64,000 nucleotides of DNA, from the NCBI GenBank assembly GCA_964429815.1, contig CAYSCM010000001.1, positions 32,001 to 96,000 of the forward strand, given 5' to 3'. A program made the translations under genes and the position numbers. Below the pieces are notes generated by a model. It had not been told where the DNA came from. It did not search any database and worked only from the letters and a program-made list of their open reading frames with translations. This stretch comes from an uncultured Candidatus Saccharibacteria bacterium (lineage in GTDB: Bacteria; Patescibacteriota; Minisyncoccia; Phycocordibacterales; CAYSCM01). Positions within the stretch are counted from its first letter, which is position 1. The number at the start of each line of letters is the position of its first letter. Positions 1-64,000 of this stretch are shown piece by piece.

Positions 1-269
1 TTCCCCGCGCGCGAGCGTACGTGAGTGGGACGTTGTTGGAGCCCGAACCGTTGCGGGCAATGGTTTTGAGGTTGACCATCCGTGCAAGCGCATCGACAGT
101 GAGAATCTCGTGCCCAAGAAGAAGGGCGACGACCCTCTCAGGCTCCGCAAGTGCGCCTGGATTTCTTTCGTGAAGAACTTCGAGACCCGCATCCTTGGCG
201 AGAGTCTGGAAATCCTTTTTGCCCGCATAGGTTCCGGGCGTTACGACAAGAACATTTTCTTTCTGCATG
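1..269 (-). CDS. D-isomer-specific 2-hydroxyacid dehydrogenase family protein, N-terminal part (partial; runs off window start)
   Basis: Reverse-strand translation from the ATG at 269 (cat at 267-269) reads MQKENVLVVTPGTYAGKKDF...LKTIARNGSGSNNVPL, the catalytic/NAD-domain junction pattern of D-2-hydroxyacid dehydrogenases. AAGGAG sits 8 nt upstream. There is no stop in the window, so it is absent from the ORF track. Confidence 0.5.
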
Positions 270-386
270 CCCTTCTCCTTCTTTCGTGGCCAACTCATGG
301 GGCCCCTCGCAGTTGTTCGGGTTTGAGACGTGCAAAATCCTGGGCCATACTACTTACCGCTTGTCAAATAGTCAACTCCCCGATCT

Positions 387-419
387 ATAAAAAGTTAAGA
401 GCGGTCCGAAGACCGCTCT
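387..419 (-). terminator. Rho-independent terminator after the HAD phosphatase gene
   Basis: Hairpin agagcggtc-cgaa-gaccgctct is followed on the minus strand by a T-run (plus-strand ataaaaagtta), directly downstream of the stop at 441. Confidence 0.5.
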
Positions 420-440
420 CGTAGGGCAGAAATCCGCAGG

Positions 441-1028
441 TTAGCCGTAGGGCAGCTCAAAGGGATCCTTCTTGTGGACGACTTCGACCAGGAAGTTCGC
501 GAGGTCGCGAATCGCACCCTCGCCGCCTGGCCGGATGCTCACGAAGTGGCAAATCCTCTTGATGGCCTCCTCGCCGGAGATCGGCGCTGCCGAAAAGTGC
601 ACGGCCTTGAGCATCGCGACATCGACAAGGTCGTCGCCCATGGCCCCGCATTGATTAAGTGTTCCCCCGTGTTTGGCGAGCCATTCCTTGAGCGTCTCGA
701 GCTTCTTGGGCCCGCCGCACCCTTCGAAAAGGTCGATGGGGGGCCAGGCACCGCTTTTGCAGGAAGGGAGATTGTTCAGCCGCTCTACGAGCGCGCGGAC
801 ACCGGCTGCGTTATCATCCTTCTCGTTGGTGATGACGCACAGGCGGATGCCGAGCGCCCGCATAAGAGAGAGCCCCTGGCCGTCGTAGTACGTGCGGATT
901 TTGGGTTTGAATTTCACGCCCCCGATCTCGACGCCTTCCCACACGGTGTTTGGAAAAAGGCATCCGTCGGAATCAAACGCGAAGAAAGAGACTTCGCGGG
1001 CACGTTCGAGTACTTCGGTGGACCACAT
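441..1028 (-). CDS. HAD-IIIA phosphatase, KdsC family (3-deoxy-ulosonate 8/9-phosphate phosphatase-like)
   Basis: FDSDGCL is a DxDG HAD motif I. The C-terminal GDDLVD...PGGEGAIRDL matches the KdsC/YrbI pattern. The likely start is the ATG at 1028, preceded by AGGAGGG; the ORF track extends to 1082. Confidence 0.75.
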   Translation of the reverse strand: MWSTEVLERAREVSFFAFDSDGCLFPNTVWEGVEIGGVKFKPKIRTYYDGQGLSLMRALGIRLCVITNEKDDNAAGVRALVERLNNLPSCKSGAWPPIDLFEGCGGPKKLETLKEWLAKHGGTLNQCGAMGDDLVDVAMLKAVHFSAAPISGEEAIKRICHFVSIRPGGEGAIRDLANFLVEVVHKKDPFELPYG

Positions 1029-1160
1029 GGTCCCTCCTGTTTGTTTGTTGGCTACTGTTTGGCCGGACGCATTCTGACACATCCATTTTATTTGTCAATA
1101 TTCTTCCAGGCTGTCTGGCAATAGAAACCCGTGCTAAGCTTCGCGAGTAACAAACGCGCT

Positions 1161-1697
1161 ATGGACCACCTTAGTCCAGAACTTAGGAAGAAATTCTCGC
1201 AGGTACAGTTTCTCGCGCTCGACTTCGACGGCATTTTCACCACGGGCCACGTGTACGTGCGCCAAGATGGAGAAGAAAGCGTTAAGTGCGACCGGCGCGA
1301 CGGCTTTGGGATTGAGCTTCTGCGCCGAGCCGGAGCCGTTAAAGCTTGCATCATCTCGCGAGAGCCAAACCCCGTCGTGACGGCGCGCGCAAAAAAGCTC
1401 CAACTCCCGGTGTGGCAAGGGATCGAGCGCGGAGGAGGAAAGCTCGAGGTACTCAAAGCTCACGTGGCCGAGCTCGGCATTGCGCTTGAGAACGTCGCAT
1501 ACATGGGGGATGACCTCATCGACATTGCGGTGCTACGAAGCGTCGGACTCCCTATCAGCGTCCCGAACGCCCATCCGAAAGCGCAGAGAGAGGCCCTCTA
1601 CGTCACCAGAGCAGGCGGCGGGGACGGAGCGATCCGTGAGGTCGCCGAGCTTCTCTTGCTAAGCAAAGGTTTCGACCTCGAGGAGCTCTCCCGTTAG
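1161..1697 (+). CDS. HAD-IIIA phosphatase, KdsC family (second, divergent paralog)
   Basis: LDFDGIFT is HAD motif I. ENVAYMGDDLIDIAVL...YVTRAGGGDGAIREVAELLLL closely follows E. coli KdsC (ENVAYVGDDLID...YVTRIAGGRGAVREVCDLLLL). An alternative GTG start lies at 1131. Confidence 0.75.
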   Translation: MDHLSPELRKKFSQVQFLALDFDGIFTTGHVYVRQDGEESVKCDRRDGFGIELLRRAGAVKACIISREPNPVVTARAKKLQLPVWQGIERGGGKLEVLKAHVAELGIALENVAYMGDDLIDIAVLRSVGLPISVPNAHPKAQREALYVTRAGGGDGAIREVAELLLLSKGFDLEELSR

Positions 1698-1737
1698 CCC
1701 AGTGACCCTTTATATGCGTGGTATGGTTATCTCACCT

Positions 1738-2454
1738 ATGAAAAACGATGTCGTGCTAGTGATCCCGGCTCGCGGTGGAAGCAAGGGAGTGCCGCGGAAA
1801 AATATCCGCCCGCTCTATGGAAAGCCCTTGGTTGCCTACACCATTGAAGCGGCGCTTTCCTCAGGAGCCATTAGCCGCGTTATTGTCTCGACCGATGATC
1901 AAGAGATTGGAGCAGTGGCAGAAAAATTTGGTGCGGAGTATCTTGACCGACCGAAAGAAATTTCCGGTGATAAGGTGACACTCGAGCCGGTGATTAAACA
2001 CGCTCTTGCGGCGCTAAAAGAAAAGGAAAACTACGTACCCACCTACATTGCCTGCATTCAGCCGACTTCCCCACTCCTTAGTGGAGATGTTATACGACGT
2101 TGTGTGGAAAAACTTACAAAAGAAAATTTTGATTCATGCATTACTGCGTTTTTGCCTGACACCTACGAATGGAAGTGGAGTCCAATCGTCAAAGACGGTA
2201 AAGAAGTCGGCTTCGAACCTGAACGACCTGTTATGAAGCGCGTGGTGCGGCAAGATTTGCCCAAGGTTTACCACGAGAACGGCGCCTTTTACGTCACCAA
2301 GACCTCACTTTTTAACGAAATCGGCCATCGCTGGGGAGGCAAGATGGCGATCGTTGAGATGACGCAGTTGAATTCTATACAAGTCGATAGCGAAGACCAA
2401 TTCTGGTTTATTGAACAGATCCTCCGCAAGCGCGAAAAAGACAACAAATCGTAG
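1738..2454 (+). CDS. CMP-sugar cytidylyltransferase (acylneuraminate cytidylyltransferase NeuA / CMP-Kdo synthetase family)
   Basis: VLVIPARGGSKGVPRKN is the signature N-terminal motif of NeuA/PseF/LegF-type cytidylyltransferases. The ORF track starts at a GTG at 1702; the ATG at 1738 (MKNDVVLVIPARGG) gives the canonical N-terminus. Confidence 0.8.
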   Translation: MKNDVVLVIPARGGSKGVPRKNIRPLYGKPLVAYTIEAALSSGAISRVIVSTDDQEIGAVAEKFGAEYLDRPKEISGDKVTLEPVIKHALAALKEKENYVPTYIACIQPTSPLLSGDVIRRCVEKLTKENFDSCITAFLPDTYEWKWSPIVKDGKEVGFEPERPVMKRVVRQDLPKVYHENGAFYVTKTSLFNEIGHRWGGKMAIVEMTQLNSIQVDSEDQFWFIEQILRKREKDNKS

Positions 2455-2492
2455 CCGCAGTCACTAGACAAATCATCGATTTTCTGGTCTAT

Positions 2493-2534
2493 TGACACCA
2501 GTAACAGATCGCCCTCTAAAAATGTTTAGAGGGT
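2493..2534 (+). promoter_or_regulatory. Candidate promoter (-35 TTGACA at 2493-2498) overlapping a 9-bp-stem hairpin (ccctctaaa-aatg-tttagaggg) upstream of the radical SAM gene
   Basis: TTGACA is followed after 17 nt by a weak -10 (TCTAAA). The perfect inverted repeat at 2513-2534 is followed by tcttttac. This could be a terminator or attenuator for the upstream cytidylyltransferase gene or a regulatory hairpin. AGGAGGA precedes the ATG at 2565. Confidence 0.3.
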
Positions 2535-2564
2535 AGGCTCTTTTACAGTTTACAGGAGGAACCA

Positions 2565-4307
2565 ATGACTCTCGAGCTCAGGGACTTTGTCCCGAAGAAG
2601 GCCCTCGGGCTCCATCCCGCCGACGTTGTCGCTGGGATTCCCTGGGGAGGACTCTCCGGTATGCGGGTGTGTTTCATCAACATGCCACTGCGGGAGTCCG
2701 CGAAGCCAAATACCCCGCCGCAAGGTCCCGGCCTTATGGCGGCCCGTCTTATGCAGTATGGCGCTGACGTCTCGATTATCGACCTCAACGGCTACCGTAT
2801 CGATGACGAAGAAGCGCACAAGCGCGGACTCGTCAATGGCCGACACGTCTCCCACAATGAGGCGCGTCAGCTCATCGAGGCGACTTTCCACAAGTTCGGC
2901 GAACCGCACGTGATTGGCCTTTCGGGGAAAATCACGACGTTGCGCTGGCAGGAGTGGACCGCCAAGACGTGTCGTTCGCTCGCTCCAGAGGCGTTTCTCA
3001 TCTCCGGCGGTGGGCTCGCGACCGAGTTCAAAGAAGGACTCTTCAGCTGGGTGCCGCAGCTCGACGCGGTCGGCCACTCGGAAGGCGACGACATCATGGT
3101 CGCCTGCGTGAATGACGTTCGCAAGAGCGGAGGCAAGCGCGAGCGCATGACCGACTCGCCCTACTACGTGGGCGAAATCGGCGGACGCCACCGCTTCCTC
3201 TATGCGGGCGATCGACCAAGGGACCTCGATGCGCTACCGTTTGCTGCGCTCGAACTTCTCGAAGAAGACGTCTTTGGCAATCGCATACTCGACGAGTACA
3301 TCGCGACCCCCGTATGGGGACTCGCGGCGAACAACTCGTCGGCGGCACCTTTCGAGATGAGGAAGTCTCTCACGACCGTCTCCTCTCGCGGCTGTCCGTA
3401 TGCCTGCGCGTTCTGCTTCCGTGGAGCGCAAGGCGAGCAAAAGTGGGGGATCCGCTCCCCCGAGAACCTGCGAGCCGAAGCCGAGTGGATGATTCGGAAG
3501 TATGGCGTGGATTTCATCGGGTTTCCCGATGACAACTTTGCCGTAAGCGTCAAGCGCTGCCAATCGCTTCCGGAGGCCTTTGACGGGCTCTCGTTTCGTT
3601 GGGGCACGCATACGCGCCTTGACGAATGCACGCTCGATCGGATCGTGCCCATGGCGAAAGCTGGGTGCATCTATATCGGCGTCGGTGCCGAATCGGCCTC
3701 GAAACACACCCTCTACCGCATGAAAAAGGGCGGACACATCGTCCGCAAGGACGGCGTGGAGCGTCTCACGAAATGGAACGGGTTCGAATTTCCGACAACG
3801 ATGATCGAGGGGATTCGAAATTGCCGAGACGTGGGTATCCACGTGAACGCGACCTGGATCATGGGATACCCAGGGGAAACCTTGGAGGACCTCAAGACCT
3901 CGGTTGCTTTCATTTCCTGGCAACAGGAGCACTACACCAAGGGATTGGTGCCCGGCACGCCGGAGTATCAAAATGCCTCGGCGTCGGTGAATCGACGCAT
4001 GTTCACGGCGACGTGGTATCCGGGGACCACCATGGTGGAAGCCCCCGAAGCCACGAAACCGCGGGAGCTCCTCGGCGAGCACTTCGGGATTCGTTTCGTC
4101 GAGAAAGGAAGCGGGCATGCACACAAGTTCGTCCCCGTTCCCGACGACGCAATGAAAGCCTATGTGCTGGAACTCGATGACGCGACTAAGATCCTCCACG
4201 GATCCGACGGAGCGCCCATCAACTACTCGGACATGCCGGAGGAGGTCTTCCTCGAGGCCCGTAGTCACATCGATTCGGGTCAAACGGAAAAGATCCTGTC
4301 GATGTAA
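2565..4307 (+). CDS. Cobalamin (B12)-binding domain / radical SAM protein (class B radical SAM, probable methyltransferase or related)
   Basis: CPYACAFC is a CxxxCxxC radical SAM cluster motif at about residue 280. The N-terminal approximately 250 aa resemble a B12-binding Rossmann-like region. A strong SD (AGGAGGA) sits at 2554-2560. The protein is 580 aa. Confidence 0.8.
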   Translation: MTLELRDFVPKKALGLHPADVVAGIPWGGLSGMRVCFINMPLRESAKPNTPPQGPGLMAARLMQYGADVSIIDLNGYRIDDEEAHKRGLVNGRHVSHNEARQLIEATFHKFGEPHVIGLSGKITTLRWQEWTAKTCRSLAPEAFLISGGGLATEFKEGLFSWVPQLDAVGHSEGDDIMVACVNDVRKSGGKRERMTDSPYYVGEIGGRHRFLYAGDRPRDLDALPFAALELLEEDVFGNRILDEYIATPVWGLAANNSSAAPFEMRKSLTTVSSRGCPYACAFCFRGAQGEQKWGIRSPENLRAEAEWMIRKYGVDFIGFPDDNFAVSVKRCQSLPEAFDGLSFRWGTHTRLDECTLDRIVPMAKAGCIYIGVGAESASKHTLYRMKKGGHIVRKDGVERLTKWNGFEFPTTMIEGIRNCRDVGIHVNATWIMGYPGETLEDLKTSVAFISWQQEHYTKGLVPGTPEYQNASASVNRRMFTATWYPGTTMVEAPEATKPRELLGEHFGIRFVEKGSGHAHKFVPVPDDAMKAYVLELDDATKILHGSDGAPINYSDMPEEVFLEARSHIDSGQTEKILSM

Positions 4308-4324
4308 TCCAGTTCTCTCACTCA

Positions 4325-4358
4325 GGGACCGCAGCAATGCGGTCCTTTTTTATTTTTA
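4325..4358 (+). terminator. Rho-independent terminator after the radical SAM gene
   Basis: The stem gggaccgcagc/gcggtcc is followed by ttttttattttta. Confidence 0.7.
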
Positions 4359-4397
4359 TGGTCGTTCGCATCCTCATCCTGACCAATCATCGTGCTT

Positions 4398-4426
4398 TTT
4401 GATGTGAGCGTGCTTTAGGTATAGTG
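4398..4426 (+). promoter_or_regulatory. Candidate sigma70-like promoter for the methyltransferase gene
   Basis: TTGATG, then 15 nt, then TATAGT lies just upstream of GGAG and the ATG at 4432. The spacing is short. Confidence 0.3.
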
Positions 4427-4431
4427 GAGCG

Positions 4432-5394
4432 ATGAAGATAGTACGGTGGTCCATACCCAAGCACCTCGATCTGTCGATTGAGATTTCCGGTAGAGAACAT
4501 ATGGCACAGGGAGAAAAGATGGGGTCTACGAAAGCCTTGGATGTCCTGCGCGGAATAACCTTCAGCGGCTCAGCGCCGGCGATACAGTTTGCCGATGTCG
4601 AGTCTTTATTTTCCTTTGTAGAAAAAAAATTTTTACATAAGACATTTGCGGGAGTCGGCATCGAAGTCGGCGCGGGGCCGATGATATTTAGCTCGCTCCT
4701 TACGCGCTCACGACCAAACATTCAACAGATGTATGGAATCGAACTAAGTGGCGGTATCGTAGAATTCATTGCCCCGGGAGTGGTTGATGAATTGCTGGGA
4801 CCCAAGAGTGAAAAGGTAGTCGGGGTCATCGGCAGTTTCGACGCGATGGAGCTTACAAGCGAGAGTGTCGATTTTGTTCTTGATTTTATGTCGCTTCACC
4901 ATGCGACCGACCTCGGAGAGGCGTTCGCCGAATGCTACCGGGTGCTAAAACCAGGCGGCTTCGTTGTTCTTTTTGACAAGGCTCGCCCCGATTCCTTCAC
5001 CTCTCAAGACCTGGAGGGATTGCTCAATACCGAGTACAGCGATGAAGAGAAAAAACGCTTTGGGGTGCCTTCCGGCGAACACTTTACACGCCGGATGAAC
5101 GGGGAAAAAGAATACCGGCTTAAAGATTGGTCGGCGGGGGCCTTAGAGGCCGGTTTCCCGACCCTTATGCATTGGCGACTCGCGCGCACCAACGTGCCGG
5201 GTATCTCAGGATTGTACCGACGTTTGCTTTCTCATGTGCCGCTACGCACCCAGATGGCTACTACCGCTATTGCACAAAGCGTACTGGGCAGCGGCTCAAG
5301 AGTGAAGTTTTCACAAAAAAATTTGGTGTACTCGCGGTACGTGAACCCCTTCCCCCGCGAGATCTCGCTCATGATCGCGCACAAGGCTTACTAA
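4432..5394 (+). CDS. Class I SAM-dependent methyltransferase (type 11-like)
   Basis: GVGIEVGAGPM is a glycine-rich motif I. VLKPGGFVVLFD is the post-II/III region typical of small-molecule methyltransferases. Confidence 0.7.
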   Translation: MKIVRWSIPKHLDLSIEISGREHMAQGEKMGSTKALDVLRGITFSGSAPAIQFADVESLFSFVEKKFLHKTFAGVGIEVGAGPMIFSSLLTRSRPNIQQMYGIELSGGIVEFIAPGVVDELLGPKSEKVVGVIGSFDAMELTSESVDFVLDFMSLHHATDLGEAFAECYRVLKPGGFVVLFDKARPDSFTSQDLEGLLNTEYSDEEKKRFGVPSGEHFTRRMNGEKEYRLKDWSAGALEAGFPTLMHWRLARTNVPGISGLYRRLLSHVPLRTQMATTAIAQSVLGSGSRVKFSQKNLVYSRYVNPFPREISLMIAHKAY

Positions 5395-6299
5395 CTTCTC
5401 CACGCGCTCAGGTCGCGCCCGGTAAATGCCTCGAGTTTTTGCAGTTCGGGTTCATAGCGAGCGCGGAGGGCTTCTTTGAGCTTCGGGTCGAGCGTCCCGT
5501 AGCTAGCTTCCCCGGTCCCCGCCCTCGTGTCGATGGAGCGCACTACTTTTTGGTGGAGCGGCGTTTTGCGGAAGAGGGAGAGGAGGGGCTCTCCGAATGG
5601 CAGGGCTTTGAGTAGCTTCCGCGCCCTGAGCGCGTGTCTGCGCAAGAGTGTCGCTCCGGCGGAATTTATGGTCGTGGCGAGCGAGGGCGGCACGAACGAG
5701 GCATCGACGCCGATGAAAGAAAAGATATCTCTCATATATTTTTTTGGGTCGGCACGCATATCGTCATAGAACGTAATGAGTATCTGGTCGCGGGAAAATA
5801 CCTTGAGATAATTTTCGAGGTGCTTCATATAGAAGCTCTCCTCGATAAACGACGGTTTAGTTTTAATAATTTCCTCAAGGGTTGGGAGCTCATGTGCGCC
5901 CTTTAGCTTCGTGTACATGTAGTGGGAAAAAAAGCGCTCCGTAGGGTTTCGCAATACCGCAATGATCTTCGCTTTAGGAAAATGTGTACGGAGGCGCTCC
6001 GGCACCTCGGGTGCGTGAATATAGATAGGAGTGACTTCTCCGTATACCCTCTTCCCTACACAGTGACCAAAATGTTCAAAATACCCTTCGAGAGCGCCGT
6101 TGTATTTTGTTTTCCCCACCAAATCAGTGCGCCAGAAACTTTGCGTCGTGTTAAAAAAGTTGAGCTCTTTGGGTTCGGAAACACAGACCTCGGGGTGCTC
6201 TTTGAGACATTGGTGGAGCCAGGTGGTGCCCGTCCGCTCCGGACCAATCACGAAGAAATCAATGGAAAAAGGCTTTGCTGTAGATGAAATGGTACTCAT
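5391..6299 (-). CDS. Sulfotransferase family protein (PAPS-dependent, carbohydrate sulfotransferase-like)
   Basis: FFVIGPERTGTTWL matches the 5'-PSB motif (PKSGTTW). IAVLRNPTERFFSHY matches the 3'-PB motif (RNPxD...S.Y). The start overlaps the upstream gene stop in an ATGA arrangement. Confidence 0.75.
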   Translation of the reverse strand: MSTISSTAKPFSIDFFVIGPERTGTTWLHQCLKEHPEVCVSEPKELNFFNTTQSFWRTDLVGKTKYNGALEGYFEHFGHCVGKRVYGEVTPIYIHAPEVPERLRTHFPKAKIIAVLRNPTERFFSHYMYTKLKGAHELPTLEEIIKTKPSFIEESFYMKHLENYLKVFSRDQILITFYDDMRADPKKYMRDIFSFIGVDASFVPPSLATTINSAGATLLRRHALRARKLLKALPFGEPLLSLFRKTPLHQKVVRSIDTRAGTGEASYGTLDPKLKEALRARYEPELQKLEAFTGRDLSAWRS

Positions 6300-6931
6300 G
6301 AGGCCGTCGGGATGGATTCCTTGTCGCGGTTTGAGAAAAACAGGTAGTCGACGATGGCGTGGAAGAAAACCGCGTGAAGCGCCTCAACGGGACCGTAGGC
6401 ACCTTTTCCTGTCTCAATGATTATCTTGTGGTGACAGAGGCTCTTCGCTTTGCCTCCGTCAAAACCAAGAACGCCTATCGCCGTGCCGCCCTTAGCGCAT
6501 ATGTACTCGATCGCGCGAAGCACATTGGGGGAATTGCCACTTGCGGAAATGACGATGAGCACATCGTCGGGACGAAAAATGTGCTTAAGCTGGTCCGCAA
6601 AAACGTTCTCGTAGCCGACATCGTTCCCGAGCGCCGTCACGGCGGCGATATTGTTGAGCGCGTGAATACGAAACGGCTTTTCTTCCGTACCACCCCCGTT
6701 CGTGGTGAGATCGGCCGCAAAGTGAGCCGCCATGGCAGCGCTCCCCCCGTTGCCGGCGATGTAGATCGTAGAGCCCCTCTCCCGGGCCTTTTGAAGCACG
6801 TCGATAATCTCCTCGACCGCTTTGGAATCTACGGCGGAAGCAAGCTCGAAGGCATGCGCAAGATACCCTTCCATAAATTCGGGTACCGATCCTTTTGTCT
6901 TTTGATAGATGGTATCGACGTGTCCTCTCAT
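6296..6931 (-). CDS. gmhA: Phosphoheptose isomerase (sedoheptulose-7-phosphate isomerase, SIS domain)
   Basis: It is a single SIS-domain protein of about 211 aa. STIYIAGNGGSAAMAAHFAADL is the GmhA signature. It is translationally coupled on both sides. Confidence 0.8.
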   Translation of the reverse strand: MRGHVDTIYQKTKGSVPEFMEGYLAHAFELASAVDSKAVEEIIDVLQKARERGSTIYIAGNGGSAAMAAHFAADLTTNGGGTEEKPFRIHALNNIAAVTALGNDVGYENVFADQLKHIFRPDDVLIVISASGNSPNVLRAIEYICAKGGTAIGVLGFDGGKAKSLCHHKIIIETGKGAYGPVEALHAVFFHAIVDYLFFSNRDKESIPTAS

Positions 6932-7932
6932 AGCGTTGTGAGCACCCCGCGGATGAGCTTCCCTTCCTCGAGGTCTTTGAGGGCGGCTCCTATCTCGTCG
7001 AAGGAATACTCTTTCGTAAGTAACTTATCCAAGCACATGACCTTCGGGTTTTCAACGTATTCACGCGCGTAGCGAGGAATGTCGCGGTCGAGCTCGCTCT
7101 CTCCGCCCCAGGTGCCGTAAAGCTTTTTGCCCTTGATGAGCCCGAAAGGGTTGATCGATATGGTTTCCCCGGGCGCAAGGTTTCCTGCAATAACGACGGT
7201 CCCGGCGTCCTTGACCGCGCGGTAGGCGCTCTCCATGGCGCCCTTGTTTCCCGAACACTCGACGGCCACATCGAAATCCTTTCCCTGAAACTCTTCGGCA
7301 GAGATCGCTTCATCGACGCCGAGCTCCTTTTTCGCATGCGCGAGCTTCCACGGAACGACGTCGATCGCGGTAACGTGAGCACCCTTCATGACGGCTCGAA
7401 TGAGTGCACTCGCTCCGATCCCCCCGATGCCGAATATAACCACTCGTTTGCCGTTGAGGTCTCCTAGGCGGTCGATGATACCCATGCCGGTCGGCACCGC
7501 GCACCCAAGAAGTGCCGCAATCGCGGGCTCCACCCCTTTTGACACCTTGGTGACACGATTCTCTGAGACGACCGCAAGCTCGGTAAACGTCGCCACGGAG
7601 CCACCGTTTACCTTCCCTTCTTTGCTTTGATACGTCGGCACCGGAGCGGATATACCCTCTCCAAGGATCCAACTTGCAACCACATAATCTCCGCTCCTTA
7701 CTTTCTGCACGCCTTCTCCGGCCGCGACCACCTCCGCTGCGGCTTCATGTCCCAATAAGTGGGGAATATATTCCGCTCCTTTCCTGCCGCGGATTTCATT
7801 GAGTTGGCTGTGGCAAAGTCCTGTCGCTAGCACTTTAATAAGTACCTGCCCCTTTTGAAGGGAGGGAACCTCAAGCTCCTCGATGGAGAGCGGTCCACCG
7901 ACGACGCGGAGTACTGCAGCGCGCGTTTTCAT
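6928..7932 (-). CDS. Zinc-type alcohol/sugar dehydrogenase (MDR superfamily)
   Basis: GHEAAAEVVAAGEGV is the zinc-ADH GHE motif. GIGGIGASAL is a NAD-binding GxGxxG. The likely start is MKTRAAVL at 7932; the ORF track extends to 7998. Confidence 0.75.
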   Translation of the reverse strand: MKTRAAVLRVVGGPLSIEELEVPSLQKGQVLIKVLATGLCHSQLNEIRGRKGAEYIPHLLGHEAAAEVVAAGEGVQKVRSGDYVVASWILGEGISAPVPTYQSKEGKVNGGSVATFTELAVVSENRVTKVSKGVEPAIAALLGCAVPTGMGIIDRLGDLNGKRVVIFGIGGIGASALIRAVMKGAHVTAIDVVPWKLAHAKKELGVDEAISAEEFQGKDFDVAVECSGNKGAMESAYRAVKDAGTVVIAGNLAPGETISINPFGLIKGKKLYGTWGGESELDRDIPRYAREYVENPKVMCLDKLLTKEYSFDEIGAALKDLEEGKLIRGVLTTL

Positions 7933-7933
7933 G

Positions 7934-8587
7934 CTAGGGGATAAACCAGTAGTAGTCACCCGTGTAGCCGACCTCGGCGAAGAGTTTTTTCCAATCATCG
8001 ACAGATAGGATGGTCTTTGCAGTAAGATTCCACTTCATCATGCGATCCTTCTCTTCTTCATGGTGGTAGGCGTCGACGGTAATGAACGAGTGTTTTCCTT
8101 TCACACGCTCAATCTCTCGAAGAGCCTCTTTACACTCAGGCAGTGGTAGGTTGTGAATGGTGTTAATCGAAATCACGAGATCGTAGGATTTATCCGCAAA
8201 TTGACTAAGATTTCTTGCATCTCCAACCGATACTGCGCCCGCAATTGAGGGCATGGCATTTTCGATAGCGTAGGAGGAAACATCAATACCGCGAACCACC
8301 ATGTGGGGAAGCCAATAGAGAAAATCATTAAGCATAAATCCCTTAGCACACCCGACATCAAGTACCGAAGAGTTGTTGTTGAGTCCGTAGTAATTTATGA
8401 AATCCCGAACCACCGGTACCCACCTCCCATCATAGCGGAAGCCGCCGTAGCCCTGATCCCTGGTGCCATCAAAAAACTCCCTGCCAAACTTTCGGGCAGT
8501 AGCAACATCCTCAGGAGACTTTTGTCCTCGAGCTTCAATGTTGCGTTTGGCTTTTGGATATTTCGAAAGAAGATCGATTTCTGCCAT
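7934..8587 (-). CDS. SAM-dependent methyltransferase
   Basis: VLDVGCAKG is motif I. It is 217 aa, a size typical of O-antigen/NDP-sugar modifying methyltransferases. Confidence 0.65.
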   Translation of the reverse strand: MAEIDLLSKYPKAKRNIEARGQKSPEDVATARKFGREFFDGTRDQGYGGFRYDGRWVPVVRDFINYYGLNNNSSVLDVGCAKGFMLNDFLYWLPHMVVRGIDVSSYAIENAMPSIAGAVSVGDARNLSQFADKSYDLVISINTIHNLPLPECKEALREIERVKGKHSFITVDAYHHEEEKDRMMKWNLTAKTILSVDDWKKLFAEVGYTGDYYWFIP

Positions 8588-8596
8588 AGTGGTTGG

Positions 8597-10366
8597 TTAT
8601 TTTTTTTCGGGAAGAAGCTTAACCATCATGTTGTCATTGAACTCTTTTCTTGCAAGTAGCGGCTCGGGATCCTCGAGCGGCCGACCGAACTTTACCTGCG
8701 GGATTACGCGGTGCTTCGGGTTAATCTCGATGTTACAAAACACAGGCCCCCTCATCGCGAGCACCTTCTTAACTCCCCCGCTCAACTCGCGGTTCTTCTT
8801 GATCGTAATGGTTTTGAAGCCAAAGGAGGAAGCAATTTTGGCAAAGTCTGGGAACGCAAGTCCTCCCCCTTCCGAAGACGCAAGATACGCCGAATTAAAC
8901 CACTGATCTTGAGTCTGCTGTATCATACTGTAGCCGTGGTTATTCAATACAAAAATCTTGATCGGAAGTTTGTGCTTGAGAAGGGTACTTAACTCTTGCA
9001 AATTCATTTGGAGTGAACCATCTCCGGTTACACAAATAATTGATTTCTTGTTAAGCGCCAGGCTTACCCCAATGCTCGCCGGCAAAGCCCACCCCATCGC
9101 GGTGTTGTTCCAATCGTGGTAAAGACGCTGACCTTTCTTGAAGGAAAATCCCTGCATCATCCATGCGACCGTGCAGCCGGTATCAATGACCATTACTTCG
9201 TTCTGACGCGTGTAGCGAGAGAGCTCCTCAACAAATACATACGGATTGACCCCTTTCTCTTTGTAGTACGCGGGTGGGCACATGGGATATTTTTTCTTCC
9301 ATGCGGCAATACGTCTAAGCCAGGGTGAGATGTCGTTTTTTGGCAAACGTGCGGCGTGCTTTTGAAATGCCTTCAGCAGCTCTTTTGCGTCACCGGAGAT
9401 ACGCACATCGACTTTCAGGCCAAATTTTTTAAACTTCTTAAGTTCGTAGGGGTCAATATCGATGACTATCTTTTTTGCCTCTCGCGCAAACGTGTTGGGA
9501 GGACTACCCGTCGATTTGGTATCAAGACGGCTTCCGATTGAGAGGATCATGTCAGCGTTCTGGACGGCAAAATTGGCAAACCGCGTGCCGTGAGTGCCAA
9601 AGGTGCCGATGCGAAGTGGATGACTCTCTGGCAGGAGATCCCCTGCCCCCCATGTGAGTGCCGCAGGAAAGCCGAGTGTTTCCAAAAGTGAGATGGCCTC
9701 TTTTTCGGCCCCCGCGAGGTGGATTCCCCACCCAAACACAACGACGGGGCGCTTCGCCTGCCGTAGATAGTTTATGCTTCGAGCTACATCAACCGGCGCT
9801 TTCTTCTTCTCGACGGAGGGTGTAAACGAGGGAAGCTCTCCTGGATTAATTTCTCTGCGCTGAATGTCGTCGGGAATATCGAGCACTACGGGTCCTGGCC
9901 TACCACTTCGCGCCAGAAAGATCGCTTTCTCAAGCTCGTAGCGTATGCGCCTCTCATCGGTGATGAGTATCGCGTACTTAGTGATAGGACGATACATTTC
10001 GACCGTTGCCGTTTCTTGAAAACCCACTTGCCGCACGTTGGTATGACCTTTCATCCTAAAGGTGGCTACTTGGCCGGTAATAAATATGACGGGTACCGAA
10101 TCGTAGTAGGCGGAGCACACTCCCGTGATCATGTTCGTAGCACCTGGCCCTGAGGTGGACATCGCTACACCGAGGCCACCCGTGGCCCTCGCGTACCCGT
10201 CGGCAGCCATTGCCCCCGCTTGCTCGTGTCCTGGACAGATGACCTCCATTCCCCCCGTGCGCGCCACCGAATGAATAAGGTGAAGGGATGCTCCGCCGGA
10301 GATGGCAAAGACATGCTTCACCCCTTCTTTGCGGAGAACCTGTGCTACGTAGTCGGTGAGCTTCAT
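8597..10366 (-). CDS. Thiamine-pyrophosphate-dependent enzyme, acetolactate synthase large-subunit-like (YerE-like candidate for sugar C2-branch attachment)
   Basis: The N-terminal MKLTDYVAQVLRKEGVKHVFAISGGASL...GPGATNMITG has the TPP PYR domain. The central domain and C-terminal VTGDGSLQMNLQEL...N TPP-binding GDG motif are also present. It is 589 aa. Confidence 0.85.
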   Translation of the reverse strand: MKLTDYVAQVLRKEGVKHVFAISGGASLHLIHSVARTGGMEVICPGHEQAGAMAADGYARATGGLGVAMSTSGPGATNMITGVCSAYYDSVPVIFITGQVATFRMKGHTNVRQVGFQETATVEMYRPITKYAILITDERRIRYELEKAIFLARSGRPGPVVLDIPDDIQRREINPGELPSFTPSVEKKKAPVDVARSINYLRQAKRPVVVFGWGIHLAGAEKEAISLLETLGFPAALTWGAGDLLPESHPLRIGTFGTHGTRFANFAVQNADMILSIGSRLDTKSTGSPPNTFAREAKKIVIDIDPYELKKFKKFGLKVDVRISGDAKELLKAFQKHAARLPKNDISPWLRRIAAWKKKYPMCPPAYYKEKGVNPYVFVEELSRYTRQNEVMVIDTGCTVAWMMQGFSFKKGQRLYHDWNNTAMGWALPASIGVSLALNKKSIICVTGDGSLQMNLQELSTLLKHKLPIKIFVLNNHGYSMIQQTQDQWFNSAYLASSEGGGLAFPDFAKIASSFGFKTITIKKNRELSGGVKKVLAMRGPVFCNIEINPKHRVIPQVKFGRPLEDPEPLLARKEFNDNMMVKLLPEKK

Positions 10367-10370
10367 GGCG

Positions 10371-11228
10371 CTACCAGGGCATCTGCTCCTTAACGCTTAT
10401 AAAGAGTGTCCCGTCACGGTAGCTCTCGGGCATATCGCCGGCTTTTGTGACAAGTCCCCACCCTATCTTCTGCGAGAACAAATTGACGCCGGAGCCTGTA
10501 AAGTGCTTGAAAATGTGCTTGGCATTCTCCGCGGTCCCAACCTCGACCAGGCCGTCACAGCTCTCCCAATCGGAAGCTTCGGTCGAGAGGAGTACTTCCT
10601 TCTCGTGCCCTTCGACGTCCATTTTGATGAGATCAGCGCCGGCGAGAATCGGCCCGAACGCTTCGAGCTCCACGGAGAACATTTCCCGATCCCCGTAGAC
10701 GTCGTGCTTTGCTCCCGAGAGGTGACTCCCCGTAGTGTTGCCGAGCACTCGGGTAAAATCTGCTGAACCCGAGCGACTTGAGACGGCGCTGTTGTGAAGG
10801 CTGGCAGAATTACATCCGTTACGCGCAAGATTTTTTTTGAGGATATCGAAATGAACCGGATCGGGCTCGTAGGAGGAAACCTTAAAACCACAACGACAAA
10901 GGATAATCGAGTGAAGTCCAATATTTGCTCCGAGGTCTACAACGCTCGTATAGCGATTGCGATTGCGCCAGTAAAAACTGAAAATAACGAGTTCATTGAG
11001 GTCAAAGAGATTCCGCGAATCGACATTACCCATGTTGTGGTATGGAAACGAGATATCTCCAAATGGCGGAAAGTGGACCGACTCTTTTGAATCAACGGGA
11101 AAGAGCCTCTCCACTTCCTTCCGAGCTTTGGCGGCACGTTCTTTGAATGGCGCGCTTGTCGGAGTATGAGAGGGTAATTCCTGCGGGAGCGTGGCAAAGA
11201 TATTCTCCAAAAAAGCCGAGGATTCCAT
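10371..11228 (-). CDS. FkbM-family SAM-dependent methyltransferase
   Basis: VVDLGANIG and KMDVEGHE are FkbM-domain hallmarks. Confidence 0.7.
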   Translation of the reverse strand: MESSAFLENIFATLPQELPSHTPTSAPFKERAAKARKEVERLFPVDSKESVHFPPFGDISFPYHNMGNVDSRNLFDLNELVIFSFYWRNRNRYTSVVDLGANIGLHSIILCRCGFKVSSYEPDPVHFDILKKNLARNGCNSASLHNSAVSSRSGSADFTRVLGNTTGSHLSGAKHDVYGDREMFSVELEAFGPILAGADLIKMDVEGHEKEVLLSTEASDWESCDGLVEVGTAENAKHIFKHFTGSGVNLFSQKIGWGLVTKAGDMPESYRDGTLFISVKEQMPW

Positions 11229-11244
11229 GACGGGAGATACCCTA

Positions 11245-12042
11245 TCAGATTTTTCGTAATTTTAATAGCTCGGGGTCACGCGCGAGCGTTTTTGAAAAGC
11301 GCGCGCTCCCCCACGCGTCATAGACAACGTGTACATCTCTTCCCCCGACTACCTTTTTTGCTGACCCAATGACCCAGTCGAGACAGTCGAGAACTCGCTC
11401 CATGGGTATAAAGTCCCCGCGCGCTAGCTTTTTCCTTGTTCGAGCATACGTATCGCCCGCGCGCCTGCCGGCGGTGATAGTCTCCTGATGGATTTTGCTG
11501 CGCACCCAACCGGGGCCTATGGTGACGAAGCGAGCATCGTTCAGCTCCGCGTCGAGGATTTCAAACATTTTTATGGTCGCTATCTTTGAAACGGTATACG
11601 CCGAGAAATTGCGTGGTGCGTTGTTCGTCCCCCCACCAGAAAATGAAATTATGCAGGGTTTTTTGGATTTCGAACGTCTGGGCAGAAGTCCGTGGATGAT
11701 GCCCATGTGAGAAAGAAAATTGAGGCGAATTGATTTTTCCCAGTCTCCGAAAGAAACGCGTTGAAAAGCTCCTATGGGCGTAAGGGTCGCCGGAGCCAGT
11801 ACAAGAACGTCCCAGGCCACCGCGAGGCTCCGCAACGTACGTAGCGCCCTATGTACAGAGGCAGGTCGAGCGACGTCACAGTGTATAAGGTGTGCGCCAA
11901 GTTTTTGCAATCCTTCTGTGGTGTGGCTGCCGGTTCTATACGTGCCGAAAACCGCCCAGCCGCGGTTTAAGTATCTTCGAGCTATGGCGGTGCCGATATC
12001 GCTTGAAATGCCGACGATGATTATTGAGCCAGTTTTTTTCAT
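11245..12042 (-). CDS. Short-chain dehydrogenase/reductase (SDR)
   Basis: GISSDIGTAIA is the TGxxxGIG cofactor motif. It is about 265 aa. Confidence 0.7.
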   Translation of the reverse strand: MKKTGSIIIVGISSDIGTAIARRYLNRGWAVFGTYRTGSHTTEGLQKLGAHLIHCDVARPASVHRALRTLRSLAVAWDVLVLAPATLTPIGAFQRVSFGDWEKSIRLNFLSHMGIIHGLLPRRSKSKKPCIISFSGGGTNNAPRNFSAYTVSKIATIKMFEILDAELNDARFVTIGPGWVRSKIHQETITAGRRAGDTYARTRKKLARGDFIPMERVLDCLDWVIGSAKKVVGGRDVHVVYDAWGSARFSKTLARDPELLKLRKI

Positions 12043-12215
12043 GACGCGCTCTTTTGGTTGATGACGCTCGCGTTTTTCACGAATATGCCTATACTACACT
12101 ACTGCGCCACCGCAGGTTTCCAACCTACAAAACGCAGTGGAAAAGAAAAATTAATGGGTACGGTGAATTACAACGGGTCGAAACTTGACCCGTCTCTGGT
12201 AGAGTTGTACAGAAC

Positions 12216-13496
12216 ATGCGCCAAAAATTGAGCACCCTTGTCGAAAAACTGACGGTCGCGACCGGCATAAACTTTTCCTACCTCCTGCGCGGAGGGTCCT
12301 GGGCGTTTTCCGAGCAGGTGGTTACCAACGCCATCTCCCTCCTCCAGGCCATCGCGTTTGCCAACCTTATCTCTCCGCAGACGTATGGAGTGTTTAGTGT
12401 CGTGCAATCGTGGATAGGCATTCTCGTTACGTTCGCGCTCGGGAGCCTTCCAAACGCGCTTATAAAAAGCGTTGCGGAAGGCAACGACGGGGAGCTCAAA
12501 CGCGGATTTCTCCTCAAGCTTAAGTATGCTCCCCTTGCCTCTCTGCTCGGGCTCGGATTCTCCTTCTACTATCTATTTATAGGGAACAATACGACCCTCG
12601 CTTACTCGTTTCTCATTGCTTCGTTTTGCATGCCGCTTTACGTAGCGCTTCCGCAGGTCACGTTCTTCCTGTTCGCCAAGGGAGCATTTCTCGATAAGTT
12701 CATCGTGCAAGTGAGCGTTAGTCTTGCTTCGCTGGCAGGAATGACTATTTCAATGCTCTATTTCGGTTCTGTTCCATACCTGATGCTCGCCTACTTCATT
12801 CCACCGATCATCGTGAACGGCATCTTTTTTTGGCGCACGCTGCGCACCAAGGTTCATAATGCCAAGACCGGCGCGAACACGGAGCGGTTTGCGCTCCACC
12901 TTACGGGCATGAGTCTTCTTGGTTCGATAACCAAAAACATCGACCAACTCCTCATGTTCCACTTCAGCGGCGCAGTTCAGCTCGCGGTATATAAATTTGC
13001 CTTGATTCCCATACGAAAGCTGGAGACCTTTTTCCAGATCATCCTCGATCTGCTCCTCCCGCGATTTGCCAAGAGAGAGTACCGCGAGATTTACCAGGGG
13101 TTCGACAGAAAGCTCCTCCTTTCAGGCGCTTTTTCGTTGACGGTCGTGGCTGTTTATTTTTTCAGCATCCCCTACCTCTACAAGCTCTTTTTCCCGAAAT
13201 ACACCGACGCGGTGATATACTCGCGACTCCTTTCCCTGCTGTTTTTGTTTGGCCCTCTCTCATACGTTCAGCAGCTTTGGCTTGCGAAGGCGGAAACTAA
13301 ACGTCTCTATTTTTTAAAAATTCTCGGTGATTCCACCCGGATCTCACTTCATGTCGCGCTTATTCCCGTATTTGGGATCGCCGGTGCAGTGGGAAGCCGG
13401 ATGGTCGCATCCTCCTTTGTCAGCACCGCGGCATTCATTTTATTTTTGAAGGATAGGAGACGGTACGGTAAAGGCTCGAAGCGCCAATCGCAGTAA
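12216..13496 (+). CDS. Polysaccharide/O-antigen flippase, Wzx-like (MOP/PST family), polytopic membrane protein
   Basis: It is 426 aa with about 12 hydrophobic segments. The N-terminal region NAISLLQAIAFANLISPQTYG is typical of PST-family flippases. Confidence 0.65.
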   Translation: MRQKLSTLVEKLTVATGINFSYLLRGGSWAFSEQVVTNAISLLQAIAFANLISPQTYGVFSVVQSWIGILVTFALGSLPNALIKSVAEGNDGELKRGFLLKLKYAPLASLLGLGFSFYYLFIGNNTTLAYSFLIASFCMPLYVALPQVTFFLFAKGAFLDKFIVQVSVSLASLAGMTISMLYFGSVPYLMLAYFIPPIIVNGIFFWRTLRTKVHNAKTGANTERFALHLTGMSLLGSITKNIDQLLMFHFSGAVQLAVYKFALIPIRKLETFFQIILDLLLPRFAKREYREIYQGFDRKLLLSGAFSLTVVAVYFFSIPYLYKLFFPKYTDAVIYSRLLSLLFLFGPLSYVQQLWLAKAETKRLYFLKILGDSTRISLHVALIPVFGIAGAVGSRMVASSFVSTAAFILFLKDRRRYGKGSKRQSQ

Positions 13497-13508
13497 AAAA
13501 CCTTACTA

Positions 13509-14732
13509 TCACGCGCTCCCGCGGGGAGCGAGGGTGTGCGGCCAGGTAAGTACGCCAAGATCTGCCTCCTCGATGTTCTCTTTCCATTTTCGCATATCCG
13601 AAACCGAGATAAGATGTGCAAATTCCTTTTTCAGGGTTTCGAGTGTTTCCTGTTCCCAGGAAACTTTCTGAAATGCTTGTCGTTGCCACGGAAACGAGTC
13701 ACCTTCCTTGAGCCAGCTGTAGTTGTTGGCGACGTCGGGCATCACGAAACTGGACGCAAAGTACGCTATATCATCCCGCAAAAAGGCCCACGAGAGAGGG
13801 CCACTCGAGACGCACAGGTAAAAGAGCGCGCGCTGTACTAGGGCTAGATCCTGCTCGCTGTTCGTCCCATAGTCTTTGGTAAAGATAACGTTTGGCCCGC
13901 GCAGCGCTTCATTGATCTCGGCTCCCCTGCCTAAAATAATGAAGGTGCACTCGGGATACTGCTTCGAACAGTACCTAAAAAATTCTCGCCAGACTTTCGG
14001 TTTAGCGTTTCGGTGCGAGGCAAAAAAGGGATTGCTGCGCAGGCTGACCGCTACGGCGTATCCAGGCGCATGTTTTTTGATAAATGCTCGTGCCCACGCA
14101 TCAGTGAGGGCGGGTATCTTCAGCTTCGGTAGAGATCCGTACCGCTCGTAGAATTCCTTGAAAAACAAGTAGCCACGACGGTAGGGAGAATTGCTATTTA
14201 CGTAGTCAAAAAGAGATGGGGTGAGGATATACTTTCCCCGGCGCTCAGCGAGAAAAGACTCGAATTCATCCCTGGAATCGAAAATGTGGACCGACCCCAA
14301 CTTTGGATTGGTACGCAAAACAGGAAAAATCTCAATGAAGTGGAGCGGGACATTTTCTTTGGTGATCCAACCCGCATATTTAGAATGTCGACTAGGTCTT
14401 TCTCTGTCGTATACAAAAGCGTAGTCGATCTTTTCAACTTCATGGATGTGGGCCTCGCATAGCGTCCTGATCTGGTGCTCGATCAGTATCCCAAATGAGA
14501 CATCGGTGGTGAGAAAATCATTAATGCCCAGAATCCTTCGATCATTTCGCTCGTGGCGACGCAGAACGTAGCGGGCATAGCGCATCGAACCAACAATGCC
14601 TCGACGATACCAACGTTCATACACGCGATACGTCAAAAAATTGACTGCGACATCAAAGGCGGGTACCAAAAAGGGGGGCAGCATTTTTCGAAAATGCACA
14701 ACCGCAGGTTTCTTGTTGAGTGCGCGCAACAT
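13509..14732 (-). CDS. Hypothetical protein with divergent GT9 (heptosyltransferase-like) C-terminal signature
   Basis: The C-terminal DLALVQRALFYLCVSSGPLSWAFL resembles the GT9 motif (L..LAALI..A.L.VGNDSGP.HLAAA). The N-terminal 150 aa are unrecognised. It is translationally adjacent to the HldC-like gene. Confidence 0.4.
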   Translation of the reverse strand: MLRALNKKPAVVHFRKMLPPFLVPAFDVAVNFLTYRVYERWYRRGIVGSMRYARYVLRRHERNDRRILGINDFLTTDVSFGILIEHQIRTLCEAHIHEVEKIDYAFVYDRERPSRHSKYAGWITKENVPLHFIEIFPVLRTNPKLGSVHIFDSRDEFESFLAERRGKYILTPSLFDYVNSNSPYRRGYLFFKEFYERYGSLPKLKIPALTDAWARAFIKKHAPGYAVAVSLRSNPFFASHRNAKPKVWREFFRYCSKQYPECTFIILGRGAEINEALRGPNVIFTKDYGTNSEQDLALVQRALFYLCVSSGPLSWAFLRDDIAYFASSFVMPDVANNYSWLKEGDSFPWQRQAFQKVSWEQETLETLKKEFAHLISVSDMRKWKENIEEADLGVLTWPHTLAPRGSA

Positions 14733-14733
14733 G

Positions 14734-15231
14734 TTAGCGTCGGTAGGTTGAATTTTTTTTGATTGCCGTAATGATATCGCGTGTGCTTAATTTTTTGTCT
14801 TTCGTAAAGGTAATCCTGCAACCCACCTTCTGAGCGCTTTGTATTTCCTCTGCGAAATCTTTATTCGGCGGGATACCGCGGTAATCGGGACCGCGCACAT
14901 ACAGGTCCGGCTTGAGAGCACGTATGAATCTTGATCCATTGTTAGCATCATTAATGAACACGAAATCAACCGGGCGAAGCTGCGAGAGCATGTAGGCCCG
15001 CATATGCTCGGTGAACACCGGGCGGCCGATACCTTTTTGTCTTCGTACCTGTTTATCACTTGCGATCGCAACCACGAGCACATCACAGAGGCGCTTTGCG
15101 GATTCAAAATGCATCGCATGCCCGGGGTGGAGCAGATCATAGTTGCCGTTACAAAAACCGATGATCTTCCCCTCCTTTTTACGTCGAGCAAGTATGGGAC
15201 GAAGCTGCTGAAAGGAGATGATGCGTGCCAT
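14734..15231 (-). CDS. Cytidylyltransferase-like nucleotidyltransferase; best match to the heptose 1-phosphate adenylyltransferase domain (HldC / RfaE domain II). TagD-like glycerol-3-P cytidylyltransferase is not excluded.
   Basis: GFCNGNYDLLHPGH is the HxGH motif. VVAIASDKQVRRQKGIGRPVF...LKPDLYVRGPDY parallels E. coli HldE domain II (VNSDAS..LKG..RPV...PDLLVKGGDY). Confidence 0.65.
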   Translation of the reverse strand: MARIISFQQLRPILARRKKEGKIIGFCNGNYDLLHPGHAMHFESAKRLCDVLVVAIASDKQVRRQKGIGRPVFTEHMRAYMLSQLRPVDFVFINDANNGSRFIRALKPDLYVRGPDYRGIPPNKDFAEEIQSAQKVGCRITFTKDKKLSTRDIITAIKKNSTYRR

Positions 15232-15233
15232 AG

Positions 15234-16238
15234 CTACGGCTGATGGATATACTCGCGTGGATACTTTTTAAGTACATCCCACGACTCAGTGAGCCAAGAG
15301 ATAACTTCCTCAACCCCTCGCTCGAGCGGAATGCGCGGTTTCCACCCAAGAGCCTTCGCGGTCCCTCCAAACGAAAGCGCATAGACCTTATCCTGTCCAG
15401 GACGACCTTCACTCACTTTGGCGACTTCATTGAAACGAACCCCCATCTTGCGACACACGAGCTCAACGACGCCTCGAATGGAGCTCTGAGTGTGTGTCGA
15501 AAAATGATACACGCCACCAGACTTCCCTTTCTGGATCACGAGCTCAATACCGCGACATACATCCTCGATGTGTATGAAGCTACGCTTGATGGTGCCCCCT
15601 TGGTGAAGCGAGAGTTTAGTACCAACAAGGACCGAGAGGACCGTTTTTGGGATTACTTTGAAGAGCTGCTGATGCGCTCCATAGACATTCGCCGAGCGCA
15701 CAAAGCACACCGGAAAACCCTTGGTCTTATGGAGCGCGATGAGGAAGAGATCCCCTGCTCCCTTTGAGGCGGCGTAGGGCGTCGTCGGATTAAAGTAGGT
15801 AAGCGTCTCGGGGCCGCTGTATGAACCGTAAATTTCCGGCGTCGATATTTGTATGTACTTTTTTAAATAGGCCGTGTCTTTGAGGTGATCCGCGAGAGCA
15901 ACAATACCCAAGCAGTTGGTTCTAAACCAATCAAGCGGTTTTTTCCAACTAGCCTCAACGATGCCTTGGGCCGCGAAATTCACGACTATGTCAGGACGCT
16001 CGCTATCAAGGAGAGCGGCAAGTTTTTTTACATCTTTGTTTACGTCGAGCTTATGGAAACGATAGCGGCGCGCGGAGGGTTTTTTCCCTTTGTAGAGGTA
16101 GGGCAAAAATTCAGGCTCCTTCTCAGATGAGCGACTAATACCGATGACTATGTAATTTGTTTTCCGAAGCAGGTAATCGACGAGGTGTCCTCCCGAAAAA
16201 GAATTACTCCCGATGATAGCTATTTTTTTCAGAGCCAT
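15234..16238 (-). CDS. NAD-dependent NDP-sugar 4,6-dehydratase/epimerase (extended SDR, dTDP-glucose 4,6-dehydratase-like)
   Basis: IAIIGSNSFSGGHL is a Rossmann motif. YAASKGAGD is the YxxxK catalytic motif. Confidence 0.7.
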   Translation of the reverse strand: MALKKIAIIGSNSFSGGHLVDYLLRKTNYIVIGISRSSEKEPEFLPYLYKGKKPSARRYRFHKLDVNKDVKKLAALLDSERPDIVVNFAAQGIVEASWKKPLDWFRTNCLGIVALADHLKDTAYLKKYIQISTPEIYGSYSGPETLTYFNPTTPYAASKGAGDLFLIALHKTKGFPVCFVRSANVYGAHQQLFKVIPKTVLSVLVGTKLSLHQGGTIKRSFIHIEDVCRGIELVIQKGKSGGVYHFSTHTQSSIRGVVELVCRKMGVRFNEVAKVSEGRPGQDKVYALSFGGTAKALGWKPRIPLERGVEEVISWLTESWDVLKKYPREYIHQP

Positions 16239-16249
16239 GTGAGCAAAGT

Positions 16250-17317
16250 TTAAAACGGACCGGTAAAACGCTTATCGGGCACATCGAGCGGCGTCGTGCG
16301 TTTCTTCTCTTCCGCTGCGACGAGCGACTCTAATTTTTTTGTATCCCCCTCAACCATAGAGACCACCATTCTGGCCATATCGATATAGCGCGGGTAGTAC
16401 TCATTGGCAAGCGCAGGCGTTGATGGGCTTGGCAGATCCGGCGCGGTAAGCCGGCGAGGGTTGGTCCGTAGACTGATTGTCGAATCCTCCGCGACTTGTG
16501 TGATTATCTCTCCCGCGACCCCGAAGCTGCGATGCCCGAGATCGGCCACAAGCAGCCGTCCTGTTTTTTTGACTGAGCGTGCTATTGTCTCGGTATCAAG
16601 AGGTTTAAGACTTCGCACATCGACGACCTCGGCGCTCACGCCAACCTTTTGGAGTAACTCCTGCGCACGCAGAGCCTCGTAGGTGAAGTAGGACGTTGTT
16701 ACAAGGGAAACATCGCTTCCCCGGCGCATTATACGAGCCTTGCCGATGGGCACCCTATAGTGACCCTCGGGAACATCTTCAGCAAGATCATGGAGCCATC
16801 GATGATCGATATATATGACCGGATTATCGTCCTCAATCGCGGCGAGCATCAGTCCCTTGGCATCGGAGGGGGTCGCGGGCATCACTACCTTGAGCCCGGG
16901 GATGTGCGCATAGAGGGCTTGGAGATTTTGTGAATGCTGCGGGCCCTGCCCCCATCCCATGCCGATGGTCATTTTCACCGTAAGGGGTACCGATTGCGCT
17001 CCGTTGTACATGTACGACCATTTCGCCGCATTGTTGATCACCTGCTCGATCGCAAGAAGGCTGAAGTCAACTCTCTGGTGCGTTAGGACTGGGCGCATCC
17101 CATTTACCGCCGCACCGATGCAGATCCCGGTTACCGCGAGCTCAGAAGTTGGCATATCAAGTACTCGTTTTGCGCCATGTTTTTTCTGAAGTCCCGTCGT
17201 CGTGCCAAAAATTCCCTTTGGATCAGGGACACCCAATCCTATAAGGAACACCGACTTGTCTTTAGCCAGAGCAAGATCAAATGCTTCTCGTATTGCTTGC
17301 GAATATGTTTTACGCAT
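16250..17317 (-). CDS. TPP-dependent 2-oxoacid dehydrogenase E1 component, beta subunit-like (transketolase-like pyrimidine-binding and C-terminal domains)
   Basis: MRKTYSQAIREAF...SVFLIGLGV...MPTSELAVTGICIGAAVNGMRPV is a canonical E1-beta N-terminus. The start is probably the ATG at 17317; the ORF track extends to 17401. It is coupled to the E1-alpha gene. Confidence 0.8.
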   Translation of the reverse strand: MRKTYSQAIREAFDLALAKDKSVFLIGLGVPDPKGIFGTTTGLQKKHGAKRVLDMPTSELAVTGICIGAAVNGMRPVLTHQRVDFSLLAIEQVINNAAKWSYMYNGAQSVPLTVKMTIGMGWGQGPQHSQNLQALYAHIPGLKVVMPATPSDAKGLMLAAIEDDNPVIYIDHRWLHDLAEDVPEGHYRVPIGKARIMRRGSDVSLVTTSYFTYEALRAQELLQKVGVSAEVVDVRSLKPLDTETIARSVKKTGRLLVADLGHRSFGVAGEIITQVAEDSTISLRTNPRRLTAPDLPSPSTPALANEYYPRYIDMARMVVSMVEGDTKKLESLVAAEEKKRTTPLDVPDKRFTGPF

Positions 17318-18269
17318 AGAGGTGTTCGGCAAGAGCTTCCCTCTTTGGAAACGGGCTCTTTTCGGCAAAACGGAATGCTCCATCAACCTGTCGAATCGCA
17401 TCGTTTCGGATTTTTTCGATGAGGTCGCTAGAAAGCACCTCTTTCTTCAGGAGCTCACGCTCGAACATCGCGACAGGATCCTTCTTCTTCCACACGGCAA
17501 CCTCCTTCGGATCACGGTACCCAAGCTCGTCATCAAAATTTGGGCCGCAGTGCTCACGGTAGCGGTAGGTCGAAAATTCCAAAAAAACTGGACCCGAACG
17601 GACGGCTTTTCTGGCTTTTGTTGCGGCAGCGAGAACGGTCGAAACATCGTTACCATCGTGGCGCGACGCAGGAATGCCGTGCCCTTTGGCAAGCGCGTAG
17701 ATGGGGCGTTTAGGTTGGCGCTCAGAGAGATGTGTGTACACCGAGAAGCGGTTATCTTCGCACACAAATACAATGGGTAGTTTGTGGAGCGCCGCAAAAT
17801 TGAGACTTTCATGGAAAGCCCCCTCCTCGACGGTACCATCCCCAAAAAACGAAACGATGACGCGGTTTTCCTTCCGGAGCTTCGCTGCAAACGCCGCTCC
17901 CGTTGCAATCGGAATGCTGTTGCCGACGATGGGTGTGGCCCCGCCAAAACCGGCCTTGAGATCAATGAGGTGCATGGAGCCGCCCTTGCCACCGCAGCAG
18001 CCCGTAGCTTTGCCATAGAGCTCAGCCATCATCGCATTGAGGTTGCCGCCTTTAGCGAGGTAATGAGCGTGACAGCGATGGGTACTATACACGAGATCCT
18101 CTGCCGTGAGCGCCGCGCACACCCCAACCGCAACGGCCTCTTGGCCGATCGAGAGGTGGACGGGACAGCGCATCTTTCCTTCGCTATAGCGACGAGCTAT
18201 CGTCTCTTCCGTCGTGCGTATGAGAATGAGCTTGCGGTAGAGCGATAGGAGTGCTTCATTTTTCTTCAT
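17310..18269 (-). CDS. TPP-dependent 2-oxoacid dehydrogenase E1 component, alpha subunit-like (pyruvate/acetoin dehydrogenase E1-alpha family)
   Basis: GDGTVEEGAFHESLNFAAL and MRCPVHLSIGQEA are the E1-alpha TPP-binding motifs. No E2 or E3 genes are nearby. Confidence 0.85.
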   Translation of the reverse strand: MKKNEALLSLYRKLILIRTTEETIARRYSEGKMRCPVHLSIGQEAVAVGVCAALTAEDLVYSTHRCHAHYLAKGGNLNAMMAELYGKATGCCGGKGGSMHLIDLKAGFGGATPIVGNSIPIATGAAFAAKLRKENRVIVSFFGDGTVEEGAFHESLNFAALHKLPIVFVCEDNRFSVYTHLSERQPKRPIYALAKGHGIPASRHDGNDVSTVLAAATKARKAVRSGPVFLEFSTYRYREHCGPNFDDELGYRDPKEVAVWKKKDPVAMFERELLKKEVLSSDLIEKIRNDAIRQVDGAFRFAEKSPFPKREALAEHLYA

Positions 18270-18270
18270 G

Positions 18271-19248
18271 CTACGTAAGCCCTAGCTTCTGCATCATCTT
18301 GACGTTGTGGTAGAGAGGATTGTTGAGACCGTCTGTTATGTCGCCCCGTTCGTATGCTGCCTTTATAGAGCGCACTGCCTCGGGGATATCAAACTGGGCC
18401 TTAAAGCCGAGTACACGCTCTATCTTGTCGGCATTGAGCTTGTAGGAGCGGTTATCGACGATCGAAGCCGATACCTTGATCGAAACTGCGGGGTCGTTGA
18501 GAACATCCTTGATGAGTTTCCCCGTATCGAGCACCGAAATATTCCAGAACCCGGTATTGAAGACTTCGCGATGAATTTTCTCCTGCGGAGCTGCGAGGAG
18601 CGTCTCGTAAATACGCACCATGTCGCGGATATTTATATGGGGTCGCAACTGGCTCCCGCCGAAGATGGTTATTTTCTTGTTTACGAGCGCATGCATGGTA
18701 AGTAAGTTCACGGTGAGGTCAAGTCGCAAACGCGTCGCGTAACCACACACCGTGCCCGGACGCACCGTCACGTAGTTGAGGTTGGTACCCTCAAGAACCT
18801 TTTCACACTCGAGCTTGTACTTGCCGTAATCCGTGATCGGCCTTCCCACCCTCTCCTCGGTCACTTCCCCCTCTTGGATACCATAGGTGCTCGCGGAGCT
18901 TGCGTAGATAAACCGACCGATGTCGTTTTCCTTCGCCGCATCGATGACGTTGAAGAACGCGTCGTAGTTGATCGATTTCCCGAGCGTTGGGTCGAGCTCG
19001 AAGCTCGGGTCGTTCGACACGCACGCAAGGTGAATGAGGGAATCGCAGCCTTTGGCCGACTCGATTAACTTTTTTCGGTCACGGATATCTCCCCGGATCT
19101 CAGTGAGGTTTTTCTGCTTGATGCCGGAAAAAACATCGCCGTAGAGATAGAGGTCGTACACAACGACGCTATGGCCCGCTTCGAGAAGTTTCGGAACGAG
19201 AGCGCTGCCGACGTATCCCGCTCCGCCTGTGATGAAGATCTTGGTCAT
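18271..19248 (-). CDS. NAD-dependent epimerase/dehydratase (extended SDR)
   Basis: The N-terminal motif is MTKIFITGGAGYVGS. YGKYK is the YxxxK motif. Confidence 0.75.
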   Translation of the reverse strand: MTKIFITGGAGYVGSALVPKLLEAGHSVVVYDLYLYGDVFSGIKQKNLTEIRGDIRDRKKLIESAKGCDSLIHLACVSNDPSFELDPTLGKSINYDAFFNVIDAAKENDIGRFIYASSASTYGIQEGEVTEERVGRPITDYGKYKLECEKVLEGTNLNYVTVRPGTVCGYATRLRLDLTVNLLTMHALVNKKITIFGGSQLRPHINIRDMVRIYETLLAAPQEKIHREVFNTGFWNISVLDTGKLIKDVLNDPAVSIKVSASIVDNRSYKLNADKIERVLGFKAQFDIPEAVRSIKAAYERGDITDGLNNPLYHNVKMMQKLGLT

Positions 19249-19250
19249 AG

Positions 19251-20309
19251 TTATGCGAGAAGTTCGCTTATAAAATCTTTGAGTTCCGCTTTCTTGATAG
19301 GTCTCTTATTGCCCACTATGCCTATCGCAAGTGCTCCGACTGCATTGCCGATAAAGCCGACCACGTCGAGCGGCACCCGGTTATGTACCAACGGGGCCGT
19401 CAGGGCCAGGAAAGCATCTCCCGCCCCCATTCGGTCGGTAAACGAGCTCCTCATCGTGGGGGCGTTCGTGATCTTCCCCCGATTATATAGGTAACAACCC
19501 ATGGGCCCTCCGGTCACAATGAAGTTTTTGTACCGGAGCTTGGTGGCGACGTTTCGCATGACGCTTATTAGGTCGTGATTGCGCTCGCGCGCCTCGAGCC
19601 GGAGCTCTCGCTCATCGGCGCAAACATAGTCGGCTTTTGGAAATACCGAAAGGGTATGAAACCCCATATTACCCGCGTTCGCCTGGGCCGTAAGGGCCAA
19701 AAAGGGTGAACGCTGCATAAGCTCCTTACGGCTCGCCCGGTCGAGCATGCCGTGCCCGAAATCACCGCAGATGACCAGATCGTGGGACTTGAAGAGCTTG
19801 CGAAGTGTCCGGACGACCTCCGCGCTCTCGCTTGCGCTCGGAGACTTGTCGCTCATAACGTAAAACTCGAGGAGTTTCTGAAGCGGTACCTCTTCCATAA
19901 ACCGCTTCTTCATGATGGTGGGAGCGCTCTTTTTGTAGAAAAAGACTGGCTTGACGTTTTTCGGGAGCGAGCGGCGAACGAATGCTTCTTGGGAATTTTC
20001 CTCGCCGAGCATGGCAAAAAGCGTCACCTCCTTGCAAAAGCTCGCGAGATGGTTGGCGATGGCGATGGACCCTCCGGCGTAGAGCTCTTTTTTTATTTCT
20101 TTGAGCGCGACGATGGGTTCCTTAGCGGACTTTCCAATGGACCTTCCGAACGTATATTCGTCGAGAATAGCCTCGCCCACCACGAGGACTCGCGTGTCTT
20201 TCATCGCTTCGAGCACATCAAAAAGGTACTCTTTCGAATACCTCTTCTTGAAACGCATCAGGTACGAATTCCAGTCGGTGCTAAGATTCTCTTTCATGGA
20301 TTCCGACAT
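19251..20309 (-). CDS. PfkB-family sugar kinase, D-glycero-beta-D-manno-heptose 7-phosphate kinase-like (HldA / RfaE domain I)
   Basis: VLVVGEAILDEY parallels RfaE-I VLVVGDVMLDRY. The C-terminal GAGDAF is a PfkB motif. The start is likely the ATG at 20309 (MSESMKEN); the ORF track extends to 20612, but that would overlap the upstream gene. Confidence 0.7.
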   Translation of the reverse strand: MSESMKENLSTDWNSYLMRFKKRYSKEYLFDVLEAMKDTRVLVVGEAILDEYTFGRSIGKSAKEPIVALKEIKKELYAGGSIAIANHLASFCKEVTLFAMLGEENSQEAFVRRSLPKNVKPVFFYKKSAPTIMKKRFMEEVPLQKLLEFYVMSDKSPSASESAEVVRTLRKLFKSHDLVICGDFGHGMLDRASRKELMQRSPFLALTAQANAGNMGFHTLSVFPKADYVCADERELRLEARERNHDLISVMRNVATKLRYKNFIVTGGPMGCYLYNRGKITNAPTMRSSFTDRMGAGDAFLALTAPLVHNRVPLDVVGFIGNAVGALAIGIVGNKRPIKKAELKDFISELLA

Positions 20310-20353
20310 GGTACCTGATGGGTGGGAAAAGAAAAGCCGCGAAAAGCTTCCTC

Positions 20354-21724
20354 CTAGGAAATAAAACTGAGCACAGCGGAAGCGATGTGAGAGGCCGACA
20401 TTCCGTCGAATTTCCAGCAGTAGCGATCTTTGAAAACTTTGCGCCGGTCGCTGTGAATCTCGGGGTGCGCAAGGTAGATGTTGATCCATTTCGCAAGTTC
20501 TCCCTTGGAGCCCACGAGAGCGGTCGAGCCGATGGAGAGCCAGGAAACTTGATTTTCCTCCAATCTCCAGCGCCTCACGAGGCTGCGCAGGAACGGTACC
20601 TTTGTTTCCCACCCGTCGAAATTGATGGTGATGAGCGGTTTATCGAAAATAGAAGAATCGATGATGATGGAAGAGATGGTATTGATGACCAGCGAGCTCC
20701 AGTAGAGTGAATCGTAAATGTGTTGAAAGAAGCTCATGTCGAGTTCCCCCTCTCGCTTGTCACGCTCAAGGTCATTGAGCTTGGCGGGGCCTGGAATATC
20801 AATAATAAAGTGCTCGTCTGGTGTGAATTTGGAGAGGTCGACGGGGAGGAACGGGTGGAGCCGAACCAAAATTTGCAAATCGTCGGGGATTTTCTTCTCC
20901 GCAAAGAGGTCTTTGAGGATCTGGCAGGTCTGCCAGTCGGTGTCGATGAAAAAATGTCCGGCGGGCGCGAAGAGGACGAGGCGTTTCTTCGGGTCAGCGC
21001 CGATTTTCTTAAAAAATTCTTCACGCGGGGTCGGCTGCATGGTGAGGTACTTTTCAAACTGCGGGACACCTGATAGCACGATCGTGGTCTCTTTGATGTG
21101 GTGGTAGCGCACCATATCCTCTTTCATGACCTCGTTATGGACGATGAGCCGATCCGGCACGAAGCGAGCATAGCTACGGGACGTCGTATTGTCCCACGAA
21201 CGCACCATCGCGACCGTTCTCACCCCGCGTGCTTTGGCATTTTTGAGAAGGAAGAGGTCCGAGTGATTAAAAAGGTCGGTCGCGAACACGACGCTGGGCC
21301 GATATGTCTCAACATATCGATTGAACGTGTCCTGATTATTGAGCCTATAGTCGAGAAAACGCAGGAATTTCTTGACTGGCGTGATCGGAGCGAACAGGGC
21401 CGTGAAGAGAAGCGACGTATAGTACTTCGGCCAGTTACCCGTCTTCGTCCGCGCCTCGAGTTTATGGATCCACATGACGTTCGTGTCGAGGAGCCACTCG
21501 GCCAGTCTTTGGAACAGCCGGTTGCGGAAACTGGTTACGTTCTTTCCAAGTTCCACCCCCTCGACAATGACGCCCGGGTAGCGTATTTTAAAATATTCCT
21601 CCTGGGGTTTTGCAACAAAAAGGACGACCCGCGCCTCCTTGGTGAGAAGATCGAGCACTCCCGTGTTGAGGATATTTTTTGTTATAAACGGATGAAAATC
21701 CGTAATGAAAACCGTCGGCTTCAT
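20354..21724 (-). CDS. Putative CDP-glycerol/ribitol glycerophosphotransferase-family (TagB/TagF-like) GT-B enzyme
   Basis: RLVLFAPAGHF resembles the TagF (I/V)LYAPTWR catalytic region. It is 456 aa with no transmembrane segments. The assignment is tentative. Confidence 0.4.
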   Translation of the reverse strand: MKPTVFITDFHPFITKNILNTGVLDLLTKEARVVLFVAKPQEEYFKIRYPGVIVEGVELGKNVTSFRNRLFQRLAEWLLDTNVMWIHKLEARTKTGNWPKYYTSLLFTALFAPITPVKKFLRFLDYRLNNQDTFNRYVETYRPSVVFATDLFNHSDLFLLKNAKARGVRTVAMVRSWDNTTSRSYARFVPDRLIVHNEVMKEDMVRYHHIKETTIVLSGVPQFEKYLTMQPTPREEFFKKIGADPKKRLVLFAPAGHFFIDTDWQTCQILKDLFAEKKIPDDLQILVRLHPFLPVDLSKFTPDEHFIIDIPGPAKLNDLERDKREGELDMSFFQHIYDSLYWSSLVINTISSIIIDSSIFDKPLITINFDGWETKVPFLRSLVRRWRLEENQVSWLSIGSTALVGSKGELAKWINIYLAHPEIHSDRRKVFKDRYCWKFDGMSASHIASAVLSFIS

Positions 21725-22821
21725 TGAAATAGAGACTTCACCGAGGCAATCACGTGGTCCGACTCAGTTTTCGTAAGTGACGGATAGAGCGGTAGTGCGA
21801 TCATGCCGAAGCCACGCCGCTCGGCGTTGGGGAAGTCCCCTTTTTTGTACGCATATTTTTCCACGTAGTAAGGTTCGAGTGGGATGGGATCGTGATTGAC
21901 TCCGGTCTCCACTCCTAAGGCAGAAAGTTTTTTGCGCAGCTCATCCCGATCGTTCGGATCGACATACATCGCAAAGACATCGTACGCGTGCCGAACATTC
22001 TTATTTCGTCTTGGAAAGGAGACGCCTTGGATGCCGACAAACGCCCTCTCATAGACCTCATACCACTTTTTGCGCTTTTTCCACTGGGCCTCAATACGCG
22101 CGAGTTGGGGAATAAGCATGGCGGCCTGGAATGAGGTCAGAGGGTAACGATAGCCCAGGTAGAGCATACGACGATTACCCTCTCTTTTTTCCATCCCACT
22201 GTCACAAAAAACCCGTACCTTGCGGCACAGCTCAGCGTCGTTGGAGACCATAGCCCCCCCTTGCCCGCTCGTGATGTTTTTTGCCGCATGGAAACTGAAG
22301 AAGGCCGCCGCGGTGAGCTGTCCAGGGCGGATCCCCTCAAAATCACTCTCGAGTGCATGCGCGGCGTCCTCGATGACAAGAAGATTGTGCTTTTTTGCGA
22401 TCTGTGCGAGCCGCTTGATATCGACCATGTTGCCGTAGTAGTGGACCGGTACGATAGCCTTTGTTTTTACGGTTACAGCTGCCTCAATTTTGGCGAGGTC
22501 GATGAGCGATGTGTCTGGATCGACATCAACAAATACTGGTTTCGCACCGGTGTATTCGATGGCGTTTGCAGTCTGGACCGCAGAGAGGGCCGACGTGATA
22601 ACTTCATCTCCTGATCCGACACCAAGGGATGCCAGGGTCGCATGGAGCGCCGCAGTGCCACTTCCCACGACCGCGGTGTCTTTCGCCCCAAGGTATGCCG
22701 CCAAGTCTCCTTCAAGCTCCTTGGAAACCGGCCCGTATGTAAGCCATCCCGATTTCATCGCTTCGGTGGCTCGTTGTATGTCAGCCTTCTTAATTTCGGG
22801 TTTTAGAAATTCTACCTTCAT
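21721..22821 (-). CDS. DegT/DnrJ/EryC1/StrS-family PLP-dependent sugar aminotransferase
   Basis: FSFHAAKNITSGQGG contains the PLP lysine in the conserved SFHxxKxxxxGEGG block. The N-terminus has the SGWLTYGP pattern. Confidence 0.85.
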   Translation of the reverse strand: MKVEFLKPEIKKADIQRATEAMKSGWLTYGPVSKELEGDLAAYLGAKDTAVVGSGTAALHATLASLGVGSGDEVITSALSAVQTANAIEYTGAKPVFVDVDPDTSLIDLAKIEAAVTVKTKAIVPVHYYGNMVDIKRLAQIAKKHNLLVIEDAAHALESDFEGIRPGQLTAAAFFSFHAAKNITSGQGGAMVSNDAELCRKVRVFCDSGMEKREGNRRMLYLGYRYPLTSFQAAMLIPQLARIEAQWKKRKKWYEVYERAFVGIQGVSFPRRNKNVRHAYDVFAMYVDPNDRDELRKKLSALGVETGVNHDPIPLEPYYVEKYAYKKGDFPNAERRGFGMIALPLYPSLTKTESDHVIASVKSLFQ

Positions 22822-23537
22822 CTCGTGAAGACAAGCATTTTGTATTTCGACTTCGTGGCGCCGACCATGCGATACAGCGAATCCAAAAACAAGGTGAGCG
22901 TGTATACAAACCAGTTTTTACCTAAATGAAAGAAAAGAAAACTATCGATGAAGTTGACATGGCGCAGTTCTGAGAGCGTGGCACCCACAGCCTCAAACTT
23001 AGCCTTAATCTCCGGCAGGGTTTCGACCTCCTTGTAAGACAACCCTTTCTGGAACGAAGGTACGCTCTCAGGTATGTACTCAAGCAATAGAATTTTGCTC
23101 CCCTTTTTCATGCCAGCTATTCCTTCAAAAAAGGCCAGCCTGGCTTCCGCCGAGAGGTGGACATATACGGTCGTAGTGTATACCACGTCGGCCTTCTTGA
23201 TAGCCTCGACAACTTCCGGTCGTGGTAATGGTTTTGGAACGAAGGATGTTTGCGGCAGGGTTCCGCGTATCCTCTGCACAATTTCGATATTGAACGGGAA
23301 ATCAAAACCCGTGAAGTGCGCGTTTGGCGCCAGTCTGTGAATCGCCTCAAGGTACTCGCCTACGCCGCACCCGACATCTACAACTTCCCTTGCTCCGGCA
23401 AAGTCACGGCGAGAGAAGGCGCCCGTGCGAATGTGGTAGGCGTACCGGTCTTGCCAAACATTATGATAGTGGCAGGGATTGTGGCCTTTTTTTGTTTGTT
23501 CGAGCCAATAGTCTTCTGTGCCGTTCGTATCAAGCAT
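22818..23537 (-). CDS. SAM-dependent methyltransferase
   Basis: VVDVGCGVGEY is motif I. It is 239 aa. Confidence 0.65.
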   Translation of the reverse strand: MLDTNGTEDYWLEQTKKGHNPCHYHNVWQDRYAYHIRTGAFSRRDFAGAREVVDVGCGVGEYLEAIHRLAPNAHFTGFDFPFNIEIVQRIRGTLPQTSFVPKPLPRPEVVEAIKKADVVYTTTVYVHLSAEARLAFFEGIAGMKKGSKILLLEYIPESVPSFQKGLSYKEVETLPEIKAKFEAVGATLSELRHVNFIDSFLFFHLGKNWFVYTLTLFLDSLYRMVGATKSKYKMLVFTR

Positions 23538-24669
23538 GGGTGAGTATCGATTCGTATGCGCCTATGTACAGCTCCCCAATTCTATCCCAGCTGTGTTTTT
23601 TCGCTTCCTCTTTTCCATGCCGTGACATTTCCTCGCGAAGCGCGGGGTTCCCTACGATCTTTCGAATGGCGTCCGCGAGTTCTTTCACTGAATCCTGCGG
23701 CACCAAAAATCCATTGTAGCCGTTTTTTATCACATACTCAGAACCAAACCCGTTGGTACTCACGATAGGAGCCCCCAGTGAATGGGCTTCGTAGTAGACC
23801 ATGGGGAATCCTTCGAATGATCCTTCGATCGTCTGTGCCGCCAGCACGAAAAGAGTACAAGTGCTGTAAAGCTCAAGGAGCTTCTCGTCACTCACGCGCC
23901 CGAGAATATGGACCTGGTCTTCAAGCTTGAGCTCTTTCACAAGGGCCTTCAGCTCTTGTGCAAAAACATCGGTATCATGATAACTTCCCGCGATCTTATA
24001 TTCGAGCTCAGGAAATTCATCGCGAAGCAAATTGAGCGCGCGGACCACATAATTAGTACCCTTGCGCGGTTTGAGGCCTCCGACGGTCAGGAGAAATGGT
24101 TTCTTGGAAGCGGGGTAGCTTTTGATACCAATGAATTTGGATGGATCGACACCGAAGGGCACAAAGTGCCATCGATTGCCGAGCTTTACTGCTCGCTCGA
24201 TGCGCTCAATATTTTGCTTTGACCCGGTCGCGATGTAAGCGGCGTGGTCGTACATAAAGCGCATTACGATGCGCTTAATTCGCTGCCGCATGGTGTTTCC
24301 CGTCGGAACCACGCAGTAGGTCCCAGCAAGGGTGATAATGAATGGCTTACCTAGCACCCATGCCGCAAACGCCGCGCCTGGGCCGAGCGGCTCTATAAGC
24401 GCATGGATCACATCGCAATCTCGTAAATAACGAAAACACATAAAGGCGGTGTGGATCTGGTTCTTGAGTCCGAAACTCAAGTGATTCTTGGACAGGACGT
24501 TTTTTATTTCGTAGTTGACCAGATCATTTTCTGCCTTCTTCGAGGAAAGTACCACCACATTGTGGTAGCGCGCGACCCCACCAACAATGCCCTTCGAAAG
24601 CGTGTCCCAGCCGCCGTGGTAGGAAATCGAGGAGGTCACGTAGCCGATTTTGAGCCGCTTCATTGCCAT
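23530..24669 (-). CDS. Glycosyltransferase family 4 (GT-B)
   Basis: The C-terminal EGFPMVYYEAHSLGAPIVSTNGFGSEYVIKNGYNGFLV is the EX7E-type GT4 donor-binding region. Confidence 0.75.
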   Translation of the reverse strand: MAMKRLKIGYVTSSISYHGGWDTLSKGIVGGVARYHNVVVLSSKKAENDLVNYEIKNVLSKNHLSFGLKNQIHTAFMCFRYLRDCDVIHALIEPLGPGAAFAAWVLGKPFIITLAGTYCVVPTGNTMRQRIKRIVMRFMYDHAAYIATGSKQNIERIERAVKLGNRWHFVPFGVDPSKFIGIKSYPASKKPFLLTVGGLKPRKGTNYVVRALNLLRDEFPELEYKIAGSYHDTDVFAQELKALVKELKLEDQVHILGRVSDEKLLELYSTCTLFVLAAQTIEGSFEGFPMVYYEAHSLGAPIVSTNGFGSEYVIKNGYNGFLVPQDSVKELADAIRKIVGNPALREEMSRHGKEEAKKHSWDRIGELYIGAYESILTHA

Positions 24670-24713
24670 ACGCTAGCAGATAAGCCAATAAATACGAACT
24701 GGATGATGGATAG

Positions 24714-24742
24714 TTGACTATTGCAGATAATCGTGCTACAAT
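24714..24742 (+). promoter_or_regulatory. Near-consensus sigma70-type promoter (TTGACT-17-TACAAT) for the Nudix gene
   Basis: -35 TTGACT is at 24714-24719, followed by a 17-nt spacer and -10 TACAAT at 24737-24742. GAGGAGG precedes the ATG at 24775. Confidence 0.5.
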
Positions 24743-24774
24743 TTTGCCCGGTCTACAAAGCCGAGGAGGCACAC

Positions 24775-25362
24775 ATGCCGAAGTTCTTTCCTGCCCGCCC
24801 CGACCCGGAGCCGCCGGTCTTTTTCGAAGGCGGCGATGGCGTCCGCAAGGGATGGAGCCGGCCGTTCCTTGATGACGCTGAATACCTCACTGCCCTCAAC
24901 AAGCTCCTGATCGTCTGTTCGGACGTCTTATGGGTGAGGCCGGAATCGCAAGAGCTCTGGCTCACCTGGCGCAAGGTGCACAGCACGAAAGGCCCGTGGA
25001 TGTTCGGCGGGCGTCAGCTGCGCGGGGAAACGCCGCGCGAAGCGGCCGTGAGGAAACTCTCACGGGAGGTCGGTACCGACGTCGGGCCGGATGAACTCTC
25101 GTACCTGGCGACGCTCGTGTGGCTCTCCGAATTTCGTCAACAAGAACCCCAGGGCGCCGGCTGCCATTTCATCCTGTTCCACTACTGCTGGCAGCCACAG
25201 GACGAGCTGGTCGCTTCGAAGCAGGCAAAGCTCGACCCGGCCGAGTACGATCTCGAGCACGGCATCAAAGCCTACGGCTTGGCCGACATCGAAGCGCTCG
25301 ACGGGAAACTCTGGCCGCAACGCCAGCTTCTCATCGATCACTGGCGTCGCTGCTTCGGCTAG
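24775..25362 (+). CDS. Nudix hydrolase, GDP-mannose mannosyl hydrolase-like (Gmm/WcaH/NudD-like)
   Basis: GGRQLRGETPREAAVRKLSREVG is a degenerate Nudix box that closely parallels the E. coli Gmm box GGRVQKDETLEAAFERLTMAELG. The ORF has a good SD and is GC-rich. The ORF track starts earlier, at 24721. Confidence 0.6.
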   Translation: MPKFFPARPDPEPPVFFEGGDGVRKGWSRPFLDDAEYLTALNKLLIVCSDVLWVRPESQELWLTWRKVHSTKGPWMFGGRQLRGETPREAAVRKLSREVGTDVGPDELSYLATLVWLSEFRQQEPQGAGCHFILFHYCWQPQDELVASKQAKLDPAEYDLEHGIKAYGLADIEALDGKLWPQRQLLIDHWRRCFG

Positions 25363-25385
25363 TAGACGTCCGCTCTCGTTCTTAA

Positions 25386-25420
25386 CACTTTCGGCCGCAC
25401 CCACAGGGTGCGGCTGATTT
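25386..25420 (+). terminator. Rho-independent terminator (copy 1 of a repeated element)
   Basis: The stem cggccgcaccc-acag-gggtgcggc is followed by tgattttt. Confidence 0.6.
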
Positions 25421-25423
25421 TTC

Positions 25424-25451
25424 TTGACTATTTAAAATAGTGTGATATTAT
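25424..25451 (+). promoter_or_regulatory. Near-consensus sigma70-type promoter (TTGACT-16-TATTAT) for the hypothetical gene
   Basis: -35 TTGACT is at 25424-25429 and -10 TATTAT at 25446-25451. AGGAGAGGA precedes the ATG at 25483. Confidence 0.5.
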
Positions 25452-25482
25452 CTTCCTAGACTAGAAATTTCAGGAGAGGAAC

Positions 25483-25977
25483 ATGAGCGTGGATAGACTA
25501 CTAATCTCCAAAGAAACAAAAACCCATGAATGGTATCTTCAAAAAAAAGCCCGCGCCGCAGGCGAAACGGGCTATGATCTCTTCTTCAGCAGACTGCAGC
25601 CGTCGGACTTCAGTTTTGTCCTAGAGAAAGAGGCGGGCCGAGTCCTAATTGTAGGGACGAATTCTCAAATTCGCAATTTTTTTGCGGACCAAGAAAAAAT
25701 CCTTCGCGAGGTCTGCACAAGACGTGCCATAGCAAATCCGACGTTCATGGCCGCTGCCTCAACCAACTGGTTCTGGCAAAAATTCTTCAACTATGGAAAT
25801 TTTTTGGACAACCATCCCGAGGGAGCGACCCTTCCCGCGTTGGTTATTGCCTCGGGCGACATCCGCCACTACGACGACTGGGGTCGCGGCACCACTATCG
25901 ACAAGATCGATACGTGGCTCTCTGGCCATTGCGAGCGCTTCGGTGTACCGATTGAGTACATCAAAAGCGCCAATTAA
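25483..25977 (+). CDS. Hypothetical protein (164 aa), no recognisable family
   Basis: The ORF has a strong SD, its own promoter and its own terminator. I found no motif I could assign. Confidence 0.55.
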   Translation: MSVDRLLISKETKTHEWYLQKKARAAGETGYDLFFSRLQPSDFSFVLEKEAGRVLIVGTNSQIRNFFADQEKILREVCTRRAIANPTFMAAASTNWFWQKFFNYGNFLDNHPEGATLPALVIASGDIRHYDDWGRGTTIDKIDTWLSGHCERFGVPIEYIKSAN

Positions 25978-25987
25978 TTAAGACTTC

Positions 25988-26022
25988 GGCCGCACCCATA
26001 GGGTGCGGCCGATTTTTACTTT
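25988..26022 (+). terminator. Rho-independent terminator (copy 2, near-identical to 25386-25420)
   Basis: The stem cggccgcaccc-atag-gggtgcggcc is followed by gatttttac. It is the same 36-nt unit as copy 1, with 2 mismatches. Confidence 0.6.
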
Positions 26023-26996
26023 CCGGGATTTTTTTCGTACCAGGCGATTGTTTTTTTGAGGCCATCTCGTAGTGCCGTCACCGCTTCCCAGCCGGTATCG
26101 CGTTTTATTTTTGAGACGTCCGGAACACGTCGCTTCACGCTTCCCGTGGGACCTGGTTTGCGTTCAATAACGTTCGGCCTCCATCCGGCACGTTCGAACA
26201 AGACTTCGACGAGTTCCCCGATGTTAGTCTCGACGCTCGTACCGATATGATACGTCTCCCCGTCCGTTTTAGAACTTTCCATTACCGCCTGCATCGCCTC
26301 GACCGCATCATCAATGTAGCAAAATGAGCGCGTCTCATCGGCGCCGTAGAGGGCGAACGGATCTTCGCGTCGCTCGATGCGCCCCAACACATCGGGAATC
26401 ACGTGGTGGCCGGAGCGGGGTCCGTAGAAATTATGGGGGCGTACAACGACCGTGCGAAGTCCATACTGTTTTGCATAACTGTTGAAGAGTAGTTCTCCTA
26501 TCAACTTAGTACCGGCATACGACCACCGGGGATTACGAGGGTCAGCGATGACAAGCGGGACATTTTCAAGCGTAGGCAGCGGCAAGATGCCGAAGGCTTC
26601 AAGGGCACCGGCATATGCCTCGTTCGACGAGGTAAAAAGTATTTTTGACCCCTTCTTGTTCTTCTTAAACCACTCGAGCGCATGGACATTAAGAAGAAGG
26701 GCGGAGCGGAGAATTTCCGCAGGTATCTCATAAAAAAGCTTGGTCGAGTTAATGGCGGCTAGATGGTAGACGTCGTCAAAATCGAAGCCGAGCTTCTCCC
26801 AAGCTCTTGCTTGCGTGAGGTCGCACTGTAGGAACACAACTCCCCTCTCCTTAGTGAGAGCCCGGAACTCTTCGTCATGCTGCCCGAGCGCAAAGTTATC
26901 TACCAGGGTGAGCTCGTACCCAGCACCCTGTAATCGCTTAGCTAGGTGGTAGCCGACAAATCCTGCTGCCCCGGTTATCAAAACTCTTTTTGCCAT
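26016..26996 (-). CDS. NAD-dependent epimerase/dehydratase (extended SDR)
   Basis: MAKRVLITGAAGFVGYHLAKRL is the N-terminal motif, with the start at 26996 (cat at 26994-26996). YAGTK is the YxxxK motif. The longer ORF-track N-terminus has no support. Confidence 0.75.
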   Translation of the reverse strand: MAKRVLITGAAGFVGYHLAKRLQGAGYELTLVDNFALGQHDEEFRALTKERGVVFLQCDLTQARAWEKLGFDFDDVYHLAAINSTKLFYEIPAEILRSALLLNVHALEWFKKNKKGSKILFTSSNEAYAGALEAFGILPLPTLENVPLVIADPRNPRWSYAGTKLIGELLFNSYAKQYGLRTVVVRPHNFYGPRSGHHVIPDVLGRIERREDPFALYGADETRSFCYIDDAVEAMQAVMESSKTDGETYHIGTSVETNIGELVEVLFERAGWRPNVIERKPGPTGSVKRRVPDVSKIKRDTGWEAVTALRDGLKKTIAWYEKNPGK

Positions 26997-27907
26997 GATA
27001 GTCTTCGCTTTATCGCGATCCGAAGAGCCTTGAGCGCTTCCCGACCGGAAACGATCGGCCTTGGCCACTCCGAGAACCATTCAGGAAGGATAGGGAACCG
27101 CTTCTCCGCTCTGAGTTGCACGTTATTTGCCTTGATGGCTCCGCCGAGAAGTTCCATGCTCTTCCCCGCTCGGCCGTGCGCATAGAAAAAGGCGCGCATA
27201 TCTTTCGGCAGACAATGCCCGCCGAAGGCTTTGCCATAGCGGAGGTACGGCTTTCGTTCGAACAAAAAATTGACGACGTTCTCTATTTTGGAGAGCTCCT
27301 TTTGGCTGGTCGGGGTTCCCATCGCGTTACCGAATTCATTCACGAATGCGATACGCATGGCATTCCAGACATTCGACAAATATTTTATGTACGATGCTTC
27401 TTCGGGGGTGCCTGCGAAAGATTTCACCGAACGTTTACGCCACTCATCGAGAAAGCTCGGTTTCTTTTTCCCGGTGCGTGCGCCAACGACGAAGTAGTAC
27501 GGATTGAGGCATTCCTCTACCGCCTTCTTTTCGTGCAAAAATTCAGGAACATAGAAATCAAATGCGAGTTTATCCAGTGATTGTGGTATGACGGTAGAGC
27601 GTAGTATGACCGTCCCCTTCGCTCCCTTCAGGGTCTCAAGGGCTTTTTCTATCGGGGAAACATCCTGAATGCCTTCTTCGGATACGCGATCGCCCACACA
27701 GACCACGTACACGGTGTTCGGGCCATCGTGTTCACGTGCGTGCGAGAGAGAAGCGATTTCCGAGCATTCTTTCTGATATTTTGGGACGTATTTGAGCGAA
27801 GTCTCTGCCACGTCATAGCAAAAAACCGGATATCTCATGATCCGCAGCGAGATGGCATTTGCTTGGCCGACCCAACCGTATCCAACGATGACAATCGTCT
27901 CCTTCAT
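26978..27907 (-). CDS. UDP-glucose/GDP-mannose 6-dehydrogenase-family protein, short form (lacks the usual C-terminal UDP-binding domain)
   Basis: VGYGWVGQ is the N-terminal NAD-binding GxGxxG motif. GGHCLPKD is the catalytic Cys motif (GGxCxPKD). It is only 309 aa, whereas UGDH-family members are typically about 390-450 aa. Confidence 0.6.
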   Translation of the reverse strand: MKETIVIVGYGWVGQANAISLRIMRYPVFCYDVAETSLKYVPKYQKECSEIASLSHAREHDGPNTVYVVCVGDRVSEEGIQDVSPIEKALETLKGAKGTVILRSTVIPQSLDKLAFDFYVPEFLHEKKAVEECLNPYYFVVGARTGKKKPSFLDEWRKRSVKSFAGTPEEASYIKYLSNVWNAMRIAFVNEFGNAMGTPTSQKELSKIENVVNFLFERKPYLRYGKAFGGHCLPKDMRAFFYAHGRAGKSMELLGGAIKANNVQLRAEKRFPILPEWFSEWPRPIVSGREALKALRIAIKRRLSWQKEF

Positions 27908-27936
27908 GGCGAAAAACTATAACATAAAAATGGCCT

Positions 27937-29073
27937 TTAGGTAACGGCCCGAAGGGACTCGAGAATGAGGCGCGCCCGCGCTTCCCAGCTGTAGCGTTTC
28001 GCGAGTTCGCGAGCGACCCGACCTCGATCCACAAATTTGCCCCGAAGTCCTTCGAGCACCGTTTTCAAAAGAATTTCCCCATCGCCAGCGGGAACGAATG
28101 CCGCCTCCCGGTCGGAGAGAATTTCCCGCACCGAGGGAAGATCCGTCGTGACAATAGGAATTCCGCTCGCCATGTAGCTGAACATTTTAAGCGGTGACAT
28201 AAACTTGGCGTAGTGTTCCGTGTTTGGATAGTTCATGACGTGCACGTTGGCGGCTCGGAAATAACCGACCATGTCCTTTTGTGATGGAGTAGCATTAATA
28301 TGAAATTGACTATCTCGAAGACCGGCAGAGTGTGCCATATCGATCGCACGAGCCCTATCGACCTGCGACATACCAGCAAGAAGTAAATACGCGTTTGGTT
28401 CCTCATGGAGTAGTTTCGGAAACAGACGTATAAGCTCCTCGACGCCCTTGCCCCTTCCCATGGTGTGGAGTGCCCCTACATACCCGACCACCTTCGCTTC
28501 GGAGGGGATGCCGTTGCCCCGACGCCACACTCCTACATCAAACGGCTCACGGTAGGGTCGCACATCGACTCCATCGTGAGCTACCACGATCTTCCCAGGA
28601 TCCACCCCTTCGCTCTTCAGAAGCTCTGCGTGTGCTCCCGTGATGGCAACAATGAGCCGAGCACGTTGAAATAGAATTCGAGCGAATCGATTCAGTTTTT
28701 TGGTGTGAACTTCCCACACTACCCTCCCCGTTTTTGCGACAAGAGAAAGCGCCACCTCATCACGACCGTAGATGATATCCGCTCTCGAACTGCGAGCGTA
28801 GAGGTACGAAGCGAAAGCAAACGTTACCACCTGTACGAAAAAGCCAGCGCTCCCGAATCGCACGAGGTCGAGCGAGAAAAGCCTTACGATGCGAAACTGC
28901 GTGCGCACATCATAAAACTCAAACGGATCGACAGCAAGCCGACCGAAGCGCCACGGTACTGCGAGAATCACCTCATGGCCTTCACGGGCAAAGGCCTCGC
29001 ACATCTTCACGACCTGGAGGCCATGCGCCTTCTCGGTCGGCAGTCGGATGTTGGCGACGTAGAGGATTTTCAT
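27937..29073 (-). CDS. Glycosyltransferase family 4 (GT-B)
   Basis: The GT4 C-terminal domain pattern is present (YPNTEHYAKFMSPLKMFSYMASGIPIVTTDLPSVREIL). Confidence 0.75.
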   Translation of the reverse strand: MKILYVANIRLPTEKAHGLQVVKMCEAFAREGHEVILAVPWRFGRLAVDPFEFYDVRTQFRIVRLFSLDLVRFGSAGFFVQVVTFAFASYLYARSSRADIIYGRDEVALSLVAKTGRVVWEVHTKKLNRFARILFQRARLIVAITGAHAELLKSEGVDPGKIVVAHDGVDVRPYREPFDVGVWRRGNGIPSEAKVVGYVGALHTMGRGKGVEELIRLFPKLLHEEPNAYLLLAGMSQVDRARAIDMAHSAGLRDSQFHINATPSQKDMVGYFRAANVHVMNYPNTEHYAKFMSPLKMFSYMASGIPIVTTDLPSVREILSDREAAFVPAGDGEILLKTVLEGLRGKFVDRGRVARELAKRYSWEARARLILESLRAVT

Positions 29074-29876
29074 AGACTCCTGCGACGCTTATAGAGAAAA
29101 TTGAGCCAGCCGAACGCTAGGTTAAATGCGAGCTGCCGTGTCCACGAAAGATTCTCCTTCCAGGACTCATCGAGCTCTATTTTCTCACTCGCTTCCCCCT
29201 TCATACGGTTGCCACTTATTTGATGATGCGGAAAGGCCCGAAAAGAGAGCATGGCGGGTTCGTAGGAGAGGCCGACCGCTTCCAAGATGCGGGCGAGGGA
29301 TTCCTGCGGATGCGCAACAAGCTCCTCATAGCGCAAGAACAGGTAGCGCGCTTTGACCCTCCTGCGCAGAAGCTCGACTTTGGCGTTCATGAAAAACCAG
29401 CGCGAGAGCGAGAACCACACATGGGCTCCATATTTACGCAGATAGGATGAAAATACCCCGCGCCCGTCTCGCACTACGTGCACGATTACGGGGTCGGGGA
29501 GCGCCCGGCACATGAGTTCGGTATAGTCAGCGTTCTTTGATGAGTCGACAACGACCGAGGCCCCCTTGGTAGCGGCAGCCTTGGTATAGATGGTACGGAC
29601 ACGTTCTCGGTACTGCGCGATGTCGACCGCCTTCCCTGTCTTGGCGTAACGATAATTTTTTGAGCCGAATAGAAAACCGCTTTTGCTTCGGGCTACGTCA
29701 AAGAGTTCCCCTTTCGGGAGAATGTCCCGCCAAAAAGGGTCACTGGTGGGGTCCGAATCCTCCGAGACGAGCTCGCCGATGCCGATGACTTTCGAATGTG
29801 AGTCGAGAAGAAGGTCCAGGAGTGTTGAGCCACTGTGCCCACTTCCGAGGATAAAGAGTACTTGGGGGATTCGCAT
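29070..29876 (-). CDS. Sulfotransferase family protein (second, P-loop GSGxSGST type)
   Basis: FILGSGHSGSTLL is a PAPS 5'-phosphate-binding loop. VHVVRDGRGVFSS is a 3'-PB-like RDxRxxxxS motif. The start is probably the ATG at 29876 (MRIPQVLFILG); the ORF track extends to 29924. Confidence 0.65.
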   Translation of the reverse strand: MRIPQVLFILGSGHSGSTLLDLLLDSHSKVIGIGELVSEDSDPTSDPFWRDILPKGELFDVARSKSGFLFGSKNYRYAKTGKAVDIAQYRERVRTIYTKAAATKGASVVVDSSKNADYTELMCRALPDPVIVHVVRDGRGVFSSYLRKYGAHVWFSLSRWFFMNAKVELLRRRVKARYLFLRYEELVAHPQESLARILEAVGLSYEPAMLSFRAFPHHQISGNRMKGEASEKIELDESWKENLSWTRQLAFNLAFGWLNFLYKRRRSL

Positions 29877-29938
29877 GAGAGTGAGTGTTACACGTAAACT
29901 AAATCGACATCGGGAAAGTTGCAATGAGGAGCCTGCGT

Positions 29939-29966
29939 TTTACTTGTGGCGCTGAGGGGATATAAT
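29939..29966 (+). promoter_or_regulatory. Candidate promoter with perfect -10 TATAAT (29961-29966), 8 nt upstream of the C-methyltransferase ATG (leaderless-type)
   Basis: TTTACT, then 16 nt, then TATAAT. No SD lies between the -10 and the ATG at 29975. Confidence 0.4.
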
Positions 29967-29974
29967 CCTTACCT

Positions 29975-31243
29975 ATGGACGACCGGGAACGTAGGGTGTG
30001 CCGTATATCCGGCGAGCCTCTCACCGAACTTTTCACACTCGGCGAACTTTACATTTCCGATTTCATCCCGCGAGAGGGAAAGCCCCGTATGAAAAACAAG
30101 GTTGAACTTAAGCTTATGCTTGCACCAAAATCCGGTTTGGTACAGCTCGCGCACACCGCCCCTTTCGATGAGATGTACGGCGAGTATTGGTACCGCTCGG
30201 GCACCAATGAGACCATGCGTCGGGAGCTTAAGGACATCGCAGATTCCGCTTCAAGACTTATGCGACTTGCGAAGGGAGACGTGGTAATTGACATCGGCTG
30301 TAATGACGGGACGCTTTTGAGTTTCCTGGGCACCGAGGTCGTCCGCATAGGCTTTGACCCCGCACGCGGAGACTATCCCGAGCTTGCAAAAAAACATGCA
30401 GACCTTGTCGTGACCGACTACTTCACCTGCGCTGCGTTCAAAAAATCGAGCTTTGGCAAGCAAAGGGCTAAGGTTATCACATCGATCGCGATGTTTTATG
30501 ACCTCGAGAAGCCCGATGAGTTCGTTGCGGATATTGCCGAGGCTCTCGACGATGAAGGACTTTGGATAATACAGATGAGCTACACTCCGCTCATGCTCAA
30601 GCAGTTGGCCTTTGACAACATCTGCCACGAGCACCTTGAGTACTATACGCTCCATTCGCTCCAGTACCTCCTCGCGAAGCATGGGCTCAAGGTCGTTGAC
30701 TGTCAGCTCAATGACGTCAATGGAGGGAGTTTCAGGATCTATATCCGCAAGGAGAAAGCTACTCCCGCCACATTTGCGACCGCGCCATACCGTTATGTAG
30801 CGCAATTCCGGGTCGATTCCATACTCGCGTATGAGAAAACCCTCAACCTAACCGACCCGAAGACCTACCTCGACTTTTTCGAACACGCGAAACGATTGAA
30901 AAAAGAAACCGTCGACTTTATCGTATCCGAAAAGAAAAAGGGTAAGAAGATCTGGGCGTATGGGGCCTCCACCAAGGGCAATACACTCCTGCAGTGGTTC
31001 GGTCTCAATGAGACCCACATCGACGGCATAGCGGAGCGCTCTCCGGCAAAGTTCGGGCTCAAGACAGTGGGCAGTAATATCCCAATTTATTCAGAAGAGG
31101 AGATGCGGGCCGCAAAGCCCGATTACCTTTTGGTCCTGCCGTGGCACTTTATCGAAGAGTTCGTGCGGCGAGAACAGGCGTTCCTCAACGGCGGCGGGAA
31201 ATTCATAGTTCCCTGCCCGAAGTTCGAAATAGTTGGCGCCTAG
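29975..31243 (+). CDS. NDP-sugar C-methyltransferase (TylCIII/NovU-like: zinc-ribbon N-terminus, class I methyltransferase core, C-methyltransferase C-terminal domain)
   Basis: CRISGEPLTELFTLGELYISDF is the putative Zn-binding N-terminal domain of sugar C3-methyltransferases. VIDIGCNDG is motif I. It is about 420 aa, the typical size for the family. Confidence 0.7.
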   Translation: MDDRERRVCRISGEPLTELFTLGELYISDFIPREGKPRMKNKVELKLMLAPKSGLVQLAHTAPFDEMYGEYWYRSGTNETMRRELKDIADSASRLMRLAKGDVVIDIGCNDGTLLSFLGTEVVRIGFDPARGDYPELAKKHADLVVTDYFTCAAFKKSSFGKQRAKVITSIAMFYDLEKPDEFVADIAEALDDEGLWIIQMSYTPLMLKQLAFDNICHEHLEYYTLHSLQYLLAKHGLKVVDCQLNDVNGGSFRIYIRKEKATPATFATAPYRYVAQFRVDSILAYEKTLNLTDPKTYLDFFEHAKRLKKETVDFIVSEKKKGKKIWAYGASTKGNTLLQWFGLNETHIDGIAERSPAKFGLKTVGSNIPIYSEEEMRAAKPDYLLVLPWHFIEEFVRREQAFLNGGGKFIVPCPKFEIVGA

Positions 31244-31246
31244 TCG

Positions 31247-32251
31247 TTATTCCCTCCTCTGAGCCGCCTCTACCATTTCTTCGACTAGTTCCTTGAAGGA
31301 AATCTTTGGCTCCCATTCGAGCTCCTCAGCAATTTTTGCGTTGTCTCCACGGCGCGGATACATTTCCGCAGGGCGATAGAACTCGCTCGCCACGCGCACA
31401 CGCACAGTACCGGACGGGTCCACTCCGACCTCATATTGCCCTTCCGCTTTCCACGCGATATCCATACCAAGACGTTTCGCAGCTATTTCGATAAACTCCC
31501 GTACGGTATGGGCCCTGCCAGAGGCTATGACGTAGGACTCCGCCCTATCGTGCTGCAGGGTCTTCCAAACGGCTTGGACGACGTCTCTGGCGTGTGACCA
31601 ATCGCGCCTCACATCGAGATTCCCTATCCGCAACTCCTGCTCTTTCCCCAGAGAAATGCGCGCGAGCGTCGTCGCTATTTTTTGGGTCACGAATTCCCTT
31701 CCACGACGAGGACTCTCGTGATTAAAAAGAATTCCAGACACGGAAAAAATATGGTGGTCACGCCGATATGCCTCGATAAGGTTATGCGCAGCTGTTTTTC
31801 CGACGCCGTAGGGGTTGCAGGGCCGAAAGGGCGTATTCTCATTTTGCGGGCTTTCTGACGCTTCGCCGTACATTTCTGCCGATGATGCTTGGAACAGTCT
31901 CGATCCAGGCAAAAATTCTCGCATCGCCTCGAGGATAGTGAGGGGAACGAACGCAGTGCTCTCAAGGGTTTTGCGCGGGTTCTCCCAGGGGTTTGCCACC
32001 GTGCTCACCGAGGCAAGATTATATATTTCATCGGGACAGACGACTTTGAGCTGTTCGCGTAAAAAGTGAGAGTCGGTCACATCCCCTGCGGAGAGCGCGA
32101 CCCCGGTAACGTCTTTAAGATTTTCCTTCGTCGAACCTGCGCGTTCAATGCCGAACACCCGATATCCCTTTTGAAGCAAAAGTTCGGCCAAGTAGGAACC
32201 GTCTTGGCCGCCGATCCCCGTGATAAGGGCTGTTGTTGCCTTCTCTCTCAT
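31247..32251 (-). CDS. gmd: GDP-mannose 4,6-dehydratase
   Basis: ALITGIGGQDGSYLAELLL and GILFNHESPRRG are GMD signatures. Confidence 0.85.
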   Translation of the reverse strand: MREKATTALITGIGGQDGSYLAELLLQKGYRVFGIERAGSTKENLKDVTGVALSAGDVTDSHFLREQLKVVCPDEIYNLASVSTVANPWENPRKTLESTAFVPLTILEAMREFLPGSRLFQASSAEMYGEASESPQNENTPFRPCNPYGVGKTAAHNLIEAYRRDHHIFSVSGILFNHESPRRGREFVTQKIATTLARISLGKEQELRIGNLDVRRDWSHARDVVQAVWKTLQHDRAESYVIASGRAHTVREFIEIAAKRLGMDIAWKAEGQYEVGVDPSGTVRVRVASEFYRPAEMYPRRGDNAKIAEELEWEPKISFKELVEEMVEAAQRRE

Positions 32252-33283
32252 CTATTCATCTCCCCCCTTCTTATGGCCCGCGATAAGTCGTAGGTCCGAT
32301 TCAACCATCATCTCTACGAGATCTTGAAACGATACCTTCGGCTTCCACCCCAATTCCCGCAGGGCTTTGGTGGAATCGCCCTCAAGAGCCTCAACCTCCT
32401 GTGGTCGGAAGAAGCGCGAATTGACTTCGATGATACATTTTCCGTGCTGATCGTATCCCTTTTCTTCGAGTCCCTTCCCCCTCCACGTAATGTCGATCCC
32501 AAGCGCATGACACACCGCTGCGACAAGATCTCTCACGGTGTGGGACTTTCCTGTGGCGATAACATAATTCGAGGGTCGCGCAGGCTGGAGCATCATCCAC
32601 ATCGCCTCGACGTAATCTCCCGCAAAGCCCCAATCGCGTTTGGCCCCAAGGTTCCCTAGCCTTACTTTTTCCTGAAGTCCAAGTTTGATTTTCACCAATG
32701 AGTGGGTAAGTTTGCGTGTCACGAAGTGCTTGCCGCGGCGAGGACTTTCATGGTTGAACAATATTCCGGAGACAGCGTACTTACCTTCTTTTTGCCAGGC
32801 ACTCACAAGCTCATGTGAATGCAGTTTCGAGACCGCATACGGGCTTACTGGCTGAAATGGGCTCGCCTCGCTCTGCGGTGGCGGGGTGCTGCCGAACATT
32901 TCGCTAGTCGAAGCCTGATACACTTTCACTTTCGGGTTGCGACGGAATGCTTCAGTGCCAAGGCGTTCGAGGCCTTTGAAGTTTATATCGTCGGTCTCAT
33001 CGGGACAGAGAAACGAAACACCGACATGCGATTGTGCCGCAAGATTGTAGATCTCATCAGGTTTGGCTTCCTCAAGCGCTCGCACGATGGTCGGCATGTC
33101 GCGCATATTCCCATACATGAGATCGATCTCACCCTTGATATAGAGATCCTCTATCCGCACGAAAGGGTCCGTGCTGGTGCGGCGCATAAATCCGAATACT
33201 CGGTACCCTTTTCGTATCAGAAGCTCAGCCAGGTAGGAACCGTCCTGCCCCGTGATGCCTGTTATAAGAGCCCGTTTTTGCAT
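32252..33283 (-). CDS. GDP-mannose 4,6-dehydratase, second tandem paralog (possibly GDP-heptose- or GDP-mannose-specific)
   Basis: ALITGITGQDGSYLAELLI and GILFNHESPRRG are GMD signatures. It is immediately adjacent to the first gmd, with 1 nt between them. Confidence 0.85.
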   Translation of the reverse strand: MQKRALITGITGQDGSYLAELLIRKGYRVFGFMRRTSTDPFVRIEDLYIKGEIDLMYGNMRDMPTIVRALEEAKPDEIYNLAAQSHVGVSFLCPDETDDINFKGLERLGTEAFRRNPKVKVYQASTSEMFGSTPPPQSEASPFQPVSPYAVSKLHSHELVSAWQKEGKYAVSGILFNHESPRRGKHFVTRKLTHSLVKIKLGLQEKVRLGNLGAKRDWGFAGDYVEAMWMMLQPARPSNYVIATGKSHTVRDLVAAVCHALGIDITWRGKGLEEKGYDQHGKCIIEVNSRFFRPQEVEALEGDSTKALRELGWKPKVSFQDLVEMMVESDLRLIAGHKKGGDE

Positions 33284-33291
33284 AGGGAAAA

Positions 33292-34515
33292 CTATACACT
33301 AGCGAGCGCCTCCCTGATAACTTCCTCCACCCGTTCACGGGAAAACAAGCTCTGCGAACACGCAACCGCCGCACGGGACATGGCCGCACGGACGGCGACA
33401 TTGCGTAGCGTTGAAAGCGCGGAGAGATACTCCTTAGCCGTCTCGGCATAGAACACTTCCTTCCCGTTTTCGAAGGGATAACCGACCGTACTGTACTTGG
33501 ACGTTATGAGCGGGACGCCACGCACCAGGGGTTCGAACACTTTTCCCTGCATGCCGACGCGCTTCGGGGATGGGACTAGGGCGATATCCATCGAACGCAC
33601 GTAGGTCGGAAATTCTTCGGAGGGGATGAAGCCGTCGTGGATGATCGTTTTTCCGTCGATATATTTCCGAAAATAATCGGGGAGTCGTGTGCCGGAGATA
33701 TGGAGCTCGTAGGCACCTGGAGAAGATCTTGCAAGTTCTGGCATGATGCGCCCCAGAATGAACTGAAGTGCCTTGCGGTTGTGGGATATGGCGTAGGAAG
33801 ATCCCAAAAAGAGCACCCGCAGCGGTTTCATCTCGCGAATAGGGTGAGATTCCCCTATGAGAGCGGGAAGCCATCGAAGCGGCAGCACTTCGACTTTCCG
33901 TGCTCCTAGACGCGCGTAGGCGGCTGCGTCGTTGGGATTGAGCGCTAGGATAAGTGTACTTTTTTTAGAGACCAGCCACTCGCTCATGAGTTTTATGAGA
34001 TAGCGTGGAATAGTTAGAAGCGAACGTTCGTGTTCCTCGAGGAAATGACGTGCTTCGAAATTTATCGATCGCGTTATTATCGGGATTCCGCGCGAACGAA
34101 CTTCTCCATAGAGTGGCCACAGATAGGTGTAGTCGAACCAAACAACGTCCGGCTGAAATGTGTTGAGTTCTTCCGCCAGTACCCTCCTCGTCAGCGGGTC
34201 ACTATACTCAAACGCCGCCCCGTCCCAAAGCCGCGGATCGATGAGACGCCGCAGGAAGCGCCCGAGACGCTCCTGGGTCGACCTCTCTCGGGCGAACGAG
34301 TAGGTGACTGGCCGTATTGGAATTCCCCACGTCCTCTGCGCTTCCTCCACCGCGCTCCTATCCGAAGGGACGACCATGACGATGACCCGCACCCTGCAGC
34401 CAAGCTTTTGGAGAAGCTTGATGCCCATGCCCCGATCAAGTTCATCGGCTCCCTGCATGGAAAAGGGGGTGCGAGGCGTTACCACCAGCACTTTCTTGCC
34501 GCGGATCCCTTCCAT
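33292..34515 (-). CDS. Glycosyltransferase (GT-B fold, GT4/GT1-like)
   Basis: The C-terminal GFIPSEEFPTYVRSMDIALVPS...GMQGKVFEPLVRGVPLITS matches the GT-B donor domain. Confidence 0.65.
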   Translation of the reverse strand: MEGIRGKKVLVVTPRTPFSMQGADELDRGMGIKLLQKLGCRVRVIVMVVPSDRSAVEEAQRTWGIPIRPVTYSFARERSTQERLGRFLRRLIDPRLWDGAAFEYSDPLTRRVLAEELNTFQPDVVWFDYTYLWPLYGEVRSRGIPIITRSINFEARHFLEEHERSLLTIPRYLIKLMSEWLVSKKSTLILALNPNDAAAYARLGARKVEVLPLRWLPALIGESHPIREMKPLRVLFLGSSYAISHNRKALQFILGRIMPELARSSPGAYELHISGTRLPDYFRKYIDGKTIIHDGFIPSEEFPTYVRSMDIALVPSPKRVGMQGKVFEPLVRGVPLITSKYSTVGYPFENGKEVFYAETAKEYLSALSTLRNVAVRAAMSRAAVACSQSLFSRERVEEVIREALASV

Positions 34516-34516
34516 G

Positions 34517-36331
34517 TTAGGTTTTTATGGAAAATGCTTTCGCCCACAGCTGGAACACCAGGAGACTCCACAGGCTTTGGAGATGATATCCGCCTTGCTG
34601 GTGGTCCTTGCGAAGCCGTTCTATCTCATGCCAGTTAAAAAGGCTTTTTGTTTCGACGTAAAATGATGGAGAAAGTACCTCCCTGGCAAATGCTGCGACG
34701 TCGGGACGACGCAGCCACTTTGCGGCTGGAGAAAACCACCCCCTTTTTTCCTGGCTGAGGAGAAACTCCGGCACATGACCGCGGAGCGCCTCTTTGTAGA
34801 GTATTTTTTTATCAAACGACGAAATGAGATCGCTCTGGGATAATCGATCCGCGAAGGAAAGAAGCTCCAGGTCGAGGAGCGGCACGCGCACCTCAAGCCC
34901 CGCGGCCATCCCCATCTTATCGGTACGCAGTAGCGCCTCATCGACAAGCCAATTCTTTCTGTCGACGGCCATGAACTGTTTTTCAAATGACTTCTCTACC
35001 GTCGGGAATCTGTTGCTCAGATATTCGAGGACGGGCTCACTATTGTTGTCACCTTTTTCAAGAATCGCTTGCACAGTATCCTCCGTTTGCAACATGAACC
35101 ACGCGAAACGCTCTCCTCCCTCTTCTGTCGACAGGGGTTTTAGTTTTTTATTGAGCAACCCGAGCTTTGAAAATAGCGGAATGCGACGAAGTAAACTTAG
35201 CTGATGTGATTTGCGATAACGCTCATATCCACCAAAGAGTTCATCGCCCCCGTCACCTGCGAGAGCTACTGCAACCTGCGGTTTTGTGAATTCCGCAAGT
35301 TTGAGCATAGAAAGCGACGTCGGATTCCAGTTTGGATCATCGAGATGCCAAACCGCCTTTTCGAGATAGGGGATAACCTCTGTGGCGGAAAAGAGGACAC
35401 TATGATGTTCAACACCAAACTGTGCCGCAGCGCGCTTGGCAAGTTCAAGATCTGCATTGAATTTTTCTTTTTGCTCTCCCTCCTCAAGTTCAAACCCTAC
35501 GCTAAACGTTTTCAGTTTGTGTCCCGTCTCAAAGAGAGCTGCCAGGATAGCATTTGAATCTAGGCCTCCCGAAAGATAGAGCCCTACTGGGCGATCAGAA
35601 ACAAGTTGGCGACTTACGCCCCCCTTCAACACTTCCCATAGCTTGTGCGCGCGGTCTGTTCGGTCCGCTGGCAGGAAAATCTCTCTCTCATACGCTTGGT
35701 ATGTGCTAAGTGATATTTCGCCACGACGGTACTTGAGCACCTGACCTGGTTGAATACGAGATATGCTCTCAAACATTGTCGTGGGTCCTGGCGTATAGAG
35801 AAATCGGAAATAGAGATTGAGCGAATCGCGATTAAGTTTTCGAGTAATTCCCGTTTCGAGGAGCGCCTTGATCTCCGAAGAAAAAAAGAGCTCGTTATCC
35901 TTTTCTAGATAGTAAAGAGGCTTGATGCCGACCGGGTCGCGCACGAGATAGAGAGTTTCTTCTCTCTCGTCCCAGAGCGCAAAAGCAAACATGCCATTGA
36001 AACGTGAGAGGCAGTCAACTCCCCATCTCTCCCACGCCGCCAAGATAACTTCGGTATCGCTCTCGCTCCGAAAGGGGTAGGCCGGCAATTCTTTCTTGAT
36101 ATCGCGGTAGTTGTAGAGTTCTCCGTTGTAGGTAATGGTGAATCGCCCGTCGTGGCTTGCCATCGGCTGTTTGCCACCCTCGGAGAGGTCAATGATAGCG
36201 AGGCGATTGTGCCCCAAGGTTACTTTCCCAGCCCAAAGCCCCGTGCCGTCGGGGCCCCGGTGGTTGGTTTCTTTATTCATCCGCTCAACAAGAGCGGAGT
36301 GACTTCCCGTACATCCGTTAATGCCGCACAT
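34517..36331 (-). CDS. Asparagine synthetase (glutamine-hydrolysing) family amidotransferase (AsnB/WbpS-like)
   Basis: The N-terminal MCGI has the Ntn Cys2. SGGLDS is the PP-loop ATP pyrophosphatase motif. It is 604 aa. Confidence 0.85.
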   Translation of the reverse strand: MCGINGCTGSHSALVERMNKETNHRGPDGTGLWAGKVTLGHNRLAIIDLSEGGKQPMASHDGRFTITYNGELYNYRDIKKELPAYPFRSESDTEVILAAWERWGVDCLSRFNGMFAFALWDEREETLYLVRDPVGIKPLYYLEKDNELFFSSEIKALLETGITRKLNRDSLNLYFRFLYTPGPTTMFESISRIQPGQVLKYRRGEISLSTYQAYEREIFLPADRTDRAHKLWEVLKGGVSRQLVSDRPVGLYLSGGLDSNAILAALFETGHKLKTFSVGFELEEGEQKEKFNADLELAKRAAAQFGVEHHSVLFSATEVIPYLEKAVWHLDDPNWNPTSLSMLKLAEFTKPQVAVALAGDGGDELFGGYERYRKSHQLSLLRRIPLFSKLGLLNKKLKPLSTEEGGERFAWFMLQTEDTVQAILEKGDNNSEPVLEYLSNRFPTVEKSFEKQFMAVDRKNWLVDEALLRTDKMGMAAGLEVRVPLLDLELLSFADRLSQSDLISSFDKKILYKEALRGHVPEFLLSQEKRGWFSPAAKWLRRPDVAAFAREVLSPSFYVETKSLFNWHEIERLRKDHQQGGYHLQSLWSLLVFQLWAKAFSIKT

Positions 36332-37373
36332 GTTCGATAAGTATAGTCGAAATCGTTTTTACGATGGCTTTGGTGCTGAAGCGCTCTCCCGCCACACGCG
36401 AGAGGTACGCTCCGATCTGGGGGCGGTCGACCGACTCGACGAGCGCACGTATTCGCTCCGCGAGCGCTATGGGGTCGCGTTCGGGAAAGGTGAGACGCGA
36501 GGCGTACTGCCCAAAGTATCCGCTAAACGCGACATTGCTCACGATGGGAGGTGTTCCCGCGGCCATGGATTCGATGACGGCTTTATCGAGGCCGCCGGGC
36601 GGGGTCATATTGACGGAAACGCTCGCCCGACAGTACCACACGGGAAGTCCCTCGTTGGGAATGGAGCCTATAAAACGGACGGTCTTCCCTAGTCCGCGTT
36701 CTTCGACGAGCCTGAGAAGCTTTTTTTCATATGCGCGATCGCTTTCGTGGACCGGAGCTCCAATGAACGTGACGCTGAACCTCTCCTTCCAGTGACGCTT
36801 TAAGATCTCTGCCGCCTCGATGAGCGTATCGCAGTTCTTGATGGGCGTGATACGCCCGACGCTTATGACGGCACGCTCCTCACGCGCAGAGCTCTCGCAG
36901 GCAAAGCGCCCCACCTCGATGCCATGCCCGAGAATGTGAAGTTTCCGCGACGGCAACCGAAAGCTGTAGCGCGATGCGGTTAAGACCGCGTGGCTGAAAA
37001 GATGCGCTACGTAGAGCTTGAGGTTCACCTGCCGATGCGTATACCATAATCCGACCCGCTTTCCCATAAGGCGCCAGGGTATGCCGCCCAAGACGACATA
37101 CTCGGGATTCATGTGAACGAGTACGACGTCGTACGGACGACGGATGGAAAAAATATATTGATAGAAACGCCACAGGTACGTGAGCCTCCCGGCACCTTCC
37201 TCCTTCCCCAGCGAGCGCACATGGACGTTCTCGGGTAGTGTAGCTCCTCCGCGTTCAAGACAGATGACCTCGACGGCCGTAAAGTGCCGTGCGAATTCCT
37301 GCAACCACGATATGACGTACGCTAGAAGATCGTCGTCTTCGTCAATTTTCTGGGTAATAAAGAGGAGTCGCAT
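36318..37373 (-). CDS. Glycosyltransferase family 4
   Basis: GGLDKAVIESMAAGTPPIVSNV is the GT4 C-terminal EX7E region. Confidence 0.7.
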   Translation of the reverse strand: MRLLFITQKIDEDDDLLAYVISWLQEFARHFTAVEVICLERGGATLPENVHVRSLGKEEGAGRLTYLWRFYQYIFSIRRPYDVVLVHMNPEYVVLGGIPWRLMGKRVGLWYTHRQVNLKLYVAHLFSHAVLTASRYSFRLPSRKLHILGHGIEVGRFACESSAREERAVISVGRITPIKNCDTLIEAAEILKRHWKERFSVTFIGAPVHESDRAYEKKLLRLVEERGLGKTVRFIGSIPNEGLPVWYCRASVSVNMTPPGGLDKAVIESMAAGTPPIVSNVAFSGYFGQYASRLTFPERDPIALAERIRALVESVDRPQIGAYLSRVAGERFSTKAIVKTISTILIEHVRH

Positions 37374-37374
37374 G

Positions 37375-38478
37375 TCAGTTCGTGAGAAGGTCGATATAGC
37401 GCTTCAGGTATTCCTTCTTGGTTGCCGCAAAGCCGGTGAGGCCGAGAACGAAATCCCCTGCCGTCGCCCTGCCATCTTTAATGGTCTCTCGCAGTGCGTC
37501 AGCGAACTCATTTATTGAGCGGCCTGCGACGATGGCGGAGCGTGCGCCGAGATTGTAGAGCTCCCGGGCTACGCCTACATCGGTCGACACGAAAGGGCAC
37601 CCGAGTGCCGCGGCTTCGACAAGCGCGAGTCCGTAGCCGTCATAAGCGCTGGTGAAAAGGAGGGCATCCGCGCTTTTATAGAGGCCGCCGAGATTCTCTC
37701 TCCAGCCCATGAATACAACTCTGTCGGAAATACCGAGGTTTTTTGCCCGAAACTCCAAATGTGCCCGGTCACTTCCATCTCCGGCAATACAAAGCCCTAC
37801 CCCTTTCGGCTGCAAGGCTATAACATCAATGGCCAGAGCGATGCCTTTTTCTTTCTCAAGCCGAGCCGCAACAAGCACGTGCTTGCGAAATTGCGGGTAC
37901 ATTTTCTTGAGATCACTACCTTCTTCTTCCCAGAGTTTTTTGAGATCCGTAAATATCGGCAGTACGTGGACGGGAGCTTTCAGGCGGAGGGGCCGTAGCG
38001 AGTCGACTATGCGTTTGCTGACGACGCGTATTGAGTTGGTTTTGGGTAAAAGTATCGTGCCGATGAACACTCGCAGGCGATTGAGCATCGAGAGCGAAGC
38101 AAAATAGGGGCTCAAAAAATCAGTATGGATCTGCGCCTGGAAGCGTGCGCGATGATACCGAGCCAGCCGCCAACCGACGAGCCCCGTCTCGAAGGGGTCT
38201 TGCGTGCTCACGACCGAGACACCCTTGATTTTTTTGCCGATGCGGTAGGCGCCCAACAGGTACAAGAGTCTGTGGCATGCACTCGTCGGATACAGGAAGA
38301 GATTTTCCTCTGCCACAGCAGCAAACCCGTGTCTTTTTGTCGAAAACACGATGACGTGAAGCTCGCTTCCTTTGTGCCTATGTGTTTCGAGCGCGTGAGC
38401 ATACTCCCGCAGGCGCTGCCGCACGGCGGAGCGCTCGTCGAATGCCTTTCGGTCTGTTGATACCATGAGCACCTTCAT
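37375..38478 (-). CDS. Glycosyltransferase family 4
   Basis: YDGYGLALVEAAALGCPFVSTDVG is the GT4 motif. Confidence 0.7.
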   Translation of the reverse strand: MKVLMVSTDRKAFDERSAVRQRLREYAHALETHRHKGSELHVIVFSTKRHGFAAVAEENLFLYPTSACHRLLYLLGAYRIGKKIKGVSVVSTQDPFETGLVGWRLARYHRARFQAQIHTDFLSPYFASLSMLNRLRVFIGTILLPKTNSIRVVSKRIVDSLRPLRLKAPVHVLPIFTDLKKLWEEEGSDLKKMYPQFRKHVLVAARLEKEKGIALAIDVIALQPKGVGLCIAGDGSDRAHLEFRAKNLGISDRVVFMGWRENLGGLYKSADALLFTSAYDGYGLALVEAAALGCPFVSTDVGVARELYNLGARSAIVAGRSINEFADALRETIKDGRATAGDFVLGLTGFAATKKEYLKRYIDLLTN

Positions 38479-39611
38479 ACGTTTTTCTTCAAGAATTCCT
38501 CCACAGCCTCAACCATCTTCGCTTCAGAAAATTTGGCAAGCGAGCGCCTCCCTGCCGCGGAAAGTTTCCCCGCAAGTGAGCGCTCCCCGAGCACCCGGAG
38601 CATCGCGGTCTCCAGGGCTTTCCGATTGTTGTAGGGCACAAGAAGTCCGTTTTTGCCATCCTCGATGACTTCCGGGTTACCACCAACTTTGGTCGTCACG
38701 ATCGGAGTGCCGACGGCAAGGACTTCGAGAAGTTGGTGCGAGAGCCCTTCGTAGCCGGTATTGAGAACAAAAAGGTCCGCCGCTTTGATGTAGCGCAGGA
38801 GAACGTCGCGCTCGAGATTTCCTGCCAGAACGACATTCTCCTCGAGGCCTTTCGTTTCAATGAGCGTCTCAAGAGCTCCTCGCTGTGGCCCGTCCCCGGC
38901 AATCATGAGCTTCACGTTGGGGAATTTTTTACGTAGCGTCGGCACGGCCGAGATGAGGGTCTCAAAACCCTTCCAGGGTACGAGGCGCCCTGCGGACATG
39001 ACAAAAACCCCGTCGAACTGGAGTATCCCGCGCAGTACGTCGCGCCTCCCGGAGACCGCAATATCTTCAACGGCGCTTAAAATGACCTCGATTTTTTTTG
39101 CTTCGATCCCCCACTTCCCTATGACTTTCTTGAAATAGGCGCTCGGCACGATGATGCGCCGCGCCTTGCGGGCGACGTAGCGCTCGACGAAGACGAAGAG
39201 ACGGACAAGCGGGTGCGTTTGTCCCTGCTTTACGAAATCGTCGAGAAGTTCGGTGACACCGAATCGGTTCATGCCCTGCTCCCACGCGAAATCCCCCGCG
39301 ACGCGTAAGAGGAAGGTCTTTTTTCGAAACGAGGCGACGAGTGCAGCCGGGAACCCCACGGAAACGGGGTCGAGGGCGAGAATGGCGTCACAGCTCTCCG
39401 AGAGCTTCCACAGGAGGGCTAGGTACACGAGGTGGCGTACTCCGGGCGGAAACTTCCGGACCTTCCCAAAGTAGGCGACGGAAATTTCGATGCCGCGGCC
39501 GGGGAGGTGTGTGATGAGGCTTTTGGCAAAAGTAGCCGGCCCGCCGACATCAGGGGGGAGAAGCGGGGTCGCTAGCAAGAGCCGCATAGGAGTAGTATAA
39601 CGGCAAACCAT
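38475..39611 (-). CDS. Glycosyltransferase family 4
   Basis: YEGLSHQLLEVLAVGTPIVTTKVGGNPEVIEDGKNGLLV is the GT4 motif. Confidence 0.7.
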   Translation of the reverse strand: MVCRYTTPMRLLLATPLLPPDVGGPATFAKSLITHLPGRGIEISVAYFGKVRKFPPGVRHLVYLALLWKLSESCDAILALDPVSVGFPAALVASFRKKTFLLRVAGDFAWEQGMNRFGVTELLDDFVKQGQTHPLVRLFVFVERYVARKARRIIVPSAYFKKVIGKWGIEAKKIEVILSAVEDIAVSGRRDVLRGILQFDGVFVMSAGRLVPWKGFETLISAVPTLRKKFPNVKLMIAGDGPQRGALETLIETKGLEENVVLAGNLERDVLLRYIKAADLFVLNTGYEGLSHQLLEVLAVGTPIVTTKVGGNPEVIEDGKNGLLVPYNNRKALETAMLRVLGERSLAGKLSAAGRRSLAKFSEAKMVEAVEEFLKKNV

Positions 39612-39620
39612 GGCTCTCGG

Positions 39621-40829
39621 TCAGCGCGAAAGGAGCGGCATAAATACCCTTTCGCGCATACCGGCAGCGACGAGGCTCCAGTCATATTTTTCAAACACGA
39701 GCTTGCGAGCATACTTGACGACTCCCGAGACCTTCTCGGGACCGGCAAGAATATCTTCGACCGCCGCGACGATATCGCTCGGAGAGTCTTTATCGACGGC
39801 CCACCCGGTGGTCGGTTTGTCGGGGTTTCGTTTCGCATCAAACAGGAAGTCCGCAATGCCCCCTTCCTGGGTCCCAATGACGGGAATTCCTGCTGCCATA
39901 GCTTCGATGAATGAATTTCCCATGCCCTCCGAGCGGCTCGGGCGGATGAAAATATCGCACGCTTTGAGATACTTCGGCATCTCGTCATGAGAGAGCTGGC
40001 CGAGGAATTTCACCCGCCTCTCGACCCCAAGCTCCCGCGCAAGGGCCTTTAGTTTTATCTCGTCGGGCCCGACGCCAAAGACGACGAAATGGACACTCTG
40101 TGGAAGGCCGCGCTGTGCGCGTATGACGTCGTCGACAGCGTTTTTGTGGACAAGCCGGGAAGTCGTCACCAGAAAAACATCGCCCTCTTTCTTGCCGAGG
40201 AGCGTCTTCACCGTTTCCATCTCCTCGGGCGGATAGGAGGCCGAGAAACGTTTGGTATCAACGGCGTTCGGGATGATTTCAAGGCGCCCCTTGAAACCTC
40301 GTCGGCGCGCCCAGGAGCCTAAGAACGTGGAGATCGCTTGGATAGTGTCGGCCGTCGTGAAGGCGCGAGAAAAAAGTGGCCATACCGGGCGAGCCAGGCG
40401 TTCGATATGCTCCGGTGGATCACCTTCTTGGAGGGTGAGAATAAACGGGACCTTGGGGTGGAACCACTTGAAAAGCGCCGCGGGGATGCCACATGAGTGC
40501 GCCATCATTGCCCAGATAGCATCGAAGTGATACCTCCGGTGAAGCGAGAGGGCCTTCCAGGCCGCAAGAAACTGAAAGAGATGCTTATTGTAGTGGAGGG
40601 GAAATCGCTTAAGGTCTGCCATCGTGGGGTTCGGACGCGCAGGCCCAATGCGATGGACATACACATTTCCTATTTTTTCTTCCTTGGGAAGGGAGGAGTC
40701 GAATCTCAGGCACACCATGTGAAGTTCAATTTCAGATGTAGCAATGCGATCAGTAATTTCTTTGATAGCCACCTCTGCCCCGCCCACGTGCGGGTAATAG
40801 GTCAGGGAAAAAATGAGTATTCGTTTCAT
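39621..40829 (-). CDS. Glycosyltransferase family 4
   Basis: SEGMGNSFIEAMAAGIPVIGTQEGG is the GT4 motif. The likely start is MKRILIFS at 40829, overlapping the upstream stop; the ORF track extends to 40880. Confidence 0.7.
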   Translation of the reverse strand: MKRILIFSLTYYPHVGGAEVAIKEITDRIATSEIELHMVCLRFDSSLPKEEKIGNVYVHRIGPARPNPTMADLKRFPLHYNKHLFQFLAAWKALSLHRRYHFDAIWAMMAHSCGIPAALFKWFHPKVPFILTLQEGDPPEHIERLARPVWPLFSRAFTTADTIQAISTFLGSWARRRGFKGRLEIIPNAVDTKRFSASYPPEEMETVKTLLGKKEGDVFLVTTSRLVHKNAVDDVIRAQRGLPQSVHFVVFGVGPDEIKLKALARELGVERRVKFLGQLSHDEMPKYLKACDIFIRPSRSEGMGNSFIEAMAAGIPVIGTQEGGIADFLFDAKRNPDKPTTGWAVDKDSPSDIVAAVEDILAGPEKVSGVVKYARKLVFEKYDWSLVAAGMRERVFMPLLSR

Positions 40830-41689
40830 GTGCGCCGCGCTTCCTTGATGTATTCCTCGACGGACTTGGTTATCTTCCACCCGATGGATTCCGACCTACT
40901 GGTATCGATCGCGGAGCTCATACGATTCCCTGCACGCTCGGGAAGCATTTTAATTTCAGTGCCAAACAGTTTCGCAATGTCGAGGATGGAATATTCACGC
41001 ACATCCCCCAAACCATAGTCATCGCCCTCCCCCCTTTCCCCAACAATCACAAGTCCCTCGACAATGTCGTGCACGTGGGTAAAGTTGCGTTTTTGGGTGC
41101 CGGGAGACACGACCGTAAGGGGTTCCCCCGCAAGATATTTTTGTCGGAAGATTTCTATGACCGTACCGTACGCCCCCGCACGTTCACGCGGCCCATACAC
41201 GTTGTAAAAATAGGTGATCGCGTACGGGACGCCAAACCACACGCCGTAGTTATGAACCAGGTCCGTATTGCTTGCCTTACACCACGCATAGGGGCTCTGG
41301 TGCCTCCCAAGCCCATCATCAGCAAATTTTGTGGACGATCCGGCGTAGACGAGTTTTGATCCACGGTTTCGACAGAACTCCACCACCCCAAATGTTCCAA
41401 GTACATTGAGGTCCCATACCAGTGAAGGCTCGTCAAAGCTCTTTTCGACACGGGAATACTCCCCGAGGTGATATACAACATCAGGTTTCTCCGGTATGTG
41501 CGTGTCGATATCTTTGGTATGCCCCTCGCGATAGGTGACTCCAGGGACGTGATTTTCCCTCGAGCCGGTGAAATAGTTATCGAGGGATATGACCTTATGC
41601 CCATCTTTCGCGAGACGTTCACATAAGTGTGAGCCTATGAAACCGGCTCCGCCGGTCACTAGGATGAGTTTTTGTATAGCCAAAGCCAT
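40826..41689 (-). CDS. NAD-dependent epimerase/dehydratase, UDP-glucuronate decarboxylase (UXS)-like
   Basis: ILVTGGAGFIGSHLCERL and LDNYFTGSREN parallel the UXS DNFFTG motif. YAWCK is the YxxxK motif. It is 287 aa. Confidence 0.7.
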   Translation of the reverse strand: MALAIQKLILVTGGAGFIGSHLCERLAKDGHKVISLDNYFTGSRENHVPGVTYREGHTKDIDTHIPEKPDVVYHLGEYSRVEKSFDEPSLVWDLNVLGTFGVVEFCRNRGSKLVYAGSSTKFADDGLGRHQSPYAWCKASNTDLVHNYGVWFGVPYAITYFYNVYGPRERAGAYGTVIEIFRQKYLAGEPLTVVSPGTQKRNFTHVHDIVEGLVIVGERGEGDDYGLGDVREYSILDIAKLFGTEIKMLPERAGNRMSSAIDTSRSESIGWKITKSVEEYIKEARRT

Positions 41690-41718
41690 GGAAGTTAAGC
41701 CTACGGTAGCGATTCTCT

Positions 41719-42498
41719 TTATTCAATGATCTCGTACTCGGCCGCTTCGGCTGACACTGAAATGCTCGAGTCGTGTTTTCGGCGCGCAAGGTATACAGCG
41801 CCTGCGCCGAGCGCTAGCACGGTGCCGAGCGCGAGCCACCACAGGTACGGGGAGTGTTGTTCCTCCCCAGTAGCCACGAACCCCGGCTTCGGGGTCAGTG
41901 CGCTCTCTACAACGCCCGGGGGTGGCTCGAGGTTGGCGGGCTTTCGCGACGCTTTTTGTGTAATCACATTTGGGGAAGAAGGAGCGGTTTTTGCTGTCGG
42001 GATATCGGCTTGCGCGAGTGCCCGACCTGGAGAAGGTTTCGCGGCGATGAAGCCTCCGAGGGTGCGTGAGAGCGAAAGTCCGTCCCCTGCCGCGCCAAGC
42101 GCGTGTGTGTACGTGACCGAATCGAGCGTCGAGCTTCCGCTCAAAAGCGCGATTGTTTCGCCGGTATTCGAGAGCGAAAACGAGCTATCAAAAAGCGCCC
42201 CGGTGTAAGATGGGTTGTCGGCCAAAAATTTCGCCGGATCGGCGGCGATGACCGCATACACCCCCGAAGCCAGAACAGACGTACCGGACGCTTTGAGAGT
42301 GTGTCTGACTCCACCCTCGAGCAGCCTGAGGGTCGTAAGGTCGACGGGTCCGCCTCCCCCGTTGTATACCTCGATCCACTCGCGGCCATCATCGGCACCA
42401 GGGAGGTCATAGAGCACCTCGCTGATAGAGACCTGCGCGAAAAGCGGTAGTGGAGCGACGAGGAGCCCGATAAGCGCGCTAGTTCGAGTCATCAGCAA
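41719..42498 (-). CDS. Lamin-tail-domain (LTD) protein with signal peptide and C-terminal membrane anchor
   Basis: ISEVLYDLPGADDGREWIEVYNGGGGPVDL is the LTD signature. There is an N-terminal signal-like hydrophobic segment. The C-terminal WWLALGTVLALGAGAVYLARRK is a transmembrane segment. Confidence 0.65.
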   Translation of the reverse strand: MLMTRTSALIGLLVAPLPLFAQVSISEVLYDLPGADDGREWIEVYNGGGGPVDLTTLRLLEGGVRHTLKASGTSVLASGVYAVIAADPAKFLADNPSYTGALFDSSFSLSNTGETIALLSGSSTLDSVTYTHALGAAGDGLSLSRTLGGFIAAKPSPGRALAQADIPTAKTAPSSPNVITQKASRKPANLEPPPGVVESALTPKPGFVATGEEQHSPYLWWLALGTVLALGAGAVYLARRKHDSSISVSAEAAEYEIIE

Positions 42499-44260
42499 GC
42501 ATTTTTCGAAGCTCTTCGGGTGAGGGTTCGCCCGTATGCTGTTGTGTCGGAGTCGCTTCGTTGGTCAATTCTTTCGATGATTCCCCCTTTCGTTCCTCCT
42601 GGGCTCGAGCGCGCTCAGCCATAGCCTTTGCGAGTGCATCGCGCAGTGCATTGTTTTGTTTCGGAGTCTCCGGCTGCGCCTGCTCCCTTTTATCTTTCTT
42701 TTCGAGCTCTTTCCCGGCCACCTGGCGTAGCGTCTCGCGAAGTTTCGCAAGATGGTCTCCTGTCGACTGCTGCGGGCGAGAAGATATCTGTGAAGGAACT
42801 CCCGTGGAAGGAGGAGGTGCTCTTCTCTCCTCACGGCGGGTATCAGCTCCGCGCTCAGGGCGCGCTTCAGCATTACGATGTTCGCGGGGACGAGATCCCC
42901 CGTTGCGGTCTCGGGAGGAAACGCCCGCTCCGGCAGGAGCCGTCGATGGTCGCAGGGGTTCCACCGGTTCATGCCACTTGGCAATATCCCGCTCGACATC
43001 AGCACGTGGGCGAGCAAATTGCTGGCGCGACATCGCAAGGATTTCTTGCTTAAAGGAGCGCGTGGGTGCCTCAATTGGCGGAAGAGTTACGGCAGAAAAG
43101 GGCGGCGAGCCGACGCCGTCGATCATGAGTGAGAGGTATATCTGGCGAAGACCAAGGTTGACGATATCCTCTGCAGTAAATTTTGGCGCAAAAACTTTCT
43201 CCAGGAGCTCCGCATCGAGTGGACCCACTCGAAAGGCGATAGTGGTGCCAACGTTGCCAAACACCGCATCGCGCACCTCCTCTTCCATTTGTTCCACATA
43301 TTGATGTGCGATGGTGAGGGAGAGCCTATATTTGCGGGCCTCGGCAAGAATATCCGCAAAGGATGCATTCGCAAACGACTGAAACTCGTCTACGTAAAAA
43401 TAGAGACTGGGGAGTTTGGCCTGTGTTGCGGCGGAAGTATCTGCGCGGCTCATGGCGGCCAAATAGATGCGCGTGGTGAGCATAGAACCAAGAAGTGCTG
43501 TGTTTGTCTCCCCCACTAAGCCCTTGGAGAGATTCATGATGATGATTTTTTTCTCATCCATCAATTTACGCAAGTCAAAAGAAGATTTGGACTGTCCGAT
43601 GATGTTGCGAATAAGGGGGTTGGAGCTGTACTGCCCCACCTTGTTCTGAATTGCAGGGGTTGCTTCTGCTGCGAAGCGCTCAGTGTACTTGGCAAATTCA
43701 TTGACCCAAAACGCTTTCACTGATGGGTCGGAAATGTTAGCGACAACTCGATCTCGATAGGGTTTATCCGAGAGCATGCGGTTCACCGCAAGGAGCGTTG
43801 TGTCTGGATATTCCAAAAGTGCCAAGAGTGTATTGGTAAGGATGTATTCCATGCGGGCGCTCCAGGTGTCTGGGCCCCACACTTTTTTAAAGGCACTCAT
43901 AAGTCCCGAGGCGACGAAGTGTCTTCGCGCTGGACCCACATCTTCCATCACGTTGAAGGCCACCGGGTAGTCGGTATCAAACGGCGCGAAATAGAGCACG
44001 TCTTTCACACGCTCGGCCGGAATATAGTCGAGAAGTTTTTCAGCCGTGCCACCGTGCGGATCGATAAAGGCAAGTCCCTCACCATTCATAATGTCCTGGA
44101 TGGCCATGTTCTCGAGAAGAGTCGACTTACCCATGCCCGTTTTACCGATGACATAGACGTGCCGTGAGCGGTCTTTGGCTTTGATGCCAAAGGGGGTGCG
44201 CTTGCCGCGTGAGTCGGTAACAGCAAAATACGTTATCCTCTCGTCGGGATTCATCTTCAT
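42479..44260 (-). CDS. P-loop ATPase, type IV secretion coupling-protein-like (VirD4/TraD/TrwB-type DNA-binding domain) with long low-complexity charged C-terminal tail
   Basis: YVIGKTGMGKST is Walker A. AFIDPHGG is a DPxG motif. The N-terminal MKMNPDERITYFAVTD..RGKR.PFGIK resembles CPR/Gram-positive T4SS coupling proteins. The C-terminal 150 aa are R/E/P-rich. The start is taken as 44260; the ORF track extends to 44305. Confidence 0.6.
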   Translation of the reverse strand: MKMNPDERITYFAVTDSRGKRTPFGIKAKDRSRHVYVIGKTGMGKSTLLENMAIQDIMNGEGLAFIDPHGGTAEKLLDYIPAERVKDVLYFAPFDTDYPVAFNVMEDVGPARRHFVASGLMSAFKKVWGPDTWSARMEYILTNTLLALLEYPDTTLLAVNRMLSDKPYRDRVVANISDPSVKAFWVNEFAKYTERFAAEATPAIQNKVGQYSSNPLIRNIIGQSKSSFDLRKLMDEKKIIIMNLSKGLVGETNTALLGSMLTTRIYLAAMSRADTSAATQAKLPSLYFYVDEFQSFANASFADILAEARKYRLSLTIAHQYVEQMEEEVRDAVFGNVGTTIAFRVGPLDAELLEKVFAPKFTAEDIVNLGLRQIYLSLMIDGVGSPPFSAVTLPPIEAPTRSFKQEILAMSRQQFARPRADVERDIAKWHEPVEPLRPSTAPAGAGVSSRDRNGGSRPREHRNAEARPERGADTRREERRAPPPSTGVPSQISSRPQQSTGDHLAKLRETLRQVAGKELEKKDKREQAQPETPKQNNALRDALAKAMAERARAQEERKGESSKELTNEATPTQQHTGEPSPEELRKMLADDSN

Positions 44261-44261
44261 G

Positions 44262-44267
44262 AGTATA
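44262..44267 (-). promoter_or_regulatory. Candidate -10 box (TATACT) abutting the ATG of the VirD4-like gene (possible leaderless mRNA)
   Basis: The minus-strand sequence reads TTGCAT-20nt-TATACT-C-ATG. The spacer is long for a sigma70 promoter, so only the -10 element is called. Confidence 0.25.
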
Positions 44268-44288
44268 GCAATTTTGCCGCCATCGCGA

Positions 44289-44318
44289 TGCAAAAAGCCC
44301 CGCACTCTTTTGCGGGGC
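44289..44318 (-). terminator. Rho-independent terminator after the small gene at 44339-44554
   Basis: The minus-strand hairpin gccccgcaaaagagtgcggggc is followed by tttttg. Confidence 0.5.
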
Positions 44319-44338
44319 TTCCAGGTGTACGGCTTCGA

Positions 44339-44554
44339 TCAATGAACGCTGACCGGCTCGAGATCGTGGCTTTTCACGGCCTGGAACGCTGTGTCACGGT
44401 CGCTGATGATCGCGAGTTGGGTCCCGTCTGCCGCGTGGACGGAGAATGCGCGCTCACCATTTTCAACGACCGGCTTGATGTAGGCCACCCTATTTAGCAT
44501 CCACACCTGCCACTCAGCCTGCGTCAGGGGCCTGTAGATGGTGTCGGTTTTCAT
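44339..44554 (-). CDS. Small conserved hypothetical protein (71 aa), DUF1150-like pattern
   Basis: A GAGGTG SD lies 4 nt upstream. The C-terminal pattern FSVHAADGTQLAII.DRDTAFQAV..HDLEPVSVH resembles DUF1150-family small proteins, recalled from memory rather than searched. A terminator follows. Confidence 0.45.
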   Translation of the reverse strand: MKTDTIYRPLTQAEWQVWMLNRVAYIKPVVENGERAFSVHAADGTQLAIISDRDTAFQAVKSHDLEPVSVH

Positions 44555-44619
44555 GGCACACCTCGTCGTCGCTACCTTCAGTAGACCAGATATCCGATTT
44601 CACGCAATTGCGTTACGCA

Positions 44620-45942
44620 CTACTGTGCCGCTGTCGTCGAAGCCGCTGGTTCACGCGCCAACACCGTGCGCAAGCTCGTGTACTTGTTCGCGGCATCCCA
44701 GATGAGGTACGAGTTCAGGCCGGAGTCGAGGTTTGCTTGTATCTGCTCCTTCACCATGTCAGGCGTGTAGGTGACGGGGTAGTCAAACGATTGGAGCCAG
44801 GGGCGAATGATGGAAGCGGGATAGGCCGGCTTTGAGTACAGACCGCTCGCCAATTCCCTGGTCGTCGTGGGAGTCGTCGTCCCCGCCACTTCCACGGTTT
44901 TCATGATGGGCGTGTAGGCCATCGAAAAGAGCTCGGTGGTGGTCGCCATCGCCCGTGCGACTGCCGAGTCGAGAGAGACTCTAACCACCTTGTACGGGTC
45001 CGAGTTGACGTTTTTAAGTCCAACAAAGCCGCTGTTGTAGTGGGAAGGGTAGACCATTGGGTCTATGAAGTCGAAGTAGGGCATCGCGCGCTCGAGAACC
45101 TGTCCGATACCGAGGTCGTCGACGTGGACCGTCACATAGCCGAAGAGATCGGCGGACATAACGGCGCCGATCTGCTTTACGTGAGCGTGCAAATATTGGA
45201 AAAACTCCTCGAGCGCCTGCGCCTTGGTCTTCCCCTCGTCGAGCATATAAACCGCATCCGCCATAGGACCATCCGAGGGGAAGCGAATGTAATCGAAGTT
45301 AAGCTCGTCGAAGCCCATCTCCTCGTACGAGACTTTGCTCAGTTCGACGATGTAGTCCCAAAACGGTTTCGCGCCGACGTCGACAAACGAGAGTCCTCCA
45401 TAGTTTTTCCAAATCCCTCCCTTTTTGCTTTGCACCGCGAGATCGGGATGCTCCTTCGTGTAGGTGGGGTCTTGGAAGACAGTAATGCGGCCGATGACGT
45501 AAATGCCCTTGTCGTGCAGGTTTTTAACGAACGACTTCATGTCGGCCGCACCGCACGCTTTCGAGACATTATCCCGGAGGAGTGAGCTATCGGTCGGAAA
45601 GGCGATGCCGCCGGAGTAGTCCTTTATGTCAATGACGATTGCGTTGAGTTCGGTCCTGTCGATGAGCCCCAGAAGGTCTTTGCGGAACGAGGGCGTACCC
45701 GCCGCGCACTGGCTCATGTAGATGGCCTTCACGGGGTCCGGGGTCGGCACATGGGTGATCGAGGGGTGTTGCACGATGGTGGTCGTGGCCGCCGAGGTCG
45801 AGCTGGCGAGCGTGGCATTGTGATAAGACGTTTCAATAGCGGCCGGAATGCCGAAAAAGGCCGCCGCGGCCACGCCGGAGAGAAGAAGCCCAAGATAGGC
45901 TCCCCGGATAAGCCCCAAGGGCTGTTTTTTAGGAGCGCGCAT
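44620..45942 (-). CDS. Membrane-anchored putative glycoside hydrolase-like TIM-barrel protein (GHL10/DUF4015-like)
   Basis: There is an N-terminal transmembrane segment (LGLLLSGVAAAAFFGI). NAIVIDIKDYSGGIAFP resembles the IDVKD..G hallmark of the hypothetical glycoside-hydrolase-like family. The start is taken at MRAPKK (45942); the ORF track extends to 45975. Confidence 0.45.
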   Translation of the reverse strand: MRAPKKQPLGLIRGAYLGLLLSGVAAAAFFGIPAAIETSYHNATLASSTSAATTTIVQHPSITHVPTPDPVKAIYMSQCAAGTPSFRKDLLGLIDRTELNAIVIDIKDYSGGIAFPTDSSLLRDNVSKACGAADMKSFVKNLHDKGIYVIGRITVFQDPTYTKEHPDLAVQSKKGGIWKNYGGLSFVDVGAKPFWDYIVELSKVSYEEMGFDELNFDYIRFPSDGPMADAVYMLDEGKTKAQALEEFFQYLHAHVKQIGAVMSADLFGYVTVHVDDLGIGQVLERAMPYFDFIDPMVYPSHYNSGFVGLKNVNSDPYKVVRVSLDSAVARAMATTTELFSMAYTPIMKTVEVAGTTTPTTTRELASGLYSKPAYPASIIRPWLQSFDYPVTYTPDMVKEQIQANLDSGLNSYLIWDAANKYTSLRTVLAREPAASTTAAQ

Positions 45943-46129
45943 CGACGCCAGGGCGTTCACGCATCGCGCTGTCACGACTGCGTCCCTCCTGCCGCAAGGC
46001 GAACGCGAGGGCGGCTACCAGTAATCCGAAGAGCACGTAGAGCGGGGTCTTCCAGGGGGTCGGAACGCCCACGAACGGCAAGAGAGCGACGAGGAGAGCG
46101 AACAGAATGATGGTGGCATGTTTGGACAT
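45929..46129 (-). CDS. Small hypothetical two-TM membrane protein (about 66 aa)
   Basis: MSKHATIILFALLVALLPFVGV...LYVLFGLLVAALAFAL has two hydrophobic helices. It overlaps the downstream gene start by 14 nt. The call is weak. Confidence 0.3.
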   Translation of the reverse strand: MSKHATIILFALLVALLPFVGVPTPWKTPLYVLFGLLVAALAFALRQEGRSRDSAMRERPGVDARS

Positions 46130-46243
46130 GCGCACAGTATACCCTATAAGCACTGACCTAAGCGGGAACGAAGGTTCATTCCTGCATTTCACCCAAACCA
46201 GAGGGTCTTGAAGGGTCTGGAGGGGTTAGTGCTTGGGTATACC

Positions 46244-46927
46244 CTATGTACCTTCGACCATGACGACGAATTCACCCCGCACCGTATCGGGATTTTCCGC
46301 AAAGTGGGATTCGATCTCCGAAACGGTGCCCACCAGCGTCTCCTCGTACACCTTGGTGAGCTCGCGCGCGACCGCAATGCGCCGGGTTGGCGGGAGATGC
46401 GCCCTGAGCGACGCGAGGGTTTTCATAATGCGGTGCGGGGATTCATAGAAGACAACGACGCGAGATGAAGCGGCTATTTCCCTAAAGAGGGTTTCTCTCC
46501 CTTTTTTGTGGGGCAAAAAACCCAAGAAAGTAAATTCAGATACCGGAAATCCAGACGTTGAGAGAGCCGCAATCGCCGCGTTTGGTCCCGGAATGGCAAT
46601 AATTTTTACCTCAGGGAGCTTTTCGCGGATAAGAGCAACGAGACGAGAGCCTGGATCTGAAATTCCTGGAGTTCCTGCATCCGAAACAAGTGCCGCGCTC
46701 TTTTCCTCCGTGAGGGCGTCGAGAATTTCTCCGTGGCGTTTATCGGAGGCATGCGCGTTATAAGAAAGCATAGGCTTTTTGAGACCATATTCGTGGAGAA
46801 GCTTGCCGGTCACTCGTGTGTCTTCGCATACGACAATATCGACCTCAGAGAGTACTCGCAGCGCCCGCGAGGTAATATCCTCGAGATTACCGATGGGGGT
46901 CGCGACGATGTAGAGCATGACGGCCAT
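46244..46927 (-). CDS. rsmI: 16S rRNA (cytidine1402-2'-O)-methyltransferase
   Basis: VATPIGNLEDITSRALRVLSEVDIVVCEDTRVTGKLL is the RsmI/tetrapyrrole-methylase-fold signature. It is 227 aa. Confidence 0.85.
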   Translation of the reverse strand: MAVMLYIVATPIGNLEDITSRALRVLSEVDIVVCEDTRVTGKLLHEYGLKKPMLSYNAHASDKRHGEILDALTEEKSAALVSDAGTPGISDPGSRLVALIREKLPEVKIIAIPGPNAAIAALSTSGFPVSEFTFLGFLPHKKGRETLFREIAASSRVVVFYESPHRIMKTLASLRAHLPPTRRIAVARELTKVYEETLVGTVSEIESHFAENPDTVRGEFVVMVEGT

Positions 46928-47006
46928 GGCATGAACCTACCACAATTTGCCGAAGCTCGGAAAAGGGGTTTAATGGGTAACGGAACGGTGCAAAAAGGAG
47001 TTCGCA

Positions 47007-47231
47007 ATGCCGAGAAAAAAGCTCGAGGACATGCTTAATGCCACTGCGGAAGATTGGGCGAAGATCCCCCCCGATCCGGATGGACGCCGTATGGTATCCG
47101 TATCCGGCCCTCTCGAGGGGGATCTTCTCAGCGCCGCTCATGCCGCGCTTCATCACGGCGTCGGTCTCAAAGCCAGGACGAAAGAGGCAAAACTCTCTAT
47201 GCATGAGAACGTGTCCGAGCAGGACAAATAA
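47007..47231 (+). CDS. Small hypothetical protein (74 aa)
   Basis: AAAAAGGAG sits 6 nt upstream of the ATG. A strong terminator follows at 47246-47278. There is no recognisable domain. Confidence 0.4.
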   Translation: MPRKKLEDMLNATAEDWAKIPPDPDGRRMVSVSGPLEGDLLSAAHAALHHGVGLKARTKEAKLSMHENVSEQDK

Positions 47232-47245
47232 CGCCTGCGCCCCAG

Positions 47246-47278
47246 GACGCCCGCCACAAACGGGCGTCTATTTTTTTG
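47246..47278 (+). terminator. Rho-independent terminator
   Basis: The stem gacgcccgcc-acaaac-gggcgtc is followed by tattttttt. Confidence 0.55.
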
Positions 47279-47810
47279 GAAAAATCGCCATACGGCGCCA
47301 GTCCAGAAAGAATGCCGGGAGAGGAACAAAATAGTTTTTGAGAGCATCCTTCTCCGAACCGGCGGGGTCGTGATAGAAAAAACCTGCGATTTCCCCGCCC
47401 TCACCCTCTCGAACCCCCACTAAAAGTACCTGATGGAATTTACGTTGATCCCAGAGGCGTAGTTGTGTCGAAATTATAACAGGATTCCCTATCTTAATGG
47501 CATTGCGAATCTGTGTGATATCGCGCTCGGACATCTGCTCTTTTCGCTCACATCCAAAACCAAATCTTTGTATAAGCGAGACCGAATAGTCATGTATCCA
47601 CCCCGAATCGCCGTAGCCTCCTTCCCTCATACCCCGTGCAATGAGTTCATCGAGACTCGGCAATTTTGCACCAAAGTACGCAAGCGCCATGTATACACAG
47701 GTCATCCCGCAGGAAAAAATACGTGAGTCAGGATTTTTGACGTCACGATACTGGGAATAGTAGGGAACTTCGAGAATCGTATCCGTGAAGGTTATCTGTC
47801 GGGTCATCAT
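47268..47810 (-). CDS. Peptidase C39-like (papain-fold cysteine peptidase) domain protein
   Basis: VPYYSQYRD...SCGMTCVYMALAYFG is the C39-like catalytic Cys context. A downstream His lies in IHDYS. Confidence 0.6.
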   Translation of the reverse strand: MMTRQITFTDTILEVPYYSQYRDVKNPDSRIFSCGMTCVYMALAYFGAKLPSLDELIARGMREGGYGDSGWIHDYSVSLIQRFGFGCERKEQMSERDITQIRNAIKIGNPVIISTQLRLWDQRKFHQVLLVGVREGEGGEIAGFFYHDPAGSEKDALKNYFVPLPAFFLDWRRMAIFPKK

Positions 47811-47817
47811 GGTTGTA

Positions 47818-48282
47818 TTACGAAGTTAGAAATGGGTGGATATAAATAGCTGCCACCTTACGAACAGGATTACCCTCCGCCTGTGCCGCGTAATGTAGAG
47901 GATGTTCAATCGGGATGCGATATTCGAAACGGCTGCTGACGGCGGTCTTTTCGTTGAGCACAAAACCGTTGTGCTCATGCATTTCCTCATCTCTCTGTTT
48001 TATTTTTTCCCAAAGAACGACAGCTCCAGGGACTGGTTTATCCGTTGTGGTCCATCCTGATGCTTCCATATCCCGTGTCGTGCCCGAGACTGTGGCATGA
48101 ACTTCCTTAAGCAACTTGAAGTGGTACAGGATTGAAGAAACAAAATAAGCGCAAGAAACATCACCGTCGCGCAAGATGTCCTCCTTCTTGCCATCCACCT
48201 CCGCATAAAGAGTGCGAAAAAGGTTCGAACCGACCGAGTTGCGGATCATCGCGAGGTAGGTGTCCTTCAATAAAAATTTCAT
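47818..48282 (-). CDS. Hypothetical protein with possible Cys/His papain-like or NlpC-like active-site arrangement
   Basis: DGDVSCAYFVSSIL and HEHNGFVL suggest a Cys-His dyad. It lies adjacent to the C39-like gene. The assignment is tentative. Confidence 0.35.
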   Translation of the reverse strand: MKFLLKDTYLAMIRNSVGSNLFRTLYAEVDGKKEDILRDGDVSCAYFVSSILYHFKLLKEVHATVSGTTRDMEASGWTTTDKPVPGAVVLWEKIKQRDEEMHEHNGFVLNEKTAVSSRFEYRIPIEHPLHYAAQAEGNPVRKVAAIYIHPFLTS

Positions 48283-48310
48283 TTCCCGATACTACTTTAT
48301 TTTACTGAGG

Positions 48311-48392
48311 TGGGCGAGGGGAGAGTTGAACTCCCAATCCTTGCGGAATACGCTTCTGAGGCGTACGTGTATACCAATTCCACCACTCGCCC
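48311..48392 (-). tRNA. tRNA-Leu (anticodon CAG), type II with long variable arm
   Basis: The reverse complement folds as a cloverleaf. The acceptor stem is GGGCGAG/CTCGCCC. The anticodon stem TACGC/GCGTA carries the loop CTCAGAA. The variable arm is TTCCGCAAGGAT, the T-arm is GGGAG-TTCAACT-CTCCC, and the discriminator is A. Confidence 0.8.
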
Positions 48393-48544
48393 GTCTGTTC
48401 CATCCTACTCAAATATGAAAACGGGTCTAGCCGACATCAGACCGCGTGGGTCTCATTTAAAGGCGCCATCAATCCGATTTAAGCCTTCGACACACTGTTC
48501 TGTCAGCCGACTGGCGAGGGGCGGAAAAGCTGTACCGTCCTGTG

Positions 48545-48616
48545 TGCGAGTGGAAGGAATCGAACCTTCGACCTCTGTCTTATCAGGACAGCGTTCTACC
48601 ACTGAACTACACTCGC
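48545..48616 (-). tRNA. tRNA-Ile (anticodon GAT)
   Basis: The reverse complement reads GCGAGTGTAGTTCAGTGGTAGAACGCTGTCCTGATAAGACAGAGGTCGAAGGTTCGATTCCTTCCACTCGCA. It has a perfect 7-bp acceptor stem, the anticodon loop CTGATAA and the T-loop GGTTCGATTCC. Confidence 0.85.
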
Positions 48617-48925
48617 AATGAGGTGGATACTAGCAAGAGAGCGCCTCCCTATCAACAGCTCCCCCTTCATGCGGGGTGCGTTTGGTCGGTACAATGATGG
48701 TGGTTCCAGTAGAAAGGAGAGAACCTTTGTGCGGTTGGTCACGACGTACACTCAAACGGGATCGCGGTCGTAGCCGAGAAATTCGGTCAAAGCCCATCCA
48801 GGAGGAGCTTTCCCTGCTCACCCCGAATGTCTCACGTGTCCTTCCCGAAGCCACAGTCGCTCCACCGGCGAGTCGCTCCGCGCGGCTCCCCTCACAGCAG
48901 CGACTCGCTGAGCTCTATGCCGCAA

Positions 48926-48990
48926 GGAGGTGATCCAGTCGCGTAAGAGCCCTACCAAGGCGCTTACGACTACCGTTTTCGAACGTTCTT
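48926..48990 (-). rRNA. Orphan 16S rRNA 3'-terminal fragment (helix-45-like hairpin plus canonical GGATCACCTCCTT anti-SD tail), not contiguous with the 16S body
   Basis: Plus-strand AAGGAGGTGATCCAGTCGCG at 48926-48945 matches the universal 1525R region with 1 mismatch. Upstream, rRNA-sense CGUAAG...CUUACG forms a 6-bp stem, and AGUCGUAA resembles the 1492-1500 region. It lies about 310 nt upstream of tRNA-Ile, the classic position of a 16S 3' end. Confidence 0.5.
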
Positions 48991-48998
48991 TCTTTCAA

Positions 48999-49057
48999 GC
49001 GCGCCGCGTTAGCGGCGCGCTTTCTATTCAAAAAAAGACCCGCTCTCAGAGCGGGTC
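48999..49057. terminator. Back-to-back hairpin terminator module (plus-strand hairpin gcgcgccgc-gtta-gcggcgcgc + T-run; minus-strand hairpin gacccgctct-c-agagcgggtc + T-run)
   Basis: The plus-strand hairpin at 48999-49020 is followed by tttctattcaaaaaaa. The minus-strand hairpin at 49037-49057 is followed by TTTTTTT (49030-49036). The module sits directly after the stop at 49070 of the membrane-protein operon. Confidence 0.6.
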
Positions 49058-49069
49058 AGGTACGGGGGG

Positions 49070-49477
49070 TTATGCATCGTCGCGGTGACATAGCCGCAGG
49101 AGCGCACTAACGATGAGGACAGCTCCGAGGACGACCGGGGTGAACGCGGCGTTGAGTTCCCTATGGATGCCTAACCGGAGACCAATGAAGGTGACGACGA
49201 GGCCACCGAAGAACAGGATCGCGCTTTTCTCCACGTACGGGCTCCAGATTCGACAGAGGATGCCGCGCCATCCTCCCGTCATGAGAGCGGAAGCTACCAC
49301 CCCCAAGCTGTAGGAGGGAAAAGAATCCGTTTCCCGAACGAGGGCGTGGACGAAAAGCATGAGCCCGAGGAGAAAGACAAACGTGCCGAGTCCGATGATA
49401 AGCCGAGCCACGATGGACTCGCGAAGAACGCGAGGACGACTCCAATCGTGAAAAAGCTTGGTGGAGCGTTGAGACAT
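49070..49477 (-). CDS. Small integral membrane protein (about 135 aa, 4 predicted TM helices)
   Basis: AAGGAGG lies 9 nt upstream of the ATG at 49477 (MSQRSTKLF...). Hydrophobic helices include LIIGLGTFVFLLGLMLFV, LGVVASALMTGG, AILFFGGLVVTFIGL and PVVLGAVLIVSALL. It is the last gene of a 4-gene operon and is followed by a terminator. The ORF track extends to 49510. Confidence 0.5.
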   Translation of the reverse strand: MSQRSTKLFHDWSRPRVLRESIVARLIIGLGTFVFLLGLMLFVHALVRETDSFPSYSLGVVASALMTGGWRGILCRIWSPYVEKSAILFFGGLVVTFIGLRLGIHRELNAAFTPVVLGAVLIVSALLRLCHRDDA

Positions 49478-49561
49478 GGATGGACCCTCCTTCTTTCGTC
49501 GTGATACCACTCTTCCTGAGCCGCCGCAACCTGTGGAAAACCGTTACGCAAGAAGGCCGCC

Positions 49562-49771
49562 CTACGGGCGGCCTTGCGGCTTTTTCTCGGCGCGACAGAT
49601 AAAGACGCACAGTATCATAAGCGCGATCGCGATGATGATAAAGAGCGTCCCCGCCGGCAGCGCATGAACAGGTTTTCCGCGTTGGATGATGCCGCCGATG
49701 AGCGCGGCAAAGCCGGCACCGGCAAGAACGAGCGCGAAGAAAGCCGTTGTGAGATTCGCTGCCTTTTTCAT
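49562..49771 (-). CDS. Small membrane protein (69 aa, 2 TM)
   Basis: GAGG lies 7 nt upstream. FFALVLAGAGFAALIGGII and LFIIIAIALMILCVFI are the two transmembrane segments. Its start overlaps the stop of the upstream tiny ORF (ATGA). Confidence 0.45.
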   Translation of the reverse strand: MKKAANLTTAFFALVLAGAGFAALIGGIIQRGKPVHALPAGTLFIIIAIALMILCVFICRAEKKPQGRP

Positions 49772-49773
49772 GG

Positions 49774-49893
49774 GAGCCTCACGAGCGGTCCGTGGAAGTA
49801 GAGAAACACGTCGAGCGCCAAACTGAAAAAGAACAGGCTTAGCAGGATACGTTTCTTCCCGCTTGGGCCCGAGAACGCCTTGATGGGATGCAT
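49774..49893 (-). CDS. Tiny hydrophobic ORF (39 aa)
   Basis: Its translation is MHPIKAFSGPSGKKRILLSLFFFSLALDVFLYFHGPLVRLP. GGGAGGG lies 6 nt upstream. It is translationally coupled to the next gene and is not in the ORF track because it is under 60 aa. The call is speculative. Confidence 0.3.
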
Positions 49894-49996
49894 GCTAGCC
49901 CTCCCTGGTACCTTGGCACATCCTAGCTAAAGAGGCATGCCGGCGCAATCTAAGAAGAGCGCCGCCGGTGGTGCCGGCGGCGTCGTGTCCCCACGA

Positions 49997-50251
49997 TCAA
50001 GGGAAGGTTCGGTCGATGAACGAGCCGAAGTAGCCGACGCCGAAGCCGAGTCCGAGGTACTGGAGCGGTCGGAGCGGTGCCTCGAGCATGTTGACGGCAG
50101 CGTAGGCGCCGAGCATCCAGGCTATACCTACCGTGAGCGCCCCGGCGGCCACGCCGGTCGCAACGTCACGGTACCAAGAGGCCTGAGCGTCCCACATGTG
50201 GTCGAGGCGCTCGAGTCCAGTGCGATAGTTCCGTAGGGTTCCGTCGGGCAT
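49997..50251 (-). CDS. Small membrane protein (84 aa)
   Basis: AAGGAGG lies 7 nt upstream of the ATG at 50251. A candidate promoter on the minus strand at about 50262-50296 reads TTGTGT-17nt-TAGAAC. The hydrophobic segments are VAAGALTVGIAWMLGAYAAV and LGLGFGVGYFGSFI. Confidence 0.5.
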   Translation of the reverse strand: MPDGTLRNYRTGLERLDHMWDAQASWYRDVATGVAAGALTVGIAWMLGAYAAVNMLEAPLRPLQYLGLGFGVGYFGSFIDRTFP

Positions 50252-50325
50252 AGGAACCTCCTTTCCTTTCCCGTCCCTGTTCTACCGAAGTTTTGCGCTC
50301 TACACAATGGCTTCCTCCCCATGCG

Positions 50326-50356
50326 CAAAAAAGCCCCTTATAAGGGGCTTTTTTGC
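50326..50356. terminator. Perfectly palindromic bidirectional intrinsic terminator (AAAAAAGCCCCTTA-TAAGGGGCTTTTTT)
   Basis: The stem GCCCCTTA/TAAGGGGC is flanked by an A6 run on one side and a T6 run on the other, so it is a terminator on either strand. It lies about 150-180 nt downstream of the contiguous 16S 3' end. Confidence 0.6.
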
Positions 50357-50504
50357 GTTGGTACCAGAGTCTCTTTTGTTCCGTTCAATATACCAGTACG
50401 CATTTCTGGAAAGCGAGCAGACTTTAAAGACATACTGCTATGGTCTACTTCCGTACTCGATCGAGATACAGAATATCGACCGGATAAGTCTTACCTTCCG
50501 AAGA

Positions 50505-51980
<1,476 letters not shown>

Positions 51981-52230
51981 AATTCGTTGAACGGAACAAA
52001 AGAGAGGCTGGTACCTCCTTCTTGATTCCTTTTACCCGTCCGAGCCGCAAAGCGGTTAGGATTAGGGTTTTTTGATCAGACTACACCGCCCTGGTTGGCG
52101 GCTAATCTAGTTGAACAGATTTTGTCTGCTCGCACATAACGTTCTTTGATTATCAATGATCACTACCTCATTGGCCGTTCGCCTCAAGCGGATTAGGCCG
52201 AAACAAAAACCTGCCCAAGGCAGTGCAGAC

Positions 52231-52259
52231 AGTATACGCAGAATTTGATGGGTGTCAAA
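52231..52259 (-). promoter_or_regulatory. Candidate rRNA promoter (TTGACA-17-TATACT) about 250 nt upstream of the 16S 5' end
   Basis: On the minus strand, -35 TTGACA maps to plus-strand 52254-52259 and -10 TATACT maps to plus-strand 52231-52236. An AT-rich UP-like region lies upstream. Confidence 0.45.
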
Positions 52260-52386
52260 TGAAGGTCGCTCGCACACATCTTTTTGGAAACACGCATAAA
52301 ATAGGGCTTATTTTTGCTCCGCTCGCGCCGTCGCTCTGTGCGAGGTTTCCAAAAAGAGAATGCTCGCTCAAACAGGAAATGTAAAA

Positions 52387-52989
52387 TCAGATTGCGCCAC
52401 TCTGTGGAGGTTTTTTATTGAGATGTTGCCCAAAGAACGCCAGAGCTGTGATCGTTGTGTTGGCAAAAATCAAATAAATCGGATAAATCAGGTTAGCAAT
52501 ATCGAATTTTGTAGTCGAGACGGCAGCTAGAATTGCAGCGACGGCAATCATTGCCCACCCGAGAACGTTTTCTGAATAGGGCTCTCGATATGTCTTGGCT
52601 ATTGTCGGAATAGTCGAAATCAGGTCAGCCAGTACCGCTAGAATGAGCGCTACGAGAGGTTGTTTTGTAATTTGCCACAAACCTATAGCGATTATTGCTA
52701 GAGCAAAACAAGTATAATCAAGTGCCCCGTATTTTCTGTACCCATAACCAGACAAAGCAACAACAAGAATAAGCGCAGTGTTAAAAGTTGTTGTTATCAA
52801 GATTATGATGGACCACGATGCGCCGGCACTGAACTGAGCGGCTATGGCAATAATTTGTAGCGTGGTCCAAAGAACAAATGAAATTATATTTGGCCGAGTC
52901 GTACCCTTTATCATGCTTCTGACATAGGGGAAAACAGAGGCAATCTGGATTATTCCAGCAATAATTCCAACTACCGCATGCCAATCCAT
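52387..52989 (-). CDS. Integral membrane protein (about 200 aa, about 6 TM), function unknown
   Basis: The hydrophobic core starts at MDWHAVVGIIAGIIQIASVF (start at 52989). The ORF track extends to 53211, but the extra N-terminus is R/S/P-rich and has no support. The gene abuts secF. Confidence 0.5.
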   Translation of the reverse strand: MDWHAVVGIIAGIIQIASVFPYVRSMIKGTTRPNIISFVLWTTLQIIAIAAQFSAGASWSIIILITTTFNTALILVVALSGYGYRKYGALDYTCFALAIIAIGLWQITKQPLVALILAVLADLISTIPTIAKTYREPYSENVLGWAMIAVAAILAAVSTTKFDIANLIYPIYLIFANTTITALAFFGQHLNKKPPQSGAI

Positions 52990-52990
52990 C

Positions 52991-53893
52991 TTATTTCTTC
53001 TGCCAGCGCTCGATGGTGACGAGAAGTGGCGAGCCGAGGAAAATTGAGGAGTAGGTACCAGCGGCAATACCAATGAGAAGGGCAAGGGCGAAATTTTTGG
53101 TCGCCTCCGCGCCGAAAAAGTAAAGCGCGAGGAGCGAGAGGAGCACGGAGAGCGAGGTGTTGATCGAGCGATTAAAGGTCTGCGCAATACTCTTCCCAAC
53201 CGTAGTCCCAAACTCTTCCCGAATTCCCTGCTGGTGATTCACGCGGAGATTTTCACGCACGCGGTCGAAGACGACGATGGTATCGTGGACCGAAAAACCG
53301 AGCACCACGAGAAGCGCAGTGACAAAGAGCGTATCCACCTCAAACCCGGCATAGTGTCCGAGTATCGCAAATACCCCCGTTGGAATGATGACGTTATGGA
53401 TAAGCCCCACAATGGCGACCAATCCATACTTCCACGATGAAACAGGCTGCGACACCTTGCGAAACGCGAACGCGATGAAGAGGAGGATGGCCACGATGAC
53501 GAGCGCGACCGCGATCGTCGACTTGGTGCGAAGTTCCGAGCCGATCGTGGGGCCGATAGAGTTGTGCTGCTCACTCGTGATCTTCGCCGTCCCCCCGAGA
53601 GAAAGGGCGTTGAGAACTGCCACACGCTCTGGCTCTTGGAGATCTCGCGAACGAAGGATGTAACCATCGACTCCTGTGGGGCGCAGCGAGTAGGTTCCGA
53701 GCGTGAGAGTATTTAATTTACCCTCAGCCGCGGTTTTATCGGGCACTTGTCCCGCGTAGTGGACCTCTGTGAGAGCCCCGCCGGTAAAATCAATGCCGAG
53801 CTGAAGTCCAAAGAAAACAATCGCAAGGAGAGAGAGCCCCACCAGGACGGCGGAGAGGGCGTAGAAGAGTTTTCGATAAGTGATGACGAACAT
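52991..53893 (-). CDS. secF: Protein-export membrane protein SecF
   Basis: GIDFTGGALTEV is the SecF periplasmic-domain motif. The C-terminal six-TM region contains FGFSVHDTIVVFDRVRE. Confidence 0.85.
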   Translation of the reverse strand: MFVITYRKLFYALSAVLVGLSLLAIVFFGLQLGIDFTGGALTEVHYAGQVPDKTAAEGKLNTLTLGTYSLRPTGVDGYILRSRDLQEPERVAVLNALSLGGTAKITSEQHNSIGPTIGSELRTKSTIAVALVIVAILLFIAFAFRKVSQPVSSWKYGLVAIVGLIHNVIIPTGVFAILGHYAGFEVDTLFVTALLVVLGFSVHDTIVVFDRVRENLRVNHQQGIREEFGTTVGKSIAQTFNRSINTSLSVLLSLLALYFFGAEATKNFALALLIGIAAGTYSSIFLGSPLLVTIERWQKK

Positions 53894-53895
53894 AG

Positions 53896-55281
53896 CTAGA
53901 ATTTGAACCCGTTACCAAAGAGTGCTCGCACTGCGCCCTTGTTTTCCCGGTGAAGAAGGCCGAGCGCATAAAGGAAGGTACGGCTTATAGAGACCGCGGT
54001 AAACATCGAGACGAGGACCCCGACCCCGAAGACAAGCGCAAAACCTTTAATAACCGCTGTGCCGCCAAGCCAGTAGAGGATAAAGGCGGTAATGATGGAA
54101 GAAATATTTGAGTCGCGGATTGAAGGCCACGCACGCGCAAAGCCTTCACGGATGGCTTCACCGAGCTTGTGTCCACGATTGAGCTCCTCTTTCATACGCT
54201 CGAATATGAGAATGTTCGCGTCAACCGCCATACCGACAGAGAGAATGAATCCTGCGATGCCGGCCGCAGTGAGCGTCACCGGGATGATCTTAAAGAGCGC
54301 GAGCATCATGACGACGTACATTCCGAGCGCCAGAATAGAGATGAGGCCGGGGAGGCGGTACCACAGGAGCATGAAGAGGGCGACGGCAAGGAAGCCGAGT
54401 TCGCCCGCATAGACACTCTTAGCTGCTGCCGCTTCTCCGAGCGAGGCACCGATCGTTTGAGTCCCGATAAGGGAAATGGGTACAGGGAGCGCGCCGAAAT
54501 TGAGGCTCTGCACAAGATCGCGCGCCTCGGTCGGCGTAAAGTTCCCGGAAATCGTCGCTTTACCACCAGTGATGGCCTCGCGGATGACTGGGGTCGATAT
54601 CGGTACGCCGTCGAGGAAAATGCCCAGTACGCCGCCTACATGCTCGCGCGTAATCTTTTCAAAAAGCGCCGAACCTTCCGCATTGAATTCGATCGACACG
54701 ATCGGTTGATTAATGTTCGCGCCACCCTGCCCTGTCCCGAAATTGAGCGTTGCGCGGGAGAAGAGGCGCCCGGTGAGGCCGGTGTCCGTGAAGGCCGAGT
54801 TGACGTCGAAAGTTTTGGCCTCTGAGGAGCCCGGCTCCGGTATCTTCGCGTCCGGCTTCATGAGCTTGAACTCAAGGAGAGGCGTCTTGCCGATGGCGAA
54901 AATCGCGGCGTTTACGTCCGTGACGCCAGGAAGCTCGACGATGAGGCGGTTCTCGGAGACGCCGGAGAGCGCGCTTGCGCGCTCCACCTGCACGAGAGGC
55001 TCCGAGACACCGAAAGCATTTACACGGCTCTCAATGACGGTGCGCAGCACTTCCATCGATGGTCCAATGTCGCCGGAAGCAACCTTTTTGGTGTCGGCTT
55101 TGTAGACGAGATGCGACCCGCCCGAGAGGTCGAGGCCGAGCTTAAAGGCGAAGCGCCCCGGGGAAAGCTGGGAGTGATAGACGAAGTAGCCGACCGCAAT
55201 CCCTGCGATGAGTATTAAAATGGCACTGACGCGCTGCCATACCATGGGGGTGAGCTTAGCAGAAAACCCTACCGTATGCAC
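53896..55281 (-). CDS. secD: Protein-export membrane protein SecD
   Basis: LGLDLSGGSHLVY is the SecD motif. The C-terminal TM bundle contains SIITAFILYWLG. It is adjacent to and co-oriented with secF. Confidence 0.85.
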   Translation of the reverse strand: MHTVGFSAKLTPMVWQRVSAILILIAGIAVGYFVYHSQLSPGRFAFKLGLDLSGGSHLVYKADTKKVASGDIGPSMEVLRTVIESRVNAFGVSEPLVQVERASALSGVSENRLIVELPGVTDVNAAIFAIGKTPLLEFKLMKPDAKIPEPGSSEAKTFDVNSAFTDTGLTGRLFSRATLNFGTGQGGANINQPIVSIEFNAEGSALFEKITREHVGGVLGIFLDGVPISTPVIREAITGGKATISGNFTPTEARDLVQSLNFGALPVPISLIGTQTIGASLGEAAAAKSVYAGELGFLAVALFMLLWYRLPGLISILALGMYVVMMLALFKIIPVTLTAAGIAGFILSVGMAVDANILIFERMKEELNRGHKLGEAIREGFARAWPSIRDSNISSIITAFILYWLGGTAVIKGFALVFGVGVLVSMFTAVSISRTFLYALGLLHRENKGAVRALFGNGFKF

Positions 55282-55286
55282 TACTG

Positions 55287-56231
55287 CTACAGGAGCTCCT
55301 GGGTTTGTGTGAGACCTTCGATAAGCGTATGTCGAGGCACGTATCCGAGAATCTTTTTTGCCTTAGATATATCGGCAAAGCTGTGTGGGATATCTCCAGG
55401 GCGAGAGGGCGCAAAATGAGGCTCGATAGAGGTTCCAAGCACGGTGTTGATGGTCGCCACAAGTTCGCGAAGGTTCGTCCGCTCCAGCCCCCCCACATTG
55501 AAAACCTCGCCCGCGATACCCTCTTTCTCTGCCGCCAAGATATTTGCAGCCACGGCGTCGGAGACGTAGGTGAACGAGCGGGAAGCTGACCCATCGCCAT
55601 AAATAGTCGGCCGTTCCCCGGCCTTCATAAGTTTAATGAATTTGGGAATTACCGCGGAATACTCTGAATTCGGATCCTGCCGCGGCCCATAGATATTAAA
55701 ATAGCGTAGGGAGACAGTTTCGAGCCCGAAAAGCGAATAAAATTGTTTTGCGTACACCTCCCCGAGATATTTCTGCGCAGCATAGGGAGAAAGAGGATTG
55801 GGAGGCAAATCTTCGACCTGCGGTAGCACGGGCGTGTCGCCATAGTAGGAACTTGATGCGGCATACACCACTCGCTGGACGCCCGTGTCGCGGGCCGCGA
55901 GAAGTACCTGGAGCGTTCCCGTCGCATTCGCCTCATGCGAGGTAAGCGGGTCCCGTACGCTCTTGGGAACGGACGGTACCGCTGCCTGGTGGAACACAAC
56001 ATTAGCGCCCGAGAAAACGCGGGCGAGAGCGCCGAGGTCGAGAATGCTCGCCGGTATGAATTCGATACGGTCGGCAACACCTTTAAGATTTTCTGCACTA
56101 CCTGTTGATACGTCATCGACCACTCTGACGGTATACCCGCGCAACAGAAGCTCTTCAACGAGATGCGAACCAATGAATCCCGCACCTCCTGTTACCACAG
56201 CTCTTTTCATGGTAGGTGTAACGACCTTCAT
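55287..56231 (-). CDS. UDP-hexose 4-epimerase-like NAD-dependent epimerase (WbpP/GalE family)
   Basis: MKRAVVTGGAGFIGSHLVEELL is the N-terminal motif and YAAQK is the YxxxK motif. It is about 310 aa. Confidence 0.8.
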   Translation of the reverse strand: MKVVTPTMKRAVVTGGAGFIGSHLVEELLLRGYTVRVVDDVSTGSAENLKGVADRIEFIPASILDLGALARVFSGANVVFHQAAVPSVPKSVRDPLTSHEANATGTLQVLLAARDTGVQRVVYAASSSYYGDTPVLPQVEDLPPNPLSPYAAQKYLGEVYAKQFYSLFGLETVSLRYFNIYGPRQDPNSEYSAVIPKFIKLMKAGERPTIYGDGSASRSFTYVSDAVAANILAAEKEGIAGEVFNVGGLERTNLRELVATINTVLGTSIEPHFAPSRPGDIPHSFADISKAKKILGYVPRHTLIEGLTQTQELL

Positions 56232-56236
56232 GCGGC

Positions 56237-57586
56237 CTACGTTCCACTTCTCGAGAGAAGTGCGCGTACGGTCTTAAGGGCAATGTGGAAATCAAGCACG
56301 AGTGAGCGGTGTTTTACGTAGTACAAGTCGTAGGAGAGTTTCCGCGCTGTTTTTTCAACGTCAACGACACCCCGGGGGGCATCGTAGTCATTGATCTGTG
56401 CCCAGCCGGAGAGACCTGGCTTCACCAGGTGTCGGGCGTTGTAGAGAGGTAATTCTTTTTCGTAGGCCCTAACCAACGTGGGGATCTCCGGACGAGGCCC
56501 GATGAGAGAGAGCTCACCCCGTAAGACATTCAAGAGCTGGGGAAACTCGTCGATACGTGATTTGCGCAGTACTTTTCCCGCCTCCGTGATACGGTTTTTC
56601 TTGTGAAGCTCAGGATCGCCGTGATCATCAAAGAGCCAAGAGCGGAATTTCATGAGCTCAAAAGAGCGGTTATTCTGTCCGACCCTCTCCTGAGATATAA
56701 AAAGCGGCCCCGAGGAAGTTACTCTCAGTGCGATCGCGCCTCCAAAGCAAAATGGGAGCGCGATGACACCCGCAATGAGTGCCACCACGATGTCCATCGC
56801 ACGCTTGAGCGCGTCATACGCACTATGCCGATCGCGAATTTCTTCAGTGAGAAGCTTGGTTTCGTCGATGAGTGTAAGCGGCACACGCTGAAAGAGGTCC
56901 TCAAAGAGCGTCGCAGTATCGATAAAACGCGTACCCTCGAACACTAACGCGGAAAAATCGCGCGCGTACGGGGAAAGTTTCTCGTGGTGCGCATCGAATA
57001 CAATGACCCGAGGCCTTTCTTGGCGCGCACGCGCGAGAATTTTTTTTGCATCGAAGGCGCTCGCGGAGATTTTGTCTTTAAGGATGATGCCGTGTCGTGG
57101 ATTATGTGTGAGCTCATGCGCTATCGCATCTATCTCCTTTCCCTCCCCAATGAGATACGCTGTCACAGGTACCCGAGGTCGAAGCTTCGGGACAATGAGA
57201 AGTCGCCAGAAAAGAATACTCCCCACAGATACACCGAGGTAGATGAGAAGTGTCGTCTTCGGAGCAATACCAAACCAAGGAGCAAAGAAAAAGAACAAGG
57301 CGGCAATGATGACATTCGCGACTTGGGCCTGGACAATCGCTAGCGGCATGCGCTCAACCACCGCGAGAGTGCGACGCTCGTAGAGCTCAAGAATGAAAAA
57401 AACCCCTATCCAAACGAGAAAGAGGAACGAAAACGGCACAAGATGTTGCAGGAAAACGGCTCCGGTCGGAAACGAAAAGGTCCTCAAATAGAGGGATAGC
57501 CATAGGGACGCGACAAAACAAAAAACGTCTCCGAGGAGGAGCACGAAGGTGCCGGTGTGCCGAAGCCGCATGGTCACACCATACAA
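56237..57586 (-). CDS. Polyprenyl-phosphate hexose-1-phosphate transferase (WbaP/WcaJ-type initiating sugar transferase, bacterial sugar transferase family)
   Basis: There are N-terminal TM helices. A C-terminal catalytic domain carries GPLFISQERVGQNNRSFELMKFRSW and PGLSGWAQIN. Confidence 0.8.
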   Translation of the reverse strand: MYGVTMRLRHTGTFVLLLGDVFCFVASLWLSLYLRTFSFPTGAVFLQHLVPFSFLFLVWIGVFFILELYERRTLAVVERMPLAIVQAQVANVIIAALFFFFAPWFGIAPKTTLLIYLGVSVGSILFWRLLIVPKLRPRVPVTAYLIGEGKEIDAIAHELTHNPRHGIILKDKISASAFDAKKILARARQERPRVIVFDAHHEKLSPYARDFSALVFEGTRFIDTATLFEDLFQRVPLTLIDETKLLTEEIRDRHSAYDALKRAMDIVVALIAGVIALPFCFGGAIALRVTSSGPLFISQERVGQNNRSFELMKFRSWLFDDHGDPELHKKNRITEAGKVLRKSRIDEFPQLLNVLRGELSLIGPRPEIPTLVRAYEKELPLYNARHLVKPGLSGWAQINDYDAPRGVVDVEKTARKLSYDLYYVKHRSLVLDFHIALKTVRALLSRSGT

Positions 57587-57649
57587 CGATTTAGCTCTTA
57601 CACAAGTTACCTATGTGGAGCGCTACCTCGTGGTAGCCTTTTATAAACT

Positions 57650-58762
57650 ATGAAGGTTCTCTATGTCATCACAAAAGGTAATTTTGGAGGCGCCCAGCGC
57701 TACGTGTTTGAGTTGGCGGTTGAAGCAAAACGTCGAGGGCATGATGTGACTGTCGTTTACGGGGAGCCCGGCGTATTGATCAAGAAGCTAGCAGGGGCCT
57801 ACATACGGACAATTTCCCTTTCTACTCTTCAGAGAAACATCAATCCCCTCAAAGAGATCGGGAGTTTCATTCGCCTTGTGTCCCTCATACATTCATTACA
57901 TCCTGATGTGGTCCATCTCAATAGCGCCAAAGCCGGAGGACTCGGCGCCCTCGCCGCTCGCGTGATGGCAGTACCACGAATTGTTTTCACTGTTCATGGC
58001 TGGCCCTTTAACGAAGAACGGCTATGGGTTGACAACATGGTCCGGGCTTTGTTGCAGTGGCTTACGGTGATGCTAACGCATGTAAGCATTGTCGTTGCAG
58101 AGAGCGACAAAAAGCAGGTCGCTCACTGGCCCTTTGTGCAGAAGAAAATAGTGTGCATTCATAATGGCGTTGGCACCATAGATTTTCTTGAAAGGAGCAC
58201 CTCGCGCGCAAACCTTTTATCTACGCACGTCGAGAAATTCTGGATCGGAGCACATACCGAAAACAAAAATAAGGGCATCGACTTTCTTTTGAAAGCCTAT
58301 GCGCGCGCCCGGGAAAAACTTTCTTCCGCGATCATCGTACTTTTCGGCACAGGGCCGGAAGAGTCCAATCTTAAACGCCTCACACGGGAGTTAGGGATCG
58401 AGGATAAGGTTTTTTTTCTTGGATTTTTAGATAATGCACGAGCGTACCTTAAAGCTTTCGATGTTTACACCATTCCCTCCCGTAAAGAAGGATTGCCGTA
58501 TTCACTCCTCGAGGCCGGCGCGGCGGGACTCCCGGTCGTTGCGAGCCGGGTGGGAGGCATCCCCGAAGCAGTAACCGACACGCAAAGTGGTTTTCTCACA
58601 GCCCCTGGCGATGTAGTACTTCTTTCAGCCAGGCTCGCAGAGCTCATAGAAAGCGAACCGCTGCGCGAAAAATTTGGACAGGCCTTGCGAGCGAAAGTTG
58701 AAAAAGAATTCTCTCTTTCTCACGTGTTTGAAAAAACATTTGCTCTCTACTCACACCCCTAG
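57650..58762 (+). CDS. Glycosyltransferase family 4 (WbuB-like)
   Basis: The N-terminal MKVLYVITKGNFGGAQRYVFELA and the C-terminal SRKEGLPYSLLEAGAAGLPVVASRVGGIPE match GT4. Confidence 0.75.
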   Translation: MKVLYVITKGNFGGAQRYVFELAVEAKRRGHDVTVVYGEPGVLIKKLAGAYIRTISLSTLQRNINPLKEIGSFIRLVSLIHSLHPDVVHLNSAKAGGLGALAARVMAVPRIVFTVHGWPFNEERLWVDNMVRALLQWLTVMLTHVSIVVAESDKKQVAHWPFVQKKIVCIHNGVGTIDFLERSTSRANLLSTHVEKFWIGAHTENKNKGIDFLLKAYARAREKLSSAIIVLFGTGPEESNLKRLTRELGIEDKVFFLGFLDNARAYLKAFDVYTIPSRKEGLPYSLLEAGAAGLPVVASRVGGIPEAVTDTQSGFLTAPGDVVLLSARLAELIESEPLREKFGQALRAKVEKEFSLSHVFEKTFALYSHP

Positions 58763-59902
58763 AAACTCTTTCCCGATATCGTCGCGGTGGAAGGCCCTGC
58801 TGTAGGCTCGCTGTCCCATCAAAATGCCGAGCCCCATATACTCGGTGAGGAGGTGTGAGCCGCCGTAGCTCATGAAGGGAATGGTGATGCCGGTCACCGG
58901 CAAGAGCCCGATGTTGAAACCGATGTGAATGATGAGGTGACTCAAGAAGTACACCGCAAGGCCAGCTGCAAATAAGGTCTCAAAATTACTCTCCCCGTGC
59001 ATAGCGGTCGCGATGATACGCCACAAAATAATCCCGTAGAGGATAAAGAGCAGAAGAACGCCAACAAATCCCCACTCTTCGGCGAACGCTGCGAAGATAA
59101 AGTCCGTTTGATACTCAGGGAGAAACTGCAGCCGGCTCTGGGTTCCGTAACCAACCCCCTTCCCCACAAGCCGTCCCGAGCCGACCGCGATCGTGGACTG
59201 GTAGGCATTGTAGCCGGCGCCGCGAATGTCGGTGAGGGGGTGAATGAACGTGAGGACGCGCTGCTTCTGGTATGGCCGGAGTGCAAAGAGCCACATGCCC
59301 GCCGCTATCACGGCCGCGACCAGAAAGACCGTGAGAAGATGACGAAGCGATATCCCCGCAACGAGGACCATCCCGAGCCATATGGTGCCGATGATGATGG
59401 CCGAACCGAGATCAGGCTGGAGAAAGATGAGGACGAAAGGAACGAGCGTATACGCGCCAGAGAGGAGGATGTGCCGGATGTGTGCTATTTCCACATGCCG
59501 ACGCGAAAAATACTTGGCGAGGACTATGATGAGCACGAGCTTCATCGGGTCGGCGGGTTGCAGCGCGAATGAACCGAAGTTGAAGCGAGCCTGAGCGCCC
59601 TTAGCGATGGAGCCGAACACGAAAATGAGGAAGAGCAGCGCGATGGCCGCGACGTAGAGCGACGCGATAACGGAGGTGCGCCGCAGGAAGTGATAGTCGA
59701 AGAGTGCGAAAATGAAAAAGCTCGCAAGCGCGAGCGCTATCCAGACAAGCTGTTTGTTGAAGAAGTAATTCTCCGCCCCGAAGGAATTCATCGTAAAGAG
59801 GCCTGCCGCGAGGATGGGGAGCGTCGAGAGGAGGAGCACCCAGTCGATACTCTGCCGTATGTTCGTGAAAAAACGGCGTCCTCGGGCGATGGTAGCGGCC
59901 AT
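58751..59902 (-). CDS. SEDS-family peptidoglycan glycosyltransferase (FtsW/RodA/SpoVE)
   Basis: It has ten hydrophobic segments and the C-terminal YGGSHLLTEYMGLGILM. The start is taken as 59902, abutting the upstream gene; the ORF track extends to 59971. Confidence 0.8.
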   Translation of the reverse strand: MAATIARGRRFFTNIRQSIDWVLLLSTLPILAAGLFTMNSFGAENYFFNKQLVWIALALASFFIFALFDYHFLRRTSVIASLYVAAIALLFLIFVFGSIAKGAQARFNFGSFALQPADPMKLVLIIVLAKYFSRRHVEIAHIRHILLSGAYTLVPFVLIFLQPDLGSAIIIGTIWLGMVLVAGISLRHLLTVFLVAAVIAAGMWLFALRPYQKQRVLTFIHPLTDIRGAGYNAYQSTIAVGSGRLVGKGVGYGTQSRLQFLPEYQTDFIFAAFAEEWGFVGVLLLFILYGIILWRIIATAMHGESNFETLFAAGLAVYFLSHLIIHIGFNIGLLPVTGITIPFMSYGGSHLLTEYMGLGILMGQRAYSRAFHRDDIGKEFLGV

Positions 59903-59904
59903 GA

Positions 59905-60666
59905 TCAGAGAGGCCTGACCCGGACCTTCACATCGACCGTAGTCGAGGTCGCTGTAAACGGACGAGGCCACGTGAAGGTGAGCGTGTTACTCCCCTGCGC
60001 AGGGAGCTCTCTCACGACCGTGCGGGACGCCGCCATTGCATTGCCGTTTTCGTTGAAGATAACCGCGGTCGCCTCGATGCTTTGTATCGGCCGAAGTGAG
60101 GTGTTGCTGATGGTCACCGTGAGCTTGGGAGAGGCGCCCGCCTCGGAAAGTCCTCGCTCCCCTATCAAAATACTTTTAGCAGGATCGTCGGCTAGGGTGA
60201 AATTTTGTACGGGCGAAAATTCGAAGAAGGTGCGCGAGGGGGTTCGATTCCCCGTCGTTATGCCCGGTTCAACGATGACGTTAACCTGGCCTGGCGAGAG
60301 GAATGTGGTCCCCTTACGCTCCACGACGAGGATGTTTCCCTCATCGTAGAGCTTGAAATCGTAGGGAAAGGAGAGAACAGCACCGCTCTCATTGGGATTG
60401 TTGACGTAGGCGATCGCCGTCCACACCCCCGGCGTTACCTCGACGGAGCGTGCCCACATGACCGTGGCTGGGGATGTTTTGAAGGGGCAGATTTTCTTGC
60501 AAGCGCCACCGCAGTCAATTCCCTCTTCCCTGCCATCTTGTCTGCCGTCGGAGCAGGTCGGCGCCGTGGAGAGGAGTGAGTACGCGATACCCCCAAAAAG
60601 AAGCAGAAGAACGAGTAGTATGCCGCTTACGTAGAGGCCCTTGCGGCGATTAGCCCAGGCTGACAT
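59905..60666 (-). CDS. Hypothetical membrane-anchored extracytoplasmic protein with Cys-rich segment
   Basis: The start at 60666 is MSAWANRRKGLYVSGILLVLLLLFGGIAY, an N-terminal anchor. It contains CSDGRQDGREEGIDCGGACKKIC. The rest is beta-rich with no assignable family. Confidence 0.5.
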   Translation of the reverse strand: MSAWANRRKGLYVSGILLVLLLLFGGIAYSLLSTAPTCSDGRQDGREEGIDCGGACKKICPFKTSPATVMWARSVEVTPGVWTAIAYVNNPNESGAVLSFPYDFKLYDEGNILVVERKGTTFLSPGQVNVIVEPGITTGNRTPSRTFFEFSPVQNFTLADDPAKSILIGERGLSEAGASPKLTVTISNTSLRPIQSIEATAVIFNENGNAMAASRTVVRELPAQGSNTLTFTWPRPFTATSTTVDVKVRVRPL

Positions 60667-60683
60667 GGGAAGAATAGTAACAC

Positions 60684-60717
60684 GAAAAAAACACCTCACT
60701 TTGAGGTGTTTTTTTGA
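60684..60717. terminator. Bidirectional intrinsic terminator (AAAAAAACACCTCA-CTT-TGAGGTGTTTTTTT)
   Basis: It is a perfect 8-bp stem flanked by A7 and T7 runs. It lies between the 5S region and the start of the convergent or adjacent protein gene. Confidence 0.6.
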
Positions 60718-60732
60718 CTTTTAAATCCCCTA

Positions 60733-60790
60733 ACCTGGCGGCTACCTACTCTCCCCTTGCGAGTACCTAGCGGCGTAGCGGGCTGAAAGC
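60733..60790 (-). repeat. Partial duplicate of the 3' about 55 nt of 5S rRNA (pseudo-copy)
   Basis: The region 60733-60770 is identical to the 3' end of the intact 5S (aacctggcggctacctactctccccttgcgagtacc). It then diverges into unrelated hairpin-forming sequence. Confidence 0.45.
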
Positions 60791-60839
60791 GAGGGTTCGC
60801 AGCTTTCAGAGCCGCAGGCCTGTTCGAGGCCGAGGCGGG

Positions 60840-60875
60840 GTCACGCATAAAATGCAGCAGCATTTTATGCGTGAC
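60840..60875. repeat. Perfect 16-bp-stem palindrome (GTCACGCATAAAATGC-agca-GCATTTTATGCGTGAC)
   Basis: It was read directly from the sequence. There is no flanking T-run, so it is not a canonical terminator. It lies between the intact 5S and the 5S 3' pseudo-copy. Confidence 0.5.
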
Positions 60876-60914
60876 TAACGGCATGTCCCGTCCAAAATGT
60901 TAGTTAGAAACTAT

Positions 60915-61020
60915 AACCTGGCGGCTACCTACTCTCCCCTTGCGAGTACCATCGGCGCTAGCGGGCTTAACGGCCGTGTTCGGAATGAGAACGGGTGTTT
61001 CCCCGCCGCCAAACCACCAG
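60915..61020 (-). rRNA. rrf: 5S ribosomal RNA
   Basis: The reverse complement reads CTGGTGGTTTGGCGGCGGGGAAACACCCGTTCTCATTCCGAACACGGCCGTTAAGCCCGCTAGCGCCGATGGTACTCGCAAGGGGAGAGTAGGTAGCCGCCAGGTT. It has the canonical CCGAAC and GCGCCGATGGTA blocks and the 3' AGTAGG..GCCAGG. Confidence 0.8.
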
Positions 61021-61075
61021 ATTATAAATTCCAACTATTTTCGATCTCTAAGTGTGACATTTTGGACGGATTCTC

Positions 61076-61120
61076 GGAATGAGAACGGGTGTTTCCCCGC
61101 CGCCAAACCACCAGATTATG
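61076..61120 (-). repeat. Duplicate of the 5' about 38 nt of 5S rRNA plus 7 nt of its leader
   Basis: It is 45 nt identical to 60971-61015 (cggaatgagaacgggtgtttccccgccgccaaaccaccagattat). Confidence 0.5.
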
Positions 61121-61464
61121 AGATTCAAAAAGTCGGGTTCGGCAGCCGACTTCCTCGATAGGATGAGGAAGATCGGCTGCCGCCCGCGCAAGGACGTGAG
61201 CAGTTGAGCGGGGCGCTCCTCCCGAGCGGCCACCATTCCCATCGCAGTGCTAAAGCGCTTCTTAGAATGGTCGCGGAGGGCGACACCATTCCAGCTCCGC
61301 AAAGGGTCCGTGCACGCTTCTTTCCCACGTCCGAAAAGCGAAAACAAAGAACTTAACGTTTCGAAGCGTCCGAAATCCGGGTAGATTTCGGCCACCAGTA
61401 AAACGTCAAGCGGGTTAAAAAAGTAACGAAAATCATATTCAATCAATTGCGACATGCAGATTCC

Positions 61465-64000
<2,536 letters not shown>

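Follow-up and report, generated by a model that had tools for sequence, protein, structure and literature searches.

The window analyzed here, a 64-kb stretch of DNA from a Patescibacteria (CPR) organism, carries a gene for a radical SAM enzyme of class B architecture (Table 1). An earlier note on this sequence had placed such a gene between a CMP-sugar cytidylyltransferase gene and methyltransferase genes in an organism with a reduced genome, and this description was upheld. The open reading frame is intact, and its product shows an invariant CxxxCxxC motif and a Radical_SAM domain above the cutoff (PF04055; 58.9 bits against 29.5 with Pfam for the 580-aa protein). A CTP_transf_3 cytidylyltransferase gene lies upstream on the same strand and a Methyltransf_11 methyltransferase gene lies downstream. 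Since the host is a member of the Patescibacteria (CPR), a placement at phylum level that comes from named homologs of its SecD, the premise of a reduced genome also stands. The gene is real far beyond chance, because an identical protein was found on five assembled contigs and the protein has more than 835 homologs, the best 120 of which are 54 to 74% identical to it.

Table 1. Features of the radical SAM gene and of its neighbors, with positions in the window (residue numbers refer to the 580-aa protein)
Feature	Position	Strand	Remarks
Second, divergent HAD/KdsC-like phosphatase	441..1082	-	Called as 441-1028
KdsC/YrbI-type ulosonate-phosphate phosphatase	1131..1697	+	TIGR01670, 114.3 bits, above the cutoff of 106.95
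Candidate CMP-ulosonate cytidylyltransferase (CTP_transf_3, NeuA/PseF/KdsB-like)	1702..2454	+	Pfam, 103.3 bits
Shine-Dalgarno sequence AGGAGG	2554..2559	+	5 nt between its end and the ATG; read directly from the sequence
Radical SAM gene of class B architecture	2565..4307	+	Intact ORF, 580 aa
N-terminal Rossmann-like domain of the B12-binding type, residues 33-200	2661..3164	+	PF02310 at family level; motifs
Radical SAM core, residues 266-455	3360..3929	+	PF04055 over residues 273-449
Family-specific C-terminal domain, residues 456-580	3930..4304	+	Modeled with confidence
Intrinsic terminator	4324..4357	+	Strong; 10-bp stem with 6 GC pairs, T-run; just past the stop codon
Class I SAM methyltransferase (Methyltransf_11), 320 aa	4432..5394	+	Pfam; recurs near the radical SAM gene
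SIS-domain sugar-phosphate isomerase, GmhA-like	6296..6931	-	Recurs in 12/84 loci
Wzx-type flippase (Polysacc_synt), part of the glycan locus around the gene	12216..13496	+	Recurs in 29/84 loci
TagB-like Glyphos_transf protein	20354..21724	-	Pfam, 50.4 bits; recurs in 28/84 loci

The cysteines of the motif (C277/C281/C284; nucleotides 3393 to 3416) were present in 75 of 75 family sequences and fall inside the PF04055 domain. All NCBIfam matches of the 580-aa protein were to B12-dependent radical SAM families, and none came close to its own cutoff. The models of BchE (TIGR02026), HpnJ (TIGR03471), PhpK (TIGR04479), Sden_1168 (NF038361), and ApyD (NF050148) gave 65 to 72 bits against cutoffs of 481 to 750, with BchE at the top (71.6 bits) and HpnJ (65 bits) within the top five. 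The model of the P-methyltransferase Sden_1168 covers both domains (residues 47 to 450). BchE, HpnJ, PhpK, and Sden_1168 are the curated models with the highest scores, and the nearest outgroup proteins fall into that broad group as well, with HpnJ and BchE as their best-scoring models; nevertheless, the scores are 7- to 9-fold below each cutoff and the pathway context of these enzymes is wholly different. Membership in a phosphonate pathway, raised by the matches to PhpK and Sden_1168, was rejected: these score no better than BchE, and no PEP mutase was found in the Pfam scans of the window or among the annotated representatives of the neighbor census described below.

The protein belongs to a discrete, uncharacterized class B family without a close characterized relative. 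A step in score sets the family apart, with members above 240 bits and all other proteins at or below 137 bits. The family is common in Patescibacteria and is also found in Roseibium, Planctomycetota, Polyangiaceae, and one Nanoarchaeota genome. The C-terminal domain is its least conserved part (11% of the columns have one residue in at least 95% of the sequences) and gave no significant match to PDB sequences; we propose that it binds the substrate. The nearest class B proteins outside the family mostly have just 430 to 500 aa.

The assignment of the N-terminal domain draws on the family as a whole. The earlier note had called the enzyme cobalamin dependent and suggested a profile search for both domains, of which the Radical_SAM part was positive. 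The B12-binding profile (PF02310) stayed below its cutoff for this sequence alone (16.7 bits against 32.1, residues 102 to 181) and matched 38 of 50 family members at an E value of at most 0.01 (best, 8e-9). Because the score of the single sequence is below the cutoff, the label "cobalamin" rests on family-level evidence. In a family profile, residues 108 to 172 align with residues 63 to 127 of TokK, which correspond to its cobalamin (Cbl) domain. A search of the N-terminal domain alone against PDB sequences returned a weak match to TokK (E = 0.71) and otherwise spurious matches of DARPins to "LMQYGADV"; one sequence by itself gives no useful information in this comparison.

Contacts to the Cbl tail have been defined as motifs in OxsB, TsrM, and TokK, and the features of class B enzymes include a downstream G-x-S-x-L-type motif on β3-α3, a GG on β4, a GE at α5, and a long loop after β1 that lacks histidine (PMC9204698). 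The corresponding elements here, in a register given by HMMER alignment to TokK rather than by superposition, are [A/G]118-x-S120-G121-[M/K/L]122-I-T124, G148-G149-G150, and S172-E173-G174-D175. The 75 sequences compared come from CPR, Roseibium, Planctomycetota, Polyangiaceae, Nitrospirota, and Nanoarchaeota; S120, G121, T124, G148, G150, E173, G174, and D175 are each kept in 72 to 75 of them, and position 149 is a glycine in 58. The long β1-α1 loop (residues 40 to 56) has no histidine. Sequence constraint in the Rossmann domain comes close to that in the catalytic core, with 21% against 25% of the columns having one residue in at least 95% of the sequences. We infer that the N-terminal domain binds cobalamin.

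An AF2 model (pLDDT, 88; pTM, 0.89) agrees with this two-domain layout, in which a radical SAM barrel comes after a B12-like Rossmann domain; the class B assignment of the earlier note is supported in this respect. The top 17 Foldseek matches were TokK, TsrM, CysS, OxsB, AprD4, and MgmA structures, all of class B architecture (E values of 8e-15 to 1e-10, the next match being at 5e-5), and the model has the fold and domain order of TokK, TsrM, and OxsB. In TokK/ThnK/CysS, TsrM, and OxsB, which are the best structural matches, a Rossmann Cbl domain likewise precedes the partial barrel of the radical SAM domain and a C-terminal domain, and the Cbl domain of TokK is the best sequence match of the N-terminal domain. 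The GxSx(L), GG, and GE motifs and the long loop without histidine are common to TokK/ThnK/CysS, TsrM, OxsB, and this protein. The differences are also clear, since identity to these enzymes is just 14 to 19%, the C-terminal domain is unrelated to theirs in sequence, and they act on carbapenams, tryptophan, and nucleotides instead of ulosonic acids. Moreover, Trp76 of TokK, which lies beneath the cobalt, is replaced in this family by an invariant Thr124, and the position of TsrM Arg69 and OxsB Asn186 is occupied by Met, Lys, or Leu.

One of the structural matches, AprD4, which serves as a radical SAM 1,2-diol dehydratase in apramycin biosynthesis, binds no cobalamin (PMC12931638), while this family keeps the Cbl-tail motifs. 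If the enzyme worked as AprD4 does, the Rossmann domain would be structural only, and a cobalamin-independent radical diol dehydratase would deoxygenate an ulosonic acid with the help of a neighboring SDR, for example at the terminal diol that is left free once the KdsC-type phosphatase has acted and that would become a deoxy position. SDR genes, the type of AprD3, the reductase of AprD4, do recur near the radical SAM gene in 36 of 84 loci. Yet none adjoins it in the window or in the Roseibium operon described below, and the near invariance of the Cbl-tail motifs across phyla is unexpected for a vestigial pocket. The AprD4 model (NF033070; 31.6 bits, with the cutoff at 500) also aligns with the core only (residues 267 to 381), whereas the B12 methylase models and TokK reach the N-terminal domain. 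We consider a dehydratase of this kind unlikely.

The genes that accompany the radical SAM gene point to the pathway in which it acts. Of the 55 loci in which the gene is flanked by 6 kb or more of sequence on either side, 42 have a CTP_transf_3 gene no farther than 5 kb away, 39 have NeuB within that distance, and 30 have a KdsC-like phosphatase there. An unbiased census of the neighbors in 84 loci gave the same ranking of partners. In 25 of 77 loci, the radical SAM gene is directly followed by the cytidylyltransferase gene in the same orientation. The linkage to NeuB, KdsC, and CTP_transf_3 holds across several phyla, as expected of a CMP-ulosonic-acid cassette, and the connection to sugar acids that the earlier note had drawn from the cytidylyltransferase gene now has wider evidence, with synthase, phosphatase, and CMP-transferase all kept across phyla. 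Homologs of the Methyltransf_11 protein were less frequent (13 of 55 loci within 5 kb by tblastn; 18 of 84 within 6 kb in the census); in 11 loci, the gene sits convergently between those of the radical SAM enzyme and the cytidylyltransferase. The most compact arrangement was that of Roseibium, where an FNR-like gene, NeuB, KdsC, the radical SAM gene, and CTP_transf_3 form a module on one strand and the last two overlap by 4 bp.

The linkage to ulosonic-acid genes could be incidental, with the enzyme acting on another component of the glycan locus, such as a hexose, a heptose, a lipid carrier, or a protein. The locus in the window is huge and chemically diverse, including also GDP-mannose dehydratases, a DegT aminotransferase, three ThDP enzymes, two sulfotransferases, and an NDP-hexose C-methyltransferase, and in about one-quarter of the well-flanked loci no NeuB or cytidylyltransferase gene was detected within 5 kb. 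Against this, only NeuB, KdsC, and CTP_transf_3 travel with the radical SAM gene across phyla, other genes of the window recur in at most 2 of the 55 loci, and no further sugar pathway is encoded in the minimal Roseibium operon. A target outside the ulosonic acids is therefore very improbable in our view.

The neighbors share the logic of synthase, phosphatase, and CMP-transferase with NeuB-NeuA, PseI-PseF, KdsA-KdsC-KdsB, and the Kdn-9-P synthase with its phosphatase, while no known canonical NulO or Kdo pathway in the literature searched contains a radical SAM enzyme. Likewise, our literature search returned no publication that connects radical SAM enzymes with nonulosonic or ulosonic acids. 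The neighboring proteins remain below every equivalog cutoff (NeuB, 250 against 400; PseI, 207 against 340; PseF, 151 against 206). In this organism, the genes of the cytidylyltransferase and the KdsC-type phosphatase lie immediately upstream of the radical SAM gene, and NeuB itself is encoded 3.4 to 4.4 kb upstream of the start of the window on the same contig. The cytidylyltransferase, whose open reading frame at 1702 to 2454 is called as 1738 to 2454 on the source contig, had its best NCBIfam match to PseF, below the cutoff (150.9 bits against 205.7), and the KdsC/YrbI-type phosphatase gave 90 bits with the model of the Kdn-9-P phosphatase. The SIS isomerase may supply NeuB with an aldose phosphate. 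The TagB-like Glyphos_transf protein is a candidate CMP-ulosonate transferase; it matches the BFO_1060 family of NulO transferases weakly (43.5 bits against a cutoff of 200), and the Pse/Leg transferases of Tannerella are TagB-like (PMC5420450).

Taken together, the architecture and the linkage suggest that the radical SAM protein is a dedicated class B tailoring enzyme of an ulosonic-acid (Kdn-, Kdo-, or NulO-like) pathway, most likely catalyzing a methylcobalamin-dependent C-methylation, a reading to which we give about an even chance; we infer both the substrate and the preference for methylation over other radical chemistry, whereas the integrity of the gene, the layout of its domains, the conservation of the motifs, and the linkage to its neighbors are direct observations. 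In such a pathway, a sugar phosphate, possibly shaped by the SIS isomerase, an SDR, or a TIM-barrel epimerase, would be condensed with PEP by the divergent NeuB, the phosphate would be removed by the KdsC-type phosphatase, and the CTP_transf_3 enzyme would form the CMP-sugar. The radical SAM enzyme would modify the ulosonic acid in its free or CMP-linked form, the latter as Fom3 does, and the TagB-like transferase and the Wzx/Wzy machinery would place the sugar on a surface glycan. At the active site, a [4Fe-4S] cluster held by C277, C281, and C284 would split SAM to give a 5'-deoxyadenosyl radical, which would take a hydrogen from an unactivated carbon of the sugar. The resulting substrate radical would gain a methyl group from methylcobalamin, which the N-terminal domain would bind base-off/His-off. 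Another molecule of SAM would remethylate cob(I)alamin.

Precedents for this C-methylation come from enzymes that are functional analogs. GenK and GenD1 act on aminoglycoside sugars, and GenK methylates a terminal CH2OH carbon. Fom3, a class B enzyme, does likewise and C-methylates a substrate that a cytidylyltransferase has linked to CMP (PMC8158854). The network of class B enzymes counts GenK and GenD1 among the Csp3 methylases (PMC12931638). No specific sequence relationship to Fom3 or GenK/GenD1 was detected, the Fom3 and GenK models being absent from the NCBIfam matches, and the class of substrate differs. By analogy, one possibility is that a terminal CH2OH carbon is methylated, which would extend the chain or give it a deoxy-type terminus after the synthase step.

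A cobalamin-dependent enzyme may also act without methylating, by epimerization, rearrangement of the skeleton or ring contraction, oxidation, or C-C bond formation on the ulosonic acid. OxsB, BchE, and probably HpnJ carry out such radical transformations on their own substrates. The architecture and the Cbl motifs fit this chemistry as well as they fit methylation. No feature of sequence or structure distinguishes B12-dependent radical SAM methylases from the nonmethylating enzymes, which occur within the largest class B group (PMC12931638). The lead of BchE and the presence of HpnJ among the top NCBIfam scores, neither being a methylase, and the affinity of the nearest outgroup proteins to both also agree with it, as does the presence of separate class I methyltransferases in the cassette. 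On the other side, methylation is by far the commonest of the characterized class B activities (PMC12931638), and the BchE and HpnJ scores, about 7-fold under their cutoffs, are no better than those of the P-methyltransferases PhpK and Sden_1168. A nonmethylating reaction thus seems to us rather improbable, and C-methylation is the reading that we retain.

The earlier note had pointed out that such an enzyme in a reduced-genome organism would imply uptake or salvage of cobalamin. Profile scans revealed no btu, cob, or cbi genes for cobalamin uptake or salvage in the 64-kb window, and no cobalamin riboswitch was found there at the Rfam gathering thresholds; as far as these 64 kb go, this counts against the reading that we prefer. 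The one TP_methylase gene of the window (46244 to 46927) was considered as a corrin gene and rejected, since its product is RsmI (240.9 bits against a cutoff of 167.9). A search of the literature on cobalamin use by CPR bacteria yielded nothing useful. If the enzyme depends on cobalamin, it would give these reduced-genome episymbionts a concrete reason to scavenge vitamin B12, and an orphan family would join the class B enzymes that await a function. If its product is moreover the new surface sugar proposed below, ultrasmall symbionts with minimal metabolism would need to scavenge the vitamin solely for a surface glycan.

Ulosonic acids (sialic, legionaminic, and pseudaminic acids, Kdo, and Kdn) are key sugars of cell surfaces and of interactions with hosts. 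The tailoring known to us concerns their oxygen or nitrogen substituents, and we know of no C-methylated ulosonic acid. A radical SAM step, if confirmed, would bring carbon-level chemistry to these sugars. The linkage of the family to ulosonic-acid genes suggests that many microbes carry a modified acidic surface sugar that is so far undescribed; that its members make an undescribed class of ulosonic acids, C-methylated or otherwise radically rearranged, is a tentative proposal that we regard as somewhat doubtful. To our knowledge, the chemistry of Patescibacteria cell surfaces, which probably mediate attachment to the host, is almost unknown. Under this proposal, the surfaces of many CPR bacteria and of some DPANN archaea would display a new sugar, which the flagellins of marine Roseibium might carry as well. 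As Roseibium is culturable and carries the family, the prediction can be tested directly.

The open reading frame that the earlier note read as a radical SAM enzyme that depends on cobalamin (here rSAM) is real, with exactly the span proposed and a product of 580 aa. Five nucleotides separate its ATG from a Shine-Dalgarno sequence (AGGAGG), and a T-tailed terminator with a 10-bp stem lies directly 3' of the stop codon. The radical SAM identity held (Pfam Radical_SAM, residues 273 to 449, 58.9 bits versus a cutoff of 29.5; cluster motif C277-x3-C281-x2-C284), as did the neighbors described, a CTP_transf_3 cytidylyltransferase gene upstream (best NCBIfam model PseF, 150.9 bits, below the 205.7 cutoff) and a Methyltransf_11 gene downstream. 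Five assembled contigs, the longest of 501,704 bp, carry the identical protein, and there are >835 homologs.

The B12-binding domain claimed in the same note was at first sight missing: on this sequence alone, the Pfam profile stayed below threshold (16.7 versus 32.1 bits, residues 102 to 181). At face value, this score would refute the note by one of its own standards, a reading that the family-level evidence reverses. PF02310 was found at an E of ≤0.01 in 38 of the 50 members of the family alignment (best, 8e-9), and the family profile matched TokK (E = 1.8e-10), with residues 108 to 172 on TokK 63 to 127, within the TokK cobalamin domain. Among 17 NCBIfam matches, 15 were B12-binding radical SAM families (BchE, Sden_1168, ApyD, PhpK, HpnJ, KedN5, and others), none approaching its cutoff, and the remaining two, RimO and ArsL, were weak (E of ~0.01). 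The Sden_1168 P-methyltransferase model covers both domains (residues 47 to 450). The AlphaFold2 model was confident (pLDDT, 88; pTM, 0.89), and its best 17 Foldseek matches among solved structures were all TokK, TsrM, CysS, OxsB, AprD4, or MgmA (E, 8e-15 to 1e-10), followed by lipoyl synthase (E, 5e-5). One alternative is an AprD4-like, cobalamin-free diol dehydratase that would deoxygenate the sugar together with the recurrent SDR. We consider this unlikely; the AprD4 family model covers only the core of rSAM (residues 267 to 381).

The motifs through which OxsB, TsrM, and TokK contact cobalamin, as defined from their structures, are a "downstream" G-x-S-x-L-type motif in the beta3-alpha3 loop (TokK A70-x-S72-x-Y74-x-W76), a GG on beta4, a GE at alpha5, and a long His-less loop after beta1 (PMC9204698). 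By their position in the TokK alignment, the rSAM counterparts are G118-L-S120-G121-K122-I-T124, G148-G149-G150, and S172-E173-G174-D175. We aligned 75 sequences spanning the most divergent members (Roseibium, Planctomycetota, Polyangiaceae, Nitrospirota, Acidobacteriota, and one Nanoarchaeota genome). G121, G148, and E173 were conserved in 75/75, T124, G150, G174, and D175 in 74/75, and S120 in 72/75, while G149 was less constant (G in 58/75, N in 15/75). Constraint on the Rossmann domain comes close to that on the catalytic core (21% versus 25% of columns with one residue at ≥95%). A vestigial domain is not expected to retain exactly these residues, and rSAM quite probably binds cobalamin.

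No btu, cob, or cbi gene and no cobalamin riboswitch were found in the 64-kb window. Its sole tetrapyrrole (corrin/porphyrin) methylase-type Pfam match was rejected as a cobalamin gene, being the 16S rRNA methyltransferase RsmI (TIGR00096, 240.9 versus a cutoff of 167.9). The host is a CPR bacterium, since SecD homologs with a named source come almost without exception from Paceibacterota/Parcubacteria lineages. The rSAM family is not a CPR-specific peculiarity, because it is also present in Roseibium.

The strongest functional evidence for rSAM is its genomic context. Upstream of the window, the source contig encodes a NeuB-family synthase (3.4 to 4.4 kb before the window start) as well as another cytidylyltransferase and pairs of 2-hydroxyacid dehydrogenases and kinases. 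Ahead of rSAM inside the window are two KdsC-like phosphatases, one of them exceeding the TIGR01670 cutoff (114.3 versus 106.95 bits), and the cytidylyltransferase. Homologs from four other CPR lineages (56 to 64% identity) share this setting, with NeuB, HAD/KdsC phosphatase, SDRs, CTP_transf_3, class I methyltransferase, Wzx, Wzy_C, and TagB-like Glyphos_transf as neighbors. We drew 80 further loci from species-representative genomes and counted the recurrent partners in two ways.

Families recurring around rSAM, counted within 5 kb in 55 well-flanked loci and in an all-against-all census within 6 kb in 84 loci
Family	Well-flanked loci	Census
Radical SAM (rSAM family)		81/84
CTP_transf_3	42/55	51/84
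NeuB	39/55	45/84
HAD/KdsC-like	30/55	39/84
SDR		36/84
Wzx	18/55	29/84
Glyphos_transf		28/84
L-ribulose-5-P-3-epimerase-like TIM barrel		25/84
Class I methyltransferases, two families	13/55 (320-aa type only)	20/84 and 18/84
SIS isomerase	5/55	12/84

None of the remaining genes of the window's locus occurred in more than 2 of the 55 loci; that rSAM acts on another product of the locus seems improbable. In 25 of 77 loci, the next gene 3' of rSAM, on the same strand, is the cytidylyltransferase gene, and in 11 more a single convergent methyltransferase gene lies between them. Roseibium litorale has a one-strand unit of FNR-like reductase, NeuB, KdsC/Kdn-9-P-phosphatase-like, rSAM, and CTP_transf_3 genes, the last two overlapping by 4 bp.

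In the best-supported reading, these neighbors place rSAM in an ulosonic acid pathway, where it would tailor the free or CMP-activated acid after the synthase and phosphatase steps and before glycosyl transfer. Methylcobalamin-dependent C-methylation is the favored chemistry because it dominates in class B, and we hold this full reading to be evenly balanced. There is a precedent in the class B enzyme Fom3, for which a cytidylyltransferase supplies the CMP-linked substrate of the C-methylation (PMC8158854), and the tight rSAM-cytidylyltransferase coupling fits it. Cobalamin-dependent chemistry other than methylation has a minor share of our confidence: BchE gave the top NCBIfam score, HpnJ was within the top five models, and methylases are structurally indistinguishable according to a review (PMC12931638).

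None of the partner genes reached the NeuB, PseI, or PseF equivalog cutoffs, and genes of the NeuC or PseB/PseC type are absent from the conserved cassette; the sugar is thus unlikely to be a sialic, pseudaminic, or legionaminic acid of the classical kind, and the product of a phosphorylated Kdn/Kdo-like route would fit better. Since the pseudaminic and legionaminic acid transferases of Tannerella are TagB-like (PMC5420450), the recurrent Glyphos_transf genes, including one in the window, are plausible candidate CMP-ulosonate transferases. In Roseibium, the ferredoxin-NADP reductase-like protein encoded ahead of the module could possibly supply electrons, and the module is followed by a gene whose 626-aa product has the layout of the flagellin glycosyltransferase FlmG, with a TPR domain at the N terminus, and by a TylF-like O-methyltransferase gene. 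One alphaproteobacterial single-cell genome has a flagellin gene ~2 kb from rSAM. In these cases, the sugar may decorate flagellin.

A DPANN archaeon also has a member of the family (49% identity); NeuB, KdsC-like, and cytidylyltransferase genes lie no more than 3 kb away from it on the same strand, which points to whole-cassette transfer between ultra-small bacteria and archaea. In one Candidatus Sungiibacteriota genome, a diversity-generating retroelement (reverse transcriptase and bAvd) inside the cassette separates rSAM from the NeuB, cytidylyltransferase, and methyltransferase genes. Two Parcubacteria loci carry a small radical SAM/SPASM gene (267 aa) directly 5' of rSAM.

Searched exhaustively with phmmer, 1.84 billion representatives yielded 17,987 matches (E ≤0.001). 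Full-length relatives score above ~240 bits (≥40% identity), and beyond them scores step down to ≤137 bits (~28 to 38% identity), mainly in proteins of 430 to 500 aa. The nearest outgroup proteins are unassigned too, their best models (HpnJ, BchE, PhpK) all scoring far under the cutoffs, and rSAM thus belongs to a discrete orphan family. Its C-terminal domain (~125 aa) matched no solved structure by sequence, and our literature search found no radical SAM enzyme in nonulosonic or ulosonic acid pathways. The superfamily is well known; what is undescribed is this family, with its C-terminal domain and pathway context, and its interest would grow if a carbon-modified ulosonic acid were demonstrated.

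Positions of features in the window and in homolog loci from other genomes
Sequence	Feature	Position	Strand
Window	CTP_transf_3 cytidylyltransferase	1702-2454	
Window	Shine-Dalgarno sequence	2554-2559	
Window	rSAM	2565-4307	+
Window	Terminator	4324-4347	
Window	Methyltransf_11 gene	4432-5394	
Window	Sulfotransferases	5391-6299 and 29070-29924	-
Window	Thiamine-diphosphate enzymes	8597-10366 and 16250-18269	-
Window	Glyphos_transf	20354-21724	
Window	NDP-hexose C-methyltransferase type	29975-31243	+
Window	Coupling ATPase and lamin-tail protein	41719-44305	-
Window	RsmI	46244-46927	-
Window	rRNA genes	50519-51980, 60916-61021, 61464-64000	-
L003 (Sungiibacteriota, CP066690.1)	Retroelement	10152-11555	
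L007 (Parcubacteria GW2011)	Radical SAM/SPASM gene	6986-7789	
L008 (Parcubacteria GW2011)	Radical SAM/SPASM gene	2074-2877	
L042 (Roseibium litorale)	Reductase gene, module, and genes that follow it	7020-15181	
L054 (Nanoarchaeota MAG, JAHJSH010000029.1)	rSAM family gene	10001-11707	
L089 (alphaproteobacterium)	Flagellin gene	2978-3379	

The glycan locus also encodes a pyruvate-dehydrogenase-E1 alpha/beta-like pair and an acetolactate-synthase-like protein. These three thiamine-diphosphate enzymes may point to acyloin-type chemistry that adds a two-carbon branch to a keto-sugar. The two sulfotransferase genes of this locus hint that a CPR bacterium here has a surface glycan that is sulfated. 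The gene with Methyltransf_14 and zinc-binding domains is predicted to provide a second, cobalamin-independent C-methyl sugar route. At the edge of the locus, a VirD4/TraG-like coupling ATPase adjoins a lamin-tail-domain protein. The interval that separates 16S from the 23S and 5S genes, ~9 kb upstream of it, holds SecD/SecF, an epimerase, a priming sugar transferase, a GT4, and FtsW, so that the rRNA genes are unlinked. Because the 23S match is 2,537 nt long for 2,374 model positions, the gene may contain an insertion of ~160 nt.

Follow-up and report, generated by a model that had tools for sequence, protein, structure and literature searches.

A closely packed, modular sugar-biosynthesis locus with a cross-phylum cassette in a Paceibacteria-like bacterium

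Organization and integrity of the locus

From beyond the left edge of the window, which is the whole 64,000-nucleotide stretch of DNA analysed, a closely packed sugar-biosynthesis locus extends over at least 50 kb and takes in 5391-41689; its coding density across 441-41689 is 97.6%. As the first-pass annotation had described, it is built of co-directional minus-strand operons, although the run at 5391-24669, with the plus-strand Wzx gene (12216-13496) as its sole break, contains 18 minus-strand genes instead of about 20, and the HAD gene at 441-1028 lies on the minus strand. Two further minus-strand operons of four and nine genes occupy 26016-29876 and 31247-41689. The described stop/start couplings are borne out by six ATGA overlaps of 4 bp (at 6296, 6928, 21721, 22818, 29070 and 38475), and are accompanied by 8-bp overlaps at 17310 and 23530, while the other intergenic gaps mostly measure 0-16 bp. 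The locus continues for at least 9 kb past the left edge of the window, with genes for a NeuB-like synthase, a second CMP-transferase and two 2-hydroxyacid dehydrogenases.

Composition varies little along the sequence, with 5-kb tetranucleotide profiles correlating with the whole at 0.82-0.96, and three SRA assemblies made independently match the window at 100% identity over 8-20 kb. The locus thus shows no sign of the chimerism that had been named as a ground for rejecting the finding. In addition, the best SecD matches (51-60% identity) are almost all from Patescibacteria and the 16S gene stands apart from the 23S-5S pair, which supports a Parcubacteria/Paceibacteria-like CPR (candidate-phyla-radiation) host of the episymbiont type, as had been suspected.

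Family calls were made from Pfam, NCBIfam, PDB and fold searches, and almost every earlier call was upheld, with no reassignment to unrelated families. Pfam agrees on the GmhA-, HldA- and HldC-like proteins, Zn-ADH, ALS-like TPP enzyme, SDR, Wzx, E1 beta/alpha, TagF-like, DegT and AsnB proteins, truncated UGDH-like protein, TylCIII-like C-methyltransferase, two GMDs and two sulfotransferases (at 5391 and 29070). Several counts were too high: there are five extended SDRs besides the GMDs (not six), four class-I/FkbM methyltransferases (not five), and, in place of eight GT4s plus a generic GT-B, six GT4s in 5391-41689 and one at 57650-58762, which make eight with the GT-B at 33292-34515. These names are family-level, since almost every enzyme scores under the NCBIfam equivalog cut-offs, and thus they do not fix substrates such as heptose, GDP-mannose or PAPS.

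A conserved core cassette

The first run comprises the following genes, those of the cassette discussed below being marked C; fractions refer to its seven homologous loci.

5391-6299, minus: carbohydrate-type sulfotransferase (Pfam Sulfotransfer_1/3; best PDB matches 3rnl and heparan-sulfate sulfotransferases; 5'-PSB-like motif GPERTGTTW)
6296-6931, minus, C: GmhA-like SIS-domain isomerase (Pfam SIS_2; NCBIfam gmhA 94.8 bits, cut-off 209; 5/7)
6928-7932, minus, C: Zn-dependent alcohol dehydrogenase (Pfam ADH_N, ADH_zinc_N; 7/7, 38-60% identity)
7934-8587, minus, C: class-I SAM methyltransferase (Pfam Methyltransf_31/25/11; 7/7, 54-64% identity)
8597-10366, minus, C: YerE-like ThDP carboligase, earlier called ALS-like (Pfam TPP_enzyme N/M/C)
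10371-11228, minus, C: FkbM-family methyltransferase (Pfam Methyltransf_21; NCBIfam fkbM_fam 78.5 bits, above the cut-off of 37.7; 6/7)
11245-12042, minus, C: classical SDR, candidate YerF-like branch ketoreductase (Pfam adh_short; 6/7)
12216-13496, plus: Wzx-type flippase (Pfam Polysacc_synt 1e-16; about 9 TM segments)
13509-14732, minus: 407-aa GT-B glycosyltransferase, predicted GT9 (heptosyltransferase) fold
14734-15231, minus, C: HldC-like heptose-1-P adenylyltransferase (Pfam CTP_transf_like; NCBIfam rfaE_dom_II 112 bits, cut-off 181.5)
15234-16238, minus, C: extended SDR, NDP-sugar 4,6-dehydratase-like (NCBIfam dTDP-glucose 4,6-dehydratase 189 bits, cut-off 365; best PDB matches RmlB enzymes; 7/7)
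16250-17317, minus, C: E1 beta-like 2-oxoacid dehydrogenase subunit, alpha-KADH2-type carboligase (Pfam Transket_pyr, Transketolase_C; NCBIfam PDH E1 beta 280 bits, cut-off 321; 7/7)
17310-18269, minus, C: E1 alpha-like subunit (Pfam E1_dh 2.7e-68; NCBIfam 326 bits, cut-off 394; 7/7)
18271-19248, minus, C: extended SDR, candidate NDP-heptose C4-dehydrogenase or epimerase (Pfam Epimerase)
19251-20297, minus, C: HldA-like PfkB sugar-phosphate kinase (Pfam PfkB; NCBIfam rfaE_dom_I 102 bits, cut-off 345)
20354-21724, minus: TagF-like glycerophosphotransferase (Pfam Glyphos_transf 2e-13; 66% identity to the L086 homolog)
21721-22821, minus: DegT-family sugar aminotransferase (Pfam DegT 3.6e-106; NCBIfam PseC-like 284 and ArnB-like 270 bits, both under cut-off)
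22818-23537, minus: probable methyltransferase, weak (Pfam Methyltransf_25/2/12, E 1e-5 to 1e-4)
23530-24669, minus: GT4 glycosyltransferase (Pfam Glycos_transf_1 3.5e-37)

A gene set at about 6.3-20.3 kb, which unites the GmhA/HldA/HldC-like enzymes, two extended SDRs, the E1 alpha/beta pair, the YerE-like ThDP carboligase, the SDR and Zn-ADH reductases and two methyltransferases, recurs by tblastn in seven loci of other phyla (L084, L086, L087, L088, L089, L090 and L091) at 26-65%, mostly 43-65%, identity. Its conservation across very distant phyla is a new result. The cassette follows a ThDP subfamily, being found in 7/7 loci whose ThDP enzyme reaches 51% identity and in 0/8 that fall short of it. 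Furthermore, the ThDP enzyme is fused to a methyltransferase of the 7934-8587 type in P0029 and P0047, and the HldA homologue is fused in the order HldC-HldA in L084 and L088.

By sequence, the ThDP enzyme is nearest to a YerE-like carboligase rather than to AHAS, as it scores 373 bits against 8rph, 310 against 5ahk and about 300 against plant AHAS, and 449 bits with the ALS equivalog (cut-off 538). PDB 8rph is JanthE, a solved YerE-like carboligase (PMC12188165), YerE/YerF provide an enzymological precedent for sugar branching and branch ketoreduction (PMC9306805), and E1 alpha/beta pairs serve as alpha-KADH2 sugar-branching enzymes in antibiotic pathways (PMC12247030), which agrees with the antibiotic-sugar likeness proposed earlier. 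Within the window, Pfam turned up neither an E2 nor an E3 as partner for the pair.

The SDR at 18271-19248 has 6vo6/6vo8 as its top PDB match (126.5 bits), and 6vo6 is presumably C. jejuni Cj1427. Precedent for NDP-heptose 4-keto chemistry comes from C. jejuni (PMC10680097), and PMC9166423 reports the ADP-heptose pathway from Paceibacteria. The cassette product is probably a carbon-branched, methylated heptose, judging from these families. The GmhA-, HldA- and HldC-like enzymes and a HAD phosphatase would yield an ADP-heptose-type nucleotide sugar, from which the RmlB-like 4,6-dehydratase and the second SDR could form a 4-keto intermediate. The two ThDP carboligases might then transfer acyl or hydroxyalkyl branches from 2-oxo acids to the ketone, with branch reduction by the adh_short SDR and Zn-ADH, methylation by the FkbM and class-I enzymes, and further decoration by DegT and the sulfotransferase. 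Against this reading count the cassette loci that lack GmhA- and HldC-like genes; a GmhB-type phosphatase was not found in the window. Alternatively, the two ThDP systems may not both act on the sugar but serve to produce a donor metabolite.

Ulosonic acid, GDP-sugar and uronamide genes

The flank to the left and the later operons add further sugar-modifying genes.

441-1028, minus: HAD phosphatase, weakly KdsC/YrbI-like (Pfam Hydrolase_3 E 1.4e-5; NCBIfam KdsC subfamily 53.9 bits, cut-off 107)
1161-1697, plus: KdsC/YrbI-family ulosonate-phosphate phosphatase (Pfam Hydrolase_3; NCBIfam TIGR01670 114.5 bits, above the cut-off of 107; KdsC 127.5 bits), 32% identical to the preceding HAD
1738-2454, plus: CMP-ulosonic acid cytidylyltransferase, PseF/NeuA/KdsB-like (Pfam CTP_transf_3 1e-29; NCBIfam PseF 151 bits, cut-off 206; 75% identity to the Nomurabacteria L086 homolog)
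2565-4307, plus: radical SAM enzyme, B12-binding class (Pfam Radical_SAM 9e-16, B12-binding weak at E 0.007; NCBIfam B12-rSAM families BchE, PhpK and Sden_1168, about 70 bits)
4432-5394, plus: class-I SAM methyltransferase (Pfam Methyltransf_11/25)
24721-25362, plus: NUDIX hydrolase (Pfam NUDIX 1.2e-9)
26016-26996, minus: extended SDR, UXS/ArnA/RmlB-like (Pfam Epimerase 7e-44; every NCBIfam match under cut-off; probable start MAKRVLITG)
26978-27907, minus: UGDH-like NDP-sugar dehydrogenase without C-terminal domain (Pfam UDPG_MGDP_dh N and central only; NCBIfam profile positions 2-297 of 413)
29975-31243, plus: NDP-hexose 3-C-methyltransferase, TylCIII/TcaB9/MtmC family (Pfam Methyltransf_14 1e-45, Methyltransf_13, _23; PDB MtmC 4rv9 162 bits, TcaB9 116 bits)
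31247-32251, minus: GMD paralog 1 (NCBIfam gmd 333.5 bits, cut-off 415)
32252-33283, minus: GMD paralog 2 (NCBIfam gmd 394.8 bits, cut-off 415)
34517-36331, minus: AsnB-type glutamine amidotransferase (Pfam; NCBIfam asn_synth_AEB 424 bits, above the cut-off of 267)
40826-41689, minus: extended SDR epimerase/dehydratase (Pfam Epimerase 2.5e-44)

The NeuB-like synthase just outside the window, the KdsC-family phosphatase and the PseF-like cytidylyltransferases would provide a CMP-ulosonic acid, perhaps modified by the B12-radical-SAM enzyme and the methyltransferase. Both GMD paralogs, which share 45% identity, are nearest to true GMDs in the PDB (paralog 1: 292 bits vs 128 for Rmd), and with the TylCIII-type enzyme they could form a GDP-6-deoxy-3-C-methylhexose of the virenose/evalose type; ManB/ManC were not found in the window. 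The UGDH-like protein, an SDR and AsnB may produce a uronic acid amide.

Chain assembly and export

The remaining transferases are as follows.

27937-29073, minus: GT4 glycosyltransferase (Pfam)
29070-29876, minus: sulfotransferase (Pfam Sulfotransfer_3 7.9e-22; weak PDB matches to CurM ST and TPST; motif GSGHSGSTLL)
33292-34515, minus: GT-B glycosyltransferase (Pfam Glyco_trans_1_4)
36318-37373, 37375-38478, 38475-39611 and 39621-40829, minus: array of four GT4s (Pfam), at most 34% mutually identical
55287-57586, minus: epimerase and Bac_transf phosphoglycosyl transferase (PGT), candidate initiator (Pfam)
57650-58762, plus: GT4 of the conserved PGT-FtsW block (Pfam; present in 39/80 relatives)

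The 407-aa protein matches no sequence in Pfam, NCBIfam or PDB, so the earlier GT9-like call lacks profile support, but its AF2 model (pLDDT 79.5) supports a GT9 heptosyltransferase fold, with 3tov, WaaC and WaaF as top Foldseek matches (E 3.6e-6). This Pfam-less family numbers 998 representative clusters. Encoded beside HldC, the protein might install the cassette product. The four-GT4 array is collinear with GT4 genes that adjoin LTD-VirD4 in the relative L066.

The distant PGT and epimerase were correctly recognized; by gene neighbourhood, the PGT is a lineage-core gene that is not specific to the cluster, as it belongs to a SecDF-PGT-GT4-FtsW block conserved across Paceibacteria and adjoins SecD in 46/80 of their loci. 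Its distance of 15 kb and its retention in relatives without the cluster nearby count against an initiator role, yet it is probably this PGT that would prime the lipid carrier. The chain would then be assembled and decorated by seven GT-B transferases, the TagF-like phosphotransferase and the second sulfotransferase, and the finished product could be flipped by Wzx. As noted before, the searches recovered neither a Wzy nor an ABC exporter in 441-41689; nor did they recover Wzz, a ligase or an oligosaccharyltransferase, and Wzx is the sole multi-TM protein there. The window yielded no PAPS-synthesis gene.

Overall reading

The tailoring families had been read as one complex surface glycan; the families hold, but the locus is a mosaic of modules with differing evolutionary histories and may not be a single pathway to one glycan. 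The gene families, the contiguity, the conserved cassette and the host lineage are direct findings, whereas from the families we infer the substrates, the order of steps, the number of products, and product sulfation, branching and surface location. With moderate confidence, we favour a genuine contiguous cell-surface glycan locus in a CPR host, at least 50 kb long and with some 50 genes, with modules of different histories and the five-part pathway outlined here. In gene content, the locus parallels the phase-I O-antigen region of Coxiella burnetii.

Layout of the glycan locus

The region is, in kind, a bacterial surface-polysaccharide locus; the feature recognised in the first-pass annotation is real, and its interpretation was essentially right. 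An ORF map combined with Pfam and NCBIfam profiles reproduced the proposed gene inventory almost gene for gene. Its principal elements, in window coordinates, are as follows.

5391-24669, minus strand: 18 genes, the sole break being the plus-strand Wzx gene
8597-10366, minus strand: ALS-like, YerE-like ThDP enzyme
12216-13496, plus strand: Wzx
13509-14732, minus strand: 407-aa protein
16250-18269, minus strand: E1beta and E1alpha
26016-29876, minus strand: first of two further minus-strand units
31247-41689, minus strand: second further minus-strand unit

The genes are tightly packed, with ATGA overlaps at 6296, 6928, 21721, 22818, 29070 and 38475, 8-bp overlaps at 17310 and 23530, remaining intergenic gaps of mostly 0–16 bp, and a coding density of 97.6% over 441-41689. 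Plus-strand genes and gaps of 1.3–1.5 kb split the region into at least four transcription units. Several details of the inventory needed adjustment: the cluster contains six GT4 enzymes instead of eight, with one more at 57650-58762 and a generic GT-B enzyme at 33292-34515; the extended SDRs number five instead of six, in addition to two GMDs; and four ordinary methyltransferases, instead of five, accompany the C-methyltransferase and the radical SAM enzyme. A further correction places the HAD gene at 441-1028 on the minus strand. Because nearly all NCBIfam scores fall below the equivalog cut-offs, and such scores do not allow substrate-level naming, the names used here are family-level only.

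The locus extends past the left window edge into an adjoining stretch (L002), which brings the glycan region as a whole to a minimum of 50 kb. The genomes of CPR bacteria are tiny, and the prevailing view is that these bacteria live attached to hosts; of their surface chemistry almost nothing is known. This chemistry must mediate the attachment, and the locus is a tangible object for study by glycan mass spectrometry. With 50 kb or more it represents a heavy investment, amounting to several percent of the genome if the inferred size of about 1 Mb applies. The unusual points are this size in a CPR genome and the presence of a conserved cassette, heptose-type and with two ThDP systems, that is patchily distributed across phyla.

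Continuity of the assembled sequence

GC content varies between 0.49 and 0.57 along the window without a step change, dipping to 0.49–0.51 at 8–16 kb, and the per-gene GC3 ranges of the cluster and its housekeeping flanks overlap. Tetranucleotide profiles of 5-kb windows correlate with the whole sequence at 0.82–0.96, with a minimum at 11–16 kb (Wzx and the GT9-like gene), and show no step change; the discontinuity by which a chimeric assembly was expected to betray itself is thus not seen. Genes of the cluster also occur on a 63-kb contig (SRR12313482), an 8-kb contig (SRR12313479) and contigs of the 0.2–1 Mb size class. The cluster record of the ThDP enzyme has NCBI and Logan as its sources and a longest contig of 501,704 bp, and stretches of two Logan contigs match the window with 100% identity over 20,366, 11,697 and 8,223 nt. 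An assembly chimera that joins the loci of several organisms would fit the GC dip and the fact that the closest homologs of the cassette sit in other phyla, but operon junctions overlap by 4–8 bp across module borders, and in view of the even composition and the identical independent contigs it was therefore rejected as barely conceivable.

A gene cassette shared across phyla

Homologs of the ThDP enzyme with 59–69% identity were found in MAGs labelled Nomurabacteria, Nitrospirota, Saganbacteria, Elusimicrobia, Chlamydiae and Pirellulales. Neighbouring genes were read around five of these homologs and in two additional metagenome loci, and tblastn with the window proteins revealed a recurrent gene set at 26–65% identity, mostly 43–65%. 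This cassette, located at about 6.3–20.3 kb in the window, comprises a SIS/GmhA-like isomerase, HldA-like and HldC-like enzymes, a 3beta-HSD-type SDR, E1alpha, E1beta, an RmlB-like SDR, an adh_short SDR, an FkbM methyltransferase, the ThDP enzyme, a class-I methyltransferase and a Zn-ADH. It is found in all seven loci with a ThDP homolog at least 51% identical and in none of the eight below that value, a statistic based on 15 loci (the metagenome scan with the ThDP enzyme gave 11), and the E1alpha/beta genes are kept in each of the seven. Many cassette loci also have a B12-radical-SAM gene, CTP_transf_3/HAD genes and NeuB, and the Pfam-less GT9-fold transferase and a CMP-ulosonate module often accompany the cassette. 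The Nomurabacteria locus (L086) additionally encodes a TagF-like protein (66% identity), a DegT protein (49%), a GT4 enzyme (40%) and the 407-aa protein (45%), along with a cytidylyltransferase and a sulfotransferase that are 75% and 65% (partial) identical to those of the window. None of the cassette loci contains the right-hand modules of the window (26–41.7 kb) within its 10-kb flanks.

Natural fusions occur among these genes. An HldC-HldA fusion in reversed order, with the adenylyltransferase first, is encoded in two cassette loci (L084, 3656-5197; L088, 15805-17367). In the proteins P0029 (844 aa) and P0047 (825 aa), the YerE-like ThDP enzyme is fused to its window neighbour, the class-I methyltransferase, which provides a Rosetta-stone link between both activities. 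In the 'Chlamydiae'-labelled MAG (L087), decay or the action of mobile elements is suggested by two YhcG/DUF1016 nuclease-like genes (1960-2994 and 12089-13144) that lie inside the cassette and by an RmlB-like gene shortened to 171 aa.

The patchy sharing of the cassette across phyla suggests horizontal transfer. A tentative, and at present rather doubtful, reading is that these 12–13 genes form a horizontally spread pathway to a new class of heptose-derived higher sugars with ThDP-installed carbon branches, occurring in six or more phylum-level lineages (CPR, Elusimicrobia, Planctomycetes, Saganbacteria, the 'Chlamydiae' MAG and probably Coxiella). If true, this would account for 'PDH/HldE-like' genes in the phase-I O-antigen region of Coxiella that have long lacked an assignment. 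Confirmation of the cassette chemistry would also bring a branched higher sugar that is new, and with it new carboligases that accept ketones and are of interest for biocatalysis.

Cassette enzymes and their predicted chemistry

The ThDP enzyme has the TPP_enzyme N/M/C architecture in Pfam, scores below the ALS equivalog cut-off and finds its best PDB matches in 8rph (373 bits) and 5ahk (310 bits), both ahead of plant AHAS (about 300 bits). The first of these has been linked to JanthE, a YerE-like ketone-accepting carboligase (PMC12188165), and YerE-like enzymes put acyl branches on the NDP-4-keto-deoxysugars of LPS together with the SDR reductase YerF (PMC9306805; PMC12247030). In the window, an adh_short gene is situated two genes from the ThDP gene, and the RmlB-like SDR and DegT genes belong to the same operon. 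The E1alpha and E1beta genes are adjacent with an 8-bp overlap and lie 1–11 bp from sugar genes. Stand-alone pairs of this kind ('alpha-KADH2') are known to install acetyl branches in antibiotic sugars (PMC12247030). Neither ilvN, ilvC and ilvD among the window ORFs nor E2/E3 components (2-oxoacid_dh, lipoyl domain) in Pfam searches of the window were found; since these genes are missing, the operon spacing is so close and the enzymes are co-conserved with sugar genes in all seven loci, a role in central metabolism (PDH, branched-chain amino acids) was rejected for this locus. In the cassette, heptose-type nucleotide-sugar genes thus stand beside two distinct thiamine-dependent systems predicted to form C-C bonds.

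The RmlB-like SDR is nearest to dTDP-glucose 4,6-dehydratases and the second cassette SDR to PDB 6vo6/6vo8, which we take to be Cj1427, the GDP-heptose C4-dehydrogenase of C. jejuni. The function of Cj1427 has been described, and in the capsular heptose tailoring of that organism it is established that SDR dehydratases/dehydrogenases give a 4-keto NDP-heptose (PMC10680097), although the nucleotide there is GDP and not the ADP predicted for the window. The three heptose-type enzymes score below their NCBIfam cut-offs (gmhA, 95 vs 209 bits; rfaE_dom_I, 102 vs 345; rfaE_dom_II, 112 vs 181.5), and a GmhB-type HAD was not found in the window, where both HADs are KdsC-type. An ADP-heptose pathway has been noted in Paceibacteria (PMC9166423).

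The 407-aa protein, whose gene is separated from the HldC-like gene by 1 bp, gave no sequence match in Pfam, NCBIfam or PDB, either by itself or with its profile, and ten distant members of its family likewise lack a Pfam GT9 match. Its AlphaFold model (pLDDT 79.5) best matches, by Foldseek, the GT9 heptosyltransferases 3tov, 2gt1 and 1psw (3tov, WaaC and WaaF) with E-values of 3.6e-6 to 2.6e-4 and TM-scores of 0.43–0.55. The protein is thus predicted from its model to be a GT-B enzyme with the GT9 heptosyltransferase fold, and the earlier 'GT9-like' call, on which sequence searches were uninformative, is borne out by the fold search. Its family counts 998 representative clusters at E <=0.001, with fusions to GT2, GT4 and TPR domains.

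In the pathway that these enzymes would most likely compose, the GmhA-, HldA- and HldC-like enzymes together with a HAD phosphatase would convert a heptose-type sugar phosphate into an ADP-sugar, which would then be oxidised or dehydrated to a 4-keto intermediate. The YerE-like and/or the E1alpha/beta carboligases would add a carbon branch to this intermediate, and the adh_short SDR and the Zn-ADH would reduce the branch. Methyltransferases would methylate the sugar, DegT may aminate and a sulfotransferase may sulfate it, and the GT9-fold enzyme would transfer the product.

Accompanying sugar modules

The stretch to the left of the window contains genes for two D-2-hydroxyacid dehydrogenases, two P-loop (AAA_33) proteins, a NeuB-like synthase, a cupin, a second PseF-like cytidylyltransferase and a HAD-IA hydrolase. 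The NeuB-like synthase (L002, 4392-5390) reaches 250 bits against a cut-off of 400, the KdsC-family phosphatase of the window exceeds its subfamily cut-off, and the two PseF-like enzymes score about 151 bits each. By family assignment, a predicted CMP-ulosonic acid module is complete, with synthase, phosphatase and CMP-transferase all present. The ulosonic acid branch of the first-pass annotation had captured this in part, and the synthase to the left supplies what it lacked. The AAA_33 P-loop proteins are kinase-like, lie by the cassette in two CPR genomes (L002 5536-6249 and 6411-7043, equivalent to window -3304 to -1797; L086 19916-20650) and could be sugar or APS-type kinases.

The two GMD paralogs, which are 45% identical to each other, reach 334 and 395 bits against a cut-off of 415, and the closest relatives of both are true GMDs, not Rmd. 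An assignment of paralog 1 as an Rmd-type reductase was considered and dropped (true GMDs 292 bits vs Rmd 128). A C-methyltransferase that adjoins the GMD genes has Methyltransf_14/13/23 domains and matches MtmC/TcaB9 (TylCIII type), and this combination points to a GDP-6-deoxy-3-C-methylhexose of the virenose type as the probable product. No ManB/ManC for GDP-mannose supply and no dedicated 4-reductase/epimerase were identified in the window; the 4-reductase role could be taken by GMD paralog 1 or by an SDR.

A uronamide is suggested by the UGDH-like protein without its C-terminal domain, an SDR and AsnB, the last of which exceeds its NCBIfam cut-off. The NDP-sugar dehydrogenase-like protein in question (26978-27907, minus strand, 309 aa) lacks the C-terminal nucleotide-sugar-binding domain; its gene runs about 19 nt into the start of the next SDR gene, and it may represent either gene decay or a shortened version. 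Both sulfotransferases contain a sulfotransferase domain (Pfam, PDB) and a PAPS-loop-like (5'-phosphosulfate-binding) motif, and no PAPS-synthesis genes were seen in the window.

Relation to described systems

Judged from published annotations and not from sequences, the described system with the greatest likeness to the locus is the phase-I LPS O-antigen ('virenose') region of Coxiella burnetii (cbu0674-cbu0706). This region includes a phosphoheptose isomerase (CBU0674), epimerase/dehydratases (0676, 0677, 0681), a UDP-glucose dehydrogenase (0680), methyltransferases (0682, 0683), 'pyruvate dehydrogenase' E1 subunits (0686, 0692, 0693), a GMD (0689), a TylCIII-like C-methyltransferase (0691) and an aminotransferase (0696), and several of its genes have been inferred to be horizontally acquired. 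CBU0678, an HldE-type kinase/adenylyltransferase that is essential for phase-I LPS, has the same reversed domain order as the HldC-HldA fusions of two cassette loci. In contrast to the window, the Coxiella annotations compared here list no YerE-like ThDP enzyme, sulfotransferases, B12-rSAM, NeuB, GT9-like enzyme or Wzx. Moreover, Coxiella is a diderm with its product on LPS, whereas CPR bacteria are, to our knowledge, generally held to lack LPS. If the chemistry is confirmed, the cassette provides a testable hypothesis for unexplained genes in this virulence-determining O-antigen region.

Other known systems share parts of the arrangement. As in YerE/YerF pathways (yersiniose, erwiniose, caryophyllose; JanthE/PpYerE), an ALS-superfamily ThDP gene lies by an SDR reductase and NDP-sugar 4-keto-forming enzymes in an envelope glycan locus, but the known acceptors there are CDP-3,6-dideoxy-4-keto-hexoses, whereas the window has no CDP-glucose pathway genes and places its predicted activity beside HldA/HldC/GmhA-like enzymes and a second ThDP system (E1alpha/beta). 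The stand-alone E1alpha and E1beta genes without E2/E3 in a deoxysugar operon resemble, by gene context, the alpha-KADH2 enzymes of aldgamycin, kibdelomycin (KbDH-alpha/beta), avilamycin and paulomycin; those belong to actinomycete secondary metabolism, while the window pair is part of a CPR surface glycan locus of the Wzx/PGT type and is co-conserved with a YerE-like enzyme. The LPS inner core, with CMP-Kdo made by KdsC/KdsB, ADP-heptose by GmhA/HldE, and WaaC/WaaF, likewise brings together a KdsC-family phosphatase, a CMP-transferase, heptose enzymes and GT9-fold transferases, yet the window has no Lpx, Waa, Lpt or KdsA genes, its GT9-like protein escapes the Pfam GT9 profile, and its GmhA/HldA/HldC-like enzymes are all below the equivalog cut-offs. 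A limited literature search found no published description of this cassette or of sulfotransferase-rich CPR glycan loci.

One product or several

The modules differ in their distribution, and the supercluster is therefore a mosaic of a cross-phylum cassette, lineage-ancestral glycosyltransferases and further sugar modules. It is possible, if not the expected outcome, that these are several independent glycan loci side by side instead of one supercluster with one product: the heptose/ThDP cassette with its own Wzx, GT9-like, TagF-like and GT4 enzymes, the lineage-ancestral GT4 array and the GDP-deoxyhexose module would each feed another glycoconjugate, such as an S-layer/pilin glycan, a teichoic-acid-like polymer or a capsule. 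The patchiness of the cassette, the array of four GT4 genes beside LTD/VirD4-like genes that is collinear in a Paceibacteria relative (L066), the lack of right-hand modules in the flanks of cassette loci and the division into transcription units are all consistent with this. A single large repeat unit would fit the glycosyltransferase count (eight, plus the GT9-like and TagF-like enzymes) equally well, and the almost uniformly co-directional, densely coding strands and the presence of one flippase, with no second exporter or initiating transferase in 50 kb, argue against separate loci. That the whole is a secondary-metabolite cluster for a glycosylated, antibiotic-like compound is very improbable: E1alpha/beta (alpha-KADH2) branching, TylCIII-type C-methylation, DegT, B12-rSAM and several methyltransferases are hallmarks of antibiotic deoxysugars (PMC12247030), but no PKS, NRPS, terpene or other aglycone genes are found among about 50 genes, which do include Wzx, a TagF-like enzyme and eight GT-B polymer-type transferases, with a PGT nearby, and annotations of the O-antigen region of Coxiella include related gene sets.

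It is also rather unlikely, though less so than an antibiotic cluster, that the end product of the cassette is a CMP-activated higher ulosonic acid and not an ADP-linked branched heptose. The NeuB-like enzyme would then condense a heptose or other aldose phosphate with PEP, the KdsC-like HAD would remove the phosphate, the PseF-like enzyme would activate the product, and the ThDP enzymes and reductases would tailor the acid or its acyl substituents. NeuB, CTP_transf_3 and KdsC-type HAD genes are all in the window or just left of it; CTP_transf_3 and the HAD adjoin the SIS/Zn-ADH end of the cassette in L086 and are fused in L084, and NeuB and CTP_transf_3 follow the cassette in L087. On the other hand, the HldC-like gene and the GT9-fold transferase gene lie side by side, which argues for an ADP-sugar donor, and three cassette loci (L088, L089, L090) have no CMP module within their flanks. 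Both donors may also coexist, like Kdo and heptose in the LPS inner core.

Assembly, export and the lineage-core flank

Wzx (Polysacc_synt in Pfam, 1e-16; about nine TM segments) is the only multi-TM protein of the cluster. In the window and its left flank, no Wzy, Wzz, ABC exporter or ligase was found, and neither 441-41689 nor the 9 kb left of the window encodes a further multi-TM protein, which agrees with the earlier remark that Wzy and ABC exporters were not recognisable. A Bac_transf phosphoglycosyl transferase (PGT, 56237-57586) is encoded 15 kb from the cluster, and assembly presumably starts on this lineage-core enzyme and ends with Wzx.

The PGT belongs to a gene order, SecF-SecD-(epimerase)-PGT-GT4-FtsW-264-aa protein (53896-59971), that is widely kept across Paceibacteria-type genomes: among 80 such SecD loci, many of which end at contig ends, PGT is next to SecDF in 46, GT4 in 39 and FtsW in 49. 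In a set of 185,579 species genomes, SecD finds its closest relatives at no more than 51–60% identity, almost all of them in Patescibacteria/Parcubacteria (such as Taylorbacteria, Kaiserbacteria and Paceibacterota), so the suggestion of a small-genome, episymbiont-like organism is supported at the level of the lineage. The rRNA genes are unlinked, with about 9 kb containing SecF, SecD, the epimerase, PGT, GT4 and FtsW between 16S (50519-51980) and 5S-23S (60916-61021; 61464-64000, cut by the window end). Genes for tRNA-Leu and tRNA-Ile lie 2 kb from 16S, outside the 16S-to-23S interval. Between 16S and SecF, an ORF without Pfam match (52387-53211, minus strand, 274 aa, about seven predicted TM segments) overlaps the 3' end of SecF, and its true start is therefore probably further downstream.

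A lamin-tail-domain (LTD) protein and a VirD4/TraG-like coupling ATPase (41719-44305, minus strand) abut the glycan cluster; in L066 this pair (12552-15598; 61% and 46% identity) is positioned between SecF and the GT4 array. Just outside the cluster, a gene at 44620-45975 (minus strand) encodes a DUF4015 (putative glycoside hydrolase-like) protein with a strong match of 289 bits.

Follow-up and report, generated by a model that had tools for sequence, protein, structure and literature searches.

A probable PAPS-dependent glycan-sulfation system in a surface-glycan gene cluster of a CPR-like bacterium

The window, by which we mean the whole 64,000-nucleotide stretch of DNA analysed here, contains most of a surface-glycan biosynthesis cluster of more than 50 kb. 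Two sulfotransferase genes lie within this cluster, referred to below as ST1 and ST2, and a gene for PAPS synthesis lies on the same contig just outside the window. The genes are present, their products have the fold and the conserved motifs of sulfotransferases, and they are linked in the genome to PAPS synthesis both here and in relatives. We put the probability at roughly three in four that these genes form a genuine and complete PAPS-dependent system for sulfating the glycan of the cluster; the activity of the enzymes, their acceptors, the cytoplasmic timing of sulfation and the placement of the product on the cell surface are what we infer from the genes. Because two intact sulfotransferase genes and a PAPS-forming enzyme occur together in one surface-sugar cluster, a sulfated surface glycan is very probably among the products of this small-genome bacterium.

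Both open reading frames had been read as sulfotransferases in a first-pass annotation, and both are indeed present, on the minus strand, with Pfam matches of 2.1e-22 for ST1 (Sulfotransfer_1, 80.2 bits; cut-off 22) and 7.9e-22 for ST2 (Sulfotransfer_3, 79.0 bits; cut-off 27). The motifs reported for them, GPERTGTTW in ST1 and GSGHSGST in ST2, are exact in the sequence. The same annotation described the two proteins as unrelated, which does not hold: they align colinearly with 22% identity over 221 residues (E 0.02) and with both nucleotide-binding motifs in register, and Sulfotransfer_1 and Sulfotransfer_3 are each matched by both of them (Sulfotransfer_3 by ST1 at 1.5e-18, 68.3 bits; cut-off 27). 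Judging by sequence, they are distant homologues that represent two branches of one superfamily. Profile searches and fold comparisons place ST1 and ST2 among sulfotransferases only, and on sequences and models taken together they clearly have the sulfotransferase fold. No hydrophobic segment was found in either protein.

ST1 is the final gene of an operon that also encodes several putative sugar-modifying enzymes:

5391..6299, minus strand: ST1, 302 aa, ATG start, soluble, heparan-sulfate-sulfotransferase-like branch
6296..6931, minus strand: GmhA-like sugar-phosphate isomerase (SIS_2), matching the gmhA model at 5e-27, under the equivalog cut-off
6928..7932, minus strand: Zn-dependent alcohol dehydrogenase, with orthologues 58% identical in the related contigs L015 and L021
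7934..8587, minus strand: MetW-like SAM methyltransferase, with orthologues 63-74% identical in L015 and L021
8597-10366, minus strand: acetolactate-synthase-like TPP enzyme, upstream in the operon
10371-11228, minus strand: FkbM methyltransferase, upstream in the operon

The translational coupling proposed earlier for ST1, the gmhA-like gene and the alcohol dehydrogenase can be read directly from the sequence, in which the stop codon of the isomerase gene overlaps the start codon of ST1 as ATGA, and the stop codon of the dehydrogenase gene overlaps the start of the isomerase gene in the same way. Orthologues of the GmhA-like isomerase, 49% identical, occur in a conserved module of L015 and L021.

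The best sequence and fold matches of ST1 are the heparan-sulfate sulfotransferases (the NDST1 domain and 3-OST-1/3/5) and 3RNL, an uncharacterised sulfotransferase of Alicyclobacillus. Among solved sequences 3RNL is closest (3e-30), followed by NDST1 and 3-OST at 1e-12 to 1e-9; the AF2 model (pLDDT 87.9) retrieves only sulfotransferases or the sulfotransferase-fold retinol dehydratase among its top 50 Foldseek matches. Its phosphosulfate loop (GPERTGTTW, residues 19-27) and its 3′-phosphate Arg/Ser motif (RNPTERFFS, residues 117-125) are colinear with those of NDST1 and 3-OST. Residues G19, K44, E45, P108, R117, P119 and S125 are invariant in 34 homologues, of which at least 90% also have R122. 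R22 aligns to chain residue 57 of 1NST and S125 to chain residue 155, which we take to be Lys614 and Ser712 of NDST1. ST1 has Arg22 in place of the loop Lys, and across its family this position is Arg in 21 sequences and Lys in 16. The invariant KE..FF motif (K44-E45) presumably stands at the place of the catalytic Glu of heparan-sulfate sulfotransferases; E45 falls at the expected spot after helix 1 and was matched to the catalytic residue by motif position. The active site would accordingly resemble that of the heparan-sulfate enzymes, with Arg22 in the loop, Glu45 as the base and Arg117, Arg122 and Ser125 forming the 3′-phosphate site. The differences are that ST1 is only 19-25% identical to NDST1 and 3-OST, that it is bacterial and predicted to be cytoplasmic, without a Golgi anchor, and that its acceptor is certainly not heparan sulfate.

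ST2 was described in the first-pass annotation as heading an operon with a GT4, a short UGDH-like protein and an epimerase, and this arrangement is upheld:

29070..29876, minus strand: ST2, 268 aa, soluble, TPST/CurM-like branch, with His in the 5′-phosphosulfate loop
27937-29073, minus strand: GT4 glycosyltransferase
26978-27907, minus strand: UGDH-like protein, truncated (309 aa) and without a match to the C-terminal domain
26016-26996, minus strand: epimerase

The gene is the first after a 98-bp gap from a divergent C-methyltransferase gene (29975-31243), and its stop codon overlaps the start of the GT4 gene as ATGA, again as read from the sequence. The open reading frame spans 29070-29924 on the minus strand; translation from the ATG at 29876, as in public gene calls, yields the 268-aa product. 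The AF2 model (pLDDT 94.8) has as its best Foldseek matches the CurM sulfotransferase, TPST1/2 and the OLS sulfotransferase, and its top 33 matches comprise only sulfotransferases or the sulfotransferase-fold retinol dehydratase. With the TPST, CurM and OLS enzymes, all of the Sulfotransfer_3 type, ST2 shares an RDGR....S 3′-phosphate motif, the Gly-Glu position of the base and a Ser-Lys motif. The phosphosulfate loop occupies residues 11-18, and the 3′-phosphate motif, RDGRGVFSS at residues 136-144, aligns with RDGRASVHS of TPST2. In 45 homologues conservation is 90% or higher at H14, G34-E35, D111-K114, R136-R139 and S144, with R136 invariant. E35 lies at the expected spot after helix 1 and, like E45 of ST1, was matched by motif position; we assume that the two residues are counterparts of the catalytic Glu in 3-OST, NDST1 and TPST2. 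The site would then be TPST/CurM-like, made up of the His14 loop, Glu35 as the base, Lys114, and Arg136 with Ser144. A CxCG...C insertion that is present in most ST2 homologues is absent from ST2 of the window.

There are other possibilities for what the two enzymes act on. ST1 and ST2 may be real PAPS-dependent sulfotransferases whose acceptor is something other than the glycan of the cluster: ST2 could modify protein tyrosine in the manner of RaxST and TPST, and either enzyme could act on a lipid or a small metabolite. The best solved-structure matches of ST2 lend some substance to this idea, being enzymes that act on acyl-ACP (CurM) or protein tyrosine (TPST1/2) and not on sugars. ST2 also bears only a weak, local resemblance to NoeE, the Nod-factor fucose sulfotransferase; it scores 29.1 bits with the NoeE model (NCBIfam NF052394) against a cut-off of 500, over residues 170-212 only, and is therefore not a NoeE member. 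Moreover, no acceptor-binding residues are assignable in either protein. We nevertheless consider a different acceptor unlikely, given the gene context. The overlap of ST2 with a glycosyltransferase gene ties it to glycan synthesis, whereas the TPST, CurM and OLS enzymes, to which it is 14-21% identical, serve protein or polyketide modification. The ST2 homologues in three related contigs (L017, L018 and L022) all lie amid glycan genes, here flippase, glycosyltransferase, Wzy, mannose-1-phosphate guanylyltransferase and PMT_2 genes; the nearest characterised relatives of ST1 are carbohydrate sulfotransferases; and Pfam annotation of the window's open reading frames revealed no RiPP, peptide-export or polyketide genes near ST1 or ST2.

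Sulfation of the cluster glycan also fits the wider surroundings. Both sulfotransferase genes are set among GT4 glycosyltransferases, a flippase, an initiating transferase and sugar-modifying enzymes, and further features of the cluster are:

1..298, minus strand: 2-hydroxyacid dehydrogenase gene running off the left edge of the window
1161-1697, plus strand: KdsC-like phosphatase of a conserved ulosonic-acid-like module
1738-2454, plus strand: PseF/KdsB-like cytidylyltransferase of the same module
2565-4307, plus strand: B12-type radical SAM enzyme of the same module
12216..13496, plus strand: Wzx-type flippase (Polysacc_synt) with 7 hydrophobic segments
56237..57586, minus strand: initiating polyprenyl-phosphate sugar transferase (Bac_transf)

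A 407-aa open reading frame at 13509-14732 was considered as a Wzy polymerase and ruled out, as it has zero hydrophobic segments.

The first-pass annotation saw no genes for PAPS synthesis in the window, and we agree: no Pfam match to such genes was obtained among open reading frames of at least 180 aa, and tblastn searches of the window with E. coli CysD/N/C, a Kaiserbacteria PAPS synthase and a CysQ-like protein gave no match. A route to PAPS is present on the same contig. The first-pass annotation had named two refuting conditions, a genome with neither a route to PAPS nor a transporter and assignment of the proteins to other P-loop families, and neither of them applies. The window is identical over 11,028 nt to the assembly contig L020, on which the cluster continues past the window's edge with a second 2-hydroxyacid dehydrogenase, two AAA_33 kinases, NeuB, a cupin, a second cytidylyltransferase and a HAD protein, and then a 608-aa bifunctional ATP-sulfurylase/APS-kinase, i.e., a PAPS synthase, whose start is about 9.2 kb before position 1 (20272-20588 in L020 coordinates, or ~9.24 kb). 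Its PUA_2, ATP-sulfurylase and APS_kinase architecture is taken from the gene table and precomputed Pfam matches, and its first 105 aa were read directly; these match PUA_2 at 6e-12 and a Kaiserbacteria PAPS synthase with 54% identity over 35 aa. When the Kaiserbacteria enzyme was searched against a database of 5.8 billion proteins, the window's contig (501,704 bp) was not among the 120 matches listed, all of which are at least 53% identical, and this is no sign of absence. The interval from about -9.5 kb to +64 kb yielded neither a CysQ-like phosphatase nor a sulfate permease. The AAA_33 P-loop kinases outside the window (L001 18097-18729 and 18891-19604) were considered as divergent APS kinases; they gave weak AAA_33 matches and no APS_kinase match, and against the PDB one had no match and the other matched at chance level (E 0.6 and 1.4). 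This candidate was rejected, and it is unnecessary because a genuine PAPS synthase was found.

It could be argued that the PAPS synthase belongs to ordinary sulfur assimilation, in which PAPS is reduced to sulfite and then sulfide, and that its nearness to the sulfotransferases is incidental. A groundwater survey of CPR genomes, for example, scores sulfur genes as sulfate reduction and treats them only as such (PMC11608272). The organization of related loci makes this decidedly improbable. An ST2 homologue, a PAPS synthase and an Inositol_P (CysQ-like) gene are adjacent in two independent contigs, one from Kaiserbacteria (GCA_016217975.1, L018) and one from a JGI metagenome (L022), and the PAPS synthase lies within a glycan cluster in L021 as it does in the window's contig. 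The same layout is found in characterised sulfated-capsule clusters (PMC11766843), and neither cysH-like PAPS_reduct nor sulfite-reductase families appear in the gene tables of the window's and relatives' contigs examined. Similar linkages recur more broadly: a Magasanikbacteria genome (GCA_014729395.1, L017) has seven sulfotransferase genes together with Inositol_P and APS kinase genes, a 38.6-kb contig carries both a PAPS synthase and an orthologue of ST1, and in four Rhizomicrobium loci cysD-cysNC is located 4-8 kb from ST1 homologues.

A last alternative concerns residue 14 of ST2. H14 aligns to the Arg of the RSG(T/S)T loop of TPST2 and CurM, and the basic loop residue is present in ST2 only as a His variant; across the family (n=246) the position is His in 213 sequences and Phe or Tyr in 5, and among characterised sulfotransferases none is known to us to have His there. 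That one or both enzymes are inactive or use another donor, with His in place of Arg/Lys marking a non-canonical activity, is nonetheless most improbable, in view of the family members that have Arg (20) or Lys (4) instead, the conservation of all remaining PAPS-site residues, the location of family members directly beside PAPS synthase and PAP phosphatase genes, and a very confident model whose top matches are sulfotransferases only.

If the system does sulfate the glycan of the cluster, the ATP-sulfurylase/APS-kinase encoded ~9 kb beyond the left edge would convert sulfate and ATP to PAPS in the cytoplasm, and ST1 and ST2, as soluble cytoplasmic enzymes, would use this PAPS to sulfate sugar intermediates on their hydroxyl (or amino) groups. 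These intermediates would be nucleotide-activated or polyprenol-linked sugars, and the sulfated unit would be exported by the Wzx-type flippase. The two sulfotransferases may represent two sulfation steps on different sugars.

This is not a new kind of system: marine bacteria and cyanobacteria are already known to have self-contained clusters for sulfated capsules. The capsule cluster of Cobetia marina KMM 1449 has its own PAPS-synthesis genes and a sulfotransferase (PMC11766843), and in the window's cluster, as in the Cobetia type and the L018 and L022 triads, PAPS synthesis and sulfotransferases share one polysaccharide locus, here with glycosyltransferases and export as well. The Cobetia cluster has cysD and cysNC, cysQ, a sulfate permease and ABC-transporter (kps) export (PMC11766843), whereas the window's cluster has a single Sat-CysC fusion and a Wzx-type flippase, with neither permease nor CysQ seen in the interval given above; furthermore, the Cobetia product has been proven chemically, whereas that of the window is predicted from genes. 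The cyanobacterial synechan (xss) system combines Wzx/Wzy-type exopolysaccharide machinery with two sulfotransferases, XssA and XssE, and differs in its cyanobacteria-specific XssQRS regulation and in that the parts of the source available to us report no PAPS genes (PMC13125312). The rhizobial NodH and NoeE enzymes with NodPQ are also carbohydrate sulfotransferases linked genetically to dedicated PAPS synthesis, and NoeE has the weak local similarity to ST2 noted above, but their acceptor is a secreted lipo-chitooligosaccharide rather than a cell-surface polymer.

The conserved module that co-occurs with ST1 orthologues, and of which the ST1 operon is part, looks like one for CMP-ulosonic-acid synthesis, to go by its protein families, with every NCBIfam match in it falling under the equivalog cut-off. 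In some loci the ST1 orthologues have no such module adjoining them, and the acceptor of ST1 therefore cannot be read from its neighbors. A more speculative scenario, which we offer tentatively, is that sulfated surface glycans are a widespread but hitherto undescribed feature of CPR/Patescibacteria, with Sat-CysC genes as dedicated suppliers of PAPS rather than enzymes of sulfur assimilation. In this lineage one sulfate might then sit either on the product of the conserved NeuB, KdsC-like, cytidylyltransferase, GmhA-like, Zn-dependent alcohol dehydrogenase and radical-SAM module, an unusual ulosonic acid activated with CMP, or beside it. The result would be an anionic coat of glycosaminoglycan- or sialoglycan-like character with a possible role in host-cell attachment, and the ST2 family would constitute a His-type variant of the phosphosulfate loop.

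The nearest homologues and multi-gene synteny with relatives' contigs suggest that the window itself, which also carries a 16S gene (50519-51980), belongs to the CPR/Patescibacteria. In a scan of GTDB representative genomes with the 8 closest ST1 sequences as queries, the nearest relatives of ST1 (52-53%) were in Nomurabacteria and 'Saccharibacteria'-labelled genomes, and a more distant one (32%) was in a Patescibacteria-group genome; the named relatives of ST2 and of the PAPS synthase are from Kaiser-, Magasanik- and Paceibacterota. Glycan sulfation had been proposed as novel for a CPR-like lineage. With respect to the literature this stands, since our search returned no relevant paper on sulfotransferases, PAPS or sulfated glycans in CPR/Patescibacteria. 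With respect to databases it does not: the cassette is common, and in public genomes of Kaiser-, Paceibacterota, Pace-, Levy-, Zambryski- and Woesebacteria both sulfotransferases and bifunctional PAPS synthases are already annotated by name. Because similar gene sets recur in other CPR-labelled public genomes, the case is real but not unique.

Finally, we note several implications. CPR bacteria, with their tiny genomes, are believed to live in attachment to other cells, and hardly anything is known of their surface chemistry. That well over 50 kb is devoted here to one glycan cluster with its own PAPS synthase and two sulfotransferases suggests a coat that is sulfated and strongly anionic, and Sat/CysC matches in CPR genomes may need to be reread as sulfation capacity. 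The predicted sulfation would also provide a chemical handle for detecting or enriching such cells, through 35S-sulfate labelling or sulfate-specific stains and binders. In addition, the genes may supply soluble carbohydrate sulfotransferases of bacterial origin for the engineering of sulfated polysaccharides, including the large His-loop family of ST2 with its 4,957 cluster representatives at E <= 1e-30.

The two sulfotransferase genes of the glycan cluster lie at the positions assigned by the first-pass annotation, both on the minus strand:

5391-6299, minus strand, ST1, 302 aa
29070-29876, minus strand, ST2, 268 aa from the ATG used in public gene calls (16 residues longer if read from an upstream TTG at 29924)

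Pfam profiles agree with that annotation in placing both proteins in sulfotransferase families, ST1 matching Sulfotransfer_1 (2.1e-22) and Sulfotransfer_3 (1.5e-18), and ST2 matching Sulfotransfer_3 (7.9e-22) with a weak C-terminal match to Sulfotransfer_1. The motifs reported for them are exact: GPERTGTTW and RNPTERFFS in ST1; GSGHSGST and RDGRGVFSS in ST2. The description of the two proteins as unrelated does not hold, because they are colinear, with 22% identity over 221 residues and both nucleotide-binding motifs in register. Neither contains a hydrophobic segment, which predicts that both are soluble, cytoplasmic proteins.

The proposed coupling of ST1 to a GmhA-like SIS gene and a Zn-ADH gene is borne out by ATGA overlaps, one between the SIS stop and the ST1 start and the other between the Zn-ADH stop and the SIS start. 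ST2 does head an operon, with an ATGA overlap between its stop and the GT4 start; on its other side, 98 bp separate it from a divergently transcribed C-methyltransferase gene, ST2 being the first gene thereafter. The UGDH-like protein of this operon (26978-27907) is indeed short, at only 309 aa; its N-terminal and central domains are matched, and its C-terminal UDP-binding domain has no Pfam match. At 29975-33283, a sugar C-methyltransferase (Methyltransf_14, 1e-45) adjoins two tandem GDP-mannose 4,6-dehydratase paralogues.

A key question is the source of the sulfate donor. Pfam searches of the ORFs and tblastn confirm the earlier observation that neither ATP sulfurylase nor APS kinase is encoded in the 64-kb window. 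A lookup with the left-most complete protein of the window led to a Logan contig (SRR12313482_12957; L020) that is identical at all 11,028 overlapping bases and reaches further left. A 608-aa gene starts at L020 20272, ~9.24 kb before window position 1 and ~14.6 kb from ST1, and its recorded Pfam content is PUA_2, ATP-sulfurylase and APS_kinase. Our own reading comprises the first 105 codons, which match PUA_2 (6e-12); the N-terminus is 54% identical over 35 residues to that of a Kaiserbacteria PAPS synthase. Judged by its recorded domain content, the product is a predicted bifunctional PAPS synthase. The intervening stretch up to the window encodes HAD phosphatases, two 2-hydroxyacid dehydrogenases, two AAA_33 kinases, NeuB, a cupin and a second cytidylyltransferase. 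Because these are further sugar-pathway genes, the synthase gene is placed inside the same cluster, and the sulfation reading, which had been made dependent on a route to PAPS, survives. Neither a CysQ-like gene nor a sulfate permease was seen in the ~74 kb of readable sequence (window plus left extension).

The association of sulfotransferases with PAPS genes is seen again on a number of independent contigs. Candidatus Kaiserbacteria GCA_016217975.1 has an ST2 homologue (41% identity) directly followed by a 547-aa PAPS synthase, whose translation has canonical sulfurylase and kinase motifs, and an Inositol_P gene. The triad is found again on a JGI metagenome contig, followed there by a Wzy_C gene:

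L018 (Kaiserbacteria) 10001-13312, ST2-family sulfotransferase, bifunctional PAPS synthase and Inositol_P (CysQ-like PAP phosphatase)
L022 (JGI contig) 3027-6325, the same three genes

A 38.6-kb contig (L019/L021) holds both an ST1 orthologue (52% identity) and a PAPS synthase, and four Rhizomicrobium (Alphaproteobacteria) loci have cysD and a cysNC fusion at a distance of 4-8 kb from ST1 homologues. Candidatus Magasanikbacteria GCA_014729395.1 has seven sulfotransferase genes in 20 kb of glycan cluster (L017 1221-20831), one close to ST2 and four of the others matching ST1 by tblastn, together with Inositol_P and an APS kinase at its edge; far more genes are devoted to sulfation there than in the window. 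A search with the Kaiserbacteria enzyme found bifunctional PAPS synthases already so named in Kaiser-, Paceibacterota, Pace-, Levy-, Zambryski- and Woesebacteria genomes.

The closest solved sequence to ST1 is 3RNL, an uncharacterised Alicyclobacillus sulfotransferase (3e-30), followed at 1e-12 to 1e-9 by human NDST1 (sulfotransferase domain) and the heparan-sulfate 3-O-sulfotransferases; the same proteins are the top Foldseek matches of the ST1 AlphaFold model (34 homologues as input, pLDDT 87.9). In a HMMER alignment to NDST1, the loop Lys corresponds to ST1 R22 and the 3′-phosphate Ser to S125. G19, K44, E45, P108, R117, P119 and S125 are invariant in 34 of 34 homologues, and of 41 family members, 21 carry Arg and 16 carry Lys at the loop position.

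Among solved proteins, ST2 is closest to the CurM sulfotransferase domain and TPST2, and the first structural matches of its model (pLDDT 94.8) are the CurM sulfotransferase, TPST1/2 and OLS sulfotransferase. TPST2 RDGRASVHS aligns with RDGRGVFSS, and the loop Arg of CurM and TPST2 with H14. Conservation is at least 90% among 45 homologues for H14, G34-E35, D111-S-S-K114, R136-D-G-R139 and S144. Since the loop residue is His in 213 of 246 family members (Arg in 20, Lys in 4, Tyr in 3, Phe in 2), ST2 is assigned by sequence to a large His-loop subfamily. At E <= 1e-30 the family counts 4,957 cluster representatives (clustering at 50% identity), and at E <= 1e-10 it counts 17,192. Most ST2 homologues carry a CxCG...C insertion after the Gly-Glu motif, possibly a small metal-binding loop, which is absent from the window ST2 and a few others in the homologue alignment (A2).

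ST1 belongs to an eight-gene set common to three CPR-type contigs:

Module coordinates: window 1161-8587 plus L020 14479-15986 (outside the window); L015 (Hainich groundwater) 8897-20888; L021 1770-8248
MetW-like methyltransferase, orthologues 63-74% identical
Zn-ADH, 58%
GmhA-like SIS_2, 49%
PseF/KdsB-like cytidylyltransferase, 67-71%
KdsC/KDN-9-P-phosphatase-like HAD, 32-42%
B12-type radical SAM enzyme, 46-62%
NeuB/PseI-like synthase, 62-67%
ST1, 52%

By its gene content the module resembles a route to a CMP-activated ulosonic acid that is as yet undescribed; every NCBIfam match in it falls under its equivalog cut-off. ST1 has the SIS gene as its coupled neighbour in the window and NeuB as its neighbour in L015. 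In L019 and in GCA_030647535.1 (L023) it has an epimerase on one side and a GMC oxidoreductase on the other, and in L019/L021 this position is ~20 kb from the module. Because ST1 is not always next to the module, the ulosonic acid is offered as its acceptor as a hypothesis only. The L015 module also holds a 244-aa gene related (32-36% identity) to two P-loop kinases encoded in divergent orientation 2-3 kb to the left of the window (18097-18729 and 18891-19604 of L001, another contig reaching left of the window), which have weak AAA_33 matches and no meaningful match among solved structures.

Taking together the genes present, the predicted folds, the conserved motifs and the linkage to PAPS genes, we infer a sulfation system with active ST1 and ST2 and a product displayed at the surface. 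PAPS would be made in the cytoplasm by the Sat-CysC fusion, and each sulfotransferase would put sulfate on a sugar intermediate, either nucleotide-activated or polyprenol-linked, during unit assembly by the initiating transferase (56237-57586) and many GT4 enzymes, before export by the Wzx-type flippase (12216-13496).

In logic, the cluster resembles the sulfated-capsule cluster of Cobetia marina, with its cysNC, cysD, cysQ, sulfate permease and sulfotransferase (PMC11766843), although the Cobetia product is chemically proven whereas the window system is known from genes. It is also similar to the cyanobacterial synechan system, which combines Wzx/Wzy with sulfotransferases (PMC13125312). What sets the window's cluster apart is that one polypeptide would make PAPS, that its two sulfotransferases come from different branches, that one of them (ST2) has the His variant of the loop, and that the host lineage is another, probably CPR by nearest homologues and synteny. 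The first-pass annotation considered sulfation novel for a CPR-like lineage. This stands insofar as the searched literature yielded no discussion of CPR/Patescibacteria sulfotransferases, PAPS use or sulfated glycans, and one genome survey counts the sulfur genes of CPR under sulfate reduction (PMC11608272); however, the genes are already annotated in public CPR genomes, and the type of system is already known.

Other features of the window include an acetolactate-synthase-like TPP enzyme (8597-10366; 449 bits, equivalog cut-off 538) and a gene pair for an E1 alpha/beta TPP dehydrogenase (16250-18269), both within the glycan cluster and suggestive of branched-chain or acyl-modified sugars. A cytidylyltransferase-like gene, a long PfkB-family kinase and a TagF-like glycerophosphotransferase (14734-15231, 19251-21724) recur in L019/L021 and L023, and hint that the cluster also specifies a polyol-phosphate (teichoic-acid-like) component. 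On its right, the glycan cluster is bordered by genes (41719-45975) for a lamin-tail-domain protein, a VirD4/TraG-like ATPase and a DUF4015 glycoside-hydrolase-like protein; the VirD4-like/DUF4015 pair likewise comes after a GT4 run in L023 (18305-20897). Finally, the 16S rRNA gene (50519-51980) is ~9 kb away from the 5S-23S pair (60916-61021, 61464-64000), with secDF, an epimerase, the initiating sugar transferase, a GT4 and ftsW between them, and the 23S gene may hold a small insertion, since its match is longer than the model (2,537 nt for 2,374 positions).
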